In this document: positions 1-64,000 of the stretch, one piece after another
Layout of the letters: each line of letters begins with the position of its first letter
How positions within the stretch are numbered: position 1 is the stretch's first letter
Translations under genes and position numbers: made by a program
Notes under the pieces: model-generated
Database searches by the model: none
Told to the model about the DNA's origin: nothing
Seen by the model: only the letters and a program-made list of their open reading frames with translations
Assembly: GCF_035084215.1 (NCBI RefSeq)
Contig: NC_090339.1
Location: 29,822,001 to 29,886,000 of the forward strand
Direction of reading: 5' to 3'
DNA length: 64,000 bases
Source: Heptranchias perlo
Lineage: Eukaryota

Positions 1-1115
1 GTCTCCCCTTAATCTTCTCTGCTCTAAGGAGAACAATCTCGGCTTCTCCAATCTCTCCACATAACTCAAGTCCCTCATCCCTGGCATCATCCTGGTAAAC
101 CTCCTCTGTACTCTCTCCAAAGCCTTGACATCCTTCCTAAAATGAGATTCCCAGAATTGTACACAATACTCCAGCTGAGGCCTAACCAGTAATTTGTAAA
201 GGTTTAGCATGACCGCCTTGTTTTTGTATTCAATGCCCCTATTTAAAAAGCCAAGTATCCCATACGCTTTCTTAACCACCTTATCAACTTGCCCTGCCAC
301 ATTCAAAGATTTGTGTATATGACCCCCAGGACCCTCTGCTCTTGCACCCCCCTCAAAATAGTACCATTTAGATTATATTGCCTCTCCACATTGTTCCTCC
401 CAAAGTGCATCACTTCACACTTATCCACATTAAAAATTGGATCTGCCATGTGTCTGTCCATTTCATCAGTCTGTCATTGTCCTCCTGAAGTCTGTTACTA
501 TCCTCTTCACTACTTACTACATTGCCAAGTTTTGTATCATCCACAAACTTGAAAATTGTACTCCCTTTACCCAAGTCCAGATCATTCATATATAACAAGA
601 AAAGCAATGGTCCTAATACTGACCCTGGGGGACCCCACTTCATATGTCTCTCCAGTCAGAAAAACATCCATTCACCACTACTCTTTGCCTCCTATTCCTT
701 AGCCAATTATGTACCCAAGTTACCACTGTCCCTTTAATTCCATGTGTTTCTATTTTCCAAATAAGTCTATTATGTGGTATTTTATCAAATGCCTTTTGAA
801 AGGTGGTATATACAACATCTGCTGCATTACCTTCATCAACCCTCTCTGTTACTTCATCAAAGAATTCAATCAGGTTAGACAGACATGATTTGCCTTTAAC
901 AAATCCGTGCTGGCTGTCCCTTATTAACCCATGCTTCTCCAAGTGAGAATTAATTTTGTCCTTGACAATGGTCTCTGGAAGTTTTCTCACCACTGATGTG
1001 AGACTGATTGGCCTGTCATTACCAGGTTTATCCATCTCTCCTTTTTTCAATAGGGGTGTATCATTTACAATCCTCCAGACCTTTGGCACCACTCCCACAT
1101 CCAAGGAGGATTGAA
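1..1115 (-). mobile_element. CR1-type LINE fragment (RT region, frameshifted)
   Basis: ORFs 640..1152 (RPISLTSVV, SQHGFVKGKSCLSNL) and 410..643 (GSVLGPLLFLLYMNDL, FVDDTK). Confidence 0.92.
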
Positions 1116-2179
1116 ACCAACTTCTAAAACCAAAACCTTCCATGAAAAACAATTTAGCGCATTACAATGAGGTTAAGCATGCTGCATTTCACATGATAGC
1201 ATAAAGATTCCGGGGGTGCCAATATAGTGGGATCTCCTGCCCACAATTTTGTCCCCATCCGGGGGGTGGTGTCATTTGCATATTAAGGGAAGGCACTCTT
1301 GCCTGTATTGGTGCTACAGAGGTGCCCACCCAGCAGATCTGCTGTAATTTTGGAGTGGTTCCTCGACACCCTGAAGAGGGGAATCACAGGCCAGTCTGGC
1401 TGATCATTCCCAGGATTGAGTTATTTTTTGCTCTCTTGTTGCTGTATCTCCAAGTCAAACAGCAGTTGATCTCTCTAGGATGAATGACCATTTGAATTGT
1501 GCTTAGTGGGGCCCACGTATAGGCCCCTGCATACTTCCTGTAGGCGTCTGTACCACTGTCCATTAGAGACATATTGAGCAGATTTCCGGAGGAATCCATC
1601 ACCCCCCAGACATATCTCAAAAGTGATGGTGAGATTGACGGGACCAGTTGGGAGGAGCCAACCCCCATCGGACGTTATCATGGCATTGAGAAAGGGGTGG
1701 AAACTCAGCGGACATTTTCTAATCCCTTCGTTCCCGAGAGCAGAAATTCTAGGCTAATTTGTTTTTCAGTCTATGACATGGTTCCGGTCACTACAGTAGA
1801 ACAAACTGAAATTCATTTTACAAAACTGAAAGCAAGTACGGAACAAAACAATGGTTAAAAACTGGATTTAGTTAGTGCTTCTGCTCGTTTTATAATGAAA
1901 TATTTAATTTCTGAAAATGCTGAAAATTTGGTTCTCTAATAATGCAGAACATTCTATGGCCAATAGGTGGCAGGACAGTCACATTCAGCCTACCCCCCCA
2001 TGGTTGACGTCATTTTTGTACTAAATATTGAATTAATCCAATAATTCAAATTAAATGTATTCAATCAGATAATTTGAATGAAGTGACTGAATTAAAGACT
2101 CTTTTCTGAAACCTCAACTAGGTTAATGATAAAACAATTCTACTGCATTTGTTCAATCTCAATGCACAATATTAGAACA

Positions 2180-2820
2180 ACAGCACTTACATTTCCATAC
2201 TGCTTTTCACATAACAAATAATGTCTCAGATCACTTTACAAGGCTGAAGAAAAAGGACAGTGACCAGGAAAGAACAGAAATTGGGGGAAAGTGAATGCAT
2301 ACAAATGAACAGGGTGTCATCCAAACAGAGTAACAAGCACAGTGTTTGGAGGGACAACTGAAAGTTTGATCAAAGAGATGGGTTTTAAGGAGATTCTCGA
2401 GGGAAGACAGGAAAGTGAAGAAGCAAAGGGATTTATAGAGGGAATGCCAGAGAGTGAATTAGGTGGCTGAAAGCACAGCTGCCAATGGTGGGGAAAAGGG
2501 AAGGGAATGCACCAGAGTCAGAGAAACAGAGAGTCCAAAGGGTGGGTTATAGGCATGGAGGAGGTTACAGAGATAGGGAGGGGTGAGGCCATGAAGGGAT
2601 TTTAACATAGAAGATGAGAATTTTAAATTTGACGCATTGAAAGACCAGGAGCCAATGTAGGTCAGCAAGGACAGGGCCAACAGGACTTGGTGCGAGATTG
2701 AATATGGGCAGCTGAGCATTGGCTGCACTGCAGTTTACTCGAGGGTGGAAGATTGGAGGCCAGCCAGGTAAGTATTGAAGTGGTTGGGGAGCCAATTAAA
2801 TGGGAGTGCACAGCAGGGGT
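2180..2820 (-). mobile_element. L2-type LINE 3' fragment
   Basis: Degenerate PVLADLHWL...KFKIL...LHGLTPPYL motifs; similar to the element at 22900-25070. Confidence 0.75.
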
Positions 2821-5643
2821 ACAAAAATTCTGAAAGATTTTGCAAATACTCAAAAGGCATCCCAACTGATGAGTAGGCTTTACTAAGACTGAAAGGGCAG
2901 GCGCAAATAAAGAGAAAGGAAACCCAAGGTGCAGACACAAGTCTGCAGGCAAACGACAGAGCAGCCCAGCACTTGACCCCCTGTTTGATGCCTGCTGAAG
3001 TGGAGGCGGTGCTGCAAGAGGTGGTTGTGAGAAAGATGGTTCTCTGGGCAACTCCATGACAACTTTTCTATAGATTAGCATAGCAGCATGCCTGCAAAGA
3101 GGTAAGTCAAGTTTCAGGCTGCAGTTGTTAGCTTCACTGGATGTGCCAGCTTTATTCTGCTTGAGAACTATATTTGTCTTTGCATTAATGGTACAGCTCT
3201 TTATCTGGCACTTTGCTGAACCAGACCTTGGATAGACAGTTTCCTGTGGTCATTGCCAGATAGGAGTCCCAGGACATCCAGATATCGTTGGTGGCATCTT
3301 GACTGGTGCAGGCAATCCGGTGATACTAACCGTTGAGCACTGTGACAATGTTTCTTTTATGCAGTGCGACTGAAAGCAGGGAATACTGTGATTGGGATGC
3401 TTCTGAGGGTGTATCCAATATCAGGGTTAGTCAGGCATTTGAAGTGCCTGTGATTTCCCAATATGTGTTTCCAGTGTTTGAGCCTCTACATCAGAAGCAT
3501 GCATTTGGAAAATGAGCATGTGGTCAACATAAGTCAACAAATAATTAAATTACATTGTTTAATGCAATGTTACCAAAATCACCAAACATTTAAAGTACAA
3601 TATGTTATTAGTTATTCAAAACAACAATAGTAATTAAGGTGTATTGAATTACATGGTAAACGTATCTTTGAATTAGAACCAGGCAGCACTGATTTTAAAC
3701 AAACACAATGATATAAAATAGCTAAACATTCCATGTTTATTTGCATCTGGCTACTGTTCACTAATCAGCGATTGTTACACCATTGGCTCCACTGCCTAAT
3801 CGATGATGTGACACCTTTGAAATAGAAAGGATGCGTTTACAATATAACTGTAGTGACAATTAAAAGCAGCTTTGCTATGCACCCACGCTGCAGTTATAGT
3901 GTGAATGCAGCCTGATTCTGGAGTCAGGGCCTGGCTAGACGCCAGAACGAATTAGAACGGAACTCCCTGAAGGAAGAAGTCTTGCTTCACTTCACTTTAG
4001 AGTACATACAAGCCTTGACACACAATTTTACACAAGTTTAGTGTCTGTCTGAAGCCGAAGTTGCTTTGCACCAATGCTAAACTTGCACTGTAAATGTACC
4101 CAGAGATCCAGCAGCATCACATTTTCTGAGGTAAAACCCATTACCAGAGCCCTATCACTTCACACTTCATGGCCACGGACGTTTTGTAAGGTGTTAAGTT
4201 AGAATGTGTAAGTTTTAATGACGTAATTATCAGGGCATCGTGTAAAAAACATGTTAGAATCCAGAACAAAGATTTCCTGAATATCTCAATAATTATGCCT
4301 ATTAAATAAATTACATATTTTACAGTCAATTATTATCTTTACATATTTGTGCAAAAATTAAGGTTCTGGAAAACCAGTGGCAAACACAATGAGGCCGAAA
4401 CTCCTGGGGTGGGTGAGAGTGCAACTTGAAAAGATCACCCACAATTTTCGGTGGAACCCAGATTCATTGGATTTTCTAAATTCCAATTGAAGGACAGTCA
4501 AGGCTTCCATTGCACCCACCCATGTTCACAGTCAGTTTTGGGGGTATATCTGGGGGCATTCCCACGCTACCCTGGGAATTCCAAATTCATATACAGTTTA
4601 GGGCCAGCAGAAGCCACGCGTGCTGAGAATAGGCATTGGGTCAATTTAGACTTTTGGGTGGTCGCCCGTCCTGGCTCAAAATGGCGGCTGTGATTTTGAG
4701 GCTCCCGCCTCATTTACATCGAACCGGAGAGTTGAGGGATGCCAAACGGGCGTCCTGAGGCAACTTATTGGATGCAGGCTGGCCAATATCAGGCCAGGGC
4801 AGCTGGCAGCAAGGTCAGTACAGGGGGAGGACGGGGTCCCAGGCCAGCAGCAGCCCAGATTATTTTGGTGAGGCTCCTACGAGCCCGGCGTAAAAATTGA
4901 AACCATCTTTGCTGGGTTTCTTCGGCTCCATCGCTCTTGGAACTGATCAGCGAATGCACAGCGTGCACTCCGATCAGTTCTCTCCTAAAATGGCAGTCGA
5001 GGTTCTCTGTACGTCATAGGACCACAAAGTGCATATTAAAAGGGTCCAACCACTGAACCAGATAGGCGCTATGGCCATCCAGCGGTAGGCCTCTGTTAAA
5101 GTGCCAACGGGCCGATAAAGGGGTGGCAACTCTACCAACCCTCTTTTGAGGCCATTATCCCCTCCCAGTTAATACTGATTTCGCGAAGTGAAAATTGGCC
5201 CCATGGATTCCATTATGGGCCTATGAAAGCCCCAAATTCCCCAAGAGGGATTGATCACCTTATGATTGCAGCCTCTTTGTTCCCTGCAATGATAATTTTT
5301 TTTACCAACTTATTGCATCTCGCAGGGTACCATTCCAGTTTACCCACACCTCATCAGGGCAGGTATCTCCTATGCACCTCCATAAGTGTGGGCTGCCGTC
5401 CCAAACATTAAAATGACCCATTCCTGGAAATTGGCCTTGTGTCACAGGCCGGACCAGTCAGTGGAGGGAAGTCTTGCCCCACTGCACTTCTGGTGGTAGA
5501 CCGGAATCCCAGCAATTTCAGTCCCAATGTCTTCAGGAGTTTCAATCCTTATACCATAGATTACATAATATCTATCAATCATGAAAATCTATGATCAACA
5601 TGCTAATTAAATTTGGACATTAATGCAAATAAGTTGACATTTT

Positions 5644-6562
5644 TCATTGCAAATAAGAAGTTAAAGTGGAACTATCCCTAACTTTTTCAATGTTCTCAAC
5701 TGTGTCGATAATAGCTTCTATTTTGTCCTGTTCCAGCACATGTGAAGCATTATTTTTGAATTTGTTGAGCAGTGATTCTCTAGACAGTGGCTTTCTCCAG
5801 TGTCCGTAAAAGGTGTCACATTTTCCACTGAGCACATCTCTGTTCTTCAGGACCAGAACCACCTCTCCGTACATCTTCTCAAAACTGGCCACGTTATCTT
5901 CAGGATGCTGAAGCTCCACTTTGTTGAGTAACTCACTGAGATTATCTCGATGGAGTTTACTTTCACTGAATGATTCAATGCTTACATCTCCATCCAACAG
6001 TGCCGAGCAGGCATTAAACTGGAAGGAATGGCGAGCCTCATGTTCCGTCTCTGGGAATGGCCTGTTGATGTATCGGGAAATGGGGACGCGCAGTATGATT
6101 CTTTCAATCATAGAGGGTGAAAAGACACCCTCATTGGCAGTCACCAGCTGCCTAACTGAGGCAGCAGCGTCTACCACCCAGTGCATGCCCAGATGAGCTG
6201 GGAAGCGCTTAAATGCAATATCTTGGTCCTCTAGCAGAAAACGTGTCTGCTCAAGTGGTGCCAGCTCCTGAGGTTGATAATCACCATAGAAAGCAGCAAA
6301 TCCAAAGCAGCCGGGGGTGTTGTCTAGAATTTTAGCATTTCCCTCCATTCCTTTAGAGGCAAGGAGGGCTGCCTCAAAGCCCAGCCGTGTGGCATTGCCA
6401 ATATGGATGGGTTTTGCCTGAGTAGCTGCATTGGCCATGGGTGCCCCTGAGAGTGAAGCTGCAATAGCCAGGGCATTAATACACTGATTGGGGTTCAGTG
6501 ATAGAAATTTAGCTACGGCTGCAGCGCTGCCCATTGTCCCAACCACACTGGGAGGGTGGAAC
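5644..6562 (-). CDS. ACOD1: ACOD1 last coding exon
   Basis: Lies within ORF 5644..6588. Acceptor tttaacag|G at 6563/6562 completes the Arg codon (PKR|FHPP). Stop at 5644-5646. Confidence 0.95.
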
Positions 6563-9500
6563 CTGTTAAATAAAGAAAATATATTCAAGAATCTGATCCT
6601 TTTACTTGTTTATTACTATTACACAGTAACACTTCAATTCAACAGAATTATCAGTTTTGTTGTGATTAATACTTCTACAAAGTGCTCTTTTACAGGTCAG
6701 ATTCTCTACTAGAGCCTCTAAACGAACTCACTGCCCAGTAATCGGCCATTTACATAAATGCTCTTAAGGAATGGTAATAAAACCTGATACCTTTTTGTGG
6801 GTTGTACCCAGAGGTTAAAATGTTTTCTCTAGATGTTTTATACTGTTTTATTACCCTCTACAACTTTTCATTTACTGATTCATTACACTTTTTATTTTGT
6901 TTATTTTTGCCTACAGTGCAGATAAACTGTGACCCAGCTAAGAATAGTTTTTCACAACCCCCAAATTATAATGTGTTGGACCTTTTCCCATTCACTCCAA
7001 TTGTATAATGTTCTTGTCAAACATAATACTGATTTCTGAGCAATGAAATGAATGAAGTACCAAGGAGTGGCATTGGTGTAAAGATTCAAAAGGGAATTAT
7101 CTAGGTAGAAAAGATATGGAAGTATGTGGTGGGAAAAGATGAGGGGTTAATCTATAAAGAGAGAAGAGGGTAAATTTTGACTTTGTGCAATCGTGTAAAA
7201 CTGGTGATAGTCAATCAGTAGCCTATTTTACATCTCTCCCAATGTTTATTACCATTGACTTCAATGAAAATAAAAATCGGGAGAGATGAAAACCAGGCTG
7301 CCAATCCATTTCACACTATTGCGCACTGAAAATCTGTCTTCTCCTGTCCTAAAAATTCTTATGTTATTATGTTGGTAGATATCAGTAGTTAAGTGTAGGT
7401 TACTGCTTCAAATAATATTAGACAAAACAATAACTTTAATGTAGAATGAGGTCTGACAAAAATCATGTCTATCCTTTCTGTTAATCTGGAGCCAAATGGC
7501 TGCTCCTTTCCCCAACACTAACACTAAAACAATTCTACTCTTTCTGCTGACATTTATCATCGTCGCTGGGTCAAGATCCTGGAACTCCCTTCCTAACAGC
7601 ACAGTGGGAGAACCTTCACCGCATGGGTTGCAGCGGTTCAAGAAGGCGGCTCACCACCACCTTCTCAAGGGCAATTAGGGATGGACAATAAATGCTGGCC
7701 TCGCCAGCGACGCCCACATCCCATGAACGATTAAAAAAACATAAAGCAGTAGCCAAGATCTATATAAAAGGAGGGTAAAGTTGTTCCACGTGCAACAGTA
7801 TTAAAAAGGAGACTCTTTGAACACGTCAAACGACACATTTTGATCTATTCGGCAACAACTTTAGTAATTGCTGCACCGATGTTTGAATTTAGTGCCAGAA
7901 TCTTACCTCTTCGGAATGTTGTTGGCCTCTTGGGAGAAGCGCATTAACCTGCCCTGAATTTCAATGCCCACATTAAAGGCCAGCAGGAAGTCAAGGCCAC
8001 TGGGTTTGGAGTTTGGAGGCAACATCTGGGCAGCAGCTAGAAGGGCAGGCAGCACAGCTCCCGAGGGATGGGTGGCAGGGTGCCAGGTGTCATCGAAATC
8101 CATCGAGTGGACCTGAGGGACAAGAAGGGGCAACACTCAGATTAACTCTATGGAAACAACAAGAAATGGGCAGAAGAGTCCGTTGATATGAGGAGAGTTT
8201 TATCATTAATATTTTTCTGCTACTTGTTTGGTTTGGGAAGCCCAGTTGAAAGACAGTTGGAAGTAGATAGATTGAGTACAAATATCTCACCGCGACTCCA
8301 TTGGCGAAAGCGGCCAGAGTGGGAGAAAGTTTTAATCCATTGCGTCCATACACCGAGCTGACTGGGTCTGGGGCAAACATTTGCTGTTAGAAAAAAGGGG
8401 AACAGGTTAGAAAGGAAGGAACTGGACAGCTTACTTTGAGAAATGGTCTATGCGGAGTCTGTTGGCTGAGACAGTGACTATCACTGGTAGAATACGTGTG
8501 CGAGTGAATATTGCAATCATTGGATTCTGTAGACTGGGGCTGCCAATCCGTGCGCAATTTAGTCTTGTCATTTTGACTTCATGCCCTAGTGTAAAATGGG
8601 CTATAGTGTATCGGCAGCCCATTTTGCAGATTCCACATCACCTGTTTTACACACTCGCACGGTCAAAATTACCCCCTTGGATTTATCCCACAAACTTTGA
8701 GAATCAGCGTGAAACGGTCTCCAAGTTAGATAGTCACTTTTGCATTGATATCACCCAAAACCACAAGCCAGAAATTGTGCTGAGTGGCGTAGCACCTGTC
8801 TCTGCAGCTCCTGCTAATTAAAACAACACATGTATTTTCCGCAGGCTCTGTGGCATTGATTTGCTTGATTTTGAAATTTTGTGAAATTGTGCGCTGTCAA
8901 TTCAAACTCTCAGCAAAGTAAGTTGATTTGCATGGAAATGTCTGTCGGAATGGAAGACACGCCCAGAAAATCTGTCAGGAAGTGATATCACGCCCACAAG
9001 CAGACAAACAGACTTCATTCATTTAAAGTTAGTATTCTGGAAGTCATTGTAAACAAAAATTTTAATTTTTTTTATAAACAGGCAAAGAAATAATTGAATT
9101 AAATTAAAGAGACAGAAGGGAAAAGTAAAAAAAAATACATTTTTTAATTGCTAAAAACTCTTAAAATATGGAGTAATATGAGACTCCACATTTTAAAAAT
9201 TTAATTTTTAGTTATCTGGCAGTCATAAAGAGTTATCGCACTTTTAAAGTTTAATTTAGACCTGGTATCTTCAAGATGGCGTAATTAGTTACGATCCAGC
9301 TGGGCGGATGAGCAAGTTTGAAATGTTTCAGTGATTTCAATGATTGCAACGAGGCGATGGCCCTTTAATTCGCAGCTGTCAAATCGCCTGCCAACCAATA
9401 GGAGCAAGTTCACCTCGCAAATTCGCCTGTGCAAATTCAGGAACTTGCTCCTTCCATTAGCCACTAAAAACGCTGTTGAGCTCCTCCATTACTTCGGGAG

Positions 9501-10920
9501 AAATTTCTGCCCCGTTACATAAAGGCGGGAGTGGCTGTATAAACGCAGCCTAAAATAAATGTATACGATGCAGTGTTGTGTTGAAGCTCTGAGATAGCTG
9601 TTTGTGTGTTTAAAGCGAACTCCTATACTTTCGCTGCATGACGGAAACTGACATATTAATGCAGGAATATCATTGTTACTGATCAATGCAGCAGGAAGTA
9701 TTCGTTCAGCACGGAGTGTTGCGGTGACTATATGTTTGAAATTAGTTCACGTGTACATTACCTGGCAATAATTGAGGCAGATATCAAAAACGTGGCTGGT
9801 GCTGCCCAGGACCCCGACCCCAATGTTATCCAGGATCATGCGTTTACTCCTCTGTAAAACCGTGTCTGAGAGATGATCAGCTTTAACCCCAGAGACAAAT
9901 GAGCCGAAACTGCTTGTCACCGTCTCGTTCAAATCCGGCGCCTCGAAAGCTAACACAGAAAAAATACAGTTGTTGTAAAATTGTGTGTGAGGTGTTCCTT
10001 TGTTAAAATATATTTGGAAGCAGCCAATTTAAACTTAATCAAAAGCAGAATACTGCGGACGCTGGAAATCTGAAATAAAAATAGAAAATGCTGGAGAAGT
10101 TCAGCAAGTCTGAGATTGCTGCCTGACTTGCTGAGCTTCTCCAGCATTTTCTATTTTAATTTAAACTGTTATATTTTCCTCCAGAACGAGTTCTATAAAA
10201 CTGTAACAAAAAACTCTCACTTGGAAATAAAATACATTTCCCCGCCAAAGTGATCATATTTCGGAATTAATAGCTCTCTCATGTTAAAGTTGAAAGGAAA
10301 AGTAACACAAGCCTTTTATTTCTTAGGTTTTGTTACAGACTCCGAGAGATGGACTGAAATAATCAAACCTACAATATCAAACAATCAGCAGCGACTTTAG
10401 TTACTTTATTATCGACCTGCCGCTCTATAACTGTATCTGGAATTTAATTCACAACGAGTACCACTAGTTCTGCTGTTACCACTATTGTTGTATGGTTTGG
10501 ACGGATTTCTGCTCGATTTTTTTCAGTGCATCGTCTTTGAGTTGAAGCGAGCAAAAATACTGAGATTTCACACGGCCCTTCCCACCCTCAGTGTCACATT
10601 TGCACCCTACACCTGACTCCAGAAATGAAGCATACACGCATGGATTATCAGTGAACATTTTATTTTAATTTCGTATCAGATAGAAACCAGGTAGGAGGAT
10701 ATTTACCTTTGCGGGAAATCTTATGGTACAGTCGCTTTCCAACTGTGAAGCAGGACTGGGTTTTCTAAAGAGGAACAGAACGAATCACAGTGTTAGCAAT
10801 TAATCTTGAAAAAATACAATTTTTAAAAAATGTAACTAATAATAAAAAAATACAAATATGGAAAAAGTTAAATTAATTTTTCAAAGCTACATTAATATCT
10901 ACCTGCAGTTTGGAAAACAT
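5644..10920 (-). CDS. ACOD1: Cis-aconitate decarboxylase (IRG1), MmgE/PrpD family; 6 coding exons, ~493 aa
   Basis: Minus-strand exons, all GT-AG and phase-consistent: 10920-10903, 10764-10707, 9949-9762, 8383-8291, 8112-7907, 6562-5644 (1482 nt). The translation contains RSKRMILDNIGVG, AAFANGVAVHSMDFDDTWHPATHPS, PKRFHPPSVVG, QAKPIHIG, AFKRFPAHLGMHW, EARHSFQFNAC and FYGHWRKPL, which are typical of vertebrate ACOD1. Confidence 0.96.
7555..7740 (+). mobile_element. 3' tail of second LINE family (family B) in ACOD1 intron 5
   Basis: SWNSLPNSTVGEPSPHGLQRFKKAAHHHLLKGN* plus gggcaattagggatgg... and an A tail; near-identical to the ends at 16810-17000 and 62150-62339. Confidence 0.9.
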
Positions 10921-11006
10921 TCTGGTGCTTTTCTCTTTGTAGCTGTTCTTGCGATCGGGACAAATTTTACTTAGAGAATTGTCTGATTCTGCTGACTTTG
11001 ACCCGA

Positions 11007-11136
11007 TATTTATACAGCATCTCGGAGCAAGAGAGCAGCAAACACACGTCAATCACCCCCGCCCCCCCGCAGGGTCAGGATCAGGGTCAGATGTTATTGT
11101 CACCGATTTGCATAATTAGAATCGGTGGGAACTTCC
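11007..11136 (-). promoter_or_regulatory. ACOD1 proximal promoter (TATA, CRE-like half site, GC box, octamer/C-EBP, NF-kB site)
   Basis: TATAAATA on the minus strand at 11007-11014, about 90 bp upstream of the ATG. Also CACGTCA near 11045, CCCCGCCCC near 11057, ATTTGCATAA at 11106-11115 and GGGAACTTCC at 11127-11136. Confidence 0.7.
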
Positions 11137-12802
11137 TTGAACGCGTCATTGTTCGATCAGAAAAGGCTGAAGTCACAAGTTCCCAATGTTTAGGACTGCC
11201 CTTGGTTTCCAGTAACCCCTGCCTACTTTCCAATAACTACAGGAAAATAACAGGGTGGGGGGATTGGTACCTAAAGTGGTCGTGGATAACACCCCATCCG
11301 ATTCTTTTTTCTATTGACTTCAATGGATGGGCTGATGATTCGGGCTGGCGATTCGCTATCGCCCTCATAGTGTTAGAGGCGGTTTTGCTCCCTATATCTT
11401 TGAGATAAACAATACTTAAAAGTCTCAAACCTTCATATTTCTTTTTATAGCCCTTAATGGCGAAGTTTTTGAGGCCTTCCGCCTAGCAGAAGGACAGTAG
11501 TGCCCCGAAAATGGTGGGGAATGACTTACCGTCCCGTTCCTTGCCATCGCTGTGGCTGCGATAATCCTCCCCGGACCTTCCGCTGATCGACCAGAGCACT
11601 CCCTGATTCAGGCGAATTGGGGTCCTATGACGAGCATAAAGACCTCGATCAACATCTTAGGAGAGTATCGTGTGGAGCGTGCGCCAGGCACACTCTGTCC
11701 TTATCAGCTGGCAGTCCAGCCAAAGAGGATCTCACAGGTAAGTCTGTGTTTATTTTTGTGGGACCACGAGCCGCATGAGTGCTCCTCCAAGTCGCACAAA
11801 AATACTGCAGGCACGGGCTCGTGCCCCTCAGCCTCACATCCCCCTCACCTCCCAGGACCTACCTACAGCTGCTGCCGGCCGACATTCCTGTGGCCCAGAA
11901 ACGACTGCTGCCTCAGGACTCCCATTTGGCGTCCGCAGCTCACCAATTGGATTCATATGAGGACCAGCCCTTAAAATCACGGTGGCCTTTTCGCTGCTGG
12001 AACAGCCGATCGGTGGGCACGCTCTATTGGTTGGCTACCCAAAAGTCAGATCCCACCCCAAATGTACTGCATGTCAATAAGAATGATGCTGCTTTGCCTC
12101 AAACATTTCAATCTATGAATTCAATTGGAGCTGCAACCCAAACAAAAATAAATCAGGGGCAGATGACCCAAACCAGTGAGAGCCAATATGTTGGTCCAAA
12201 AAGTTGTCCTTTTTTGTGTCCATCCAAGTAATAACACAGCCCTGTCACAATGTTGGGCTACTCCTCAAAGGTAACAACACCCTGCTCCAGAGGGTGGCAG
12301 TAATGGTATGGTAAGGAAAGAGACTCATTAAGTCAAACTTCAACCCTGAGGAGGAACCCATCACAACCTCCCTTACAGCCCCATCAAGTATTGCTACACG
12401 AGAATAAGAACACAATATTTGGGCATAGCGAAGGAACCGTCCTTTTTTGCATGATGTCATCTTTATTAATTGTTCTCTCGAGAAGCACAATGATCTCTTG
12501 AATCTATTCAGACTATTCACTTAAATAGATTTCCCTAATAACCTATTCCACAACAAAACCCTCTGGTATTTCTGTCAAAGTGTAAGTTCTCTTACTTTAG
12601 CATGTGTTTCTCATTTGCCAGAAATACTGGATGAGGAAATTTTCACAATGCATTTGCAATGCTGCATACAAAGACCAAAGGAATTCTTCCCAGGGAATTT
12701 GTGTTTTCTTCTTTCCCTATTTACTTTTCTTTGCTGCCTTTTGTGGTTTTTGTAAGCCCACGTTTTCTTCTGTTTTGTTTTGAATTATGATTTTCATCTC
12801 AC

Positions 12803-12953
12803 AGGGGGTGAAATTGGTCTTGGACAGTATTGGAAAAAGTGACTCGGCAGCCCATTTTACACCTGCCCGATTTTCTTTTCCATGCGTGTAAAATGGGCTG
12901 CCGATCCGCTATGGCTCCTTTTTACATTGCTGTCCAAGACTAATTTCACCCCC
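12803..12953. mobile_element. Palindromic MITE (GGGGGTGAAATT...AATTTCACCCCC termini)
   Basis: Arms gggggtgaaattggtcttggacag / ctgtccaagactaatttcaccccc and inner gcagcccattttacac / gtgtaaaatgggctgc. Related degenerate copies at about 7167-7340, 8560-8677, 11247-11390 and 63925-64000. Confidence 0.75.
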
Positions 12954-15269
12954 ACTGTCCTTTTTTTCATTAGTTTCTTAAGATTTTAAATTTCTTACAA
13001 TTCTTTGCCTCTACATATAGTGGTATATAGTGGTATATACGTTCAGCACACTGACAGCATAGTTTTGCAATTTAGCATGCTGAAGGATCAGCATGAACAA
13101 AGGATGGGTGGCACAGCTGGTCTGGGGTACACAGGGGCTATATCATCTTTACTAGGGCTGCTTTTGAGTTGGGTCACTCTATTCAGCTGAGCACCAATAT
13201 TAATTTGCTGTCATTGCCATCAACCTAACCCTCCCTTCTGCAAGGACGTGGTGAGAGATTTGTGAGAAGGGACTTGTTGCACAGACCCGCAGGAAGTGAG
13301 TCCAGACTGATATTTTCCCAGTTTCAGGCAGAGGCCATACATCACATGCTGTAACTAGTATATGTCCCACGGATGCTTAATACACATGTTTGTGGTGGCA
13401 GAGGTGGGTGTTCATCATAGTGAGGGAGGGGAGTAAGTGGGTAAATTTTTGCTAAATTATGCTAATCTGTACACCTCAGGTGCACCTTGTATCCCTGGGG
13501 CTAGGCCTAGAAGACAGTGTAGATCACTTCCAAAAATGGTTAGCTTAGGAGGCAAGACCCGAGACTTTGTATAATACGCCCCTCTAGACATATCGGATAG
13601 AAATATGGGCACGCCTGAAAGGTGAGGTCTGAAGTGCCCCCAATATTGGACCTCATTGCAATGGAGCTGATGTGGTGCGAACAGCCAGCCGGTGAAGAGC
13701 AAACCATGTGGTGCTGTTAGCGTCACAATGTCAGGAAAGTGAAGCCGGGGGTCGGGAGATAGGTGGCCAGGGAGGAAGATCAGAGGGCTGAGTTCTTTAA
13801 ATATGGGGTCAGGAGGAGCACTCCAGCTCCTCCTGGCTCCACATTCAGTGAAGTAAATTTCAACAACTTACCTTTTTGGTAGCAGGAGGTCCCAAGGTCT
13901 GGTGTTACTGAGTGCAGCCAGCACTGGCACCGCTTCCTCAGGGCAAACCAACCATGCAGTGGGGGACTCAAAAAGGCATTTGGTCCCTTATTTGCATATG
14001 CAATGGGTCAAAAACCTGTTAGAGGCATAGGCTCTGGACACCTATTTTGTTTCCTTCACCAATATGGCGGGCGACGTACTACCGCCTGCAAATGTGTGTG
14101 CACTTCCTGCCTGCCATATTAGGGGCTTAGTAGGCCACTAAGCACCTGAAAAACAGGCGCTGTGCGGCTGAATTTGTAAGCTGTTTGCCCCACCATTCAT
14201 CCAATAGAGAGGAACAGAAGTTATGAAGCTTATGTGTGGCTCTTTCAAGATCTATACTATTATTGTAACTATAGGGTGCTCTTTTACTCACTCTGTCCGC
14301 TTGCCAGAGGGAGTAAAAAAAACCCAGAGTTACATGGACACTCTGAGGTGCACTATCAATTAATGGAAAAATCCCTTCAAGATGAGAGAAGGGCAGCTTA
14401 GTCAGTGGGGGGGCCAATAAGGCTGGATTCCAAGCCATCATACCTCTGAGCTGGGCAGCTCAGTAACAGTAATTTCTAACCACACAGTTCTAAAATATAA
14501 AACATAATAACAAGAGTGACAGGATAGTAGCACTCTACATTCCTCAACTTCTTTCAGGTTTACACCCTAAGTGCACAACAGAAAGAATGTTGTCCCTAGA
14601 ATTGGGCAAGGGGCTTGTGAAATAAAAATAGTTGAACCGTGACATTTTAATTTCCTTCCTGCTCCTCCAAAGAGCAATGGAAATTTTGACTTTTTTTCCA
14701 TTCATTATTTCTGTTACATACTAATAACCATAATGTACTCTTCCCTTTCAGGGCTCACCCTTAGCCGTTCAGCTATTAACATTTTTGGCGTCACTGTTTC
14801 CTCTGGTTTTAAAGGCAATTCTCACATCTTTACTATTGCTAAAGTCAACTCCAAGAAACTCAGCTTTGTCTTTTATGCCAAACACTTCCTCTTTAAGTCT
14901 GTATAAATCCCAAATCCATCCCAGATTTGAATACTGCTCCCATCTCTCTTGTAACCCTCTGGTCTCTTTCAGCATGCAAGATTGCTTAATAAAGGATTCT
15001 TCTCTCTCACTCTCTTTCTTGTTCAGTAGTTTTTCAAATTTTTCAATTTGTTACATTTCTTTGTCTCTACTTATTTGACATTCACTTTCCTTTCTTGCCA
15101 GTAGTTCTTCTCCTTTCTCACTTCTTATTTCCATTTTCTCAATGTGTTTTTGCTTCTGGGTTAGCTCTCAGGTGCTGCTGTCTAGATGTTAGTGGGGTTT
15201 GTCAGGAATTTAATGCCTGTTTTTTAATTACTATTTAAAATACTCACACGTGATTTAGAAGTGGCAGAA

Positions 15270-18050
15270 GAAACAAAGATGCCTGAGTTTGCTGGTGATA
15301 TCCAAGTGGAGGGGGCATTGCAAAATACAAAGGATTTGGATAGATTATGAAGTTGGACTGACTGACAAGTGCAGATTTTGTTTAATATGGTTGAATGCAA
15401 GGTGACGAGACTGGGGAGGGGGAATAAGCAGTGGGAGTATAAACTAAATGGTATTACTCTGCAGCACACAGTAGTGGTGAGGGATCTAAGTGTACTAGTG
15501 GATGGCTCACTGAAACCATTAGCACAACAGGCACCAGCAGTTAAAAGAGCAGAATTAGAGAAACAAATAGAATAGGAGAAAATAGAATATGAAAGTAAAC
15601 TAGCAAGAATTATAAAAATGGATTGTAAGAGCATCTACAAGTATGTAAAAAGGAAGAGAGTAGCAAAAATAAACATTGGTCCCTTAGAGGCTGAGACAGG
15701 AGAAATTATAATGGGGAATAACAAAATGGCAGAGACGTTAAACAAATATTTTGTATCTGTCTTCACAGCAGAAGACACAAAAAGCAGATGAAAAATAGGG
15801 GAGAACCAAGGGGCTAATGAGAGTGAGGAACTTAAAATAATTGATATCAGTAGAGAAAAAATACTGGAGAAAATAATGGGAGTAAAAGCTGATAAATCTC
15901 CTGGACCTGATGGGCTACATTCTAGGGTTCTAAAAGAGGTGGCTGCAGAGATAGTGGATTAATTGGTTATGATCTTCCAAAATTCCCTAGATTCTAGAAC
16001 AGTCCCAGTGGATTGGAAGGTAGCAAATGTAACCTCGCTATTTAAGAAAGGAGGGAGAGAGAAAACAGGGAAATGCTGGAATCCATTATTAAGGAAGTAG
16101 TAACAGGGCACTTAGAAAATCATAATATGGTTAGGCAGAGTCAACACGGTTTTATGAAAGGGAAATCATGTTTGACAAATTTATTAGAGTTTTTTGAGGA
16201 TGTAATTAGCAGGGTAGATAAAGGGGAACTATTAGATGTAGTATATTTGGATTTTCAAAAGGCATTCGATAAGGTGCCACATAAAAGGTTGTTATGCAAG
16301 GTAAGGGCTCATGAGGGTAATATATTAGCATGGATAGAGGATTGGTTAATGGACAGAAAACAGAAAGTAGCGATAAAAGTGGCTACGAGAGCAGGTCAGA
16401 GACTGGGTATTCTGCGGCGAGTGACTCACCTCCTGACTCCCCAAAGCCTTTCCACCATCTACAAGGCACAAGTCAGGAGTGTGATGGAATCCTCTCCACT
16501 TGCCTGGATGAGTGCAGCTCCAACAACACTCAAGAAGCTCGACACCATCCAAGATAAAGCAGCCCGCTTGATTGGCACCCCATCCACCACCCTAAACGTT
16601 CACTCCCTTCACCACCGGCGCACTGTGGCTACAGTGTGCACCATCCACAGGATGCACTGCAGCAACTCGCCAAGGCTTCTTCGACAGCACCTCCCAAACC
16701 CGCGACCTCTACCACCTAGAAGGACAAGGGCAGCAGGCGCATGGGAACAACACCACCTGCACGTTCCCCTCCAAGTCACACACCATCCCGACTTGGAAAT
16801 ATATCGCCGTTCCTTCATTGTCGCTGGGTCAAAATCCTGGAACTCCCTTCCTAACAGCACTGTGGGAGAACCGTCACCACACGGACTGCAGCGATTCAAG
16901 AAGGCGGCTCACCACCACCTTCTCAAGGGCAATTAGGGATGGGCAATAAATGCCGGCCTTGCCAGCGACGCCCACATCCCGTGAACGAATAAAAAAAATT
17001 TTAAAAAAAATTTTTTCAGGTTGGCAGGCTGTAACTAGTGGGGTGCCGCAAGGACCGGTGCTTGGGCCTCAGCTATTTACAATCTATATTAACGACTTGG
17101 ATGAAGGGACTGAGTGTAATGTATCCAAGTTTGCTGACGATACAAAGCTAGGTGAGGAGGACACAAAGAGTCTGCAAAGGGATATAGACAGATTAGGTGA
17201 GTGGGCAAGAAGGTGGCAAATGGAATACAATGTGGGGAAATGTGAGGTTATTCACTTTGGTAGGAAGAATAGAAAAGCAGAATATTTTTTAAACAGTGAG
17301 AAACTATTAAATGTTGGTGTTCAGAGAGATTTGGGTGTCCTCATAGAAGAAACACAAAAAGTTAGCATGCAGGTACAGCAAGCAATAAGGAAAGCAAATG
17401 GCATTTTGGCCTTTATTGCAAGGGGGTTGGAATACAAGAGTAAGGAAGTCTTACTACAATTGTACAGGGCTTTGGTGAGACCTCATCCAGAGTACTGTAT
17501 AGAGTTTTGGACTCCTTATCTAAGGAAGGATATACTTGCCTTAAAGGCGGTGCAACGAAGGTTCACTAGATTGATTCCTGGGATGAGAGGGTTGTCCTAT
17601 GCGGAGATGTTGAGTAGAATGCGCCTAAACGCTCTAGAGTTTAGAAGAATGAGAGGTGATCACATTGAAACATACACGATTCTGAGGGGGGCTTGACAGG
17701 GTAGATGCTGAGTGGTTGTTTCCCATGGCTGAAGAGTCTAGAACCAGGGGTCACAGTCTGAGGATAAGGGGTCAGCTATTTATGACTGAGATGAGGAGGA
17801 ATTTCTTCACGCAAATGGTTGTGAATCTTTAGAATTCTCTACCCCAGAGGGCTGTGGATGCTGAGTCATTGAATACGTTCAAGGCTGAGGTAGATAGATT
17901 TTTGGACTCTAGGGAAATCAAGGGATATGGGGATCCGGCAGGAAAGTGGAGTCGAGGTTGAAGATCAGCCATGTTCTTATTGAATGGCGGAGCAGGCTCG
18001 AAAGTTTGTATGGCTTACCACTGCTCCTATTTCTAATGTTTCTTATGTTA
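15270..18050 (+). mobile_element. CR1-type LINE(s), decayed, interrupted by a family-B LINE
   Basis: RT motifs in ORF 16073.. (SQHGFMKGKSCLTNL, YLDFQKAFDKVPH) and ORF 16950..17696 (GVPQGPVLGP, FADDTK). Typical CR1 3' UTR ends at about 18050. Confidence 0.92.
16379..17010 (+). mobile_element. 5'-truncated family-B LINE nested in CR1
   Basis: VATRAGQRLGILRRVTHLLTPQSLSTIYKAQVRS... through to the A tail. It splits the host between RKQKVAI and FSGWQAVTSGVPQG. Confidence 0.9.
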
Positions 18051-18604
18051 CTTATTCTATAAAGGGGGAGTGAATTCTAATAAATTGTCACATATTGCTG
18101 GTTGCTGTAAGGGGACAATCTGTATAGATATGTATGTCTCTCGTTAGCCCTCGTGTTCCTATGGAATTGGTCTGATGCTCAACTCCACTGACATCACAGA
18201 ATGCAAAACTTCTCACAGCCTGCTATCACCGTACCAGGATATCACTGGAGCAGAACGTATTGATTCATGATGTGCGATGATTCTGCAAAGTGTTTGCATT
18301 TTTATATGTACATGTTCTATTTCAAAATGCAAATCATTACTAACAAATAGATTGTAATTGAAACAGGAAAACTGGCAAATATTGAACAATTACAGTCAAA
18401 AGTTGAACATTTAAAAAAAATATATTATCGACAGAAGGGGGAAGTTGTACACCATTTTCTACATTGATATAGTTTGTGATATATACATTCAGCAAGGTAT
18501 TTCCCAGACACCACATAGACAGCATAGTTTTGCATATTTATAGGGTGATTTAAGATCTTCAGGACAAGGGTGGACATGGGATGGGGCTGGCACAGCCGGA
18601 AGGC

Positions 18605-20195
18605 AGAGTCTCAGCAAAGGAAGATGCAGTTGAGATACTGGATGGGCTAAACATTTATAGAGGAGGGACTAGAAAGGCTTGCTGTACTTAAAGTAGGTAA
18701 GTCACCTGCTCCAGATGGGATGCATCCTAGGTTGCTGAGGGAAGTAAGGGTGGAAATTGCGGAGGTACTGCCCACAATCTTCCAAATATCCTTAGATACG
18801 GGGGTGGTTCCAGAGGACTGGAGAATTGTAAATGTTACACCCTTGTTCAAAAAAGGGTGTAAGGATAAACCCAGCAACTACAGGTGAGTCATTTTAGCCT
18901 CGGTGGTGGGGAACCTATTAGAAACGATAATCCGGGACAGAATTAACAGTCACTTGGACGAGTGTGGATTGATTAGGGATAGCCGGTACGGATTTGTTAA
19001 AGGCAAATCGTATTTAATCAAATTGATAGAGTTTTTTGATAAGGTAACAGAGGGTCGATGCGGGCAATGCAGTTGATGTGGTGTATATGGACTTTCAAAA
19101 GGCGTTTGATAAATAGTCTTGTCATCAAGATTAAAGCCCATGGAATAAAAGGGGCAGTAGCAGCATGGATACAGAATTGGCTAAGTGACAAGAAACAGAG
19201 AGTAGTGGTAAACGGTTGTTTTTCGGACTGGAGGGAGGTGTACAGTGGTGTTCCCCAGGGGTTGGTACTAGGAACACTGCTTTTCTTGATATATATTAAT
19301 GACTTGGGTGTACAGGGCACAATTTCAAAATTTGCAGATGACACAAAACCTGGAAGTGTGGTGAGCAATCAGGAGGATACTGATAGACTCCAAGAGGATA
19401 TAGACAGGCTGGTGGCATGGGTGGACACGTGGCAGATGAAATTTAATGCAGAAAAATGCGAAGTGATACATTTTGGTAGGAAGAATGAGGAGAGGCACTA
19501 TAAACTAAAGGGCACAATTCTAAAAGGGGTGCAGGAACAGAGAGATCTGGGGGTATATGTACACATAGTGGCAGTGGCAGGGCAGGTTGAGAAAACAGTT
19601 AAAAAAGCATACGGGATCCTGGGCTTTATAAATAGGAGCATGGAGTACAAAAGCAAAGAAGTCATGATGAACCTTTATAAAACACTGGTTTGGCCACAAC
19701 CGGAGTATTGTGTCCAGTTCTGGGCACCACACTTTAGAAAAGATGTGAAGGCCCTAGAGAGGGTGCAGAAGAGATTTACTAGAATGATTTCAGGGATGAG
19801 GGACTTTAGTTACGTGGATAGACTGGAGAGGTTGGGGTTGTTCGCCTTGGAACAGAGACAGTTGAGAGGAGATTTGATAGAGGTATTCAAAATCATGAAG
19901 GATGTAGACAGAGTAGATAGAGAGAAACTGTTCCCATTGGCGGAAGGGTCAAGAACCAGAGGACATAGATTTAAGGTGATTGGCAAAAGAACTCTATGTA
20001 CGAGCAATCCAGCCAGTCCCACTGCCCTGCCCTATCCCCGTAGCCCTGCAAATGTTTTCCTTTCAAGTCCTTATCCAGTTCCCTTTTGAAAGCCACGATT
20101 GAATCTGCCTCCACCACCCCCTCTGGCAGTGTACATAGAGCCGGCACGGACTCGATGGGACAAATGGCCTCCTTCCGTGCTGTAACCTTTCTATG
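18605..20195 (+). mobile_element. CR1-type LINE with inverted 3' segment
   Basis: ORF 19058..20089 (GVPQGLVLG, FADDTK, EYCVQFWAP). Segment 19992-20131 is CR1 3' sequence in reverse orientation. Confidence 0.92.
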
Positions 20196-21664
20196 AAGGG
20201 GTACACAGGGGCAGTTCCATCTTTGCTAGGGCTGCTTTTGAGTTGGTTCACTCTTTCTACTTAGCTGAGGACCAACATTAATTTGCTGTCATTGCTATCA
20301 ACCTAACCCTCCCTTCTGCAGGGAGGTGTTGTGAGACTTGGGAAGGGAATTATTGCACAGACCTGCAAGAGGTGGGTCCAGACTAATATTTTCCCAGTTT
20401 CAGGCAGATGCCATACATCACGTGCTGTGACTAACATATGTTTTACAGATACTTATTGAACATGCTTGTGGTGAGGGTTCACCATAGTGGGTTGGGGGGG
20501 GGCGGTGGGGAAGTTGGAGAGTTAATGACTACACATTTGCTGCTAGCACTTAAAATTATGGTAATCTGTACTTCTCAAATGGACCTAGCATCTCTGGGGA
20601 CAGGCCTAGCAGAGGGTGGGGTGAGTGTGAGGGGACGCTAAGGCTGGCACCCCAGATCACTTTGAAAAATGGTTTTGGAGGTTGGGCTAGAAGATATATA
20701 TAATGCGCCCCTCCAGTCATATCCTCTCCAGCAGTCATCCAACGGTGAGGGGCAGAACAAATGAAGCTTATGTGGGGTATCTCTCTCTCTTATTTAGCCT
20801 TGTATTCTCCTATCTGTTCTATCTTGTTCCTCCCGAGCTTTCGAAACGGCCATGCTACACATTGTTCTTGCTCCGTGAATCCTCACTCATTGTATTGCAG
20901 TCAAGAGCCATACTACAGTCTCTAACTAAATTCATGCTTCCAAGGACCTCAAAAATCGTGGGACTCCTTAATTTTCCTCATGTCGTGTCATTGGCAAACG
21001 TTTAGTATTACCTAACCACTATTTCTTGATTTACTTTCCTAGTCTTCTGTATCTTGTAGGTACCTTGGGTTCTCAATAATACAAATATCATGTATATGTA
21101 TTATGTAGCAATATACTCCCCGCTGATGAAAAAAGTTAGATGAAACATTTTCTATTGTCTTGTAAACAATATTTTAATACGGTTTCTGAACGAATTAAGG
21201 CGGGAAACAAACTGTTGGATTACTCGTGATCCTGACTATAGCAACAGCATCATTCCGCTTTGTTTATGGAATTCACCCTGCCGCAGACTCCACACATTTT
21301 CAAAGTTTAAAATAGCGACTTTCAGATTATTTTAATCCCGTAGAGGAGCAAATATAGCCTTAATTTTAAGATTTTAAAATATGGTATACCCGTGAATAAG
21401 ATTCAAAAACAAATGAAAAATGATAACTCAAAGAATTGCAGTGAAAATATTTTTCCCTTATTCCAATTTTCTGGGCTGCCTTTTTGATGATGTTATTAAT
21501 TCTTGTAATTTGCAACAATCTCGCACATAAAGCATGACGAATAAGGAAGCTGGCTGTAAGAGCTCGTAAGGTGTAAAACATGTTGTCTGTGAAAATACAC
21601 CAGGAGGTGATCACATTATGGAATTCAATCCCTGCTATTTCCTCCTCCTATGCTCAGCTGACAG

Positions 21665-21736
21665 TATAAAGCTGGGAGCCGCGAAGGTTTAAAATAACAG
21701 CGAGGAAGGTGCTCTCCACGGACACTACATGTAAGC
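21665..21736 (+). promoter_or_regulatory. Putative TATA box and short non-coding first exon of the SatP-YrdC gene
   Basis: TATAAA at 21665-21670 is followed by a short CpG-containing stretch ending in a strong donor (CAT|gtaagc at 21731). The ATG exon at 25993 begins with an acceptor, so an upstream exon is needed. Confidence 0.5.
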
Positions 21737-22899
21737 AGCCGTAACATTTCATTGTACAGTGCATTCGATTAGATGATGCTATTTGTTAATATAGAAACAG
21801 CCCAGGGGTCCAAAAATCTAGAGCAAAGGTTATATCGTTTAAAATTAAGATAATTTAATACATTTATAATCATTGGCTTCGATATCCAAATATTTCTCCA
21901 GAGGGGAAGTAAACTGAAATATCGGTCGAACATGGGCGTATGAAGACAGCTAAAATTGGTTAGATACCTTGATTTTAATTGTGCAATATTAACATAATCC
22001 GATTTAATAAATGCGTTTATGATAATATACTCAGATAACTTTTTCGTTCTAAAATATTTGTGGATCAGATCCAATAAGGACTGACGAATGATATTTTAAC
22101 AATTTCAGGGAAAAGATTAAATAAAACAAATTTCATGTTTCTACTAATATATGGGACTAATTTCCGGTTGTAAAACAAGCGTTAACACAGTTCTGAAAGC
22201 AAGTGGAGCAAATCACTTTCAGAGACCATTACTGTCAATCGGTGATGTGGTGCCTGGTACAATGACACTATTTCAAACTAGGTTCTCTGGACTCCCCCGA
22301 TTCCGCAAGAATGAGTCCTAGACATTGTCAGATTTCTGAACTTTTCTGGAAACACTCAGCCGTTCAGGCAGCATCTATCCTAGCCCTCCCTACCTTCTCT
22401 CCACAGATGCTGCCTGACCTGCAGAGCGTTTACAGCATTTTCTGTTTTTATTTCAGATTTCCAGCAGCTGCAGTAATTTTCTGAATTGTTCTGATTTCTT
22501 GATAGCATGTTATTGCTGTTGCAATGTGCTAATAAAACGTTTTATGCAATTATTGCACTGTTTTCCTTTGGTTGCTGGTCTTGTTTTTGGGAAGATAGGG
22601 ATGGGGATCCCCAGCAATATCATGCAGAAAAGTTTAAAAACCTGTGTGGATATTGTACTTTCTTCATTACCCGTAGATGGCGCCACCTTCATAAGGCTAG
22701 ATCCATGGAGACACCTGCAGGATTTCAATTGGTGCTAAATTCACTCTCATTGAACCCTCCAGTTACTGAATCGCCTTTGAAAATTTTAAAAGAGTCATTA
22801 TTTGTGTAATGCAGTGCTGCTTAGATTGATTATGATTAAAATCGAATGTAGAGTACATTGAACTAAATTGTTCCAATTAGTACTAATAGCAGAATATTC

Positions 22900-25070
22900 T
22901 TTTAACAACAACTTACATTTGTATAGCGACTTTAAAGTAGAAAAATGTCCCAAGGTACTTTGTAATAGATGCCGAGCCATAGAAGAATATGTTAGGTGAG
23001 GTGACCAATAGCAGGGTCAAAATGCCAGAGTTGGAGGAGTGGAGAGTATGGACGAGGGGAGAGAGTCATAGGGCTGGAGGAGATTAGAGAGATAGGGGAG
23101 CACAAGGCCATGAAAGGATTTAAACACAAGGATGAGGATTTTAAATCTGAGGCATTAGGAAACCAGGAGCCAATGTAGGTCAGTGAGGACCACTGAATGA
23201 GTGGGACTTTATGTGGGATAAAATATGGGCAGCAAAGTTTTGGATGTGCTGAAGGTTTTGGAAAGTTGACGATGGGTGGCCAGCCAGGAAAGCACTATAA
23301 TAGTTGCATCTGGAGGTGATAAAGACATGGATGAGGGTTTCAACAAAAGATGGACTGAGGTCAGCAACTCAGCTCAGGGAGGAATCAGACGCCGAAGTTG
23401 CGAACAATGTGGTTCAGCCTGAGACAGTGGCTGGGGGTGGAAATAGAATCAATGGCAAGGTACAGAGCTTGTGGCAGGAGCAAAAAAAATGGCTTTGGTC
23501 TTCCAAATGTTTAACCAGAGGAAACTGCAGCTCAAGCAGATCTGCACATCAGACAAGCAGCCTAACAATACAGAGACAGTGGAGGGGTTGAGAGAACTAG
23601 TAGAGTTGTGCATCATCAATATATATGTGGAAGTTGACCCTATGTCTGTGGATGGTGTTGCCAAGGGGTAGCATGTAGATGAGGGAGAAGAGGGGGCCGA
23701 GGACAGATCCTTGAGGGACTCCAGAAAAACAGGTCAAGGGCAGGAAGAGAAGCCATTTCTCAAGATGCTCTGGCTATGACCGGATAAGTAAGAGTGGAAT
23801 CAAGTGAAGGCAGTTTCACTGAGCTGGACAATAGAGGAGGAATACGGTGTGGGTCAAAGGCTGCAGAGAGGTAGAGGAAGGAAAATGCACCATAGTCAGT
23901 CACAGAGGATGTCATTTGTGACTTTGGTTAGGGTTATTTCAGTGTTGTGGCTGGGATGGAAACCTGAGTGGAGGGATTAAAACAGGGAGTTGCAGAAAAG
24001 ATGGGCAGTTTTGGGCCTTTAAGAGGAAAGCAAGATTGGAGATGGGGTGGACGGAGGGATTAAGGTCGTATTTTTTGAGGAAGATGGCAATGATGGTGGT
24101 TTTGAAAAGGAGGGGACAGTACTGAGGAGATGGAACCATTTGAAATGACAGCCAGCATGGGGGCCAGCAAAGGAAGTTGGGTGGTCAGCAGTTAAGCAGT
24201 CTAGTGGGAATGGTGTCAGGGGAGCAGAAGGTGAGTCTCATGGTTGAGATGAGCTCAGAGAGGGTAAGGAGGGAGATAGAAGATAGACTAGAGAAAGACA
24301 TGGGTTCAGAGGTAGGGCTTGGCTTGATAAGCAAAGAGAAGAGGGGGGAGAAGCAGAAGCAGCTGAACGAGTGGTCTCAACCTTAGTGATGAAGAGGTCC
24401 ATGAGCTCCTCGTACTTGTTGGAGGGGGCAGGGGAGAAGATTTTAAGGAGAAGGCTGGGTTATTTGTGATGAAAAGAAGCCCGGGGCTACCTTTGCTCTC
24501 CAATATGATTTGGACTAGTGGGCGGTTTTGGCAGAGGAGAATGAGGCTCGATAACACTTGATGTGGTCCATCCAGATCAGGTGGTGTATGGCTAAACCAG
24601 TTGTGCACCAGGGGCACTCAAACCTGAACCCTTTGGACTTGAGAAAATGAGGGTGGGGGTCATATCAGGGGGAAGGATTATGATAGAAGAGAGTATAGGT
24701 TTTGCTGGGGACTCAAGGTGGGGCTTGGGTGGCAGTAGACAACAAGGATTTTAAAAGAGAGGTGAGAGTGGTGAAACAGCGTGAGGTGTTCCAAGGAGGA
24801 GAAGGTATTAGAGAGTAGTGGGAGAGATCATGGTGTGAATTGGCGATAACAGCCACACCACTACCATGGCATTTTGGATGGGGAAGGTGGTGGGAAGTAT
24901 AACTAAGTGGAGTGGCTTCGGTAAGTGGCAAGGTGTTGCCACTCTTGACCCAGTTTCAGTCAAAGCTATGATGTCTAGGCAAGCATCCACAATAATGAAT
25001 GGCAAGGGCCTTGTTCATGAGCAAACGGACATTGTGGAGGGAAATGCGGAGAGGAACAGTGATTGTTGAT
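22900..25070 (-). mobile_element. L2-type LINE, decayed (APE endonuclease plus RT remnants)
   Basis: LDIIALTET (APE) in ORF 24808..25005, HPISNLAFL in 23939..24139, and an L2-like 3' tail near 22910. Confidence 0.8.
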
Positions 25071-26003
25071 CCTCTGGCAGAGACCAAGGAGGGGTGAGCG
25101 GGATGGGTAGGAGCTTGGTGAGGTCAGCCCCCAGTGGAAAAAAACTCAACGAGAGAGGAGGATAGGGCAGATGTGGGTGCTACTCATAAGGAAAGGAATG
25201 GGTGCATCGATGGGCTCTTTAGAGAATGCCATGAGAGGCACAGAGTGTGGCTGTGGGTTTATTCAAGGAGGAATCAAGTCTTCGATGACGGCAGGAAAGT
25301 AGGAAGGCGGAGGAGAAGTGATTGGTTGAAGTAGGAATTAGGGGGCAAAGTAACCAAGGGGGAGAAATGAAAGGTCACGTGACAGATTGACAGGAAGGGG
25401 AGGAGACAGAAGAGAAGGGATGGATAAGGGCAAAGAGAAAAAAGAAAAGGAGACAGAAGTATAGGGCTCAGGTCTGGAGCAGTGGCCAAAATGCACACAC
25501 AATTGATTCACAGTTTTGTATTTTGCTGTAGTGAGAATATTGTACTTGTTAAAACAAGTTAAAGCAATTTTAAATCACTTTCATGAGATAACATGTGTTC
25601 AGGAAAATTCACAGGCCCACACATCACCAAATGCTGCTAAACTTGCAGAAGCATGCCTGATCATTAAAGGGTGCTACTGTTCTGTTCGATACTATATCTA
25701 TGTTCCTACATGTTACTGTGTTTACATTTATATGTTACTGTGGCTAAGTTTAATGTTATGATATATAATACATTTATATAGTATCTCCACATCAAGCATT
25801 TCTATGGTATATTTTTCTAAACCATAGGTAATTTTTAATTGTATGATGTATTTTGTCATGAAAGAAGATGTCAAGATCTTGATATGCTTTGTGTTTCATT
25901 CATAAATACATTCTTCATAGATTTAAAGGCAATGTCTAGTTCTTGATGTGCATGTTGCTTAATTCATATATTTCTTTATTCATTTATTCTAGATTTAAAG
26001 GCA

Positions 26004-29000
26004 ATGTCTAGCTCGGAAGGTTTTGCTGCTATATTTTATAGCGAGCCAGGAGTTCTAGGGCTCCTGGCCAATGTGATCAGTGCCTTCCTTGTGGCTCTGC
26101 AGAATTTTGCTCAAGCCAATACAAATATTTTGGCTAATGGAACTGAAAACATCTTGGCAGGTGAGTAACAGCATGACAATGTGCTGTAGCTATAGTTAGT
26201 GATCTGCTCAGTGATAAGGACAACAATATAAAATATCATCTTATTTTGCTTAGACAGCAATAGTGACTGAATTTCAATGATATGAAAAGCTTTGAGATGT
26301 TTTGTTGTAATAATATTACTCAGGAAAAATGGTTTAGGATGATAGGATTTCATAACTCTGATATGAAATATTATGTTTTGTAAATAAAACAAACAAAATA
26401 TGAGCAATTATTATTCCATACTTTGTACTAGAAAGCAGATTAATGGGATCTATTAGAGGGAAAATAAAGATGGATTTAAAAAAATGTGTCATTCAAATAT
26501 TCATTTCAGATTGCAAAGGTGCTATGTAACTAAAGGGAAGATTAGTACATCATTTGCAATAAACAATATTCCTAGAACTACAATATCTGTTTTGCTGATC
26601 TAAAAGTGCTTTATAGTACACTCATTAGGGACAAATTTCTGCAGGAGTTCACTCGATTGTAACTTTGGTTGAAGAGCCGCAGAAACCCCTGAAAAATGGA
26701 AGAAATGCTGTTTACGCGTTTTTCTGGAGTTTCTACAGCTTTTCTGCTGAAGTCATGGTGGACGATCAGGAGAACCCCACAGACATTCACCCCCATTAAC
26801 TGTTAGCTCCCCTATAGTTTAGTGGATTACAGAATGTGCTCTAAAGTAACAATGGAAAAGGTCATCTTGATTAATATTCAGGGTATTAACTACCTTCTAT
26901 TTTAGAAGGGTGTCTATATTCAGGCTCTTGACATTGAAAATAGGGATTGGTTTATACGTTACTATACTTTAACATCACTGCAAAGCAGTATACACTTCAC
27001 AATAACACTAAAGTTGTCAGGACCTGATCTGACCCCTGAAATAAGCAATGTGGGACTCTGGAGAAAGCAGTCTCATATCACTCCCGTTTGACATTGAATG
27101 GGATATAATTCCAGTGCAGTGTCAAACTTGCTCCAAAGTTCCTTGGACCTCCTGCACACTTTATAAACTGACCCAAAGCTAACTTTAATGTTTAGAGAGT
27201 ATAAGCACACCCACATGCTCTCCCTAACTATTTATATTCCATGCGGTGTCAAATCCCAGCACTGTGAGACTGTCTCCTCCAATGATTGTCACACTTTTTC
27301 CCTTTGGGGTCAGTCAGGATCTGACTCCAGAGTTAGGCTGCAACTTTAGAGTTGTTACAAAGCAGAAAGCTCTTCTCAACAAAGCTAAAATTGTAGTATT
27401 AACAAATGCTAAGGAGATTTTGAATGAGGGATCCTTTTTTGAAAGGGCCGCTGATCCTGAGACCCCCCTTTTAAGTTATGCATTTAAACCTTACTTAAAG
27501 TTTATGGCGCTCATGAAGACCATATATTTGAATACCCAGTATAAGAAGTTTTTTGAAGGAACCTATGCTATTAAAGAATTTCCATTGTGTGTTTTCTAGG
27601 TGTTCACCTTATATTGATTGGTGGAGTGACACAACTTGTTGCTGGGCTAATGGCGTTCAGAAAGTACGACCATCTTGGTGGCACAGCCTTTATAGCTTTC
27701 TCAGCTTTGTGGAGCAGCTTTGGGGCAACTCGAATTATTCTGGGAGCAAACTCCCCTCTTAATGCCAGCTCCATCACTCTGTATCCAAAAAACACCAGTG
27801 TTGTAAATAATATTACAAGCACGGCTCTGCCTCCTATTAATGAGTCTGCTGTTGCAGGGCTAGTAGCTTACATCAGTGTAGCATTTATTTTGTCCTTCTG
27901 TTCAGCTACCACTAATTACATCATGCCCTTTGTGTTTGGGGCCATAACACTTACACTCGTTTTTGAGGCTGTAGGTCTCTTTAGCCAATGGGCTTTAATA
28001 GTATCTGGAATCTTTGAACTAGTGATAGTTATCTTTGGGCTTTATGGAGCCACTGCCCTGCTTTTAAAGGGAGTCACCCAGAGATACATCCTTCCTGGGT
28101 TTGGCAATGCATTATTCAATGTACTGCTTCTAGGAACAACTAACAAATCATCTTCTAAGAGCATTGGTGAAGAGAAGAAGAAGAACACCAAATATGCTGA
28201 GCCTATGGCCCTTGGCAACTTGTGCAGTGTGATTTCTCCCTTCATCTTTGCTTTTTACTGCTTTGGGTACATGAAATCCTTTTATGTGGGAGCTGTGTGG
28301 GTCAGCATCAATTCTATTGCACAACTTTTTGCCAGCTATTACGGTTACTTGCGCAATGATGTCTACTTTGCCACTAAATTTGGTGTCCATAGTATGTATT
28401 GGCTTGTGAAGTCCTGGGAAGAGTTCATTTTGACTGTCCTCATAAATGTTGATATTTTAGATAGCAGCAGAGCAAGGATGACAGGTGACTGGTTTTTCTT
28501 GGTCACAGCTTTGATTTTATGTCTGATGTCACTGAATAGAGACAAACTTGAAATAATCCATAATGGCTTTTTTGTTCTTCTCACCATCTCCACCATTCCT
28601 CAGATCAACAGTGTACCATATTACAGATTTTTTGGGGCAGTTTGCTCTATGTACACAGCCCTATCCCTTTATGTAACATTTGCCAGCCTAATCAACTCCA
28701 TAGCAGAAAAGGCATTGATTCCTATTGGAACCCAACTCCTCTCTTCAAAAACATTTCAGAATGTTCTATTTGCCCTGAAAAAAAAGTTCACCACAGCTGA
28801 AGAGCTTCCATCCTTTACTACTGTGCAGCTTCCAGATGCCCTCTTCTACATCTGCAATGGACTGGCAGCCCTGTCTGCCATCCAGAGTGCAAATTTAGAC
28901 CAGGTCCAAATTCATGTCACTATTCCCTGGGTGCTGATTCCTGGAGCTCTCATCCAACTTTATGTGTCCAGGATTCAAGTCCGAGGAGGAAGGCGCTTTG

Positions 29001-32000
29001 GCTCTGTGTTAACCTTCTGCTATGCAGCTTTATGGGCGACTTGGACCTGGCTTCGATTTGCAGGTATATTTATCAATGCAATATTACCATGAACAAACAA
29101 TCGCTAAAGATGATTTATATGTGTATGAACAACAAATGAAAATATTTTCGTATCTCACTTTGTAACTGGGATTTTAGTGTATATGTAATTTTTATTGATT
29201 TTCTGTATTTTCTAAAAATTATATTTCTTTAATCTGCACATTTTTAAATTAAAACAATTCAGATTATTCTTTATTACTAGGAGTGTCCCCAGTCAATCTC
29301 CCTAATGCAAAAATGGCCATTTTTACAAAAATAATCCTGTATTATTAAAATAATAGATGGTCAAGGGAATGAGCTATAGGCATGTATGCACTCCCCATTC
29401 ACTTGGGGCTTAAATTTACACTTGTGATTATACCAACCTCACAGTCACAGATTTGTCTATTATTTATTTCGACACGTCATAGTTCCAGTTTATAAAAAAA
29501 ACTCACACAACAGAAACAATGGAATACCATACGGCTATAAAATATGTTACTGTATGCTATTCAGATTAGCAAAACAGATTTTATTTTTCTCAGTTCTGAT
29601 ATAATAAGATAACACATTAAGGATACATAGACAACACCTAAGATCATGTCACTATTCCCTGTGTGCTGATCTCTGACTTTATGTGTTCAGGATTCAAGTA
29701 CAAGAAGGAAGGTGCTTTGGTATTGTACTATTATTCTGCTACACAGCTATCTGAATGAGCACTACTTTCTTTATCCTGCTAATGACTGTGAGTAATGTTA
29801 TGAATGCTTAACAACTTATACATTATGTTTCTCTTCACTACTTTAACAGAGGCATCAACTCATGTTAACATGGGTTAACACCTCTGCTAAAATAACAAAG
29901 AAAGGAAGTTATTATATGTGTATTAAAATTTCACACAAAAGCATCTCTCACAGTAAGTTCCAAGCTTATATCAATTCTCAGTGATACACATAGACCTGAA
30001 ATTTCCTTAAGAGCTTTCCTTGCCACCATATCTTCACTGGCAATTCCCAGCCATAATTTCCTGTTTCAAGTTAGTCTTTGTATTGTCAATAGTATTATCT
30101 GCTTATATTCATAACTGTGTGTAATGAGTTTCATAAATATGTATTTCTTCTGCAGGTCATTTGTTAAATATTGATCCCAGTTCTGATGGTGGATTCACTG
30201 TGGGTGCCATAGCTTTCCTTATAGTCAACATGTTTCTTATTATCTTAGGTGAGTGTTTTAGTTGCAATTTCTGCTCAGTTTGTGTACTTCAATACCTGCC
30301 GTCCAGGGGGAATTCATTTCTTGTGTGGTCTCTCTCACAGCCACTTATATTAATATAGTGCTGCTCACAGTCACAGTCATCATGGAAGTGATAATCATCT
30401 GTTTTCTACTCTTCACCCTTGAGAGACTACCTCTTCCTTTGGAAGGTCAGTCACTAGCTCAATTTATTTTTAATTTTTAAAAAATGTCTATTTTATCGGC
30501 ACGTGAACACTAAGGACTATTTCCCCCTACTGTTAACCCCACAGGTGTGATGCTGGCTTTGTTCAGTCTTTTCTGTGTTTATGGAGCAGTTGCCTCTTTT
30601 GCCAACCATATGTTTGGGAAACAACTAATTCCTCTGGGTGACCCTCTCTTCAAGGTAAATGCTTAATGGTATCTATTTACTTCTAATATTAATTGTTTTC
30701 CAATGTATTGCACACTGGGAGTCAAGGCTAAGTTTAGTCTTCAGGTGAAGTGGGATTACAGGGCTGAGGATAATTGGACAAGGGCGTGGAGATTCAGTCC
30801 CTATCTTAAAGTCATACATCTGTTCTTATTTTTATATATTTCAATTTTATATTATTATTTGTATTTAATTAACAAAACTTACTACAGTTTGGGAAGCAAA
30901 AAAGTGAAGTTGGTTGGAGCATAGGAGGTTCTATGCAGTACAAGCTAAGGAACTGGGAGACACAGTGCCACCACTGGCAGGAGGGCATGATTACAGTGTG
31001 ACAAGTTTACACAGGCAGTTTCCATTATAAATGTGGCCAATGAAACTTAGAATGAAACAAGCTGACAGGATGTGTACACAGTAGTAGGTACAGCACAGGA
31101 GGAAGCCATTCGGCCCATCATGCCTGTGCCAGCTCTTTGAAAGAGCTATCCAATTAGTCCCACTCCCCTGCTCTTTCCCCATAGTCCTGTAAATATTTTT
31201 CCTTCAATTATTTATCCAATTCTCTTTCGAAAGTTACTATTGAATCTGCTTCCACCATCCTTTCAGGCAGTGCATTAATAATATAAATGTGCAGGAATTT
31301 TGTAAGAAGCAAAATATTCTCTTCCTTTAATGTGGTAAGCTGACATACTTTGTTTCCCAGTAAAATTTGCTGGTCTACCATCATTAATTTGTTTTGAAAA
31401 AAAAATGTCTTTTGTAATGTGAGGTCTAACAGTGAAAGAATGCCAACATTATGCATTATTTTACATATAGGTTTTGACAGAATCCATTACACTTCAGAAG
31501 TCACACTTCAATATGTCAACAATATTTCATGCTGATTTTTTCCTTACCTAGAACTGGAAATTTTGCAAGCATCTACAACTTTGCAAACTTCCATCATCAA
31601 ACAGCAATTAAACACTGATTGAACTATTTACTTAGAGTAGCTAACTGTTGTGACCTTGAATGGGGGGCACTTAAACACAGCTCTATTCTATCAGCAGAGT
31701 AATACATTGTGTATTGCATGGTATAATGCTCCTGTCATTATGGAACAGCCTATCATCTGAGTTTCTGTGAGCAACACCACAAGAAACCCACTAGTTAAGG
31801 ATTAAACTACCTAGGATCATGATCATGGATTTAACATTCTTGATAGTTTATAAACTGCTAAAACGTACTGTTTATGGTTTGGGATGTCATCCAAACTCCC
31901 ACAGCTTTCTAATGCTCCATCAATTTTCTGCTATTTTTTGTTATTTACAAATGTCTTGCCCATTCATTAAAGAAAGGATGGTGTACAAAAGTTGTGCTCA

Positions 32001-33876
32001 TTTATGTAATTGCAAACAATATTTAAGCCTGTTTCATGAACAGAAAAAACTATATAAAACATTCTGACTATAATCTACATTGTCCTGTAACATACCTTTT
32101 ATTTGGCTTCTGAAGACTGCAATCTAGACCTTCTGTGTCGATTAATTTTGGAAAAACCTAAAGGATATTTTCATTATGATACGTTTATCAAAAACAAAAT
32201 ATTTTTCTGAAATGCCTTATACTTTTTTTTCATAAATCACAGCCAGGAAAAAACAAAAAGAAAGACCAAACCTCTTCGTCTTGTCACATTGCTTCTTCAC
32301 GTCAGACTAGCAGTCTACAAACTATTGCAAAGATCTTGGATTCTGGCCGTGTGTGTGGGATCCCAACTGATACTGTGTATGCTCTGGCAGCTTCCTGTAA
32401 GCAGCCACAGGCTGTTGAAAGTATCTACAACATAAAGGTAAGGATGCTAAAATCAGTGAGACAAAAATATGCTCAGACTGGATTCTTACAGCTTTTTATT
32501 CTTACCCAGTAAAATCATTAGCCACAAAGTGCTTTTCTCAGTCTTTTAACGCATGATTGCTGTGTTTGCTTTTCCAGGAGCGTCCTGCAGAGAAGCCTAT
32601 CTGTATATGTATTTCCAATCTGGACCAGCTTTCTGCTGTGCATCCTCCATTCAGCCCCTTGCTCTGGGAGTTCATGAACCATGTCTACCCTGGAGGGATC
32701 AGCTGTATTGTGAAGAAAGGAGAATGGCTAAAGAAACTAGGTATGTATTGTGATTGGTAGATCATTTTGAAGCAGGTGGTGGTCCCTATTCAAACAGCCA
32801 GTTACATCAGTTAATCAGTGTTAATCAGAGTGAGATTAGATTCTAAGAAAGTTCTGAAAATCAGATTGTATCCTTTATTAAAGGTGTTGGCGCTGCCTAT
32901 GATCGTGTTGGTACAAAGGACAGTATCATGATCCGTGTTCCTGACCACACTGTGACAGCCCATCTTGTGAATATGACTGGGCCACTCGCCATTACGTCAG
33001 CGAACCCGAGCGGAGAGCCTGATAGCACCCACCATGACATGGTTATCTCGTATGTATTTAAATATTACAATTGAATTAATTGTTGTTTTACCTTATAGTA
33101 CATGCATTTTTCATTGTAAGTGTTATCGTGTTTATCGACAGGCGTCTTGCACACAAGATTGATGGTGTTCTATGTGATGGAAACTCTAATGAATTGGTTG
33201 CTTCCACTGTTATCAACTGTACTAAGATTGATGAAGGTACTACAGCATTCTGTTCAAATATATTAATTATATACTCTTTTGGTTACTGATTAAACAGATT
33301 TTATCCAATAACTTTTACATTGTTTTAGCCCCTAAGGTGAGCCCCTATGTGTGAGTTTCTTTAAATTATATATTAGTTTTAATATGCTAACATAATCATA
33401 GTTGAGGTAGGAGAAGGAGTTGCAGTTGGACTGGCAGCACACATAGCAGTCTCATTCAGTGCTGAGTAATTTTCTGACATAGCATTTGTTACATTGATGA
33501 ATGTACTATTAACACTTGGGCAGATCAGCCCAATGCAACTCATGTTGACACCTGTGAGGTTCATAGAGGACGTACAATTGTAAACTGATTTTTCCAATAA
33601 CTTTGGCATTGGCGTAGCCCCCAAGGTTTACATATGAATGAGTTTTTTAAAAATAAGATGCTAGTATTAAAATTACTTTTTTCAATGATTCACTGCTTTT
33701 AATGCTTTCTAAAGACCACTTCAGCAGTAATTGTAATGGTCTTCAGCTGTGATTAATATTTTTCTAATAAAAATGATTTACTTTCTACAGAAGGAATCAC
33801 CATTATTAGAGAAGGCTGTGTCCCAGCAGTGAGGGTCATGCAGCTTTTTGAACGAGTGAAGAACAAACTTGACTGA
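26004..33876 (+). CDS. Uncharacterised polytopic membrane protein: 3x GPR1/FUN34/YaaH (SatP/AceTr)-like repeats plus C-terminal YrdC/Sua5 domain; 10 coding exons, ~877 aa
   Basis: Coding exons, GT-AG and phase-consistent, 2634 nt with no stops: 26004-26160, 27600-29063, 30156-30248, 30341-30445, 30545-30654, 32243-32437, 32578-32740, 32884-33049, 33142-33236, 33791-33876. SatP-like motifs: SEPGVLGL, GGVTQLVAGLMAFRKYDHLGGTAFIAFSALW, NHMFGKQLIPLG. YrdC motifs: GIPTDTVYAL, KERPAEKP, IRVPDH, TSANPSG, ASTVI, IIREG. Confidence 0.9.
27600..29063 (+). CDS. Large 1464-bp exon encoding most of the membrane region of the SatP-YrdC protein
   Basis: Lies within the strongly hydrophobic 501-aa ORF 27587..29092. 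Acceptor ttttctag|GT at 27599/27600; donor GCAG|gtatat at 29063. Confidence 0.92.
31085..31275 (-). mobile_element. CR1 3' end fragment (intronic)
   Basis: NALPERMVEADSIVTFERELDK plus CR1 3' UTR. Confidence 0.85.
32243..33876 (+). CDS. YrdC/Sua5 (TsaC-like) domain exons of the fusion protein
   Basis: Five exons translate to ...ILDSGRVCGIPTDTVYALAAS...IYNIKERPAEKPICIC...VYPGGISCIV...DSIMIRVPDH...GPLAITSANPSGEP...IDGVLCDG...ASTVINCT...ITIIREGCVP...stop. Confidence 0.9.
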
Positions 33877-35209
33877 TGGCAAACCTCAACTGACAGAAAC
33901 TTTCAAATCTGACATGTATTGAGGATACACAGATCAATTACATATAGTCACAATGCAAACAATAAGTCTGTTATACATGTGGATAATTTCCCATTACAAT
34001 TGACACATGTGGCAGTCGGTGTAATGCAGTGATATATAGTGGTTTCCTTTCACTACAGAGAATATGGGAGACTATGATTTGCTGCACTTTTGGAGCACTT
34101 TATTTTGCGGGGATGCAAAGACCTACGTTGTAACCATTGAATTCATTAATTGAAGATCTGAAACTGCATTTTCAATTGTTAAATACACCTCTAGTAAACA
34201 TCTGGGTGACACCTGCATGACAAACCTTTGTCATCTGTGAAGTCTGGTGCTACCCATACTGCAGTCATATTACATTGAAAATCAAAAATTGTCTATGCAG
34301 AATTCATTGCATATGTCTATCTGAACAAAATCATCTTAGGTTACCTTGTAACAACGAATTTCAGTGCGGGGATATGAAGATGAATAACGAGTTATTTATT
34401 GGTATCATATTTGTTGAAACAATAACCTGCACCGCCCCACCGCCCCACCACCCACCACCCCCCCCCCCCACCACCCTCCCGACCAGCTGTAAACTACAAT
34501 CTACCTCTGAGACATTAGTCTTCCTGCCCAGTTATAATCCCGGTGGCAATGCCGTCTTTTCTACTAATCCCGGTCTCAATAGGAAGATTGTCCTTTCTAT
34601 CATTTTGATGATAAAATTATACTTGTTGCCAACACTAAGTTTAATGGTAAGACAATACTTTAATAATACAAATGGCAGACATAAAAAGAAAAACTACATA
34701 TTCTGGAAATTTGAAATAAAAACAGAAAACACAGCAGGTCAATCAGTATCTGAAAGTGAAAAGAAGGTTAACATTTCAGGTAGAATCCTTGATCAGAACT
34801 GACTTGTTTTTATTTCTCTAGTAGATCTAAATTAGCATACTGTTGTAATGTGTCCAGGAAACACTTTGCGGACACTTAATCAGTTAATAACATTCAAATA
34901 ATAGAAAAAAAGTTTAGAAAAACACTAAATAGGAAATACAGTCAGGTCACTGTAATTATAGCCTAGAAACAACTGTGAATTATTTTACACTATATTCATG
35001 TCATTATTTTGGTAGTTTAACAGAGGCAATAATCTGCTTATTTCAAATAGGTTAAAATTTCCTTTAAAAGAGCAGACAATTTAATGCCATACACACACAT
35101 TATGCAAATAGATCACAATAATTTCCAGACTTATTTATGTTATGCAACTAGTCTGCTACTACAGATACATTCTGATTGTAATGTTTTGTTGTCTGGATGT
35201 TATTGTAAC

Positions 35210-35395
35210 TGTGCCTGAAAGGGTGGTGGAAGCAAATTCAATAGTAACTTTCAAAAAGGGAATTGGATATATACTTGAAAAGGAGACATTTGCAGGGCTA
35301 TGGGGAAAGAGCGAGAGTGGGACTAACTGGATAACTCTTTTAAAGAGCTGGCACAGGCATAATGGGCTGAATGGCCTCCTTCTGTGCTGTAAGAA
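35210..35395 (+). mobile_element. CR1 3' end fragment (in putative 3' UTR)
   Basis: PERVVEANSIVTFK plus ...ggctgaatggcctccttctgtgctgtaa. Confidence 0.85.
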
Positions 35396-35793
35396 TTTAT
35401 GTTTCTACGTACAATGAGAGATATTACTGTATATTAATATTTATATTTAAATTCTAGCTATTTTACACAAAAAAATTAAAATAGTTTATGTTTGTTCTTT
35501 AAGAACTTTTTCAACAAGTAATTCTGTGCTCATAAATCATTGTCTCTGCCCAGGAGTGATTTAGTCGAATGGCCATATATTATTTGTTTAGATGTGTCTT
35601 TGTTTTCAATCCAAGCAATCTGTCTGATTTTTGTCAAAACCACTTGAATATCAAGATACTATCTAGAAAATGAAGGCTATAACGATGAAGATTTGATAAA
35701 GTTATACATGAAGATTTTGTGTTAGATATCTGTTTCTTGTATGAAGAAAGCGATGTGTAAATTCTTCCATTGTACATTTGTGAAGATTATGTC

Positions 35794-35799
35794 AATAAA
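35794..35799 (+). terminator. Candidate polyadenylation signal of the SatP-YrdC gene
   Basis: AATAAA followed about 25 nt later by a GT/T-rich tract, 1.9 kb after the stop codon. Confidence 0.4.
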
Positions 35800-36099
35800 C
35801 ATTGCTCATTTATACCACATCTGCTTTGTTCTATCATGTTTTATGTGTGCTCTCTAGCAATTGCACTTTTTAACTGAACGCAAATTAAATCTGAAGAGAC
35901 CTTTATGAAATGAGACCTGCCTCTTGGTCCTGCAAGTTGAAGTATTACCTATGAATGTTTTCCGTTCCTGTTGGGGTCATCAAGGGGCTGTTGGAGATTA
36001 AGACTGAGAAGTAGTAAAGGAAACCATTCTCTTGGGTTACTTCTGTAATTTATAAACCCTAATATCTTGAGAAGTTATCATAAGAAGAATTGGGATCCC

Positions 36100-50154: not shown

Positions 50155-50475
50155 TAGAATTACATAGAATTTTACAGGACAGGAACAGGCCATTCGGCCC
50201 AACAGGTCTATGCCAGTGTTTATGCTCCACAGGAGCCTCCTCCAACTTTATTTCAATTCATGTTACCGACATATCCTTCTGTTCCTTTCTCCCTCATGTA
50301 CTTATCTAGTTTCCCTTTAAATGCATCGATGCTAATCGCCCCAACCACTCCATGTGGTAGTGAGCTAAACATTCTCACCAGTCTCTGAATAAAGAAGATT
50401 CTCCTGAATTCCTTATTGGATTTATTAGTGACTATCTAATATATATGGCTCCTAGTTTTGGACTCCCCCATAGAA
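50155..50475 (-). mobile_element. CR1 3' end fragment
   Basis: MGESKTRSH motif and CR1-like 3' UTR (ggccgaatggcctgttcctgtcctgt on the minus strand). Confidence 0.8.
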
Positions 50476-53400
50476 ACATCAGGGGTTAAATTGGATAAGG
50501 CCACAAACTGTGATCCGCGACTAACTCGCGCCCGGTGCTTGTTGCACAGGCAGAACATGAACTTCCTGCTGCCTGCTAATTTGAATGATTCCTCCGTGCA
50601 GCTTCTCAGCTGCGCCCGTAGCACTGGCTGCAGGGAGGAACCAGGAAGCCCAAAATGTGGCGTGGCCAGCGCTCGTCACTGGTGGCCTGCACCTCTTAAA
50701 GGTGCAGGTGCACATTTTAAAGGGCAAGGACACAGTCTACTGGGAGGAGGGAAAGATGGCAGGAAGGATCAAGGGACCCGATACGAGAGCACGCCCCGCG
50801 CTTCTCAGGTGATGCATTGGAGGCCCCGGTGGAGTGGGTGGACGAAAGAAGGGCCAACCTGTACCCGCAGGGTGGCAGGAGACCCTCCAGACACCAGCTT
50901 CACAGGCAGTCGGAGGCTGTGGCCCAGGAAGTCAACGCCAGGAGCATAGCACCATGCGCATGGCTGCAGTGCCAAAAGAAGTTCAATGATTTGACACGAG
51001 TGGTCAATGTGAGTGAATGCAAGTGTCAAGTGGCACATCTTACCAACTGCAGCACTTCTCCACGCATGACACCCCCCCGTCACCCACTCACCAATAAACA
51101 CTGCCCATCCATATGCAATGCTGCATCTCACCCTCACATAGTACCACACTTGCGACCACTACTGACGGGTGACACACACCGGCAGCTCTTCAACCATGAC
51201 AGGCATATCACCCAGGATACTCACTGACACACTTCCCTCTGTCTTGCAGGAGAAGGTGATGCATAACAGCCAGCAGCAGGAGAGACCTGAGGGAGGACGG
51301 GCCACGCCTACATGTCCTCACCCCCATGAAGGAGACCATGCTTCAGATCATTGGGCGGACCGTCGCTGCAGCCGTGACCACATATCGTGCTGGAGGTCTC
51401 GATGAAAGGAGAGTCTCTGCATATCTAATGCTTCTTCTCATTTCCTTCATCTCTCTCCTCCCACAATCTTTTCTGACTCATGTGGTCCACAAGCTGTCAG
51501 TACGCACATCTTACTTGCTCCTCTCCCCACTCCACAACTCAACCTATTTCCTTTTGTCATTGCAGATACCCAAGAACCGTCTGAGGAAGAGGAGGATGAC
51601 TACGTTGATCTAACACTCGCATCCACCAGCTCAGAGACTGACACAGTGCGTCCTTTAGAGGCTGGGTTAGAGGGGGGATCTGCAAGTGATGAGACACCAG
51701 GCACGAGTGCGCAGGAGCCAGGGCGGGGTGGGGAGGGGGGGGTCGGATACCACAGGTGCCAGTTCACTGGAGGGCGAGGTCGCTCACAAGCTCTGCTGCA
51801 GAAGGGTCAGGTGAGGACTTCGATGGGCCAGGCTACAGAAGAAGGCAGATGGGCGTACACCACTAAATGCTTGGTGCACTGGAAAGCCTGTCAGAAAGCC
51901 TGCGCACAATGACAAGGGAATGGAGGAGTCCAGCTCGAACTTGGCAAAGGGTTTTGCACAGAGCTTGGAGCCCATCCTTTCTCACATGGAACGGGCGGTC
52001 ACCGTCATCAGTACACCTATGGAACACACTATGATGCAGTGCCTGATGGCTGATGTCGCGCCTTCCACTGCAACACAAACAGCTGCCATTGCAGCATAAG
52101 GTGATGTGATGAAAGGTCTGAAAGCTACGGTTGAAGCTCAGACTTCTGCAATGGAAGCACAGGCTGCGACTATCATGGCTCCGGGTACCACTGTGGAACG
52201 GGGTTCCCAGGGCGTCACAGCACTCCAACAATCCGTTCTCCAGCTGATCACCAGGATTGCTGAGGCATCGCCCCGGACGACTGCGTTCCTGCTCCTACCC
52301 CTGCCGCTCCACCAGTGCCCTTGCTGTTGCCTATTAGCCAGCCGGGCCAGACTGCTGCAGCCAATGCCGAGATGGTGCAGTCCGAAGCCAGGACCTCCCG
52401 GCCCAGAGCTGCTCGAGGTCATCCTCCAAGGCCATCTCTATGCTCCTCAATTGAAGGCCAAAAGCCTTCAAACACCTATGCTACAGCCAGTTGGGATGCA
52501 CCTCATTAGGAGCACTAGGATAGAGAAAGACACACGAACAACAGGCACTAAGGGAATGCACAAGGGTGAATAGTCTCCTTTTGTTTGCATTATTTAATTT
52601 GTTAATTGATAAATGTGACTTTGAATTTGCATTTGGTGGTGGTTTTTATTTCAGCGATGAGCTGAGGGAGAAAGCAATGTGTAATCAGATGGAGGCAATT
52701 TGATGGTCATGTGGGAGCGGACAGGTGGGGAGCGTAGGACCGTTGGTGACTTGGGAGATGTCGTTCACATTATTGATGCCGTGCATGGATCAGGCGAGCA
52801 CAGAGAGCCTTGCAGACAGGGCGTGCGTTCCTTGTTGCCCCCTTGCATCTTCCTCCACTTACTCCTCCAGGTCCTCCCCCGCCTCCTCCTTAGCCTCTTC
52901 CTCTGACTCAGGGTCTTGCCGAATTATTAGTGGCAAGGCTGATCCCTCATAATGGCGAGATTGTGCAGCATGCAGCATAGCACCACAAATCTTCCCATTT
53001 GCTCAGCGAAGTAGTGCAGGGCTCCTCCAGAATGGTCCAGGCAGCAGAAGCGTTGCTTTAGGGGGCCTATGGTGTGCTCCACGATGTTGTGTGTGGCAGC
53101 ATGGCTCTCATTGTGGGCCTGCTTTGCACGCAGGCGTGCATGTTGCACTGGAGTCATGAGCCACCGCATGAGGGGATAGCCCTTGTCACCCAGTAGCCAG
53201 CCTTTGATATGCCGAGCCAGTGAAAGATAGCTGGCACGTTGGATCGTCGCATAACGAAGGCATCGTAACTGCTCCCAGGGTAGCAGGGATCAACCTCCAT
53301 GATTCGATACATGTGGTCGCACACCAGCTGCATGTTCAGGGAGTGTAACGCCTTTAAGTTCATGAAGATGGCCGAGTTGATAAGTGGAGCACGCAAGGCA

Positions 53401-54234
53401 ACATGCGTGCAGTCAATGGCACCCTTAACCATGGGGAAGCCTGCAATGCGAGCAAACCCTCGTGCTCCCTCGTTCAGCTTGTCTCTATCAAGAGGGTAAC
53501 GTGATGAGCCTGTTCCACATATCGTATAGTGCGTCATTGACCTCCTTTATGCAGCAGTGCACTGCAAACTGCGAGATGTTGCACAGATCGCAAGCAGAGG
53601 CCTGAAAGGATCCAGAGCCGTAGAAGTTCAGTGCTGCGATTACCTTCACAGCGACAGGCAATGCTGTCCTTGCCCTGCTCTGAGGCTGTAGTTGTGGCCG
53701 CAGCAGTTGACAGGTCTCCATCACGACCTCCTTGGTGAACCTCAGCCGTCGGATGCACTGATCCTCACTCATGTTGAGGTAAAATAATTGGTCCCTGAAG
53801 GTCCTAATGGGGATATGGCCTCCTGCTCAATGCCCTGCGCCTCCTCCCTCTCCTCGCAGCTTGACCTGCTCTGCGTGGCCTCTCTGCATGTTCCCTGTCA
53901 TGTTCAATGCCCAGTGGAGGCCCCATCCAGTGACATAACCATGATGCTACCCTGCAATCGCATGGTTACCAAGAATCTTGTTTAATTACTGTTGTAACTT
54001 TTCCAACCTTAAGGCAGTACCTGCCAAACCACTCTCAAATGGAATTCTCAGTAAGTATAGGGAGCTTCAAAAAACACTTCCTGTTCGACCAGAAGCAATA
54101 ATCCAGCAACTAACCTGTAACACCTGCATGATCCCTTTAAATAGCGCTGGGGGGGTTGTCCAGGCACTCTAAGACATGTTCAGGTGTGTGTGGTTAAGGC
54201 AGTGCATTGAGTGGAGTGTTAAGTTCCAAATTGG

Positions 54235-54839
54235 CACTATTTAAGGGGACTGCTCCTCAAGTTCTGGCTGTACTTCAGTCCCCGCTCCTGATCTTTGGCC
54301 ACCCGGTCAGGCAGTCAGGCCCTTTCCAAGGTGGCTATCCACGGGTCCAGGTTAGACGCAGCCCGTGGGGGCGGTCGCTCCAACCGTTTGCCTCTATTCT
54401 GCGGCATTCTCTGCGCCCGGGTGGCCCTGGAGAGGGAACACGTGGTGTCTGCCGGTACGCTTGAGGCTTTCCGTGACTGGGGGCACCGCAGGGGCTGGAG
54501 TGCATCCTGGATCCTCACAATAAAATTATTATTTGACACATATTTTGTTTTTTTGGATTTACTGCACATAAAACACACCCTATCAACCCCCTCAAAAAAA
54601 GTCAACCTGGCTGCACTTCCATCCCATATTCCTGAGCTGAGCGATGAAAAAAAAAGCTGTTTTTGATACAAAGAAAACCCCTCACTTCACAATCCCCTGT
54701 GATACCAAACAACTCAACTATCACTTTACTGCCCAACTAGCACCTTTTATACACAACCTTCAGTCACTTGACACCAATTGGACCAGATGAGGCTAAATGA
54801 CAGAACGAAACGAACCTCACAAAAGATTAAAAAAAAGAA
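54235..54839 (+). mobile_element. Tx1/L1-like LINE 3' fragment inserted in Harbinger
   Basis: KVAIHGSR...LPLFCG..ARVALEREHVVSAGTLEAFRDW resembles the Tx1-type ORF2 C-terminus; A-rich tail; flanked by an imperfect duplication aagttccaaattgg / aagtcccaaaatgg. Confidence 0.6.
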
Positions 54840-54973
54840 AAGTCCCAAAATGGTGTCTATCACTTTAAATCAGCATTGCACACTGATTGTACACATTTTC
54901 TCCCTACTTTAAATGATGCCTGTTGTAAACAATTTTACAACACCAAGTTATAGTCCAGCAATTTTATTTTAAA

Positions 54974-55012
54974 TTCAAAAGCTTTCAGAGGCTTCCTCCT
55001 TCCTCAGGTGAA
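54974..55012 (-). ncRNA. Second, mutated hammerhead copy in the left Penelope arm
   Basis: Reverse complement of the 57190-57228 motif with two substitutions (cctcT in stem II, Ttgaa in stem I). Confidence 0.65.
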
Positions 55013-57189
55013 CGTTGTTGGAAATGAAATCCTCGAAATGAAATCGCATTTATAAATCACAGAACAATGCTTGGTGATTACAGACAGTTTTTTCAACTGC
55101 CCGTTGCCAAGGCAATCAGTGTGCAGACAGACAGGTGTTACCTACAAGGTCTCCGAATATACAAATCACCAAAAAAAACAACAAACAAAAAAAAACAGAG
55201 ATAGAGAGGTAGAAACATAGAAAAGACAGCAACTGACCCGTTATATTAAAAACAGATAACATTTGTTCGCTGGTGGGGTAACGTGTAGCGTGACATGAAC
55301 CCAAGATCCCGGTTGAGGCCGTCCTCGTGGGTGCGGAACTTGGCTATCAATTTCTGCTCAACGATTTTGCGTTGTCGTGTGTCTCGAAGGCCGCCTTGGA
55401 GAACGCTGACCCAAAGGTCGGTGGATGAATGTCCATGACTGCTGAAGTGTTCCCCGACTGGGAGGGAACCCTCCTGTTTGGTGATTGTTGTCCGTTCATC
55501 CGTTGTCGCAGCGTCTGCATGGTCTCGCCAATGTACCATGCTCTGGGGCATCCTTTCCTGCAACGTATGAGGTAGACAACGTTGGCCGAGTCACAGGAGT
55601 ATGAACCATGCACCTGGTGGGTGGTGTCCTCTCGTGTGATGGTGGTATCTGTGTCGATGATCTGGCATGTCTTGCAGAGGTTATCGTGGCAGGGTTGTGT
55701 GGTGTCGTGGACGCTGTTCTCTTGAAAGCTAGGTAATTTGCTGCGAACGATGGTCTGTTTGAGGTTGGGTGGCTGTTTAAAGGCGAGTAGTGGAGGTGTG
55801 GGGATAGCAATAGCGAGGTATTCGTCGTCATTGATGACATGTTGAAGGCTGCGGAGAACATGGCGTAGTTTCTCCGCTCCGGGGAAGTACTGGACGACGA
55901 AGGGTACTCTGTTGGTTGCGTCCCGTGTTTGTCTTCTGAGGAGGTCTATGCGATTTTTCGCTGTGGCCCGTCGGAACTGTCGATCGATGAGTCGAGCGTC
56001 ATATCCCGTTCTTACTAGGGCGTCTTTCAGCATCTGTAGGTGTCCATCGCGTTCCTCCTCGTCTGAGCAGACCCTGTGTATTCGCAGGGCCTGTCCATAG
56101 GGGATGGCCTCTTTGACGTGGTTAGGGTGGAAGCTGGAAAAGTGGAGCATCGTGAGGTTGTCCGTGGGCTTGCGGTAGAGTGAGGTGCTGAGGTGCCCGT
56201 CTTTGATGGAGATTCGTGTGTCCAAGAAAGAAACTGATTCTGAGGAGTAGTCCATGGTGAGCTTGATGGTGGGACGCAACCAACAGAGTACCCTTTGTCG
56301 TCCAGTACTTCCCCGGAGCGGAGAAACTACGCCATGTTCTCCGCAGCCTTCAACATGTCATCAATGATGACAAACACCTCGCTATGGCCATCCCCACACC
56401 TCCACTACTCGCCTTTAAACAGCCACCCAACCTCAAACAGACCATCGTTCGCAGCAAATTACCCAGCTTTCAAGAGAACAGCGTCCACGACACCACACAA
56501 CCCTGCCACGATAACCTCTGCAAGACATGCCAGATCATCGACACAGATACCACCATCACACGAGAGGACACCACCCACCAGGTGCATGGTTCATACTCCT
56601 GTGACTCGGCCAACGTTGTCTACCTCATACGTTGCAGGAAAGGATGCCCCAGAGCATGGTACATTGGCGAGACCATGCAGACGCTGCGACAACGGATGAA
56701 CGGACACCGCGCAACACTCACCAAACAGGAGGGTTCCCTCCCAGTCGGGGAACACTTCAGCAGTCAAGGACATTCAGCCACCGATCTTCGGGTAAGCGTA
56801 CTCCAAGGCGGCCTTCGAGACACACGACAACGCAAAATCGTCGAGCAGAAATTGATAGCCAAGTTCCGCACCCATGAGGACGGCCTCAACCGGGATCTTG
56901 GGTTCATGTCACGCTACACGTTACCCCACCAGCGAACAAATGTTATCTGTTTTTAATATAACGGGTCAGTTGCTGTCTTTTCTATGTTTCTACCTCTCTA
57001 TCTCTGTTTTTTTTTGTTTGTTGTTTTTTTTGGTGATTTGTATATTCGGAGACCTTGTAGGTAACACCTGTCTGTCTGCACACTGATTGCCTTGGCAACG
57101 GGCAGTTGAAAAAACTGTCTGTAATCATCAAGCATTGTTCTGTGATTTATAAATGCGATTTCATTTCGAGGATTTCATTTCCAACAACG

Positions 57190-57228
57190 TTCACCTGAGG
57201 AAGGAGGAAGCCTCCGAAAGCTTGTGAA
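57190..57228 (+). ncRNA. Minimal type-I hammerhead ribozyme in Penelope terminal repeat
   Basis: ttcac-CTGAGGA-a-ggagg-aag-cctcc-GAAA-gctt-gtgaa: stem I ttcac/gtgaa, CUGANGA core, stem II ggagg/cctcc, GAAA, palindromic AAGCTT stem III. Confidence 0.82.
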
Positions 57229-57729
57229 TTTAAAATAAAATTGCTGGACTATAACTTGGTGTTGTAAAATTGTTTACAATTGTCAACCCCAGTCCATCAC
57301 CGGCATCTCCACATCATAAATGATGCCGGCATTGGCTTTCTGCACATGTACTAATACCGATACCAAGCTGGCATCATTGATGTGGGTTGAGAGTCACATA
57401 TAGGCCAGACCAGGTAAGGACAGCAGGTTTTCTTTCCTAAAGGACATTAATGAACCAGACAGGTTTTTATAACAATCCAGTAGTTTCATGGTTACCATTA
57501 ATCATACTAGCTTTTTAGTCCGGATTTTTAATTAATTAACTGAATTTAAATTCCCTAGCTGCCATAGCAGGATTTGAACTCATAGTCTCCAGATTATTTG
57601 TCCAGGCCTCTACGAAAATGCTACCCTACAATTTCATGTAATCTCATTACCTGCAGCAAATTAGAGTGATTTCGCTCGAAAGAATGAAACAAACAAAGAA
57701 ACACAGATAGATTCCCCTCCTCCTCGAAG

Positions 57730-57935
57730 AACAGTGTCATGGGATATTTTAGGCCATACTGAAAGGGCATTGGTTTAATGCATCATCCAAAAGACATCAC
57801 CTCTGACAGTACAGCACTCCCTCAGTACTACACTGAAGTTTCAACCTAGATTATGATCTGCAATATCTGGAGTGGGACTTGAACCCATGACCTCCTGATT
57901 CAGAGGCCAGAGTACTACCATTGAGGCAAGGCTAG
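57730..57935 (-). mobile_element. tRNA-derived Deu-domain-type SINE
   Basis: The minus strand shows an A/B-box-like head (ggtagtactctggcctctgaatcaggagg...ggttcaagtcccactccag) and the core gtactgagggagtgctgtactgtcagaggtg. Confidence 0.75.
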
Positions 57936-58125
57936 CACCAAGCCATGGATTAGGAAATTATAAAAATTCAAAAGTCACCAAAAATAGGAAAAATTGACTT
58001 CATTTCATTTGTGCCAGATTACCTGGCATTATGGGGCAAACGCTGAATTCGTTTTTTTAGATTTCTTCTGGATTTCCCTTCATTCTATTTAAAGTACCAT
58101 GTGCTCTCAGACCTAGTTCTGTACA

Positions 58126-58218
58126 TCGTTCACCTGACGAAGGAGGAAGCCTCCGAAAGCTTGTGAATTTAAAATAAAATTGCTGGACTATAACTTGGTG
58201 TTGTAAAATTGTTTACAA
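58126..58218 (+). mobile_element. 93-bp solo Penelope terminus carrying an intact hammerhead (58129-58167), 12-bp TSD
   Basis: Nearly identical to 57188-57279 (core CTGACGA). Flanked by tagttctgtaca at 58114-58125 and 58219-58230. Confidence 0.9.
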
Positions 58219-58516
58219 TAGTTCTGTACAGGTATTGCTATTGAAACAAAAGGGTTTCTGAAGGAGCGAGGATTGTTCTGTAAACTGATAGTTGACGAAA
58301 CAAGGTGTGTGAAAGTGCAATCAAAGTTGGTAACTGGAAAGTTTTTATTGATCTTTAGCCTGGAGTTTGGGGAAGGAATGGGAGCCGCCCGCCTCAGTAC
58401 TTTGCACTGCCGCGAGATACAGGGACTAACCCGGCTCTGATATTGGAGGAAATCCGGTCACATTCAGTTTCGATTCAGGAAGTAGCCCCGAGCTCCAGCA
58501 ATTTAACTTAGGGGAA

Positions 58517-58576
58517 ATGGCGCTTTTAAAGAGTTTGCTTTCCACAGGATTCCGTTGTCACGGTGTCTACCGTCAG
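58517..58576 (+). CDS. Probable first coding exon of a third gene (MALLKSLLSTGFRCHGVYRQ, mitochondrial-presequence-like)
   Basis: Kozak context gaaATGG, 20 codons, strong donor CAG|gtaaat, within a CpG-enriched non-repeat stretch (about 58380-58730). No downstream exon recognised in the window. Confidence 0.5.
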
Positions 58577-58999
58577 GTAAATTTATCTCAATTTAATATA
58601 AAAAATATTGAGCATAAAGAAATCCGACCCTGGCCCGAGCGGTTTTACTGAGCTCTTCACACCTGTACATCAGAGCACGGCCCCGCCGGCTCCGGGACAA
58701 CACAATCCTCGGTCCCGATCCCGGGTTTGAGGCCACTCTGTTGTGAGTGTAATCCTAATCCCGGGTATGAAGTCACCATTGACAATGCAAATCCAGGATT
58801 GGGGCCACTCTATTTGCAGTGGAATCCACTCCTGGGTTTGGAGTCACGTTTTACCAATAGAGCCATAGGGGAGTTTGTTGAATAAAGAAAGAAGTCAGAA
58901 TCTTGGGCTATGGGAAAGGAGTGAGGAAGGGGCACTGGGAGTGGCCTGTGCTACTCGGAGAGAGTGGAAGAGAACAAGAGAACAGCCTGGATTCTCCTC

Positions 59000-61900
59000 T
59001 GGTTAGCGGGTTTGTGATGGGGTGGTCCTAATGGCTGTCAATGTGAAACCACCACGAAATGGTCGCTATTTCCACCCAGAACCTTCATTGGCCATGCAGG
59101 GCCGTTTGGAGATCAAGAACTGCATTCGTTGGTTTAACAAGGGAGGGAGGAAAATAGATGGTCTTCTCTCCCTCCATTGGAAAAACTGGCTTACAACCAG
59201 TGCCAGAGAGGACCACCACAATGGAAGATCTGAAGTCTACAGGAAAAGGAATTTGTCTAACCTCTGGGCAGACAGACAAGAGAGCCTGTGGAGAGGGTGA
59301 GGTTGGAGGTGAACTGGCAGCTGAAGGTTGAAGAAGGCAGGGCAAAGCTCATTAATATTCCTCTCAGCTTCATGTGCCTTCTAAAAGAATTGCTATGCCC
59401 TCACACTCAGCAACAAGTTCTGTCAGTGCAGCTAAACAAGCTTCTTTGACTTTCACTTCACAGGGGTGCCTTGCAGAAAGAGGCTAGCCACTCTGACCAC
59501 ACTTTCTGTGAAACAGCCACCAACACTCTCAGATCAGCAATTCCAGTCACTTAATCACCAACCACATCATGGCATCTTACCCGTGAAAGCACCAGCACAG
59601 AGACACTCACAAGGGATTACTTAGTGAGTCAGAAGGTTGATGCTGGATGAAGCCCTGCGCACTGGAGAGAATGATGACTGCACTTGGCTGAGGAGCTGGG
59701 GGACTCAAGTTCCAAGGGCCCAGTCTTCAAAAGATTAATGATAAGGGAGCTTATATCTCATGTGGAGGCAGTGCAGATGGTTTCCATGCATATGGTTAAG
59801 AAGATGGATCAGTGGGAGGAATCCACTACCTGCATCTGCAATTTATTGCAGAAAGTATTTCATGACCTGCAGAACACTGGAAACTGACAGCACAGAAGAT
59901 TGCTGCAGCATCAAGACTCCAGGAAGAGATTCTGAAAATATTGTTGGCTCCTGGAGTGGCAGCCACCACTGCTTCTATAGGTGCCTTTAACAGGACAATG
60001 TCGCAGGGCTTGGAAGAGCTGATTGGGACTATTTGACCTGTGATGATACTGACCAGTAGGACCTCCTGAGTCTTCTGCCCCGCATCAGTGGGCTACAAGG
60101 TGTGGGCGCAGATGTTGCTGTCTCTCTGGACAGTGGCAGTTAGCCTGCTTCCTTAAGGCCCCCTCTAATACCTTCACATAAGGGAACTCCAGACACGAGG
60201 CCGGCATCCCTTGCCATTCCAAGAGAAAAGCTGCCGGAAGCTGGTCGCCTCTTGGATAGCAACTACCCTGAGACGATAGTCATCTCATGCGTTTAAGGCT
60301 GCAGGGGGAACTTGAGCACATAGAATTGTGAGTTCATTTCTATGTATGGTTTCAACTTTTGGGAGTTGGCTGATGACAAGGGAAATACAGATTGCTGTCT
60401 TAGGAAGGATGTTGGCAGAAGTTTTGGAAAGTAAGTGATTTTGTGAGGGTGTTGCGGGACGACAAGCAGGTGTGAAGTGACTTTATTTTGGTGAGTCAAC
60501 CTTTATTTTTTCAAAGCACTGGACTATCAGTTATGCTGGCCTTGCTCTGGCAGCTGGCTGTCGGCTCTCCAGTTCCACTTCTTTTTCGTCCTGTGCAGCC
60601 TTCTCGTGCTGTGGGGTGGCAGGTGCGTCCTCCCTCTCATCATTACATTCACGTTTTGGAAGCAGCAAGCTTTTTTTCTTTGCAATATTATGAAGCGCAC
60701 AATATACTACAATGAATCTGGAGGCCCTGGCCGGGCTGTACTTCTGTGCTGTATCAGATTTATCCAGGCACCTAAAACAAGACCACAGAATGCCTTTAGT
60801 TAGCTCTGTGACACTTTTGGTTGCATGGGCCTTATATTTCTTCTCCCTATCTGTTTGAGGAAGCCTCAATGGAATCATCAGCCATGAGTGGGTAGACTAG
60901 CTGAGGTCGCCGATTAACCATCCTGATACATGGTCTTGACATCATAGAAACATATGAAAATGAAGGATAGAAAAAGACCAACTGATCCAGCAAGCTTGTT
61001 CTATATTGTCATCATACAACTTCTGCACACCTTGACTCCCATCCACCCATCAGGGCTAGAATGGTGGATTGTCACATGTCATGGCAGCTCCCTGGGTATC
61101 TGTCTTTCACGTATAGGATCAGGTAGTTAGCATCACACACTAGTTTCACATTAATGGAATGGAAGCTATTTCTGCTCATAAAATCGAGGGGATGGGGTTC
61201 ATACGGGGCTTTGAGTGGCACATGACTTCCATCAATTGCAACCTGGGAAGCCAGCCAGCCTATATGACTGGATAGCTCTCTCTTTGCTTCTCTGGTTCCA
61301 GTCGGGAGGAAATGAATTGTGCAGTTCAGCACATTGCTCAGACATTGCTGCAGGAGTTCCTCAGGGCAGTGTCCTAGGCCCAACCATCTTCAGCTGCTTC
61401 AGCAATGATCTTCCCTCCATCATAAGGTCAGAAATGGGGATGTTCGCTGATGTTTGAAGTGTTCAGTTCCATTCGCAACCCATTAGATAATGAAGCAGTC
61501 CGAGCCCGCGTGCACCAAGACCTGGACAACATCCAGGCTTGGGCTGATAAGTGGTAAGTAACATTTGCGCCAGACAAGTGCCAGGCAGTGACCATCCCCA
61601 ACAAGAGAGAGTGTAACCATCTCCCCTTGACATTCAACGGCATTACTATCACCGAATCCCCCACCATCAACATCTTGGGGGTCACCATTGACCAGAAACT
61701 TAACTGGGCCAGCCACATAAATACTGTGGCTATAAGAGCAGGTCAGAGGCTGGGTATTCTGCGGTGGGTGACTCACCTCCTGACTCCCCAAAGCCTTTCC
61801 ACCATCCACAAGGTACATGTCAGGAGTGTGATGGAATACTCTCCACTTGCCTGGTTAAGTGCAGCTCCAAGAACACTCAAGAAGCTCAACACCATCCAGG

Positions 61901-62600
61901 ACAAAGCAGCCCGCTTGATTGGCAGCCCGTCCACTGCCCTAAACATTCACTCCCTTCACCACCGGTGCACTGTGGCTGCATTGTGTACCATCCACAGGAT
62001 GCACTGCAGCAACTCGCCAAGGCTTCTTCCACACCACCTCCCAAATCCGCGACCTCTACCACCTAGAAGGACAAGGGCAGCAGGCACTTGAGAACGCCAC
62101 CTGCACATTCCCCACCATGTCACACACCACCCCGACTTGGAAATATATCGCCGTTCCTTCATTGTTGCTGGGTCAAAATCCTGGAACTCCCTACCTAACA
62201 GCACTGTGGGAGAACCTTCACCACACGGACTGCAGCTGTTCAAGAAGGCGGCTCACCACCACCTTCTCAAGGGCAATTAGGGATGGGCAATGAATGCTGG
62301 CCTTGCCAGCGACGCCCACATCCCATGAATAAAAAAAAAGCTGTTGTGAAGAGAGTATCAGTGACATTCTTGATGCAGCAATGAGTTTCTGACTGGCTAA
62401 TGTGGCACAGATCACCTCATGTTGCTTGGAAGGATCCAGATGCCAAGAAGTTTAAGGCAGCAGTGAGCTGTGTAGACAATGCTGTTTTATGATGCCTGAC
62501 ACTCAAGAGGCTCTGTTTTTTGACTTCTTGCATGCCTTCATCCTCCTCTTCACAACACAAAAATAAAGATATTCCCTTACGAAATCCATGTCCAGAGTGC
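59000..62600. mobile_element. Older PIF/Harbinger element (transposase on the minus strand) interrupted by a family-B LINE
   Basis: AIDGSHVPLK, FHSINVKLVCD and YPGSCHD (61072..61383); FRCLD..YSP..VYCALHNIA (60531..60878); N-terminal remnant continues after 62340. Confidence 0.75.
61341..62339 (+). mobile_element. 5'-truncated family-B LINE
   Basis: [14 protein letters not shown] through to the 3' tail and poly-A; highly similar to 46539-47470. Confidence 0.93.
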
Positions 62601-64000
62601 TAAGCAGTACTTAGCACAAGTGAATAAAAGTAGCAGCAAAGATTCTTACTCAATTCCCAAACTACTTTAAAGAACACTACACAGGCAAAGAGACCGCAGC
62701 CTTCAGTATGAGCACACAAAATAGCCTTATCCAAACTATATTAACCTCAATCATATCTGCTGCAGCCTGTACTGCTACATTTACTGTATCATTAATTATT
62801 TGGGGAAGAAATGGAGGGTAACAGATCAGAGGGACTGTCCATGCTTCCTTGACCCCATTTACATAGGGCAGTAAGTACTTCTGGTGGTTCTCAAAGGGGA
62901 CTGGCAGTTATTTGGAAGGAGAATGCAAGTGTTTTTGGGGCAAATTTGAGGTGGTAGCCTTAAATAACCCATTCTGCTGCTTTTACTGCCCCAAATCTGC
63001 CCTAAAAAAAGGGATAACTCAGGAGAATCCTTCGCCCCAATTACGCAGAGATCAGAGTCAATGGAATAAAAAGTGAATCAAAAGAAGGAAGTGGACAGAC
63101 CACTTTTTGAGCAACATTGATGTATAATGAACAATCCTTGTATTTAAGATTTTAGAAGATGTTTTTGGGGGATAAAAAACTCAGTCAATGAAAAAACTGT
63201 TAGAAAATGGTACTAGTTTAGGAAATGTGGCCTAGAAATTCGGACGTGCCTATTTCTGGGCATGTGGGGGGTGCAGGGGACATGCCTGCCTGACTGGTGA
63301 GACTCAGGACAAACCAATTTGAAGTGGGGGCATCAAACAGGCAGTAAGTTCCTTATTTGCATCTGCAAAAGTCCTAAAGCCTGTTTCAGACATGGGCCTG
63401 GATGCCTATTTTTTTCCCTTTCCTAATATAACGGGCTGCAAACTTCCAGCAGCAAACGAGCGCATGCTTCCTGGCTGCCATATTGGGGGCTTAAAAGGCC
63501 AGTTAACATCTGTAAAATGGGCACTGCGCAGTGGAATACAGAGGCCGGTGTCTGCAGCTGTCCATTGACAGTATTGTTAAAACTGGGTAAATCCCAAGTG
63601 TGAGATTTTCTGTCACGGGCCATATAACTGGGGTGTCGACTCGAACCAAAAACATGGTTAACATCGCCAAGTTGTCCTTGTCATATGGGCACAGGGACAG
63701 CTAAATGACATTAGTACAGTCTCTCTTGTATCATCTTTATCACTTACATTTTTCCTGTCTCCTTTCTTCCTATTGCTTTTAACTTTTTTCCTCTTTCTAT
63801 CCATCCAGTCCACCTGCGTGTGATATTTGAGTGCTTTCTCTCACTGGCACTGTGCCTTTTTCCTCTGTTGGTTGCCGAATTGGGAACATCTTGGTTGACG
63901 AATTAGAGCAAGGAGGCATAGAGGGGATAATTTTGATGGTGTAAAATGGGTGATGTAAAATGGGCTACCAATTCACTATCAGTGGAAATAAAAATCATGA

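Follow-up and report, generated by a model that had tools for sequence, protein, structure and literature searches.

To our knowledge, small-molecule pathways are clustered as a rule in fungi and bacteria and only rarely in vertebrates. The fungal itaconate clusters (tad1/cyp3/rdo1/itp1 in Ustilago, cadA/mfsA in A. terreus) combine a decarboxylase, an oxygenase, an Rdo1-type VOC protein and an exporter under common regulation, and Itp1 is the itaconate exporter that they carry. In P. aeruginosa, the PA0878-PA0886 operon places a VOC gene (PA0880), an MmgE/PrpD gene (PA0881) and a transporter gene side by side. This operon is catabolic, and its MmgE/PrpD protein is a methylsuccinate isomerase. 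PA0880 itself acts as a 2-hydroxyparaconate lactonase and shares 59.7% identity with Ustilago Rdo1. Two further descriptions concern the components examined here. The ATO family joins three Gpr1/Fun34/YaaH domains to a Sua5/YciO/YrdC domain (Ghasemi et al., iScience 2026, PMC13316224; bioRxiv 10.1101/2025.05.26.656167), and the same work proposes a two-chain ring and suggests substrate import coupled to an enzyme. PMC13316224 contains no mention of IRG1, ACOD1, itacon- or synten- and no expression data for the family genes. Synteny of IRG1L with YrdC, VOC, dioxygenase and GAT genes is likewise in print, with no obvious functional clustering seen (bioRxiv 10.1101/2022.06.17.496652). The accessible part of that preprint holds neither the word 'transporter' nor channel domains, co-induction or a likeness of the VOC protein to Rdo1/PA0880. 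In the literature searched, the ATO-YrdC protein family and IRG1L synteny are each in print and are never joined.

The window analysed here, a 64,000-nt stretch of Heptranchias perlo (NC_090339.1), carries IRG1L on the minus strand and a channel-YrdC fusion gene on the plus strand, both intact and divergently oriented. They belong to a block on contig C15 comprising IRG1L, fusion a, VOC, dioxygenase, ES1/GATD3-like and fusion b genes. The block extends over about 430 kb and includes local duplications; the window and about 130 kb of the block outside it were fetched as sequence. Taken together, the evidence suggests a biosynthetic cluster that is inducible, linked to itaconate and equipped with an exporter whose cargo is putative; within the exporter reading, a channel for plain itaconate is the less likely form.

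The minus-strand gene comprises six coding exons from 10920 to 5644: exon 1 with the start codon (10903..10920), exon 2 encoding a basic, targeting-peptide-like N-terminal extension (10707..10764), exon 3 (9762..9949), exon 4 (8291..8383), exon 5 with the DDTWHPATH active-site stretch common to human ACOD1 (7907..8112), and the last exon with the C-terminal part of the MmgE/PrpD region and the stop codon (5644..6562). All introns are GT-AG, and the 493-aa frame has a single terminal stop. The initial annotation named this gene ACOD1. An intact MmgE/PrpD-family gene is indeed present, but by synteny, naming and N-terminal extension it is IRG1L, the paralogue whose N-terminus is of mitochondrial type. 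Residues 1-26 include seven K/R and no D/E, and human and mouse ACOD1 align to the shark protein only from residue 34, whereas the ACOD1 lineage is marked by the lack of an N-terminal targeting extension. Its nearest relatives are named IRG1L, the identical protein P0177 and most shark and ray matches being called 'immunoresponsive gene 1, like'. The VOC, YrdC, Fe/2OG oxygenase and GAT genes expected around IRG1L all lie on C15 within about 430 kb. CLN5, which we take to mark the ACOD1/IRG1 neighbourhood (KCTD12-CLN5), is on C6, and IRG1-type matches were found only on C15 (2 matches of 6 candidates); judged by CLN5, the neighbourhood is not that of ACOD1. KCTD12 is the neighbour of ACOD1/IRG1 described by Szeligowski et al. 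(bioRxiv 10.1101/2022.06.17.496652). ACOD1 identity was rejected on the N-terminal extension, the relatives' names, the position of CLN5 and the published IRG1L synteny. According to a preprint, zebrafish IRG1L is a matrix-targeted cis-aconitate decarboxylase, and the shark protein would likewise decarboxylate cis-aconitate to itaconate, an acid with antibacterial action.

Fusion a, the orthologue of si:ch211-153b23.3, bears out the earlier description of an intact plus-strand gene for a membrane protein of about 877 aa: 877 residues are encoded in ten coding exons (26004-33876), with three SatP-like repeats and a YrdC domain. Exon 1 (26004..26160) encodes the start of repeat 1, and exon 2 (27600..29063) the rest of repeat 1, including a glycosylation-sequon loop, repeat 2 and the first half of repeat 3. 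The second half of repeat 3 lies in exons 3-5 (30156-30248, 30341-30445, 30545-30654). Exons 6-10 (32243-32437, 32578-32740, 32884-33049, 33142-33236, 33791-33876) supply the linker, the YrdC domain with its PTDTVY, KxR and SxN motifs, and the stop. Pfam recognises PF01300 on exons 6-8 and, at 26.5 bits against a cut-off of 25, PF01184 on exon 2; full-length P0001 scores 21.8 bits for PF01184. A 3,231-nt contig of run X1 (RNA by guess, none of the runs being on record as RNA; X1-X3 are one sample) spans exon 2 to exon 10 through GT..AG joints, and the channel and YrdC parts therefore form one transcript. Exon 1 is absent from the X1 pieces listed, and a putative non-coding first exon near 21700 was not found among the X1 contig pieces. 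The length, the three six-helix repeats, the C-terminal YrdC domain and the division into two clades match the family of about 900 aa in PMC13316224. The chain contains no Kae1 domain, and a separate PF01300 locus lies on C29. Sequons in the first outer loop (95/98 orthologues) are consistent with the glycosylated, plasma-membrane-type secretory-pathway protein that we propose. Nothing points to phagosomes, where a channel had earlier been suggested.

The classification of the channel part as SatP/AceTr-type holds for the fold, but the AceTr signature and the FLY constriction are replaced. Repeat 1, as a predicted fold, superposes on SatP with Z 20.4 and rmsd 2.4 over 171 aligned residues. Repeat 2 matches 5zug by profile (E 5e-8), and repeat 3 was placed by its likeness to repeat 2 (HH probability 95.7%). 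Foldseek alone gave no match at E 0.001, and an atlas search with the membrane part scored below 0.9, a lead only. The six-helix fold and the conserved Q, W and terminal P-x-G landmarks are common to SatP/Ato1 and the shark protein. SatP/Ato1 proteins, unlike the fusion, consist of a single repeat forming homohexamers and retain the NPAPLGL and FLY motifs. In place of NPAPLGL(M/S), the fusion has EPGVLGL, EPMALG and PDALFY-type stretches. Of the FLY constriction (F17, Y72, L131), the F17 position is taken by N23 (98/98), D262 (89/98; S in the window protein) and N472 (98/98), and the Y72 position by F/Y86 and H316 (98/98), a mapping made from a profile alignment for repeat 2 and by eye through repeat-repeat likeness for repeats 1 and 3. 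Yeast Ato1 F98A, in which the same residue is shrunk, admits succinate. We propose that the widened, polar constriction may let out small carboxylates made by the cluster. The invariant acidic residues E14, E175, E253 and E370 do not obviously favour anions.

In paralogue a, the YrdC domain is the best conserved part of the protein, with 67 of 189 columns invariant; the initial annotation assigned it no role. The KxR...SxN tetrad (K708, R710, S801, N803) is present in all 98 paralogue-a sequences and in the window protein. Paralogue a shares this tetrad and the PTxTVY, R and ST motifs with the YrdC domains of TsaC/Sua5/YRDC and HypF/TobZ; unlike these, it is membrane-fused and inducible. These motifs argue for an active ATP/bicarbonate/amino-acid adenylating enzyme. 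What itaconate chemistry would gain from a YrdC site of the threonine type is not evident. Fusion b, the second channel-YrdC paralogue in the shark block, lacks the KxR arginine, with K-x-Q or K-x-L in its place (seven rows shown plus the shark exon), a loss in this clade that is absent from the accessible text of PMC13316224. A YrdC-a/YrdC-b pair was predicted at 0.88 against 0.01 for the best control, with runs agreeing in 100% of contacts and partner pLDDT of at least 85; the mark used is reached by 116/157 solved pairs and 2/215 mismatched ones. Given the symmetry of the predicted interface and the dimeric state of human YRDC itself, and with the a/b combination as the only one folded, this result may reflect likeness only. 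In a quick tree built without canonical eukaryotic YRDC, from which no origin is inferred, the fusion YrdC domains form a clade separate from the sampled prokaryote-type sequences.

The proposal of an operon-like immunometabolic cluster is stronger than the initial annotation could know, because the block also contains a dioxygenase gene and a VOC gene of Rdo1/PA0880-like type. The GLOD5-like VOC exons share 56, 56 and 69% identity with their counterpart in the P. aeruginosa itaconate operon; assignment to the Rdo1 type comes from comparison with the PA0880-type protein, not with Rdo1 itself. By this likeness the protein would open a lactone such as 2-hydroxyparaconate. The fungal pairing of a decarboxylase with an Rdo1-type VOC gene is thus found in the shark block, and the P. 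aeruginosa arrangement of VOC, MmgE/PrpD and transporter genes recurs as well; no CoA enzymes turned up among the shark cluster genes. For the VOC copy closest to the window, the middle exon could not be located, and the same VOC subfamily stands in unrelated neighbourhoods in two of the three plasmid loci inspected. For the upstream copy, an assembly artefact is unlikely, its flanks being 86-96% identical and the fusion copy having its own indels. The dioxygenase is of PhyH type, with the natural-product enzymes 6zyk, MysH, EvdO2 and SyrB2 and PHYHD1 as nearest solved relatives, none of them named as acting on itaconate. Automatic names call it a threonine chlorinase. The H-x-D motif separates dioxygenases from halogenases, and its presence led us to reject the halogenase reading. 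Genome searches with Pfam DJ-1/PfpI and 2OG-FeII_Oxy missed the cluster genes; motif and homologue searches located the dioxygenase and ES1-like genes. ES1/ElbB and VOC proteins are glyoxalase-like in fold and in activity. A second ES1/GATD3 gene, 37 kb from CLN5 on C6, lies in what looks like an old paralogous segment. Where the fungal clusters have a P450 and an MFS exporter, the animal block, as far as it was fetched, shows an Fe/2OG dioxygenase and AceTr-fold channels, and neither a P450 nor an MFS gene was seen in the window and the roughly 130 kb outside it; the block adds YrdC and ES1-like enzymes, and its genes lie tens of kilobases apart.

The two window genes had been described as head-to-head. 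Their orientation is divergent, but 15,083 nt separate the two start codons, and repeats occupy part of the gap. At least 4,306 nt of it match repeats elsewhere in the fetched DNA, including LINE reverse-transcriptase frames, remnants of which lie between both genes at 16046..20089 (plus strand). A bidirectional or shared promoter was rejected because 15 kb with LINE repeats separates the genes. Using consensus patterns that we take to represent kB, C/EBP and GAS elements, a putative IRG1L promoter was placed at 11007..11141 (minus strand), where consensus matches comprise a TATA-like box (11014) and, 113 nt upstream of it, a GGGRNNYYCC match (11127; one of nine in the window) flanked by C/EBP-like (11108) and GAS-like (11133) motifs. 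A putative TATA-like hexamer precedes the fusion gene at 21665..21670 (plus strand). The reported spacing of about 10.7 kb between the boxes agrees with the 10.65 kb found here, but TATAAA occurs 64 times in the 64-kb window, and the plus-strand box alone is therefore at chance level. NF-kB-like sites near both genes had also been noted. The IRG1L site stands, but no GGGRNNYYCC occurs within 20700-21750, and the match closest to the plus-strand box, at 22603, lies about 940 nt downstream of it.

Linkage of IRG1L and the fusion gene is kept from sharks to birds. Consecutive or near-consecutive tags or accessions were found in elephant shark, two rays, Albula, Prochilodus, Phrynocephalus, three turtles, chicken and quail; those of Xenopus, echidna, Hypanus and Tympanuchus are not close. 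By hand tally, both genes lie on contigs of the same size in 40 of 49 species and do not in the other nine. In Channa, Megalops and Parambassis, the dioxygenase tag is two to four steps away from that of fusion a. In scallop, the dioxygenase and fusion b are on contigs of the same 2.1-Mb size. Full-length fusion homologues occur in amphioxus and molluscs, as well as in eukaryote-like environmental proteins, and the fusion predates the mollusc-chordate split. Molluscs belong to both clades and amphioxus to clade a, whereas PMC13316224 considers horizontal transfer for protostome members. The same work states that mammals lack the family, and the initial annotation knew of no mammalian counterpart; platypus and echidna carry the gene. 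No therian was found among the 120 fusion matches listed of 201, and the IRG1L preprint reports the same species range for pIRG1/IRG1L (bioRxiv 10.1101/2022.06.17.496652). The 120 dioxygenase matches listed of 176 include no reptile, bird or monotreme; hence, amniotes may keep IRG1L and the channel without the dioxygenase. A search for an ancestral bacterial operon, scanning prokaryote genomes for close relatives of IRG1L, returned none. The dioxygenase scan gave four loci, none with YrdC, SatP, MmgE/PrpD, ElbB or VOC neighbours, in a small sample of 100 frames, 37 examined by Pfam and all 100 by our own YrdC and repeat profiles.

Co-regulation draws on published zebrafish tables rather than shark data. 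In Shigella-infected zebrafish, log2FC values were 6.04 for 153b23.3 (the fusion orthologue), 5.81 for irg1l, 5.68 for zgc:174917, 4.05 for 153b23.4 and 3.08 for 153b23.5, against 0.27 for yrdc, -0.36 for gatd3a, -0.03 for phyhd1, -0.23 for kctd12.1 and 0.34 for cln5. Cluster orthologues thus rise 8-66-fold, and housekeeping paralogues of three members are not induced. In an M. marinum set, cluster orthologues rise 14.2, 9.0, 10.5 and 7.0-fold, so that two infection data sets show the fusion orthologue rising together with irg1l. Of the outcomes named beforehand as refuting the original proposal, two were examined, unconserved linkage and no co-expression, and neither was seen. The strength of induction varies among members, and five of seven candidates are significantly induced in one set, the exceptions being 153b23.7 and glod5, the latter barely moving (log2FC 0.65, not significant, with Shigella; 1.9-fold with M. 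marinum). PMC5841277 lists 153b23.5, irg1l and zgc:174917 as down together, which was not counted as evidence. On balance, the block is probably a co-regulated unit.

The best explanation, held tentatively and at less than even chances once its whole chemical reading is included, is an old infection-inducible cluster that makes, tailors and exports a product as fungal itaconate clusters do. IRG1L would convert cis-aconitate to itaconate and CO2 in mitochondria, as reported in preprint for the zebrafish orthologue. The PhyH-type Fe/2-oxoglutarate dioxygenase would oxidise the product, by analogy with the fungal P450, and the GLOD5-like VOC protein, given its roughly 60% identity to the PA0880-type lactonase, would open a lactone such as 2-hydroxyparaconate. 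With three predicted SatP-like pores per chain, two 877-aa chains may close the six-pore ring of the published proposal, possibly one from each linked paralogue (a and b), with their YrdC domains paired in the cytosol as predicted. The polar, widened constriction of the protein would release small carboxylates made by the cluster. YrdC-a, diverted from tRNA modification, may, to judge from its motifs, feed an activated carbamoyl group into the pathway beside the pore. Counted against this explanation are the weak induction of glod5, the VOC subfamily lying elsewhere in two of three plasmid loci, the invariant acidic residues, the question of YrdC use, the nine of 49 species, the preprint authors' view of no clustering, and the possibility that co-induction comes from shared enhancers.

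Possible, though somewhat doubtful, is that the pores serve the fused YrdC enzyme, with IRG1L a co-regulated neighbour and itaconate not the cargo. Bicarbonate or an amino acid would enter, or a carbamoyl-amino-acid adenylate product such as a cyclised threonine derivative, which the dioxygenase and the ES1-like enzyme would modify further, would leave. The age of the fusion and its occurrence in environmental eukaryote-like proteins, the conservation of YrdC, the polar N/D/H residues and the likeness of the dioxygenase to amino-acid-tailoring enzymes fit this view. TC-AMP decays within minutes without a partner, human YRDC accepts other amino acids too, and enzyme-coupled import is suggested in PMC13316224. 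It leaves unexplained the Rdo1/PA0880-like VOC gene beside IRG1L and the fusion as immediate IRG1L neighbour in many lineages. The differing induction strengths, the 430-kb span with its duplications, the glyoxalase-like folds and the second ES1/GATD3 gene by CLN5 would suit a merely regulatory neighbourhood, in which unrelated stress genes for itaconate synthesis, glyoxalase-type detoxification (ES1-like, GLOD5) and lactate/acetate efflux stay linked because they share inflammatory enhancers. We consider this unlikely: clustered copies are induced and their housekeeping paralogues are not, itaconate clusters of fungi and bacteria contain enzymes of the same classes, and linkage reaches molluscs. 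The original suggestion, that the channel is dedicated to itaconate itself, as an exporter or in phagosomes, draws on the AceTr fold, the strongest co-induction with irg1l, the pore change toward admitting dicarboxylates, the plasma-membrane-type sequons and the precedent of Itp1; in this strict form it is quite improbable.

Returning to the make-tailor-export cluster, a more specific version is distinctly doubtful when its parts are taken jointly. Molluscs, amphioxus and non-therian vertebrates would share a true biosynthetic cluster for an undiscovered infection-induced metabolite, in which IRG1L-derived itaconate undergoes oxidation and lactonisation, and/or is coupled to a carbamoyl-amino acid that the membrane-bound YrdC has activated. 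Export would proceed through a heteromeric channel with six pores, in which an active ATO-YrdC chain pairs with a degenerate one, and human GLOD5 would be an orphan lactonase left over from the cluster.

Even the weaker reading corrects two texts, one on the identity of the shark gene, which is IRG1L, and one on the channel family, which monotremes retain. More broadly, the findings suggest that animals other than marsupials and placentals have retained a fungus-style cluster that makes and exports a defence chemical. If true, a testable function would be gained for some unnamed genes that rank among the most strongly induced when zebrafish and chicken are infected. An animal AceTr-fold channel would have its first role, YrdC chemistry would extend beyond tRNA modification, and GLOD5 would have a candidate substrate. 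Fish, amphibians and birds would then produce a defence metabolite that immunologists working on mammals had no way of finding.

On sequence evidence, the minus-strand gene that the initial annotation called ACOD1 is IRG1L. The closest relatives of its protein are named irg1l or 'cis-aconitate decarboxylase-like', it carries a basic 30-residue extension absent from human ACOD1, CLN5 lies on a different contig (C6) from IRG1L (C15), and a search of the 3.25-Gb shark genome, which includes the window (C15:29822001-29886000), found no further IRG1-type locus. According to one preprint, cartilaginous fish possess only IRG1L, therians lost it, and the zebrafish protein is a cis-aconitate decarboxylase located in the matrix (10.1101/2022.06.17.496652). 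In the same text, IRG1L and invertebrate pIRG1 have VOC, YrdC, Fe(II) oxygenase and GAT genes as flanking neighbours, among which the authors see no 'obvious functionally related gene clustering'. The surroundings of CLN5 on C6, the expected place of ACOD1, contain a second ES1/GATD3-type gene at a distance of 37 kb (C6:100263993-100307310), and no IRG1-type match occurs in that interval. This looks like a paralogous segment minus its lost IRG1.

IRG1L comprises six coding exons (10920 to 5644, minus strand), and its 493-aa product is identical to protein P0177. The intact plus-strand membrane-protein gene of about 877 aa was borne out as fusion a, a channel-YrdC gene with ten coding exons (26004-33876), canonical splice sites and an 877-aa product. 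A spliced 3,231-nt contig joins exons 2 through 10, and its six listed GT..AG joints fit the gene model, which shows that the fusion is real; four runs from at most two samples, classed as RNA by guess, were covered. The two genes are indeed divergent, with starts 15,083 nt apart and LINE remnants in the gap. Of the NF-kB-like sites proposed near both TATA-like boxes, the minus-strand one stands, where kB-like, C/EBP-like and GAS-like motifs are grouped 95-125 nt upstream, but no kB consensus lies within about 900 nt of the plus-strand box. Intron 2 of fusion a holds a decayed copy of the exon 2 end (29632-29772; 53% identity over 32 residues). Elsewhere in the window, remnants at 52927-53826, 55246-56956 and 60531-60896 look like Harbinger-type transposase (minus strand) and Penelope-like GIY-YIG retroelements (both strands).

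The window and about 130 kb of DNA read outside it show a larger block on C15. After IRG1L and fusion a come a VOC exon (29.893 Mb), a PhyH-type dioxygenase whose fish homologues are named Zgc:174917 (29.905-29.909 Mb), an ES1/GATD3-like gene (L017; 30.102-30.107 Mb, minus; presumably 153b23.5 in zebrafish) and the paralogue fusion b (L013-L015; 30.124-30.131 Mb, plus). The last two are divergent and about 16 kb apart (C15:30102128-30130678), the same layout as IRG1L and fusion a. In the copy nearest the window (C15:29893434-29919495), the dioxygenase is enclosed by two detected VOC exons, the first and the last, with the middle one undetected. An additional dioxygenase last-exon fragment occurs at 29959045. 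This layout suggests more local rearrangement. The left part of the block is duplicated about 129 kb upstream (C15:29696000-29770000; L008-L012, L027, L029, L030), with an intact IRG1L, a dioxygenase, a VOC gene of three exons and a fusion a that is truncated and broken. The duplicate IRG1L coding sequence is 99.7% identical (5 of 1,482 bases and one residue differ), whereas its flanks reach 86-96%, a contrast that suggests either gene conversion or strong selection. The duplicate fusion a has three indels in exon 2 and an altered acceptor, and no later exons were present in the DNA fetched.

Linkage of fusion a is conserved across species, with IRG1L rather than ACOD1, as judged from identifier adjacency, a proxy that carries neither orientation nor distance. 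Identifiers are consecutive in Callorhinchus (P000848/849) and Mobula (XP_062917458/459), near-consecutive in chicken (XP_040525771/774), and one or the other in Hemitrygon, Albula, Prochilodus, Phrynocephalus, Chrysemys, Mauremys reevesii, Platysternon and quail. They are not close in echidna, Hypanus, Tympanuchus, X. laevis and X. tropicalis, yet on contigs of equal size. A hand tally, which left aside entries lacking a contig as well as three sea turtles whose haplotypes are split, placed both genes on equal-sized contigs in 40 of 49 species. Other assemblies or unplaced scaffolds seem to account for most of the nine misses, and two frogs among them may be genuine.

Co-induction is likewise found in zebrafish. 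Among the rows searched in a 23,517-row Shigella-infection table, 153b23.3 (the fusion a orthologue), irg1l and zgc:174917 rank 4, 6 and 8 (log2FC 6.04, 5.81 and 5.68), followed by 153b23.4 (4.05), acod1 (3.79) and 153b23.5 (3.08); 153b23.7 (1.50) and glod5 (0.65) are not significant, and yrdc, gatd3a, phyhd1, kctd12.1 and cln5 are unmoved (PMC6980646). With M. marinum, four of these genes rise 14.2-, 9.0-, 10.5- and 7.0-fold and glod5 1.9-fold (PMC8391356). One co-expression module has irg1l, 153b23.3 and 153b23.5 as hub genes (PMC11140123), and chicken ES1 (LOC422305, chromosome 4) is described as Salmonella-induced with role unknown (PMC4256799).

Fusion a has orthologues, 57-90% identical to it across exon 2, among sharks, bony fish (as si:ch211-153b23.3), amphibians, reptiles, birds and platypus, and an echidna sequence falls in the platypus cluster. 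The presumed lack of a mammalian counterpart thus fails for monotremes but holds for marsupials and placentals among the 120 listed of 201 matches. Profile searches, with 13 of 150 matches looked up by name, returned full-length homologues from amphioxus, scallops, oyster, land snail and argonaut, and 1,000-aa membrane-YrdC proteins from environmental sets. Membrane-YrdC proteins of up to about 1,100 aa from environmental and microbial-eukaryote sets (P0327, P0329, P0333, P0336, P0337, P0344, P0345) form a well-supported clade; the fusion may predate animals. A third, long-branched group (P0358, P0378, P0435; one from frog) has mostly erased YrdC motifs and is likely a pseudo-enzyme form. Gar and Xenopus carry several near-identical fusion copies plus YrdC-only forms on one chromosome (P0020/P0169-P0176, P0046/P0162-P0167), and Xenopus has several IRG1L copies, two with the dioxygenase in between.

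A model of P0001, an orthologue of fusion a, shows 18 membrane helices, with a mean pLDDT of 70.4 and a poorer YrdC part. Repeat 1 matches the SatP structure (Z 20.4), repeat 2 matches SatP by profile and repeat 3 resembles repeat 2; repeat 1 scores weakly against both others. The AceTr signature is absent. The FLY phenylalanine of SatP is replaced by N, D/S and N in repeats 1, 2 and 3, and the tyrosine position by an invariant histidine in repeat 2. Since a smaller residue at this phenylalanine lets succinate through yeast Ato1 (PMC8379382), the replacement fits cargo that is larger or more polar, without pointing to any one compound. In 95 of 98 orthologues the first outer loop is rich in glycosylation sequons, with 7.0 per 100 residues versus at most 1.5 in the other stretches counted; this favours the secretory pathway over mitochondria.

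YrdC is the best conserved part of fusion a (67 of 189 columns invariant), with KxR and SxN kept in 98/98 sequences. Fusion b, whose 153b23.4 clade spans fish and molluscs (SH-aLRT 97, quick tree of 92 rows), lacks the KxR arginine. Pairing is predicted between the YrdC domains of both paralogues from a single fish (0.88 versus 0.01 for the best control; contact agreement 100%, partner pLDDT at least 85); of the reference pairs, 116 of 157 solved ones and 2 of 215 mismatched ones passed the mark. Because the prediction shows a symmetric interface and human YRDC itself forms a dimer (10.64898/2025.12.03.692196), the model supports pairing without distinguishing hetero- from homodimer; a fusion a/fusion b heteromer may form. 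A YrdC-centred channel-enzyme, which this conservation would favour, is a doubtful but sizeable alternative.

The chemical clue comes from the VOC gene. The best solved relatives of the VOC exon are GLOD5 and STM3117, and the exon matched a plasmid-borne VOC gene (56, 56 and 69% identity for three shark exons) that belongs to a P. aeruginosa operon also encoding MaoC, acyl-CoA dehydrogenase, MmgE/PrpD, CoA transferase and lyase proteins. PA0880, which shares 59.7% identity with Rdo1 from the itaconate cluster of Ustilago, acts as a 2-hydroxyparaconate lactonase, and bacteria growing on itaconate are inhibited by 2-hydroxyparaconate (PMC9875883, PMC12290011, PMC11626831). Caution follows from the spread of the subfamily (178 plasmid records at E 1e-20; unrelated neighbourhoods at 2 of 3 loci inspected), weak glod5 induction, a dioxygenase that resembles amino-acid and natural-product tailoring enzymes, and the lack of an amniote dioxygenase among 120 listed of 176 matches.

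We tentatively read the IRG1L block as an itaconate-linked make-tailor-export cluster, whose genes would share a pathway and whose substrates other than cis-aconitate, like the channel cargo, are putative. A mere regulatory neighbourhood is rather unlikely, and the plain itaconate exporter of the initial annotation is improbable. The fusion architecture with its two clades is already published, as is the hypothesis of a two-chain ring, and the passages covered name neither IRG1 nor itaconate nor synteny (bioRxiv 10.1101/2025.05.26.656167; PMC13316224). A search of mainly non-subscription literature and of preprint main texts found no paper joining this family with IRG1L synteny. Both halves, the channel-YrdC family and the IRG1L synteny, are known in print, and their join and its proposed chemistry are new.

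Follow-up and report, generated by a model that had tools for sequence, protein, structure and literature searches.

A three-unit AceTr/SatP channel gene fused to YrdC adjoins IRG1L in a shark: a putative role in innate-immune metabolism

A locus of the shark Heptranchias perlo, where a gene for three AceTr/SatP units lies head-to-head with IRG1L, the itaconate synthase gene, raises the question of how itaconate and similar acids pass through membranes in molluscs and in fish, amphibians, reptiles and birds. A second question is whether animals have an operon-like immune metabolic cluster that was lost with IRG1L in placental and marsupial mammals. A total of 64,000 nucleotides of contig NC_090339.1 (the window) were used for the analysis. 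The old gene cluster around an itaconate-making immune enzyme suggests a putative role in innate-immune metabolism, and this context gives an orphan fusion family a testable job.

Gene model and the three AceTr/SatP repeats

Conceptual splicing of 10 coding exons (26004-33876, plus strand; Table 1) gave 877 amino acids without an internal stop, and one contig of a probable RNA run carries all nine exon junctions. The sequencing runs are probable RNA only, for which reason spliced joints are used as evidence and read depth is uninformative on expression level. The candidate non-coding first exon is based on 24 extra 5' bases on the spliced contig, the joint being deduced and not listed; depth in bin 21314-21827 (5.22 = 111.7 x 24/514) fits a 24-base exon. 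Contigs of the 3' UTR extend to about 35800. Skipping of exon 4 would preserve the frame but was rejected, as the contigs contain this exon. The preliminary description had ended the frame at 30654, where five further exons follow and encode a Sua5/YrdC domain; the splicing past 30654, the YrdC enzyme domain and the IRG1L neighbour had been overlooked. With three AceTr units and a C-terminal YrdC domain in one transcript, the gene falls within the vertebrate Ato3-YrdC fusion family (~870-900 amino acids), and it is the orthologue of zebrafish si:ch211-153b23.3.

Table 1. Positions of the IRG1L and fusion-gene features in the window.
Feature	Position	Strand	Remarks
IRG1L (cis-aconitate decarboxylase-like)	5644..10920	-	six coding exons, 493 aa, basic MTS-like N-terminus
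IRG1L coding exons	10903-10920, 10707-10764, 9762-9949, 8291-8383, 7907-8112, 5644-6562	-	
IRG1L upstream region	11007..11136	-	TATA 11014, C/EBP-like 11108, kappaB-like 11127 words; consensus matches only
Candidate non-coding first exon	21690..21729	+	start approximate; TATA-like word upstream at 21664; donor-like site after 21729
Coding exon 1	25993..26160	+	ATG 26004; aa 1-52; repeat 1 TM1 with gate residue Asn23; contig piece 25993-26158, GT..AG joint
Coding exon 2	27600..29063	+	aa 53-540: remaining repeat 1 (to ~28108), linker 1, repeat 2 (~28181-28735), linker helix, repeat 3 first half (from ~28820)
Coding exon 3	30156..30248	+	TM4 of repeat 3; contig joints
Coding exon 4	30341..30445	+	TM5 of repeat 3; contig joints
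Coding exon 5	30545..30654	+	TM6 of repeat 3; contig joints
Coding exon 6	32243..32437	+	linker and Sua5/YrdC start (PTDTVY motif, Lys708); PF01300 E 1.6e-8; joint 30652->32241 in 4/4 runs
Coding exon 7	32578..32740	+	YrdC; Arg710, Lys714; PF01300 E 6e-5; contig joint
Coding exon 8	32884..33049	+	YrdC; Arg780, Thr800-Ser801-x-Asn803; PF01300 E 2e-8; contig joint
Coding exon 9	33142..33236	+	YrdC; Ser839; contig joint
Coding exon 10	33791..33876	+	YrdC; Arg855/856; stop; acceptor fixed by contig joint

The nine landmark peptides from which three repeats had been proposed all lie in a single reading frame at the expected places after removal of four introns. The proposed repeat length of ~210 amino acids is right for repeat 1 (R1; about 215) but too long for R2 (185) and R3 (181). 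Pairwise similarity exceeded all 300 shuffles for R1-R2 (z 6.3) and R2-R3 (z 7.4), one shuffle in 300 was as high for R1-R3 (z 3.8), and profile-profile comparison of the repeats gave 97.9-98.3%. Full-length alignment to a single-domain AceTr profile, a biased set (n=17) drawn from hits of the fusion-family profile, placed R1 (99.5%), R2 (98.7%) and R3 (97.6%) in the SatP family, as had been suggested. A first profile of 19 members held two fusion-family fragments, P0298 and P0283, which were dropped; column-shuffled controls of the 19-member set stayed below 0.4%. Pfam PF01184 matched R1 (E 7e-6) and the first half of R3 (E 0.008). R2 had no match in the Pfam search of the shark protein; it matches E. 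coli SatP 5ZUG over its entire length (E 0.0028; by profile 5.7e-10).

The predicted 3x6 membrane architecture is borne out by the AlphaFold model (pLDDT 81) of the Heterodontus orthologue, which is 90% identical to the shark protein and has 6+6+6 long helices. The best SatP structure match in this model is R1 (Z 21.4, rmsd 2.8 A), the only repeat with a listed match, the fold of R2 and R3 being assigned by profile and helix count. R1 thus tops both comparisons, in line with its description as the most canonical repeat. A first structure model from 26 sequences (pLDDT 59, no Foldseek match at E<=0.001) was superseded by a 110-sequence model, and the ESM Atlas returned AceTr clusters alone, all below 0.9. 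Of the supposed Lys-rich linkers, only linker 1 clearly has this composition (mean net charge +3.8 across 26 orthologues), whereas linker 2 forms an amphipathic helix that contains three Lys. A pseudo-hexamer formed by a dimer of three-repeat chains is plausible; PMC13316224, from its available text an in silico study only, has already proposed such a six-domain ring.

Amphioxus and molluscs have the fusion too, as does a diatom record, and several snails have the YrdC part alone. The platypus carries the fusion, although PMC13316224 in its available text says 'except mammals'. In the repeat tree, repeats group by position, with R2 and R3 long-branched. No close bacterial relative of the YrdC domain was found among 51 GTDB loci (all <=31% identical to the query), and their flanks gave no PrpD or SatP match by tblastn, a scan by two short patterns that does not establish absence of a donor operon. 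The wide occurrence of the triple, the clustering by position and the lack of a close bacterial YrdC match lend no support to the recent horizontal origin once considered. The tree is consistent with vertical inheritance and an early duplication, whereas the available text of PMC13316224 suggests transfer to protostomes.

Gate residues and the YrdC domain

Analysis of the SatP Phe17 gate position revealed polar residues in every repeat (Asn, Asp or Ser, and Asn in R1, R2 and R3): Asn23 in 93 of 110 alignment rows (15 gaps), Asp (74), Asn (11) or Ser (9) at position 262, and Asn472 in 97 rows. The 17 single-domain AceTr proteins have Phe (12), Leu (4) or Met (1) at this gate. Equivalents of Gln50 and Trp76 on the SatP acetate path are invariant in all three repeats (26/26 vertebrates). 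Tyr72 is represented by Phe in R1, His in R2 and Tyr in R3, and Leu131 by Ile in R1, with the register unsure in R2 and R3. The NPAPLGL motif and the F-L-Y constriction never appear in intact form in the fusion repeats. TM5 of each repeat has an invariant Glu, and the outer loop carries glycosylation sequons in 26/26 orthologues.

In yeast Ato1, F98A (equivalent to SatP F17) gains succinate transport and Y155A abolishes function, according to the portion of PMC8379382 consulted. The Y155A loss, taken with Phe and His at the Tyr72 position of R1 and R2, counts against a channel, and Asp at the R2 gate, which could repel anions, would count against a carboxylate channel. It is conceivable, though very improbable in our view, that degenerate pores merely anchor or oligomerise the enzyme and that the IRG1L linkage is inherited synteny without shared function. 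The changed canonical gates in all repeats, the long branches of R2 and R3 and the fact that regulatory reasons can preserve microsynteny agree with this; the invariant pore-lining positions of all three repeats in 26 vertebrates do not, and adjacency, joint duplication, co-variation and joint therian loss all point the other way.

After the 18 helices follows a TsaC-type Sua5/YrdC domain with complete catalytic residues. The KxR/SxN tetrad and the T33/S181/R195 equivalents of TsaC/Sua5 were all found; K708/R710/S801/N803, T687, R780, S839 and R855/856 are invariant in 26/26 sequences, and T685 is Thr or Ser. These agree with the residues required in PMC10321239 and PMC6004061. TIGR00057 scored 129.8 bits (cut-off 123.2). 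His67, the Thr-hydroxyl contact of TsaC, is Cys/Phe/Thr in the fusion family, and the domain forms its own long-stemmed eukaryotic clade. A separate YRDC exon on C29 is 37% identical to the fusion YrdC (one exon read); it resembles vertebrate YRDC and is presumably the housekeeping copy.

Databases label the fusion protein threonylcarbamoyl-AMP synthase. The fusion could be an additional, inducible TC-AMP synthase that serves tRNA t6A, its pores supplying bicarbonate, threonine or carboxylates. This would accord with the database name, with the complete TsaC signature including Thr800 and with the import-assimilation coupling suggested in the available part of PMC13316224. We give this explanation little credence, since a separate housekeeping-type YRDC exists, the fusion is absent in therians and has its own clade, and the linkage to IRG1L would be left unexplained.

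The IRG1L cluster and the proposed role

IRG1L exon 6 matches Heptranchias perlo 'immunoresponsive gene 1, like' at 100% identity, and the protein matched ACOD1 structures with E 1e-105. Window-wide counts predict 0.18 TATA, 0.11 C/EBP-like and 0.13 kappaB-like words per 300 bp. Consensus matching found no kappaB or C/EBP words at 21400-21740, which counts against an inducible channel-enzyme. A bidirectional promoter common to both genes was rejected, as the starts are ~10.7 kb apart with LINE copies in between.

Adjacency of fusion and IRG1L was found from chimaera to squamates. Their accessions adjoin in Mobula, Callorhinchus, Rhineura, Conger and Prochilodus and are interleaved in Heterodontus; both lie on a common scaffold in 31 of 40 species, the other nine having no matching scaffold length. 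IRG1L and the fusion were copied in the shark genome in a single block that also took in a GLOD5-like gene and a PhyH dioxygenase gene; ~250 kb further on are a GATD3-like gene and an ancient second paralogue of the fusion. Non-homologous enzymes and a transporter thus keep their linkage, as in a metabolic cluster. Neighbours come from an exon scan (best 150 of 264 candidates, 100 run against Pfam), with partial exon evidence for VOC and PhyH; no further cluster genes appeared in the rest of the window. Pfam scans of the 3.2-Gb genome, which are insensitive to short exons, gave no DJ-1/PfpI or 2OG-FeII match and one unlinked Glyoxalase match.

The available text of a preprint (bioRxiv 10.1101/2022.06.17.496652) reports VOC, YrdC, 2Fe(ii) oxygenase and GAT genes syntenic with pIRG1/IRG1L from oyster to vertebrates, and the shark has all four types near the fusion. 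The same text states that IRG1L is lost in therians and that cartilaginous fish have IRG1L only; fusion and IRG1L are both reported missing in therians in the parts of the literature available. Among the papers listed from open-licence PMC and bioRxiv, none ties the channel fusion to IRG1L. No IRG1 gene adjoins the non-animal fusion members on contigs of up to 17 kb, and these together with the snail YrdC-only forms indicate that the fusion does not need IRG1.

In zebrafish, the fusion and irg1l are hub genes of the same module (PMC11140123), with r = 0.88 over 18 conditions. The top five of 27 genes comprise three cluster genes and two others. Since sult5a1 (r 0.91) and si:ch211-207n23.2 (r 0.90), outside the zebrafish cluster name series, track irg1l too, the co-variation may reflect a shared inflammatory programme alone.

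Our preferred reading, offered tentatively, is that the fusion is an inducible channel-enzyme for carboxylates and serves innate-immune metabolism linked to itaconate. Three AceTr/SatP units would form half a SatP-like ring, the fold being predicted, and dimerisation would complete a ring of six pores. The glycosylation-site-rich outer loop points to the plasma or endo-lysosomal membrane. With Gln50 and Trp76 kept and Phe17 replaced by Asn/Asp/Asn, the pores should widen and polarise, and by analogy with Ato1 F98A a dicarboxylate such as itaconate or succinate may pass. The cytosolic TsaC-type domain would convert ATP, CO2 and an amino acid, presumed like the activity itself, into an N-carboxy-aminoacyl adenylate, possibly a step or switch coupled to transport rather than routine tRNA t6A. 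Kept beside and induced with mitochondrial IRG1L, the fusion would most likely move the IRG1L product. That IRG1L is a matrix enzyme while the fusion looks secretory-pathway counts against an itaconate channel.

A possible but rather unlikely explanation is a biosynthetic cluster in which IRG1L and YrdC act with the GLOD5-like VOC, the PhyH dioxygenase and the GATD3-like protein to produce a defence metabolite. Carbamoyl, ureido or oxazolidinone derivatives of itaconate or of an amino acid would be examples, and the pores would take in a precursor or release the finished compound. The presence of the four preprint neighbour types and the four-gene block duplication would suit this explanation, as would an IRG1-like gene ~1.4 kb ahead of a stand-alone fusion-family YrdC (L050), carbamoyl activation by the YrdC folds of TobZ, GdmN, NovN and HypF, the unstable TC-AMP that cyclises into an oxazolidinone, and the replaced His67. 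However, IRG1L by itself yields itaconate in vitro, the GATD3-like gene is ~250 kb off, the compartments would differ, and the VOC and PhyH exons are partial. Put more broadly, and just as doubtfully, the fusion may be the transporter-adenylase core of an animal immune cluster, present in animals as distant as molluscs and monotremes, with a loss in therians, which makes and exports an undescribed defence metabolite; a tRNA-modification fold would then have been recruited to small-molecule chemistry at the opening of a channel with three pores.

The cluster includes two glyoxalase-like proteins and a putative acid-export channel. The best solved relatives of the VOC exon are human GLOD5 and Salmonella STM3117, and the GAT gene matches the glyoxalase ElbB. 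We consider it improbable that the neighbouring genes serve to protect cells expressing IRG1L against itaconate and carbonyl stress, with YrdC as an ATP/amino-acid sensor gating the pores. STM3117, described as a methylglyoxal-detoxifying glyoxalase, sits in an itaconate response operon, the ElbB match agrees, and the available preprint text describes IRG1L in the matrix as a cost to the host; yet STM3117 is dispensable for itaconate degradation, the VOC match is one 33-aa exon, and a full catalytic set conserved to molluscs favours an enzyme over a sensor.

Comparison with known systems

The vertebrate Ato proteins (Ghasemi et al., iScience 2026, PMC13316224) are the same family, with about 900 amino acids, three Gpr1/Fun34/YaaH domains and a C-terminal Sua5/YciO/YrdC domain; this architecture is already published, and the present gene adds a shark member. 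The strings IRG1, itacon-, synten-, diatom and platypus occur 0 times in the main text of that paper, as available, and the paper's section on vertebrate Ato does not discuss the gate residues of the vertebrate repeats. In its available text, the pIRG1/IRG1L preprint calls the neighbour just 'YrdC', leaves the triple channel unmentioned and reports no obvious functional clustering.

Consistent with SatP/YaaH (E. coli 5ZUG, C. koseri 5YS3) and yeast Ato1/Ady2, the repeats have the six-helix fold (Z 21), Gln50, Trp76 and a ring-compatible architecture. Unlike SatP/Ato1, the fusion has three units per chain, Asn/Asp for Phe17, EP/PD variants of NPAPLGL, an invariant TM5 Glu per unit, a putatively glycosylated loop and a fused enzyme. 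The enzyme shares with TsaC/YrdC/Sua5 the fold (Z 20), the required catalytic residues and the TsaC-type Thr signature without a SUA5 domain; it differs as a membrane-tethered paralogue in its own eukaryotic clade, with a housekeeping-type gene alongside, and is dispensable in therians.

Structure, distribution and descent of the fusion gene

The window, C15:29,822,001-29,886,000 in a 3.25-Gb genome, is vertebrate DNA rich in introns and carries LINE copies. Landmark peptides of the three membrane repeats (R1-R3) named in the preliminary description form one frame once joined over GT-AG introns. The frame runs as described to position 30654 but does not end there, since five further exons continue it. 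All nine exon joints, including 30652 to 32241, were found on one 3231-base contig from a run guessed to be RNA, and the membrane-to-enzyme joint is present in four of four runs (also guessed RNA) from two samples. The protein has 877 amino acids, no internal stops and 90% identity over its full length to annotated shark proteins.

A total of 265 matches were found as relatives of the fusion. Among the best 120 of these, which are the matches listed, sharks, rays, chimaera, coelacanth, lungfish, ray-finned fish, amphibians, turtles, lizards, birds and platypus are represented, and several relatives carry the NCBI name si:ch211-153b23.3 (hereafter b23.3), the zebrafish orthologue. No therian name occurs among these 120 of 265 or among the matches listed from a second search (all but 130). 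Searching 1.84 billion representatives with a profile yielded 92 matches. Fused forms were named for amphioxus, scallop, oyster, pearl oyster, snail, chiton and the diatom Cyclotella, the last record being possible contamination. The fusion is also present on nearly intronless eukaryotic metagenome contigs (L001-L013), some with an extra C-terminal tail, where its neighbours are ERCC1, a dehydrogenase or a kinase and no IRG1 lies beside it. The tail in L001 and L002 gave no Pfam match; it may be GAF-like. Several snails have the YrdC part without the membrane part, single or doubled; in the Littorina (P0121) and Batillaria (P0122) proteins the family YrdC domain stands twice in tandem and the membrane part is missing.

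In a midpoint-rooted tree of 58 enzyme-domain rows, built without housekeeping YRDC and without a clade test, the family's enzyme domains fall into a single clade (100/100, stem 1.37) separate from bacterial rows. Inside it, the vertebrate rows join those of amphioxus and molluscs (98/97); a second clade contains one protein each from an amphioxus, a chiton and a snail. A horizontal origin had been raised earlier; in a quick-method tree of the separate repeats, grouping is by position (R1 92, R2 86, R3 in two groups), with three label changes, the minimum possible. We read this distribution and these sequence trees as one probable old triplication and vertical descent with early duplication; recent bacterial transfer is not favoured.

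Linkage with IRG1L and co-variation

IRG1L lies head-to-head with the fusion gene, 15 kb upstream. Its protein (493 amino acids, basic N-terminus) matches ACOD1, the itaconate-making enzyme, at E 1e-105, and the window exon is 100% identical to the Heptranchias perlo IRG1L record. Judged by scaffold length in both match lists, the two genes share a scaffold in 31 of 40 species, including 26-kb and 91-kb contigs; the length differs in nine, several visibly because of other assemblies. Consecutive numbering (accessions or locus tags) is seen in Mobula hypostoma, Callorhinchus, Rhineura, Conger (GenBank) and Prochilodus, interleaved numbering in Heterodontus, and gaps of 101, 19 and 84 separate the pair in Hypanus, Danionella and Hymenochirus, respectively.

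The two genes are also duplicated jointly, 130 kb upstream: the second IRG1L is intact-looking (98%), the channel copy is broken by frameshifts and stops, and none of its enzyme exons were found in the block. Each unit then runs into a glyoxalase-domain exon and PhyH-type dioxygenase exons. The best solved relatives of the glyoxalase exon are human GLOD5 and Salmonella STM3117, the latter assigned to an itaconate response operon in the available text of bioRxiv 648865 and 2025.06.20.660670. A GATD3/ElbB-like gene is found some 250 kb downstream, head-to-head with a second fusion that belongs to the older clade. The enzyme exons of this second fusion are 70-87% identical to amphioxus; its membrane part is very divergent (about 25% identity), with no Pfam match. 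The same four neighbour types are listed for oyster-to-vertebrate loci in the accessible part of bioRxiv 10.1101/2022.06.17.496652, which describes IRG1L as lost in therians and finds functional clustering not obvious. A biosynthetic cluster making a new product, which this neighbourhood would compose, is a rather unlikely reading.

Features of the locus and of related loci (window positions unless a contig is named)
Feature	Location	Observation
Upstream duplicate of coding exon 1 acceptor and start context	25917-25950	short; ~70 bases upstream of the one used
Decayed copy of exon 2 3' end	29640-29772	in intron 2; 56% amino-acid identity
LINE/reverse-transcriptase copies and other repeats	15300-20100, 45800-47500, 50800-54000, 54900-57300, 61300-62400	some presumably Penelope-like GIY-YIG elements and a pair of decayed Harbinger-like frames
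Duplicate block	G000:C15:29698805-29765000 (L123, L124, L155, L156)	tandem: IRG1L, channel copy, glyoxalase exons, PhyH exons
Glyoxalase-domain exons	7.4 kb past window end; copy at C15:29,745,398	
Second 3xAceTr-YrdC gene	L121:1697-8660 + L149:579-1313 (C15:30.106-30.131 Mb)	head-to-head with GATD3/ElbB-like gene
Isolated IRG1L exon copy	G000:C15:28217361-28217570	93%; 1.5 Mb upstream
Cluster flanks	L164-L166, L151-L153	upstream exocyst Sec3-like exons; downstream Sushi/HYR/DUF4174 exons
IRG1-like gene, then family YrdC gene	L050:297-4930	extra introns in the former; the latter on same strand, without membrane part
Single-exon eukaryotic fusions	L001:256-3567, L002:123-3290	1056-1104 aa, with C-terminal tail

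In zebrafish, irg1l, b23.3 and b23.5 are three of one module's five hubs in the available text of PMC11140123. Computed from table rows of PMC8877790, b23.3 and irg1l co-vary at r 0.88 over 18 conditions, and the top five of 27 genes by irg1l co-variation, all selected rather than genome-wide, are sult5a1, b23.4, si:ch211-207n23.2, b23.3 and b23.5. Among the top 50 changed genes of Shigella-infected larvae, the accessible part of PMC6980646 names irg1l, b23.4 ('YrdC-like') and b23.5 and leaves b23.3 unnamed. A self-protection reading is improbable. Our preferred reading, a tentative one, is a carboxylate channel-enzyme that may move itaconate or a related acid; the enzyme product and the link to itaconate are putative.

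Enzyme and membrane parts compared with known systems

Exons 6-8 match PF01300, and the whole YrdC domain scores above the TIGR00057 cut-off and aligns at Z 20 with structures of Sua5/TsaC. No other region of the fusion is as conserved as this domain, in which 88 of 210 columns are invariant. A separate YrdC gene on contig C29 shows 37% identity over one exon and presumably resembles housekeeping YRDC. Equivalents of the residues required in Sua5/TsaC (K56xR58, S143xN145, T33, S181, R195; available text of PMC10321239 and PMC6004061) form a complete set in the fusion, which carries the TsaC-type Thr signature. Inducible t6A supply by this domain is very doubtful in our estimate.

The 3x6 helices and SatP likeness predicted earlier were borne out in an AlphaFold model of the Heterodontus orthologue built from 110 sequences: six helices each at 15-214, 255-421 and 465-630 plus a linker helix. 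Against SatP, Foldseek scores by target length are TM 0.77-0.83, and VIA-align reaches Z 21.4 with repeat 1. Residues were mapped by alignment to E. coli SatP and conservation was counted over 26 vertebrates. All three repeats keep the equivalents of Gln50 and Trp76 without exception (26/26), TM5 of each repeat has one invariant Glu, and the Tyr72 equivalents are Phe/Tyr (R1), His (R2) and Tyr (R3). Degenerate pores together with passive synteny are a highly improbable explanation. N-glycosylation sequons occur in the outer loop between TM3 and TM4 of repeat 1 in 26 of 26 orthologues, and the linkers carry a net positive charge. This suggests that the protein sits in a secretory-pathway membrane and its enzyme domain in the cytosol; location and substrate of the putative channel are predicted.

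The fusion is real, its architecture is already described and it is functionally orphan. The main idea of the preliminary description was already known, since PMC13316224, in its available text, describes three vertebrate Gpr1/Fun34/YaaH domains fused to Sua5/YciO/YrdC and proposes, without experimental tests, a six-domain ring from two protomers, which would dimerise. Searches of open-licence PMC and bioRxiv turned up neither the IRG1L link nor the polar gates nor the broader range of the fusion.

Where Sua5 has its specific His67, fusion orthologues have Cys, Phe or Thr. At the gate, yeast Ato1 F98A (the position of SatP Phe17) gains succinate transport and Y155A loses activity, as given in the available text of PMC8379382. 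While 17 single-domain AceTr proteins have Phe, Leu or Met at the gate, the fusion repeats have Asn23 (R1), Ser262 (R2; Asp in 20 of 26 vertebrates) and Asn472 (R3).

Follow-up and report, generated by a model that had tools for sequence, protein, structure and literature searches.

The gene described here joins a membrane channel of the small-acid type (AceTr/SatP) to an intact YrdC domain, and this fusion is real, expressed and ancient. The fusion architecture itself is already published and is not new. Ghasemi et al. 2026 (PMC13316224) described in silico an Ato-Sua5 family of about 900 aa and unknown function, which the sections of that article available to us present as three Gpr1/Fun34/YaaH domains with a C-terminal Sua5/YciO/YrdC domain, divided into two vertebrate clades and hypothesized to form a dimer of trimers. 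With three AceTr repeats and a C-terminal PF01300 domain in 877 aa, the shark gene is a member of this family. In the same sections, the string "itacon" is unmatched, and analyses of synteny, expression, active site or pore of the vertebrate proteins were not found. In the accessible part of their preprint, Szeligowski et al. (bioRxiv 10.1101/2022.06.17.496652) reported a "YrdC" gene syntenic with IRG1L back to oysters and no obvious functional clustering in the synteny block; there, the gene is labelled only "YrdC" and the word "transporter" is unmatched, whereas here it is a channel fusion. What appears to be new is that the Ato-Sua5 fusion is the "YrdC" gene of the IRG1L synteny block. No paper uniting the two was found in our literature searches, in which few subscription journals were covered.

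Gene model, transcripts and the YrdC domain

The window, that is, the whole stretch of 64,000 nucleotides that was analysed, corresponds to G000:C15:29822001-29886000 in a 3.2-Gb genome. The fusion gene occupies positions 26004-33876 of its forward strand, with 10 exons, a single open frame for the 877 aa and GT-AG boundaries in 9/9 introns.

21665-21731, forward strand: putative TATA box and an inferred short first exon that is non-coding
26004-26160, forward strand: exon 1, with the ATG and the start of AceTr repeat 1, including the degenerate NPAPLGL motif EPGVLGL
27600-29063, forward strand: exon 2, remainder of AceTr repeat 1, whole repeat 2 and first half of repeat 3
30156-30248, forward strand: exon 3, repeat 3
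30341-30445, forward strand: exon 4, repeat 3
30545-30654, forward strand: exon 5, last helix of repeat 3 and donor of the fusion splice
32243-32437, forward strand: exon 6, variable linker, then start of the YrdC domain (PTDTVY, K708)
32578-32740, forward strand: exon 7, YrdC domain (R710, K714, C719)
32884-33049, forward strand: exon 8, YrdC domain (R780, T800, S801, N803)
33142-33236, forward strand: exon 9, YrdC domain (S839)
33791-33876, forward strand: exon 10, end of the YrdC domain (R856) and stop

The 3' UTR runs on beyond position 34300. The interval 32243-33876, to which the initial annotation had been attached, is exactly exons 6 to 10, and the in-frame joining of the YrdC domain after the third membrane repeat, which it had proposed, is seen in transcripts: contigs from 4/4 runs, representing at most 2 samples from 2 studies, carry the junction 30654^32243 (GT..AG, 1588 nt skipped). 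In run X1 all nine introns of the gene are joined, and one 3231-nt contig spans exons 1 to 10, its listed pieces showing 2 mismatches. Because the introns are cleanly skipped, we consider the contigs to be spliced transcripts, RNA as the library type of these runs being itself only a guess. A separate gene made of the YrdC exons is ruled out by spliced contigs spanning both parts.

The transcript contigs of the fusion gene carry 24-44 additional 5' bases, and positions 21278-22183 recur at 89% conservation in the duplicated unit described below. No NF-kB sites were found upstream of the fusion gene; a single site upstream of IRG1L (n=1) was dropped as evidence, since 502/2000 shuffles reach the same. 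Intron 2 (window 29700-29750) holds a short, repeat-masked and degenerate duplicate of the tail of exon 2.

Pfam locates PF01300 in exons 6, 7 and 8, and the domain is present in 119/120 listed long homologues (proteins of at least 854 aa; 120 of 201 matches listed), with chance excluded. All five motifs previously read in the domain are in place (PTDTVY 684-689, KER 708-710, IRVP 779-782, TSAN 800-803 and ST 839-840), and mapping on Sua5 from P. abyssi identifies the KxR/SxN tetrad as K708, R710, S801 and N803. In the orthologues of the A paralogue, to which the shark gene belongs, T687, K708, R710, R780, T800, S801, N803 and S839 are invariant (119/119), and R856 is kept in 116/119; the count leaves out P0042, a chimeric model lacking the YrdC domain. 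Four of the threonine-binding residues of P. abyssi Sua5 (T35, H67, R121, S181, R195) are identical in A, H67 being replaced by a Cys that likewise occurs in the canonical YRDC of the present genome. The TsaC signature Thr138 corresponds to T800, and the chain stops after the domain, with the SUA5 domain absent. Compared to the TIGR00057 cut-off of 123.2, two A orthologues score 123.5 and 133.3, and B, the second paralogue, scores 112.2. Moreover, columns conserved at 97% or above in 111 orthologues number 103/208 in the YrdC part versus 86/225, 48/183 and 37/184 in the repeats, which makes the YrdC part, by alignment, the best-conserved region of the fusion protein. The conservation of the catalytic residues in A spans about 450 million years or more. 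Being complete, it favours an enzyme over a sensor for the A paralogue, as a predicted activity.

The fused domain has in common with the threonylcarbamoyl-AMP (TC-AMP) synthases TsaC, YRDC and Sua5 the tetrad, the threonine residues and the TsaC signature Thr; different from them, it forms a separate clade, is fused to a membrane part, is induced by infection and occurs alongside a canonical YRDC. The YrdC fold is likewise reused outside tRNA modification in TobZ and HypF, which produce a carbamoyl-adenylate for another acceptor. The substrate of these enzymes is carbamoyl phosphate and their fusion partner a Kae1-like transferase, whereas in the fusion protein the partner of YrdC is a channel.

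The view that the domain is a paralogue separate from the housekeeping enzyme is upheld. The exons of canonical YRDC are found at another PF01300 locus (contig C29, 12.04 Mb), and identity between this YRDC and the fused domain is 31% across 144 aa. A quick tree (63 rows) groups the fused domains in a clade of 25 rows (SH-aLRT 100) that leaves outside canonical YRDC and every prokaryotic row, the tree having taken in 35 of 64 prokaryotic loci and canonical YRDC being a long branch whose own placement is unsure. The C29 locus also rules out the fusion as the only canonical YRDC of the species. A prokaryotic donor or operon was rejected as well: the 64 loci are only 23-34% identical, and cluster partners are absent, a pattern-limited search having found 0/64 with AceTr, PrpD, VOC, PhyH or ElbB neighbours.

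Membrane repeats, paralogues and distribution

The three AceTr repeats extend at about residues 8-232, 246-432 and 458-642. PF01184 is found by Pfam in exon 2 at E 2e-5 and 24.7 bits, slightly below the cut-off of 25, and the comparison of repeats 1/2/3 with single-domain AceTr proteins gave hhalign probabilities of 89/97/93. With an AlphaFold model of exon 2 only (pLDDT 84.6) as query, the top 6 Foldseek matches are all SatP structures at probability 1.0, with TM scores on the target of 0.70-0.81, yet E values of 0.007-0.014. The predicted model, within the limits of exon 2, presents the six-helix SatP fold per repeat. The NPAPLGL signature is degenerate in the repeats (EPGVLGL, EPMALGN, LPDALFY), and similar variants occur in the single-domain matches P0272 and P0273.

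The gate residues were located by sequence register, with the Phe and Tyr positions mapped, and in this register the hydrophobic FLY constriction of AceTr/SatP is not kept in the fusion protein. In particular, the gate Phe position is occupied by N23 (111/111), D262 (100/111; Ser in the present genome) and N472 (111/111), the gate Tyr position is F or Y in repeat 1, H in repeat 2 and Y in repeat 3, and H316 is unchanged in 111/111 orthologues. Judging from these residues, the pores are under selection, probably not for acetate; since the canonical hydrophobic gate is lost, transport by the fusion protein is only putative. With SatP/Ady2 channels, the protein shares the fold, and stretches resembling the NPAPLGL and SYGxxW motifs in degenerate form occur in every repeat; it differs from them in having three repeats per chain, Asn/Asp/Asn at the gate Phe and His at the gate Tyr of repeat 2.

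Among the matches listed, the closest homologues belong to sharks (86-90% identity), and full-length fusions occur in sharks, rays, chimaera, bony fish, lungfish, amphibians, reptiles, birds and platypus (120 of 201 matches listed), as well as in echidna. Distant full-length relatives were sought with the membrane part as query (41 matches), and beyond vertebrates full-length fusions are found in amphioxus, scallop, oyster and environmental sequences. No therian sequence is among the matches listed; for the absence we rely chiefly on Ghasemi et al. 2026 (PMC13316224), in whose available sections the fusion is reported as absent from mammals. Their "except mammals" is too broad, because platypus and echidna have full-length copies. 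Including monotremes, the range of the fusion matches that of pIRG1/IRG1L as given in the accessible part of bioRxiv 10.1101/2022.06.17.496652.

Several further models were observed. The environmental ENA/Logan sequences P0271, P0276, P0190 and P0215 have the membrane-plus-YrdC architecture and branch outside animal A and B; P0271 and P0190 keep KxR, but with the Trp of B. Environmental fusion sequences may indicate a pre-animal origin. The gastropod models P0121, P0122 and P0129, real or artefactual, lack a membrane part and carry YrdC domains of the fused clade in tandem, and P0160 (axolotl) and P0220 (Physella) are divergent additional copies in which the residues around KxR or SxN are changed. 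For the fusion gene, short models with YrdC alone also exist in several databases; many of these start inside repeat 3 and look partial.

The A paralogue is named si:ch211-153b23.3 in zebrafish (hereafter 153b23.3, and so for its neighbours). B is a second full-length paralogue (zebrafish si:ch211-153b23.4) whose locus tags adjoin those of A in several teleosts; in the present genome it is found 270 kb downstream of A (G000:C15:30123697-30130700, L037-L044). The tetrad Arg of B is absent in 120/120 ray-finned fish sequences (Q 106, H 11, K 1, E 1, A 1) and likewise in shark B, which features K-x-Q instead of K-x-R. The position of K714 is Arg in 120/120, that of C719 is Trp in 119, and the threonine ligands are kept. 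From these replacements we infer that B is non-catalytic; an Arg four residues further might compensate. Lacking the tetrad Arg, B fits the idea of a sensor, which the initial annotation had entertained, better than A does.

The IRG1L neighbourhood and its response to infection

The ACOD1 neighbour of the fusion gene is identified as IRG1L. The two genes are arranged head-to-head, with 15,084 bp from ATG to ATG, and the basic N-terminal extension of IRG1L (7 K/R and no D/E within 27 aa) is presequence-like. As for other genes at window 1000-26000, a scan of 150 ORFs yielded MmgE/PrpD exons, with nothing further but two weak matches at chance level. The pair belongs to a cluster of about 430 kb (C15 29.70-30.13 Mb; 544 kb of sequence scanned), in which a decarboxylase, an oxygenase, a VOC enzyme and a transporter-type gene are physically clustered.

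Window 5644-10920, reverse strand: IRG1L/ACOD1-like gene, intact, 6 exons, 493 aa
C15 29.70 Mb: IRG1L copy
C15 29.72 Mb: truncated Ato-YrdC copy; exon 2 has three frameshifting indels, exons 3 and 6 are unmatched
C15 29.745-29.752 Mb: GLOD5-type VOC gene, three exons
C15 29.76 Mb: PhyH dioxygenase, with HQD and distal His
C15 between the first and second PhyH (in the window): the intact IRG1L given above and Ato-YrdC A
C15 29.89-29.92 Mb: second PhyH and broken VOC copy
C15 30.10-30.11 Mb, reverse strand: ElbB/GATD3-like gene
C15 30.12-30.13 Mb: Ato-YrdC B, head-to-head with the ElbB/GATD3-like gene

These genes were found by ORF scoring; genome-wide searches for the Glyoxalase, 2OG-FeII_Oxy, GATase and PhyH families missed them because their exons are short. 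No Kae1-like carbamoyl-acceptor enzyme was found in the cluster by this ORF-based, incomplete gene finding. Further PhyH genes are located on C27 and C34 and a further homologue of the ElbB-like gene (62%) on C6, and the VOC exon matched just the two cluster copies. The first exon of the ElbB/GATD3-like gene apparently misses the mitochondrial presequence. Searches for the PhyH substrate gave weak matches only (MysH at E 0.001, a chlorinating-enzyme model far under its cut-off, and PhyH clusters of an atlas at 0.91); by the HQD motif rule, the presence of HQD makes a halogenase unlikely.

The block of IRG1L, Ato-YrdC, VOC and PhyH is duplicated in tandem (G000:C15:29.69-29.92 Mb) with an offset of 129-168 kb. 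The last exons of the duplicated IRG1L differ at 4/914 bases, the flanks are about 92% identical, and the second Ato copy and one VOC copy are broken. An endogenous retrovirus with gag/pol/env-like ORFs (G000:C15:29.779-29.786 Mb, L010-L011) is inserted inside the duplicated block, and near-perfect tandem repeats of 6-16 kb (>99%), possibly a recent duplication or an assembly artefact, occur at G000:C15:30.036-30.077 and 30.138-30.157 Mb. Harbinger/DDE-type transposase remnants lie on the reverse strand at window 52930-53830 and 60500-61400, and fragments that are presumably LINE and Penelope-like, as we name these families, occupy most of the remaining window.

Microbial itaconate clusters offer a comparison. 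In fungi and Pseudomonas, the VOC-type enzyme is a 2-hydroxyparaconate lactonase (de Witt 2023, PMC9875883, in the part available). As in the shark cluster, an itaconate-related enzyme is accompanied by a small ring-cleaving-dioxygenase-like (VOC) protein in the Ustilago cluster (Cyp3, Rdo1) and in Pseudomonas PA0878-0886. The oxygenase making 2-hydroxyparaconate in Ustilago is a P450 and not a PhyH, the type present in the shark cluster, and the shark cluster has both a YrdC and an AceTr gene, neither of which is described for the microbial clusters in the accessible part of PMC9875883. By analogy, the lactonase precedent suggests roles for the shark PhyH and VOC proteins. We take PA0880/Rdo1 to be kin to GLOD5/STM3117, the VOC type of the shark. 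Human GLOD5 (3zw5) is retained despite the absence of IRG1L; thus, the VOC gene was not co-lost.

In the available part of a table from Shigella-infected zebrafish (PMC6980646), the log2 fold change is 6.04 for 153b23.3, 5.81 for irg1l, 5.68 for zgc:174917 (PhyH-domain-like by description), 4.05 for 153b23.4 and 3.08 for 153b23.5, all at padj <1e-12, and acod1 rises significantly by 3.79. No significant rise is reported for glod5 (0.65, padj 0.50) or 153b23.7 (1.5, padj 0.20); yrdc (0.27), osgep (-0.31) and osgepl1 (-0.65) are flat at padj 1.0, and gatd3a (-0.36) is flat too. For the putative co-expression of the cluster, judged in zebrafish only, five genes are strongly up and glod5 and 153b23.7 are not; of the five, zgc:174917 and 153b23.5 are candidate orthologues only of the shark PhyH and ElbB-like genes. 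Furthermore, in the accessible parts of two other studies, irg1l, 153b23.3 and 153b23.5 are hub genes in one module (PMC11140123) and are tabulated with similar patterns (PMC8877790). Given that the orthologue of the fusion rises by 6.0 log2 and yrdc, osgep and osgepl1 do not respond, the YrdC domain is probably not for t6A. The link with ACOD1, which the initial annotation had offered as speculative, turns out stronger than stated in view of the head-to-head arrangement, the synteny to oysters, the co-induction and the matching taxonomic range; its other half, a hand-over of CO2, is unlikely.

Possible functions of the fusion protein

The reading we tentatively prefer, and regard as somewhat short of probable, is that the fusion acts as a carbamoyl-adenylating enzyme, membrane-bound and equipped with a pore of its own, in an itaconate-linked defence-metabolite module and not in t6A synthesis. 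Upon infection, the cluster would be switched on and IRG1L would make itaconate, and the fused YrdC domain would use ATP and bicarbonate to form an N-carbamoyl-amino-acid adenylate, most likely TC-AMP. Without co-induced Kae1/OSGEP, TC-AMP would pass to a small-molecule acceptor or cyclise at the pore mouth, and the polar-lined AceTr repeats would let substrate in or product out. The SatP six-domain ring might be rebuilt by a pair of protomers, either A-A, as in the published hypothesis, or A-B with a non-catalytic B; binding between A and B is hypothetical. The module would thereby make or handle an itaconate-linked defence metabolite instead of modifying tRNA. TC-AMP has a half-life of 3.5 min and decays to threonine and an oxazolidinone (PMC7913687, in the part available), and this short life, the lack of induction of the tRNA acceptor enzymes and the YrdC folds serving other acceptors in TobZ and HypF support the reading. 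The catalytic conservation of A, the co-induction with irg1l, the clustering in the genome, the taxonomic range and the VOC-type lactonase of microbial itaconate clusters speak for it too. Counted against it are the failure of an incomplete gene finding to reveal a Kae1-like enzyme in the cluster, the glod5 and 153b23.7 genes without significant induction, the lost gate, the missing prokaryotic precedent (0/64 loci), the short YrdC-only models, the preprint's lack of functional clustering and the retention of GLOD5 in humans.

More doubtfully, IRG1L, the two Ato-YrdC fusions, PhyH, the GLOD5-type VOC gene and the ElbB-like gene may jointly constitute an infection-induced animal biosynthetic gene cluster. 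Such a cluster would be common to molluscs, amphioxus and egg-laying vertebrates, and would yield an antimicrobial or signalling product from itaconate and a carbamoyl-adenylated amino acid, exported via an A/B enzyme-channel heterodimer; therian mammals would have lost the pathway and retained itaconate alone.

Less likely again is a ligand-gated itaconate/dicarboxylate channel, whose pore would export the itaconate of IRG1L or a derivative and whose YrdC domain would be a gating sensor of ATP, bicarbonate or an amino acid. Such a channel would agree with the acetate and succinate carried by SatP relatives (according to structure titles), with the shift in specificity caused by gate changes in yeast Ato1, with the passage of the gate Phe to N23/D262/N472 beside an invariant H316, with the threonine-binding residues that B keeps without the tetrad Arg and with the co-induction with irg1l. 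However, every catalytic residue is kept in A, beyond what binding alone should require.

That IRG1 is reported, in sources available in part, to have this set of domains next to it from oysters up to vertebrates, that the IRG1L-Ato pair is duplicated as a unit in the present genome and that detoxification leaves the YrdC domain without a role all speak against a co-regulated stress-tolerance neighbourhood, in which a common inflammatory enhancer would serve cell protection (glyoxalase-type enzymes, acid efflux) with no single pathway. We consider it unlikely, although glyoxalases occur among the VOC and ElbB/DJ-1 families, functional clustering was not seen in the accessible part of the preprint (bioRxiv 10.1101/2022.06.17.496652) and glod5 is not co-induced.

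A membrane-tethered, inducible additional supply of TC-AMP for t6A, with the pore feeding in substrate, is improbable: canonical YRDC is intact elsewhere in the genome, osgep and osgepl1 are uninduced in zebrafish, and the fusion is reported absent from mammals, which need t6A. In its favour are the presence of all t6A-enzyme residues, the passing of the TIGR00057 cut-off and the suggestion, in the available sections of Ghasemi et al. (PMC13316224), that import is coupled to a Sua5-like reaction. Finally, a direct recycling of CO2 from IRG1L by the YrdC domain is most improbable: IRG1L does decarboxylate cis-aconitate and YrdC does use bicarbonate/CO2, but zebrafish IRG1L is in the mitochondrial matrix, the presequence-like N terminus of shark IRG1L makes direct hand-over to a cytosolic YrdC domain unlikely, and bicarbonate is abundant in cells.

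The fusion alone is a known orphan, and the tie to IRG1L supplies a testable context: its identification as the YrdC gene of the IRG1L cluster, the co-induction and the agreement in range, together with the polar pore and the asymmetry between A and B, make its function directly testable, and the active-site asymmetry of A and B provides ready point mutants to part catalysis from gating. If the reading as an enzyme with its own pore is true, one of the most strongly infection-induced genes of zebrafish would be an ATP-using enzyme coupled to a pore beside itaconate synthesis. Should the cluster prove to be a pathway, it would represent a rare animal biosynthetic cluster, put the universal t6A enzyme to use beyond tRNA, and form an arm of itaconate immunity that fish, amphibians, poultry and shellfish possess and humans lack. 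The place of the fusion in an ancient infection-induced cluster with the itaconate-making enzyme suggests an undiscovered animal defence-metabolite pathway.
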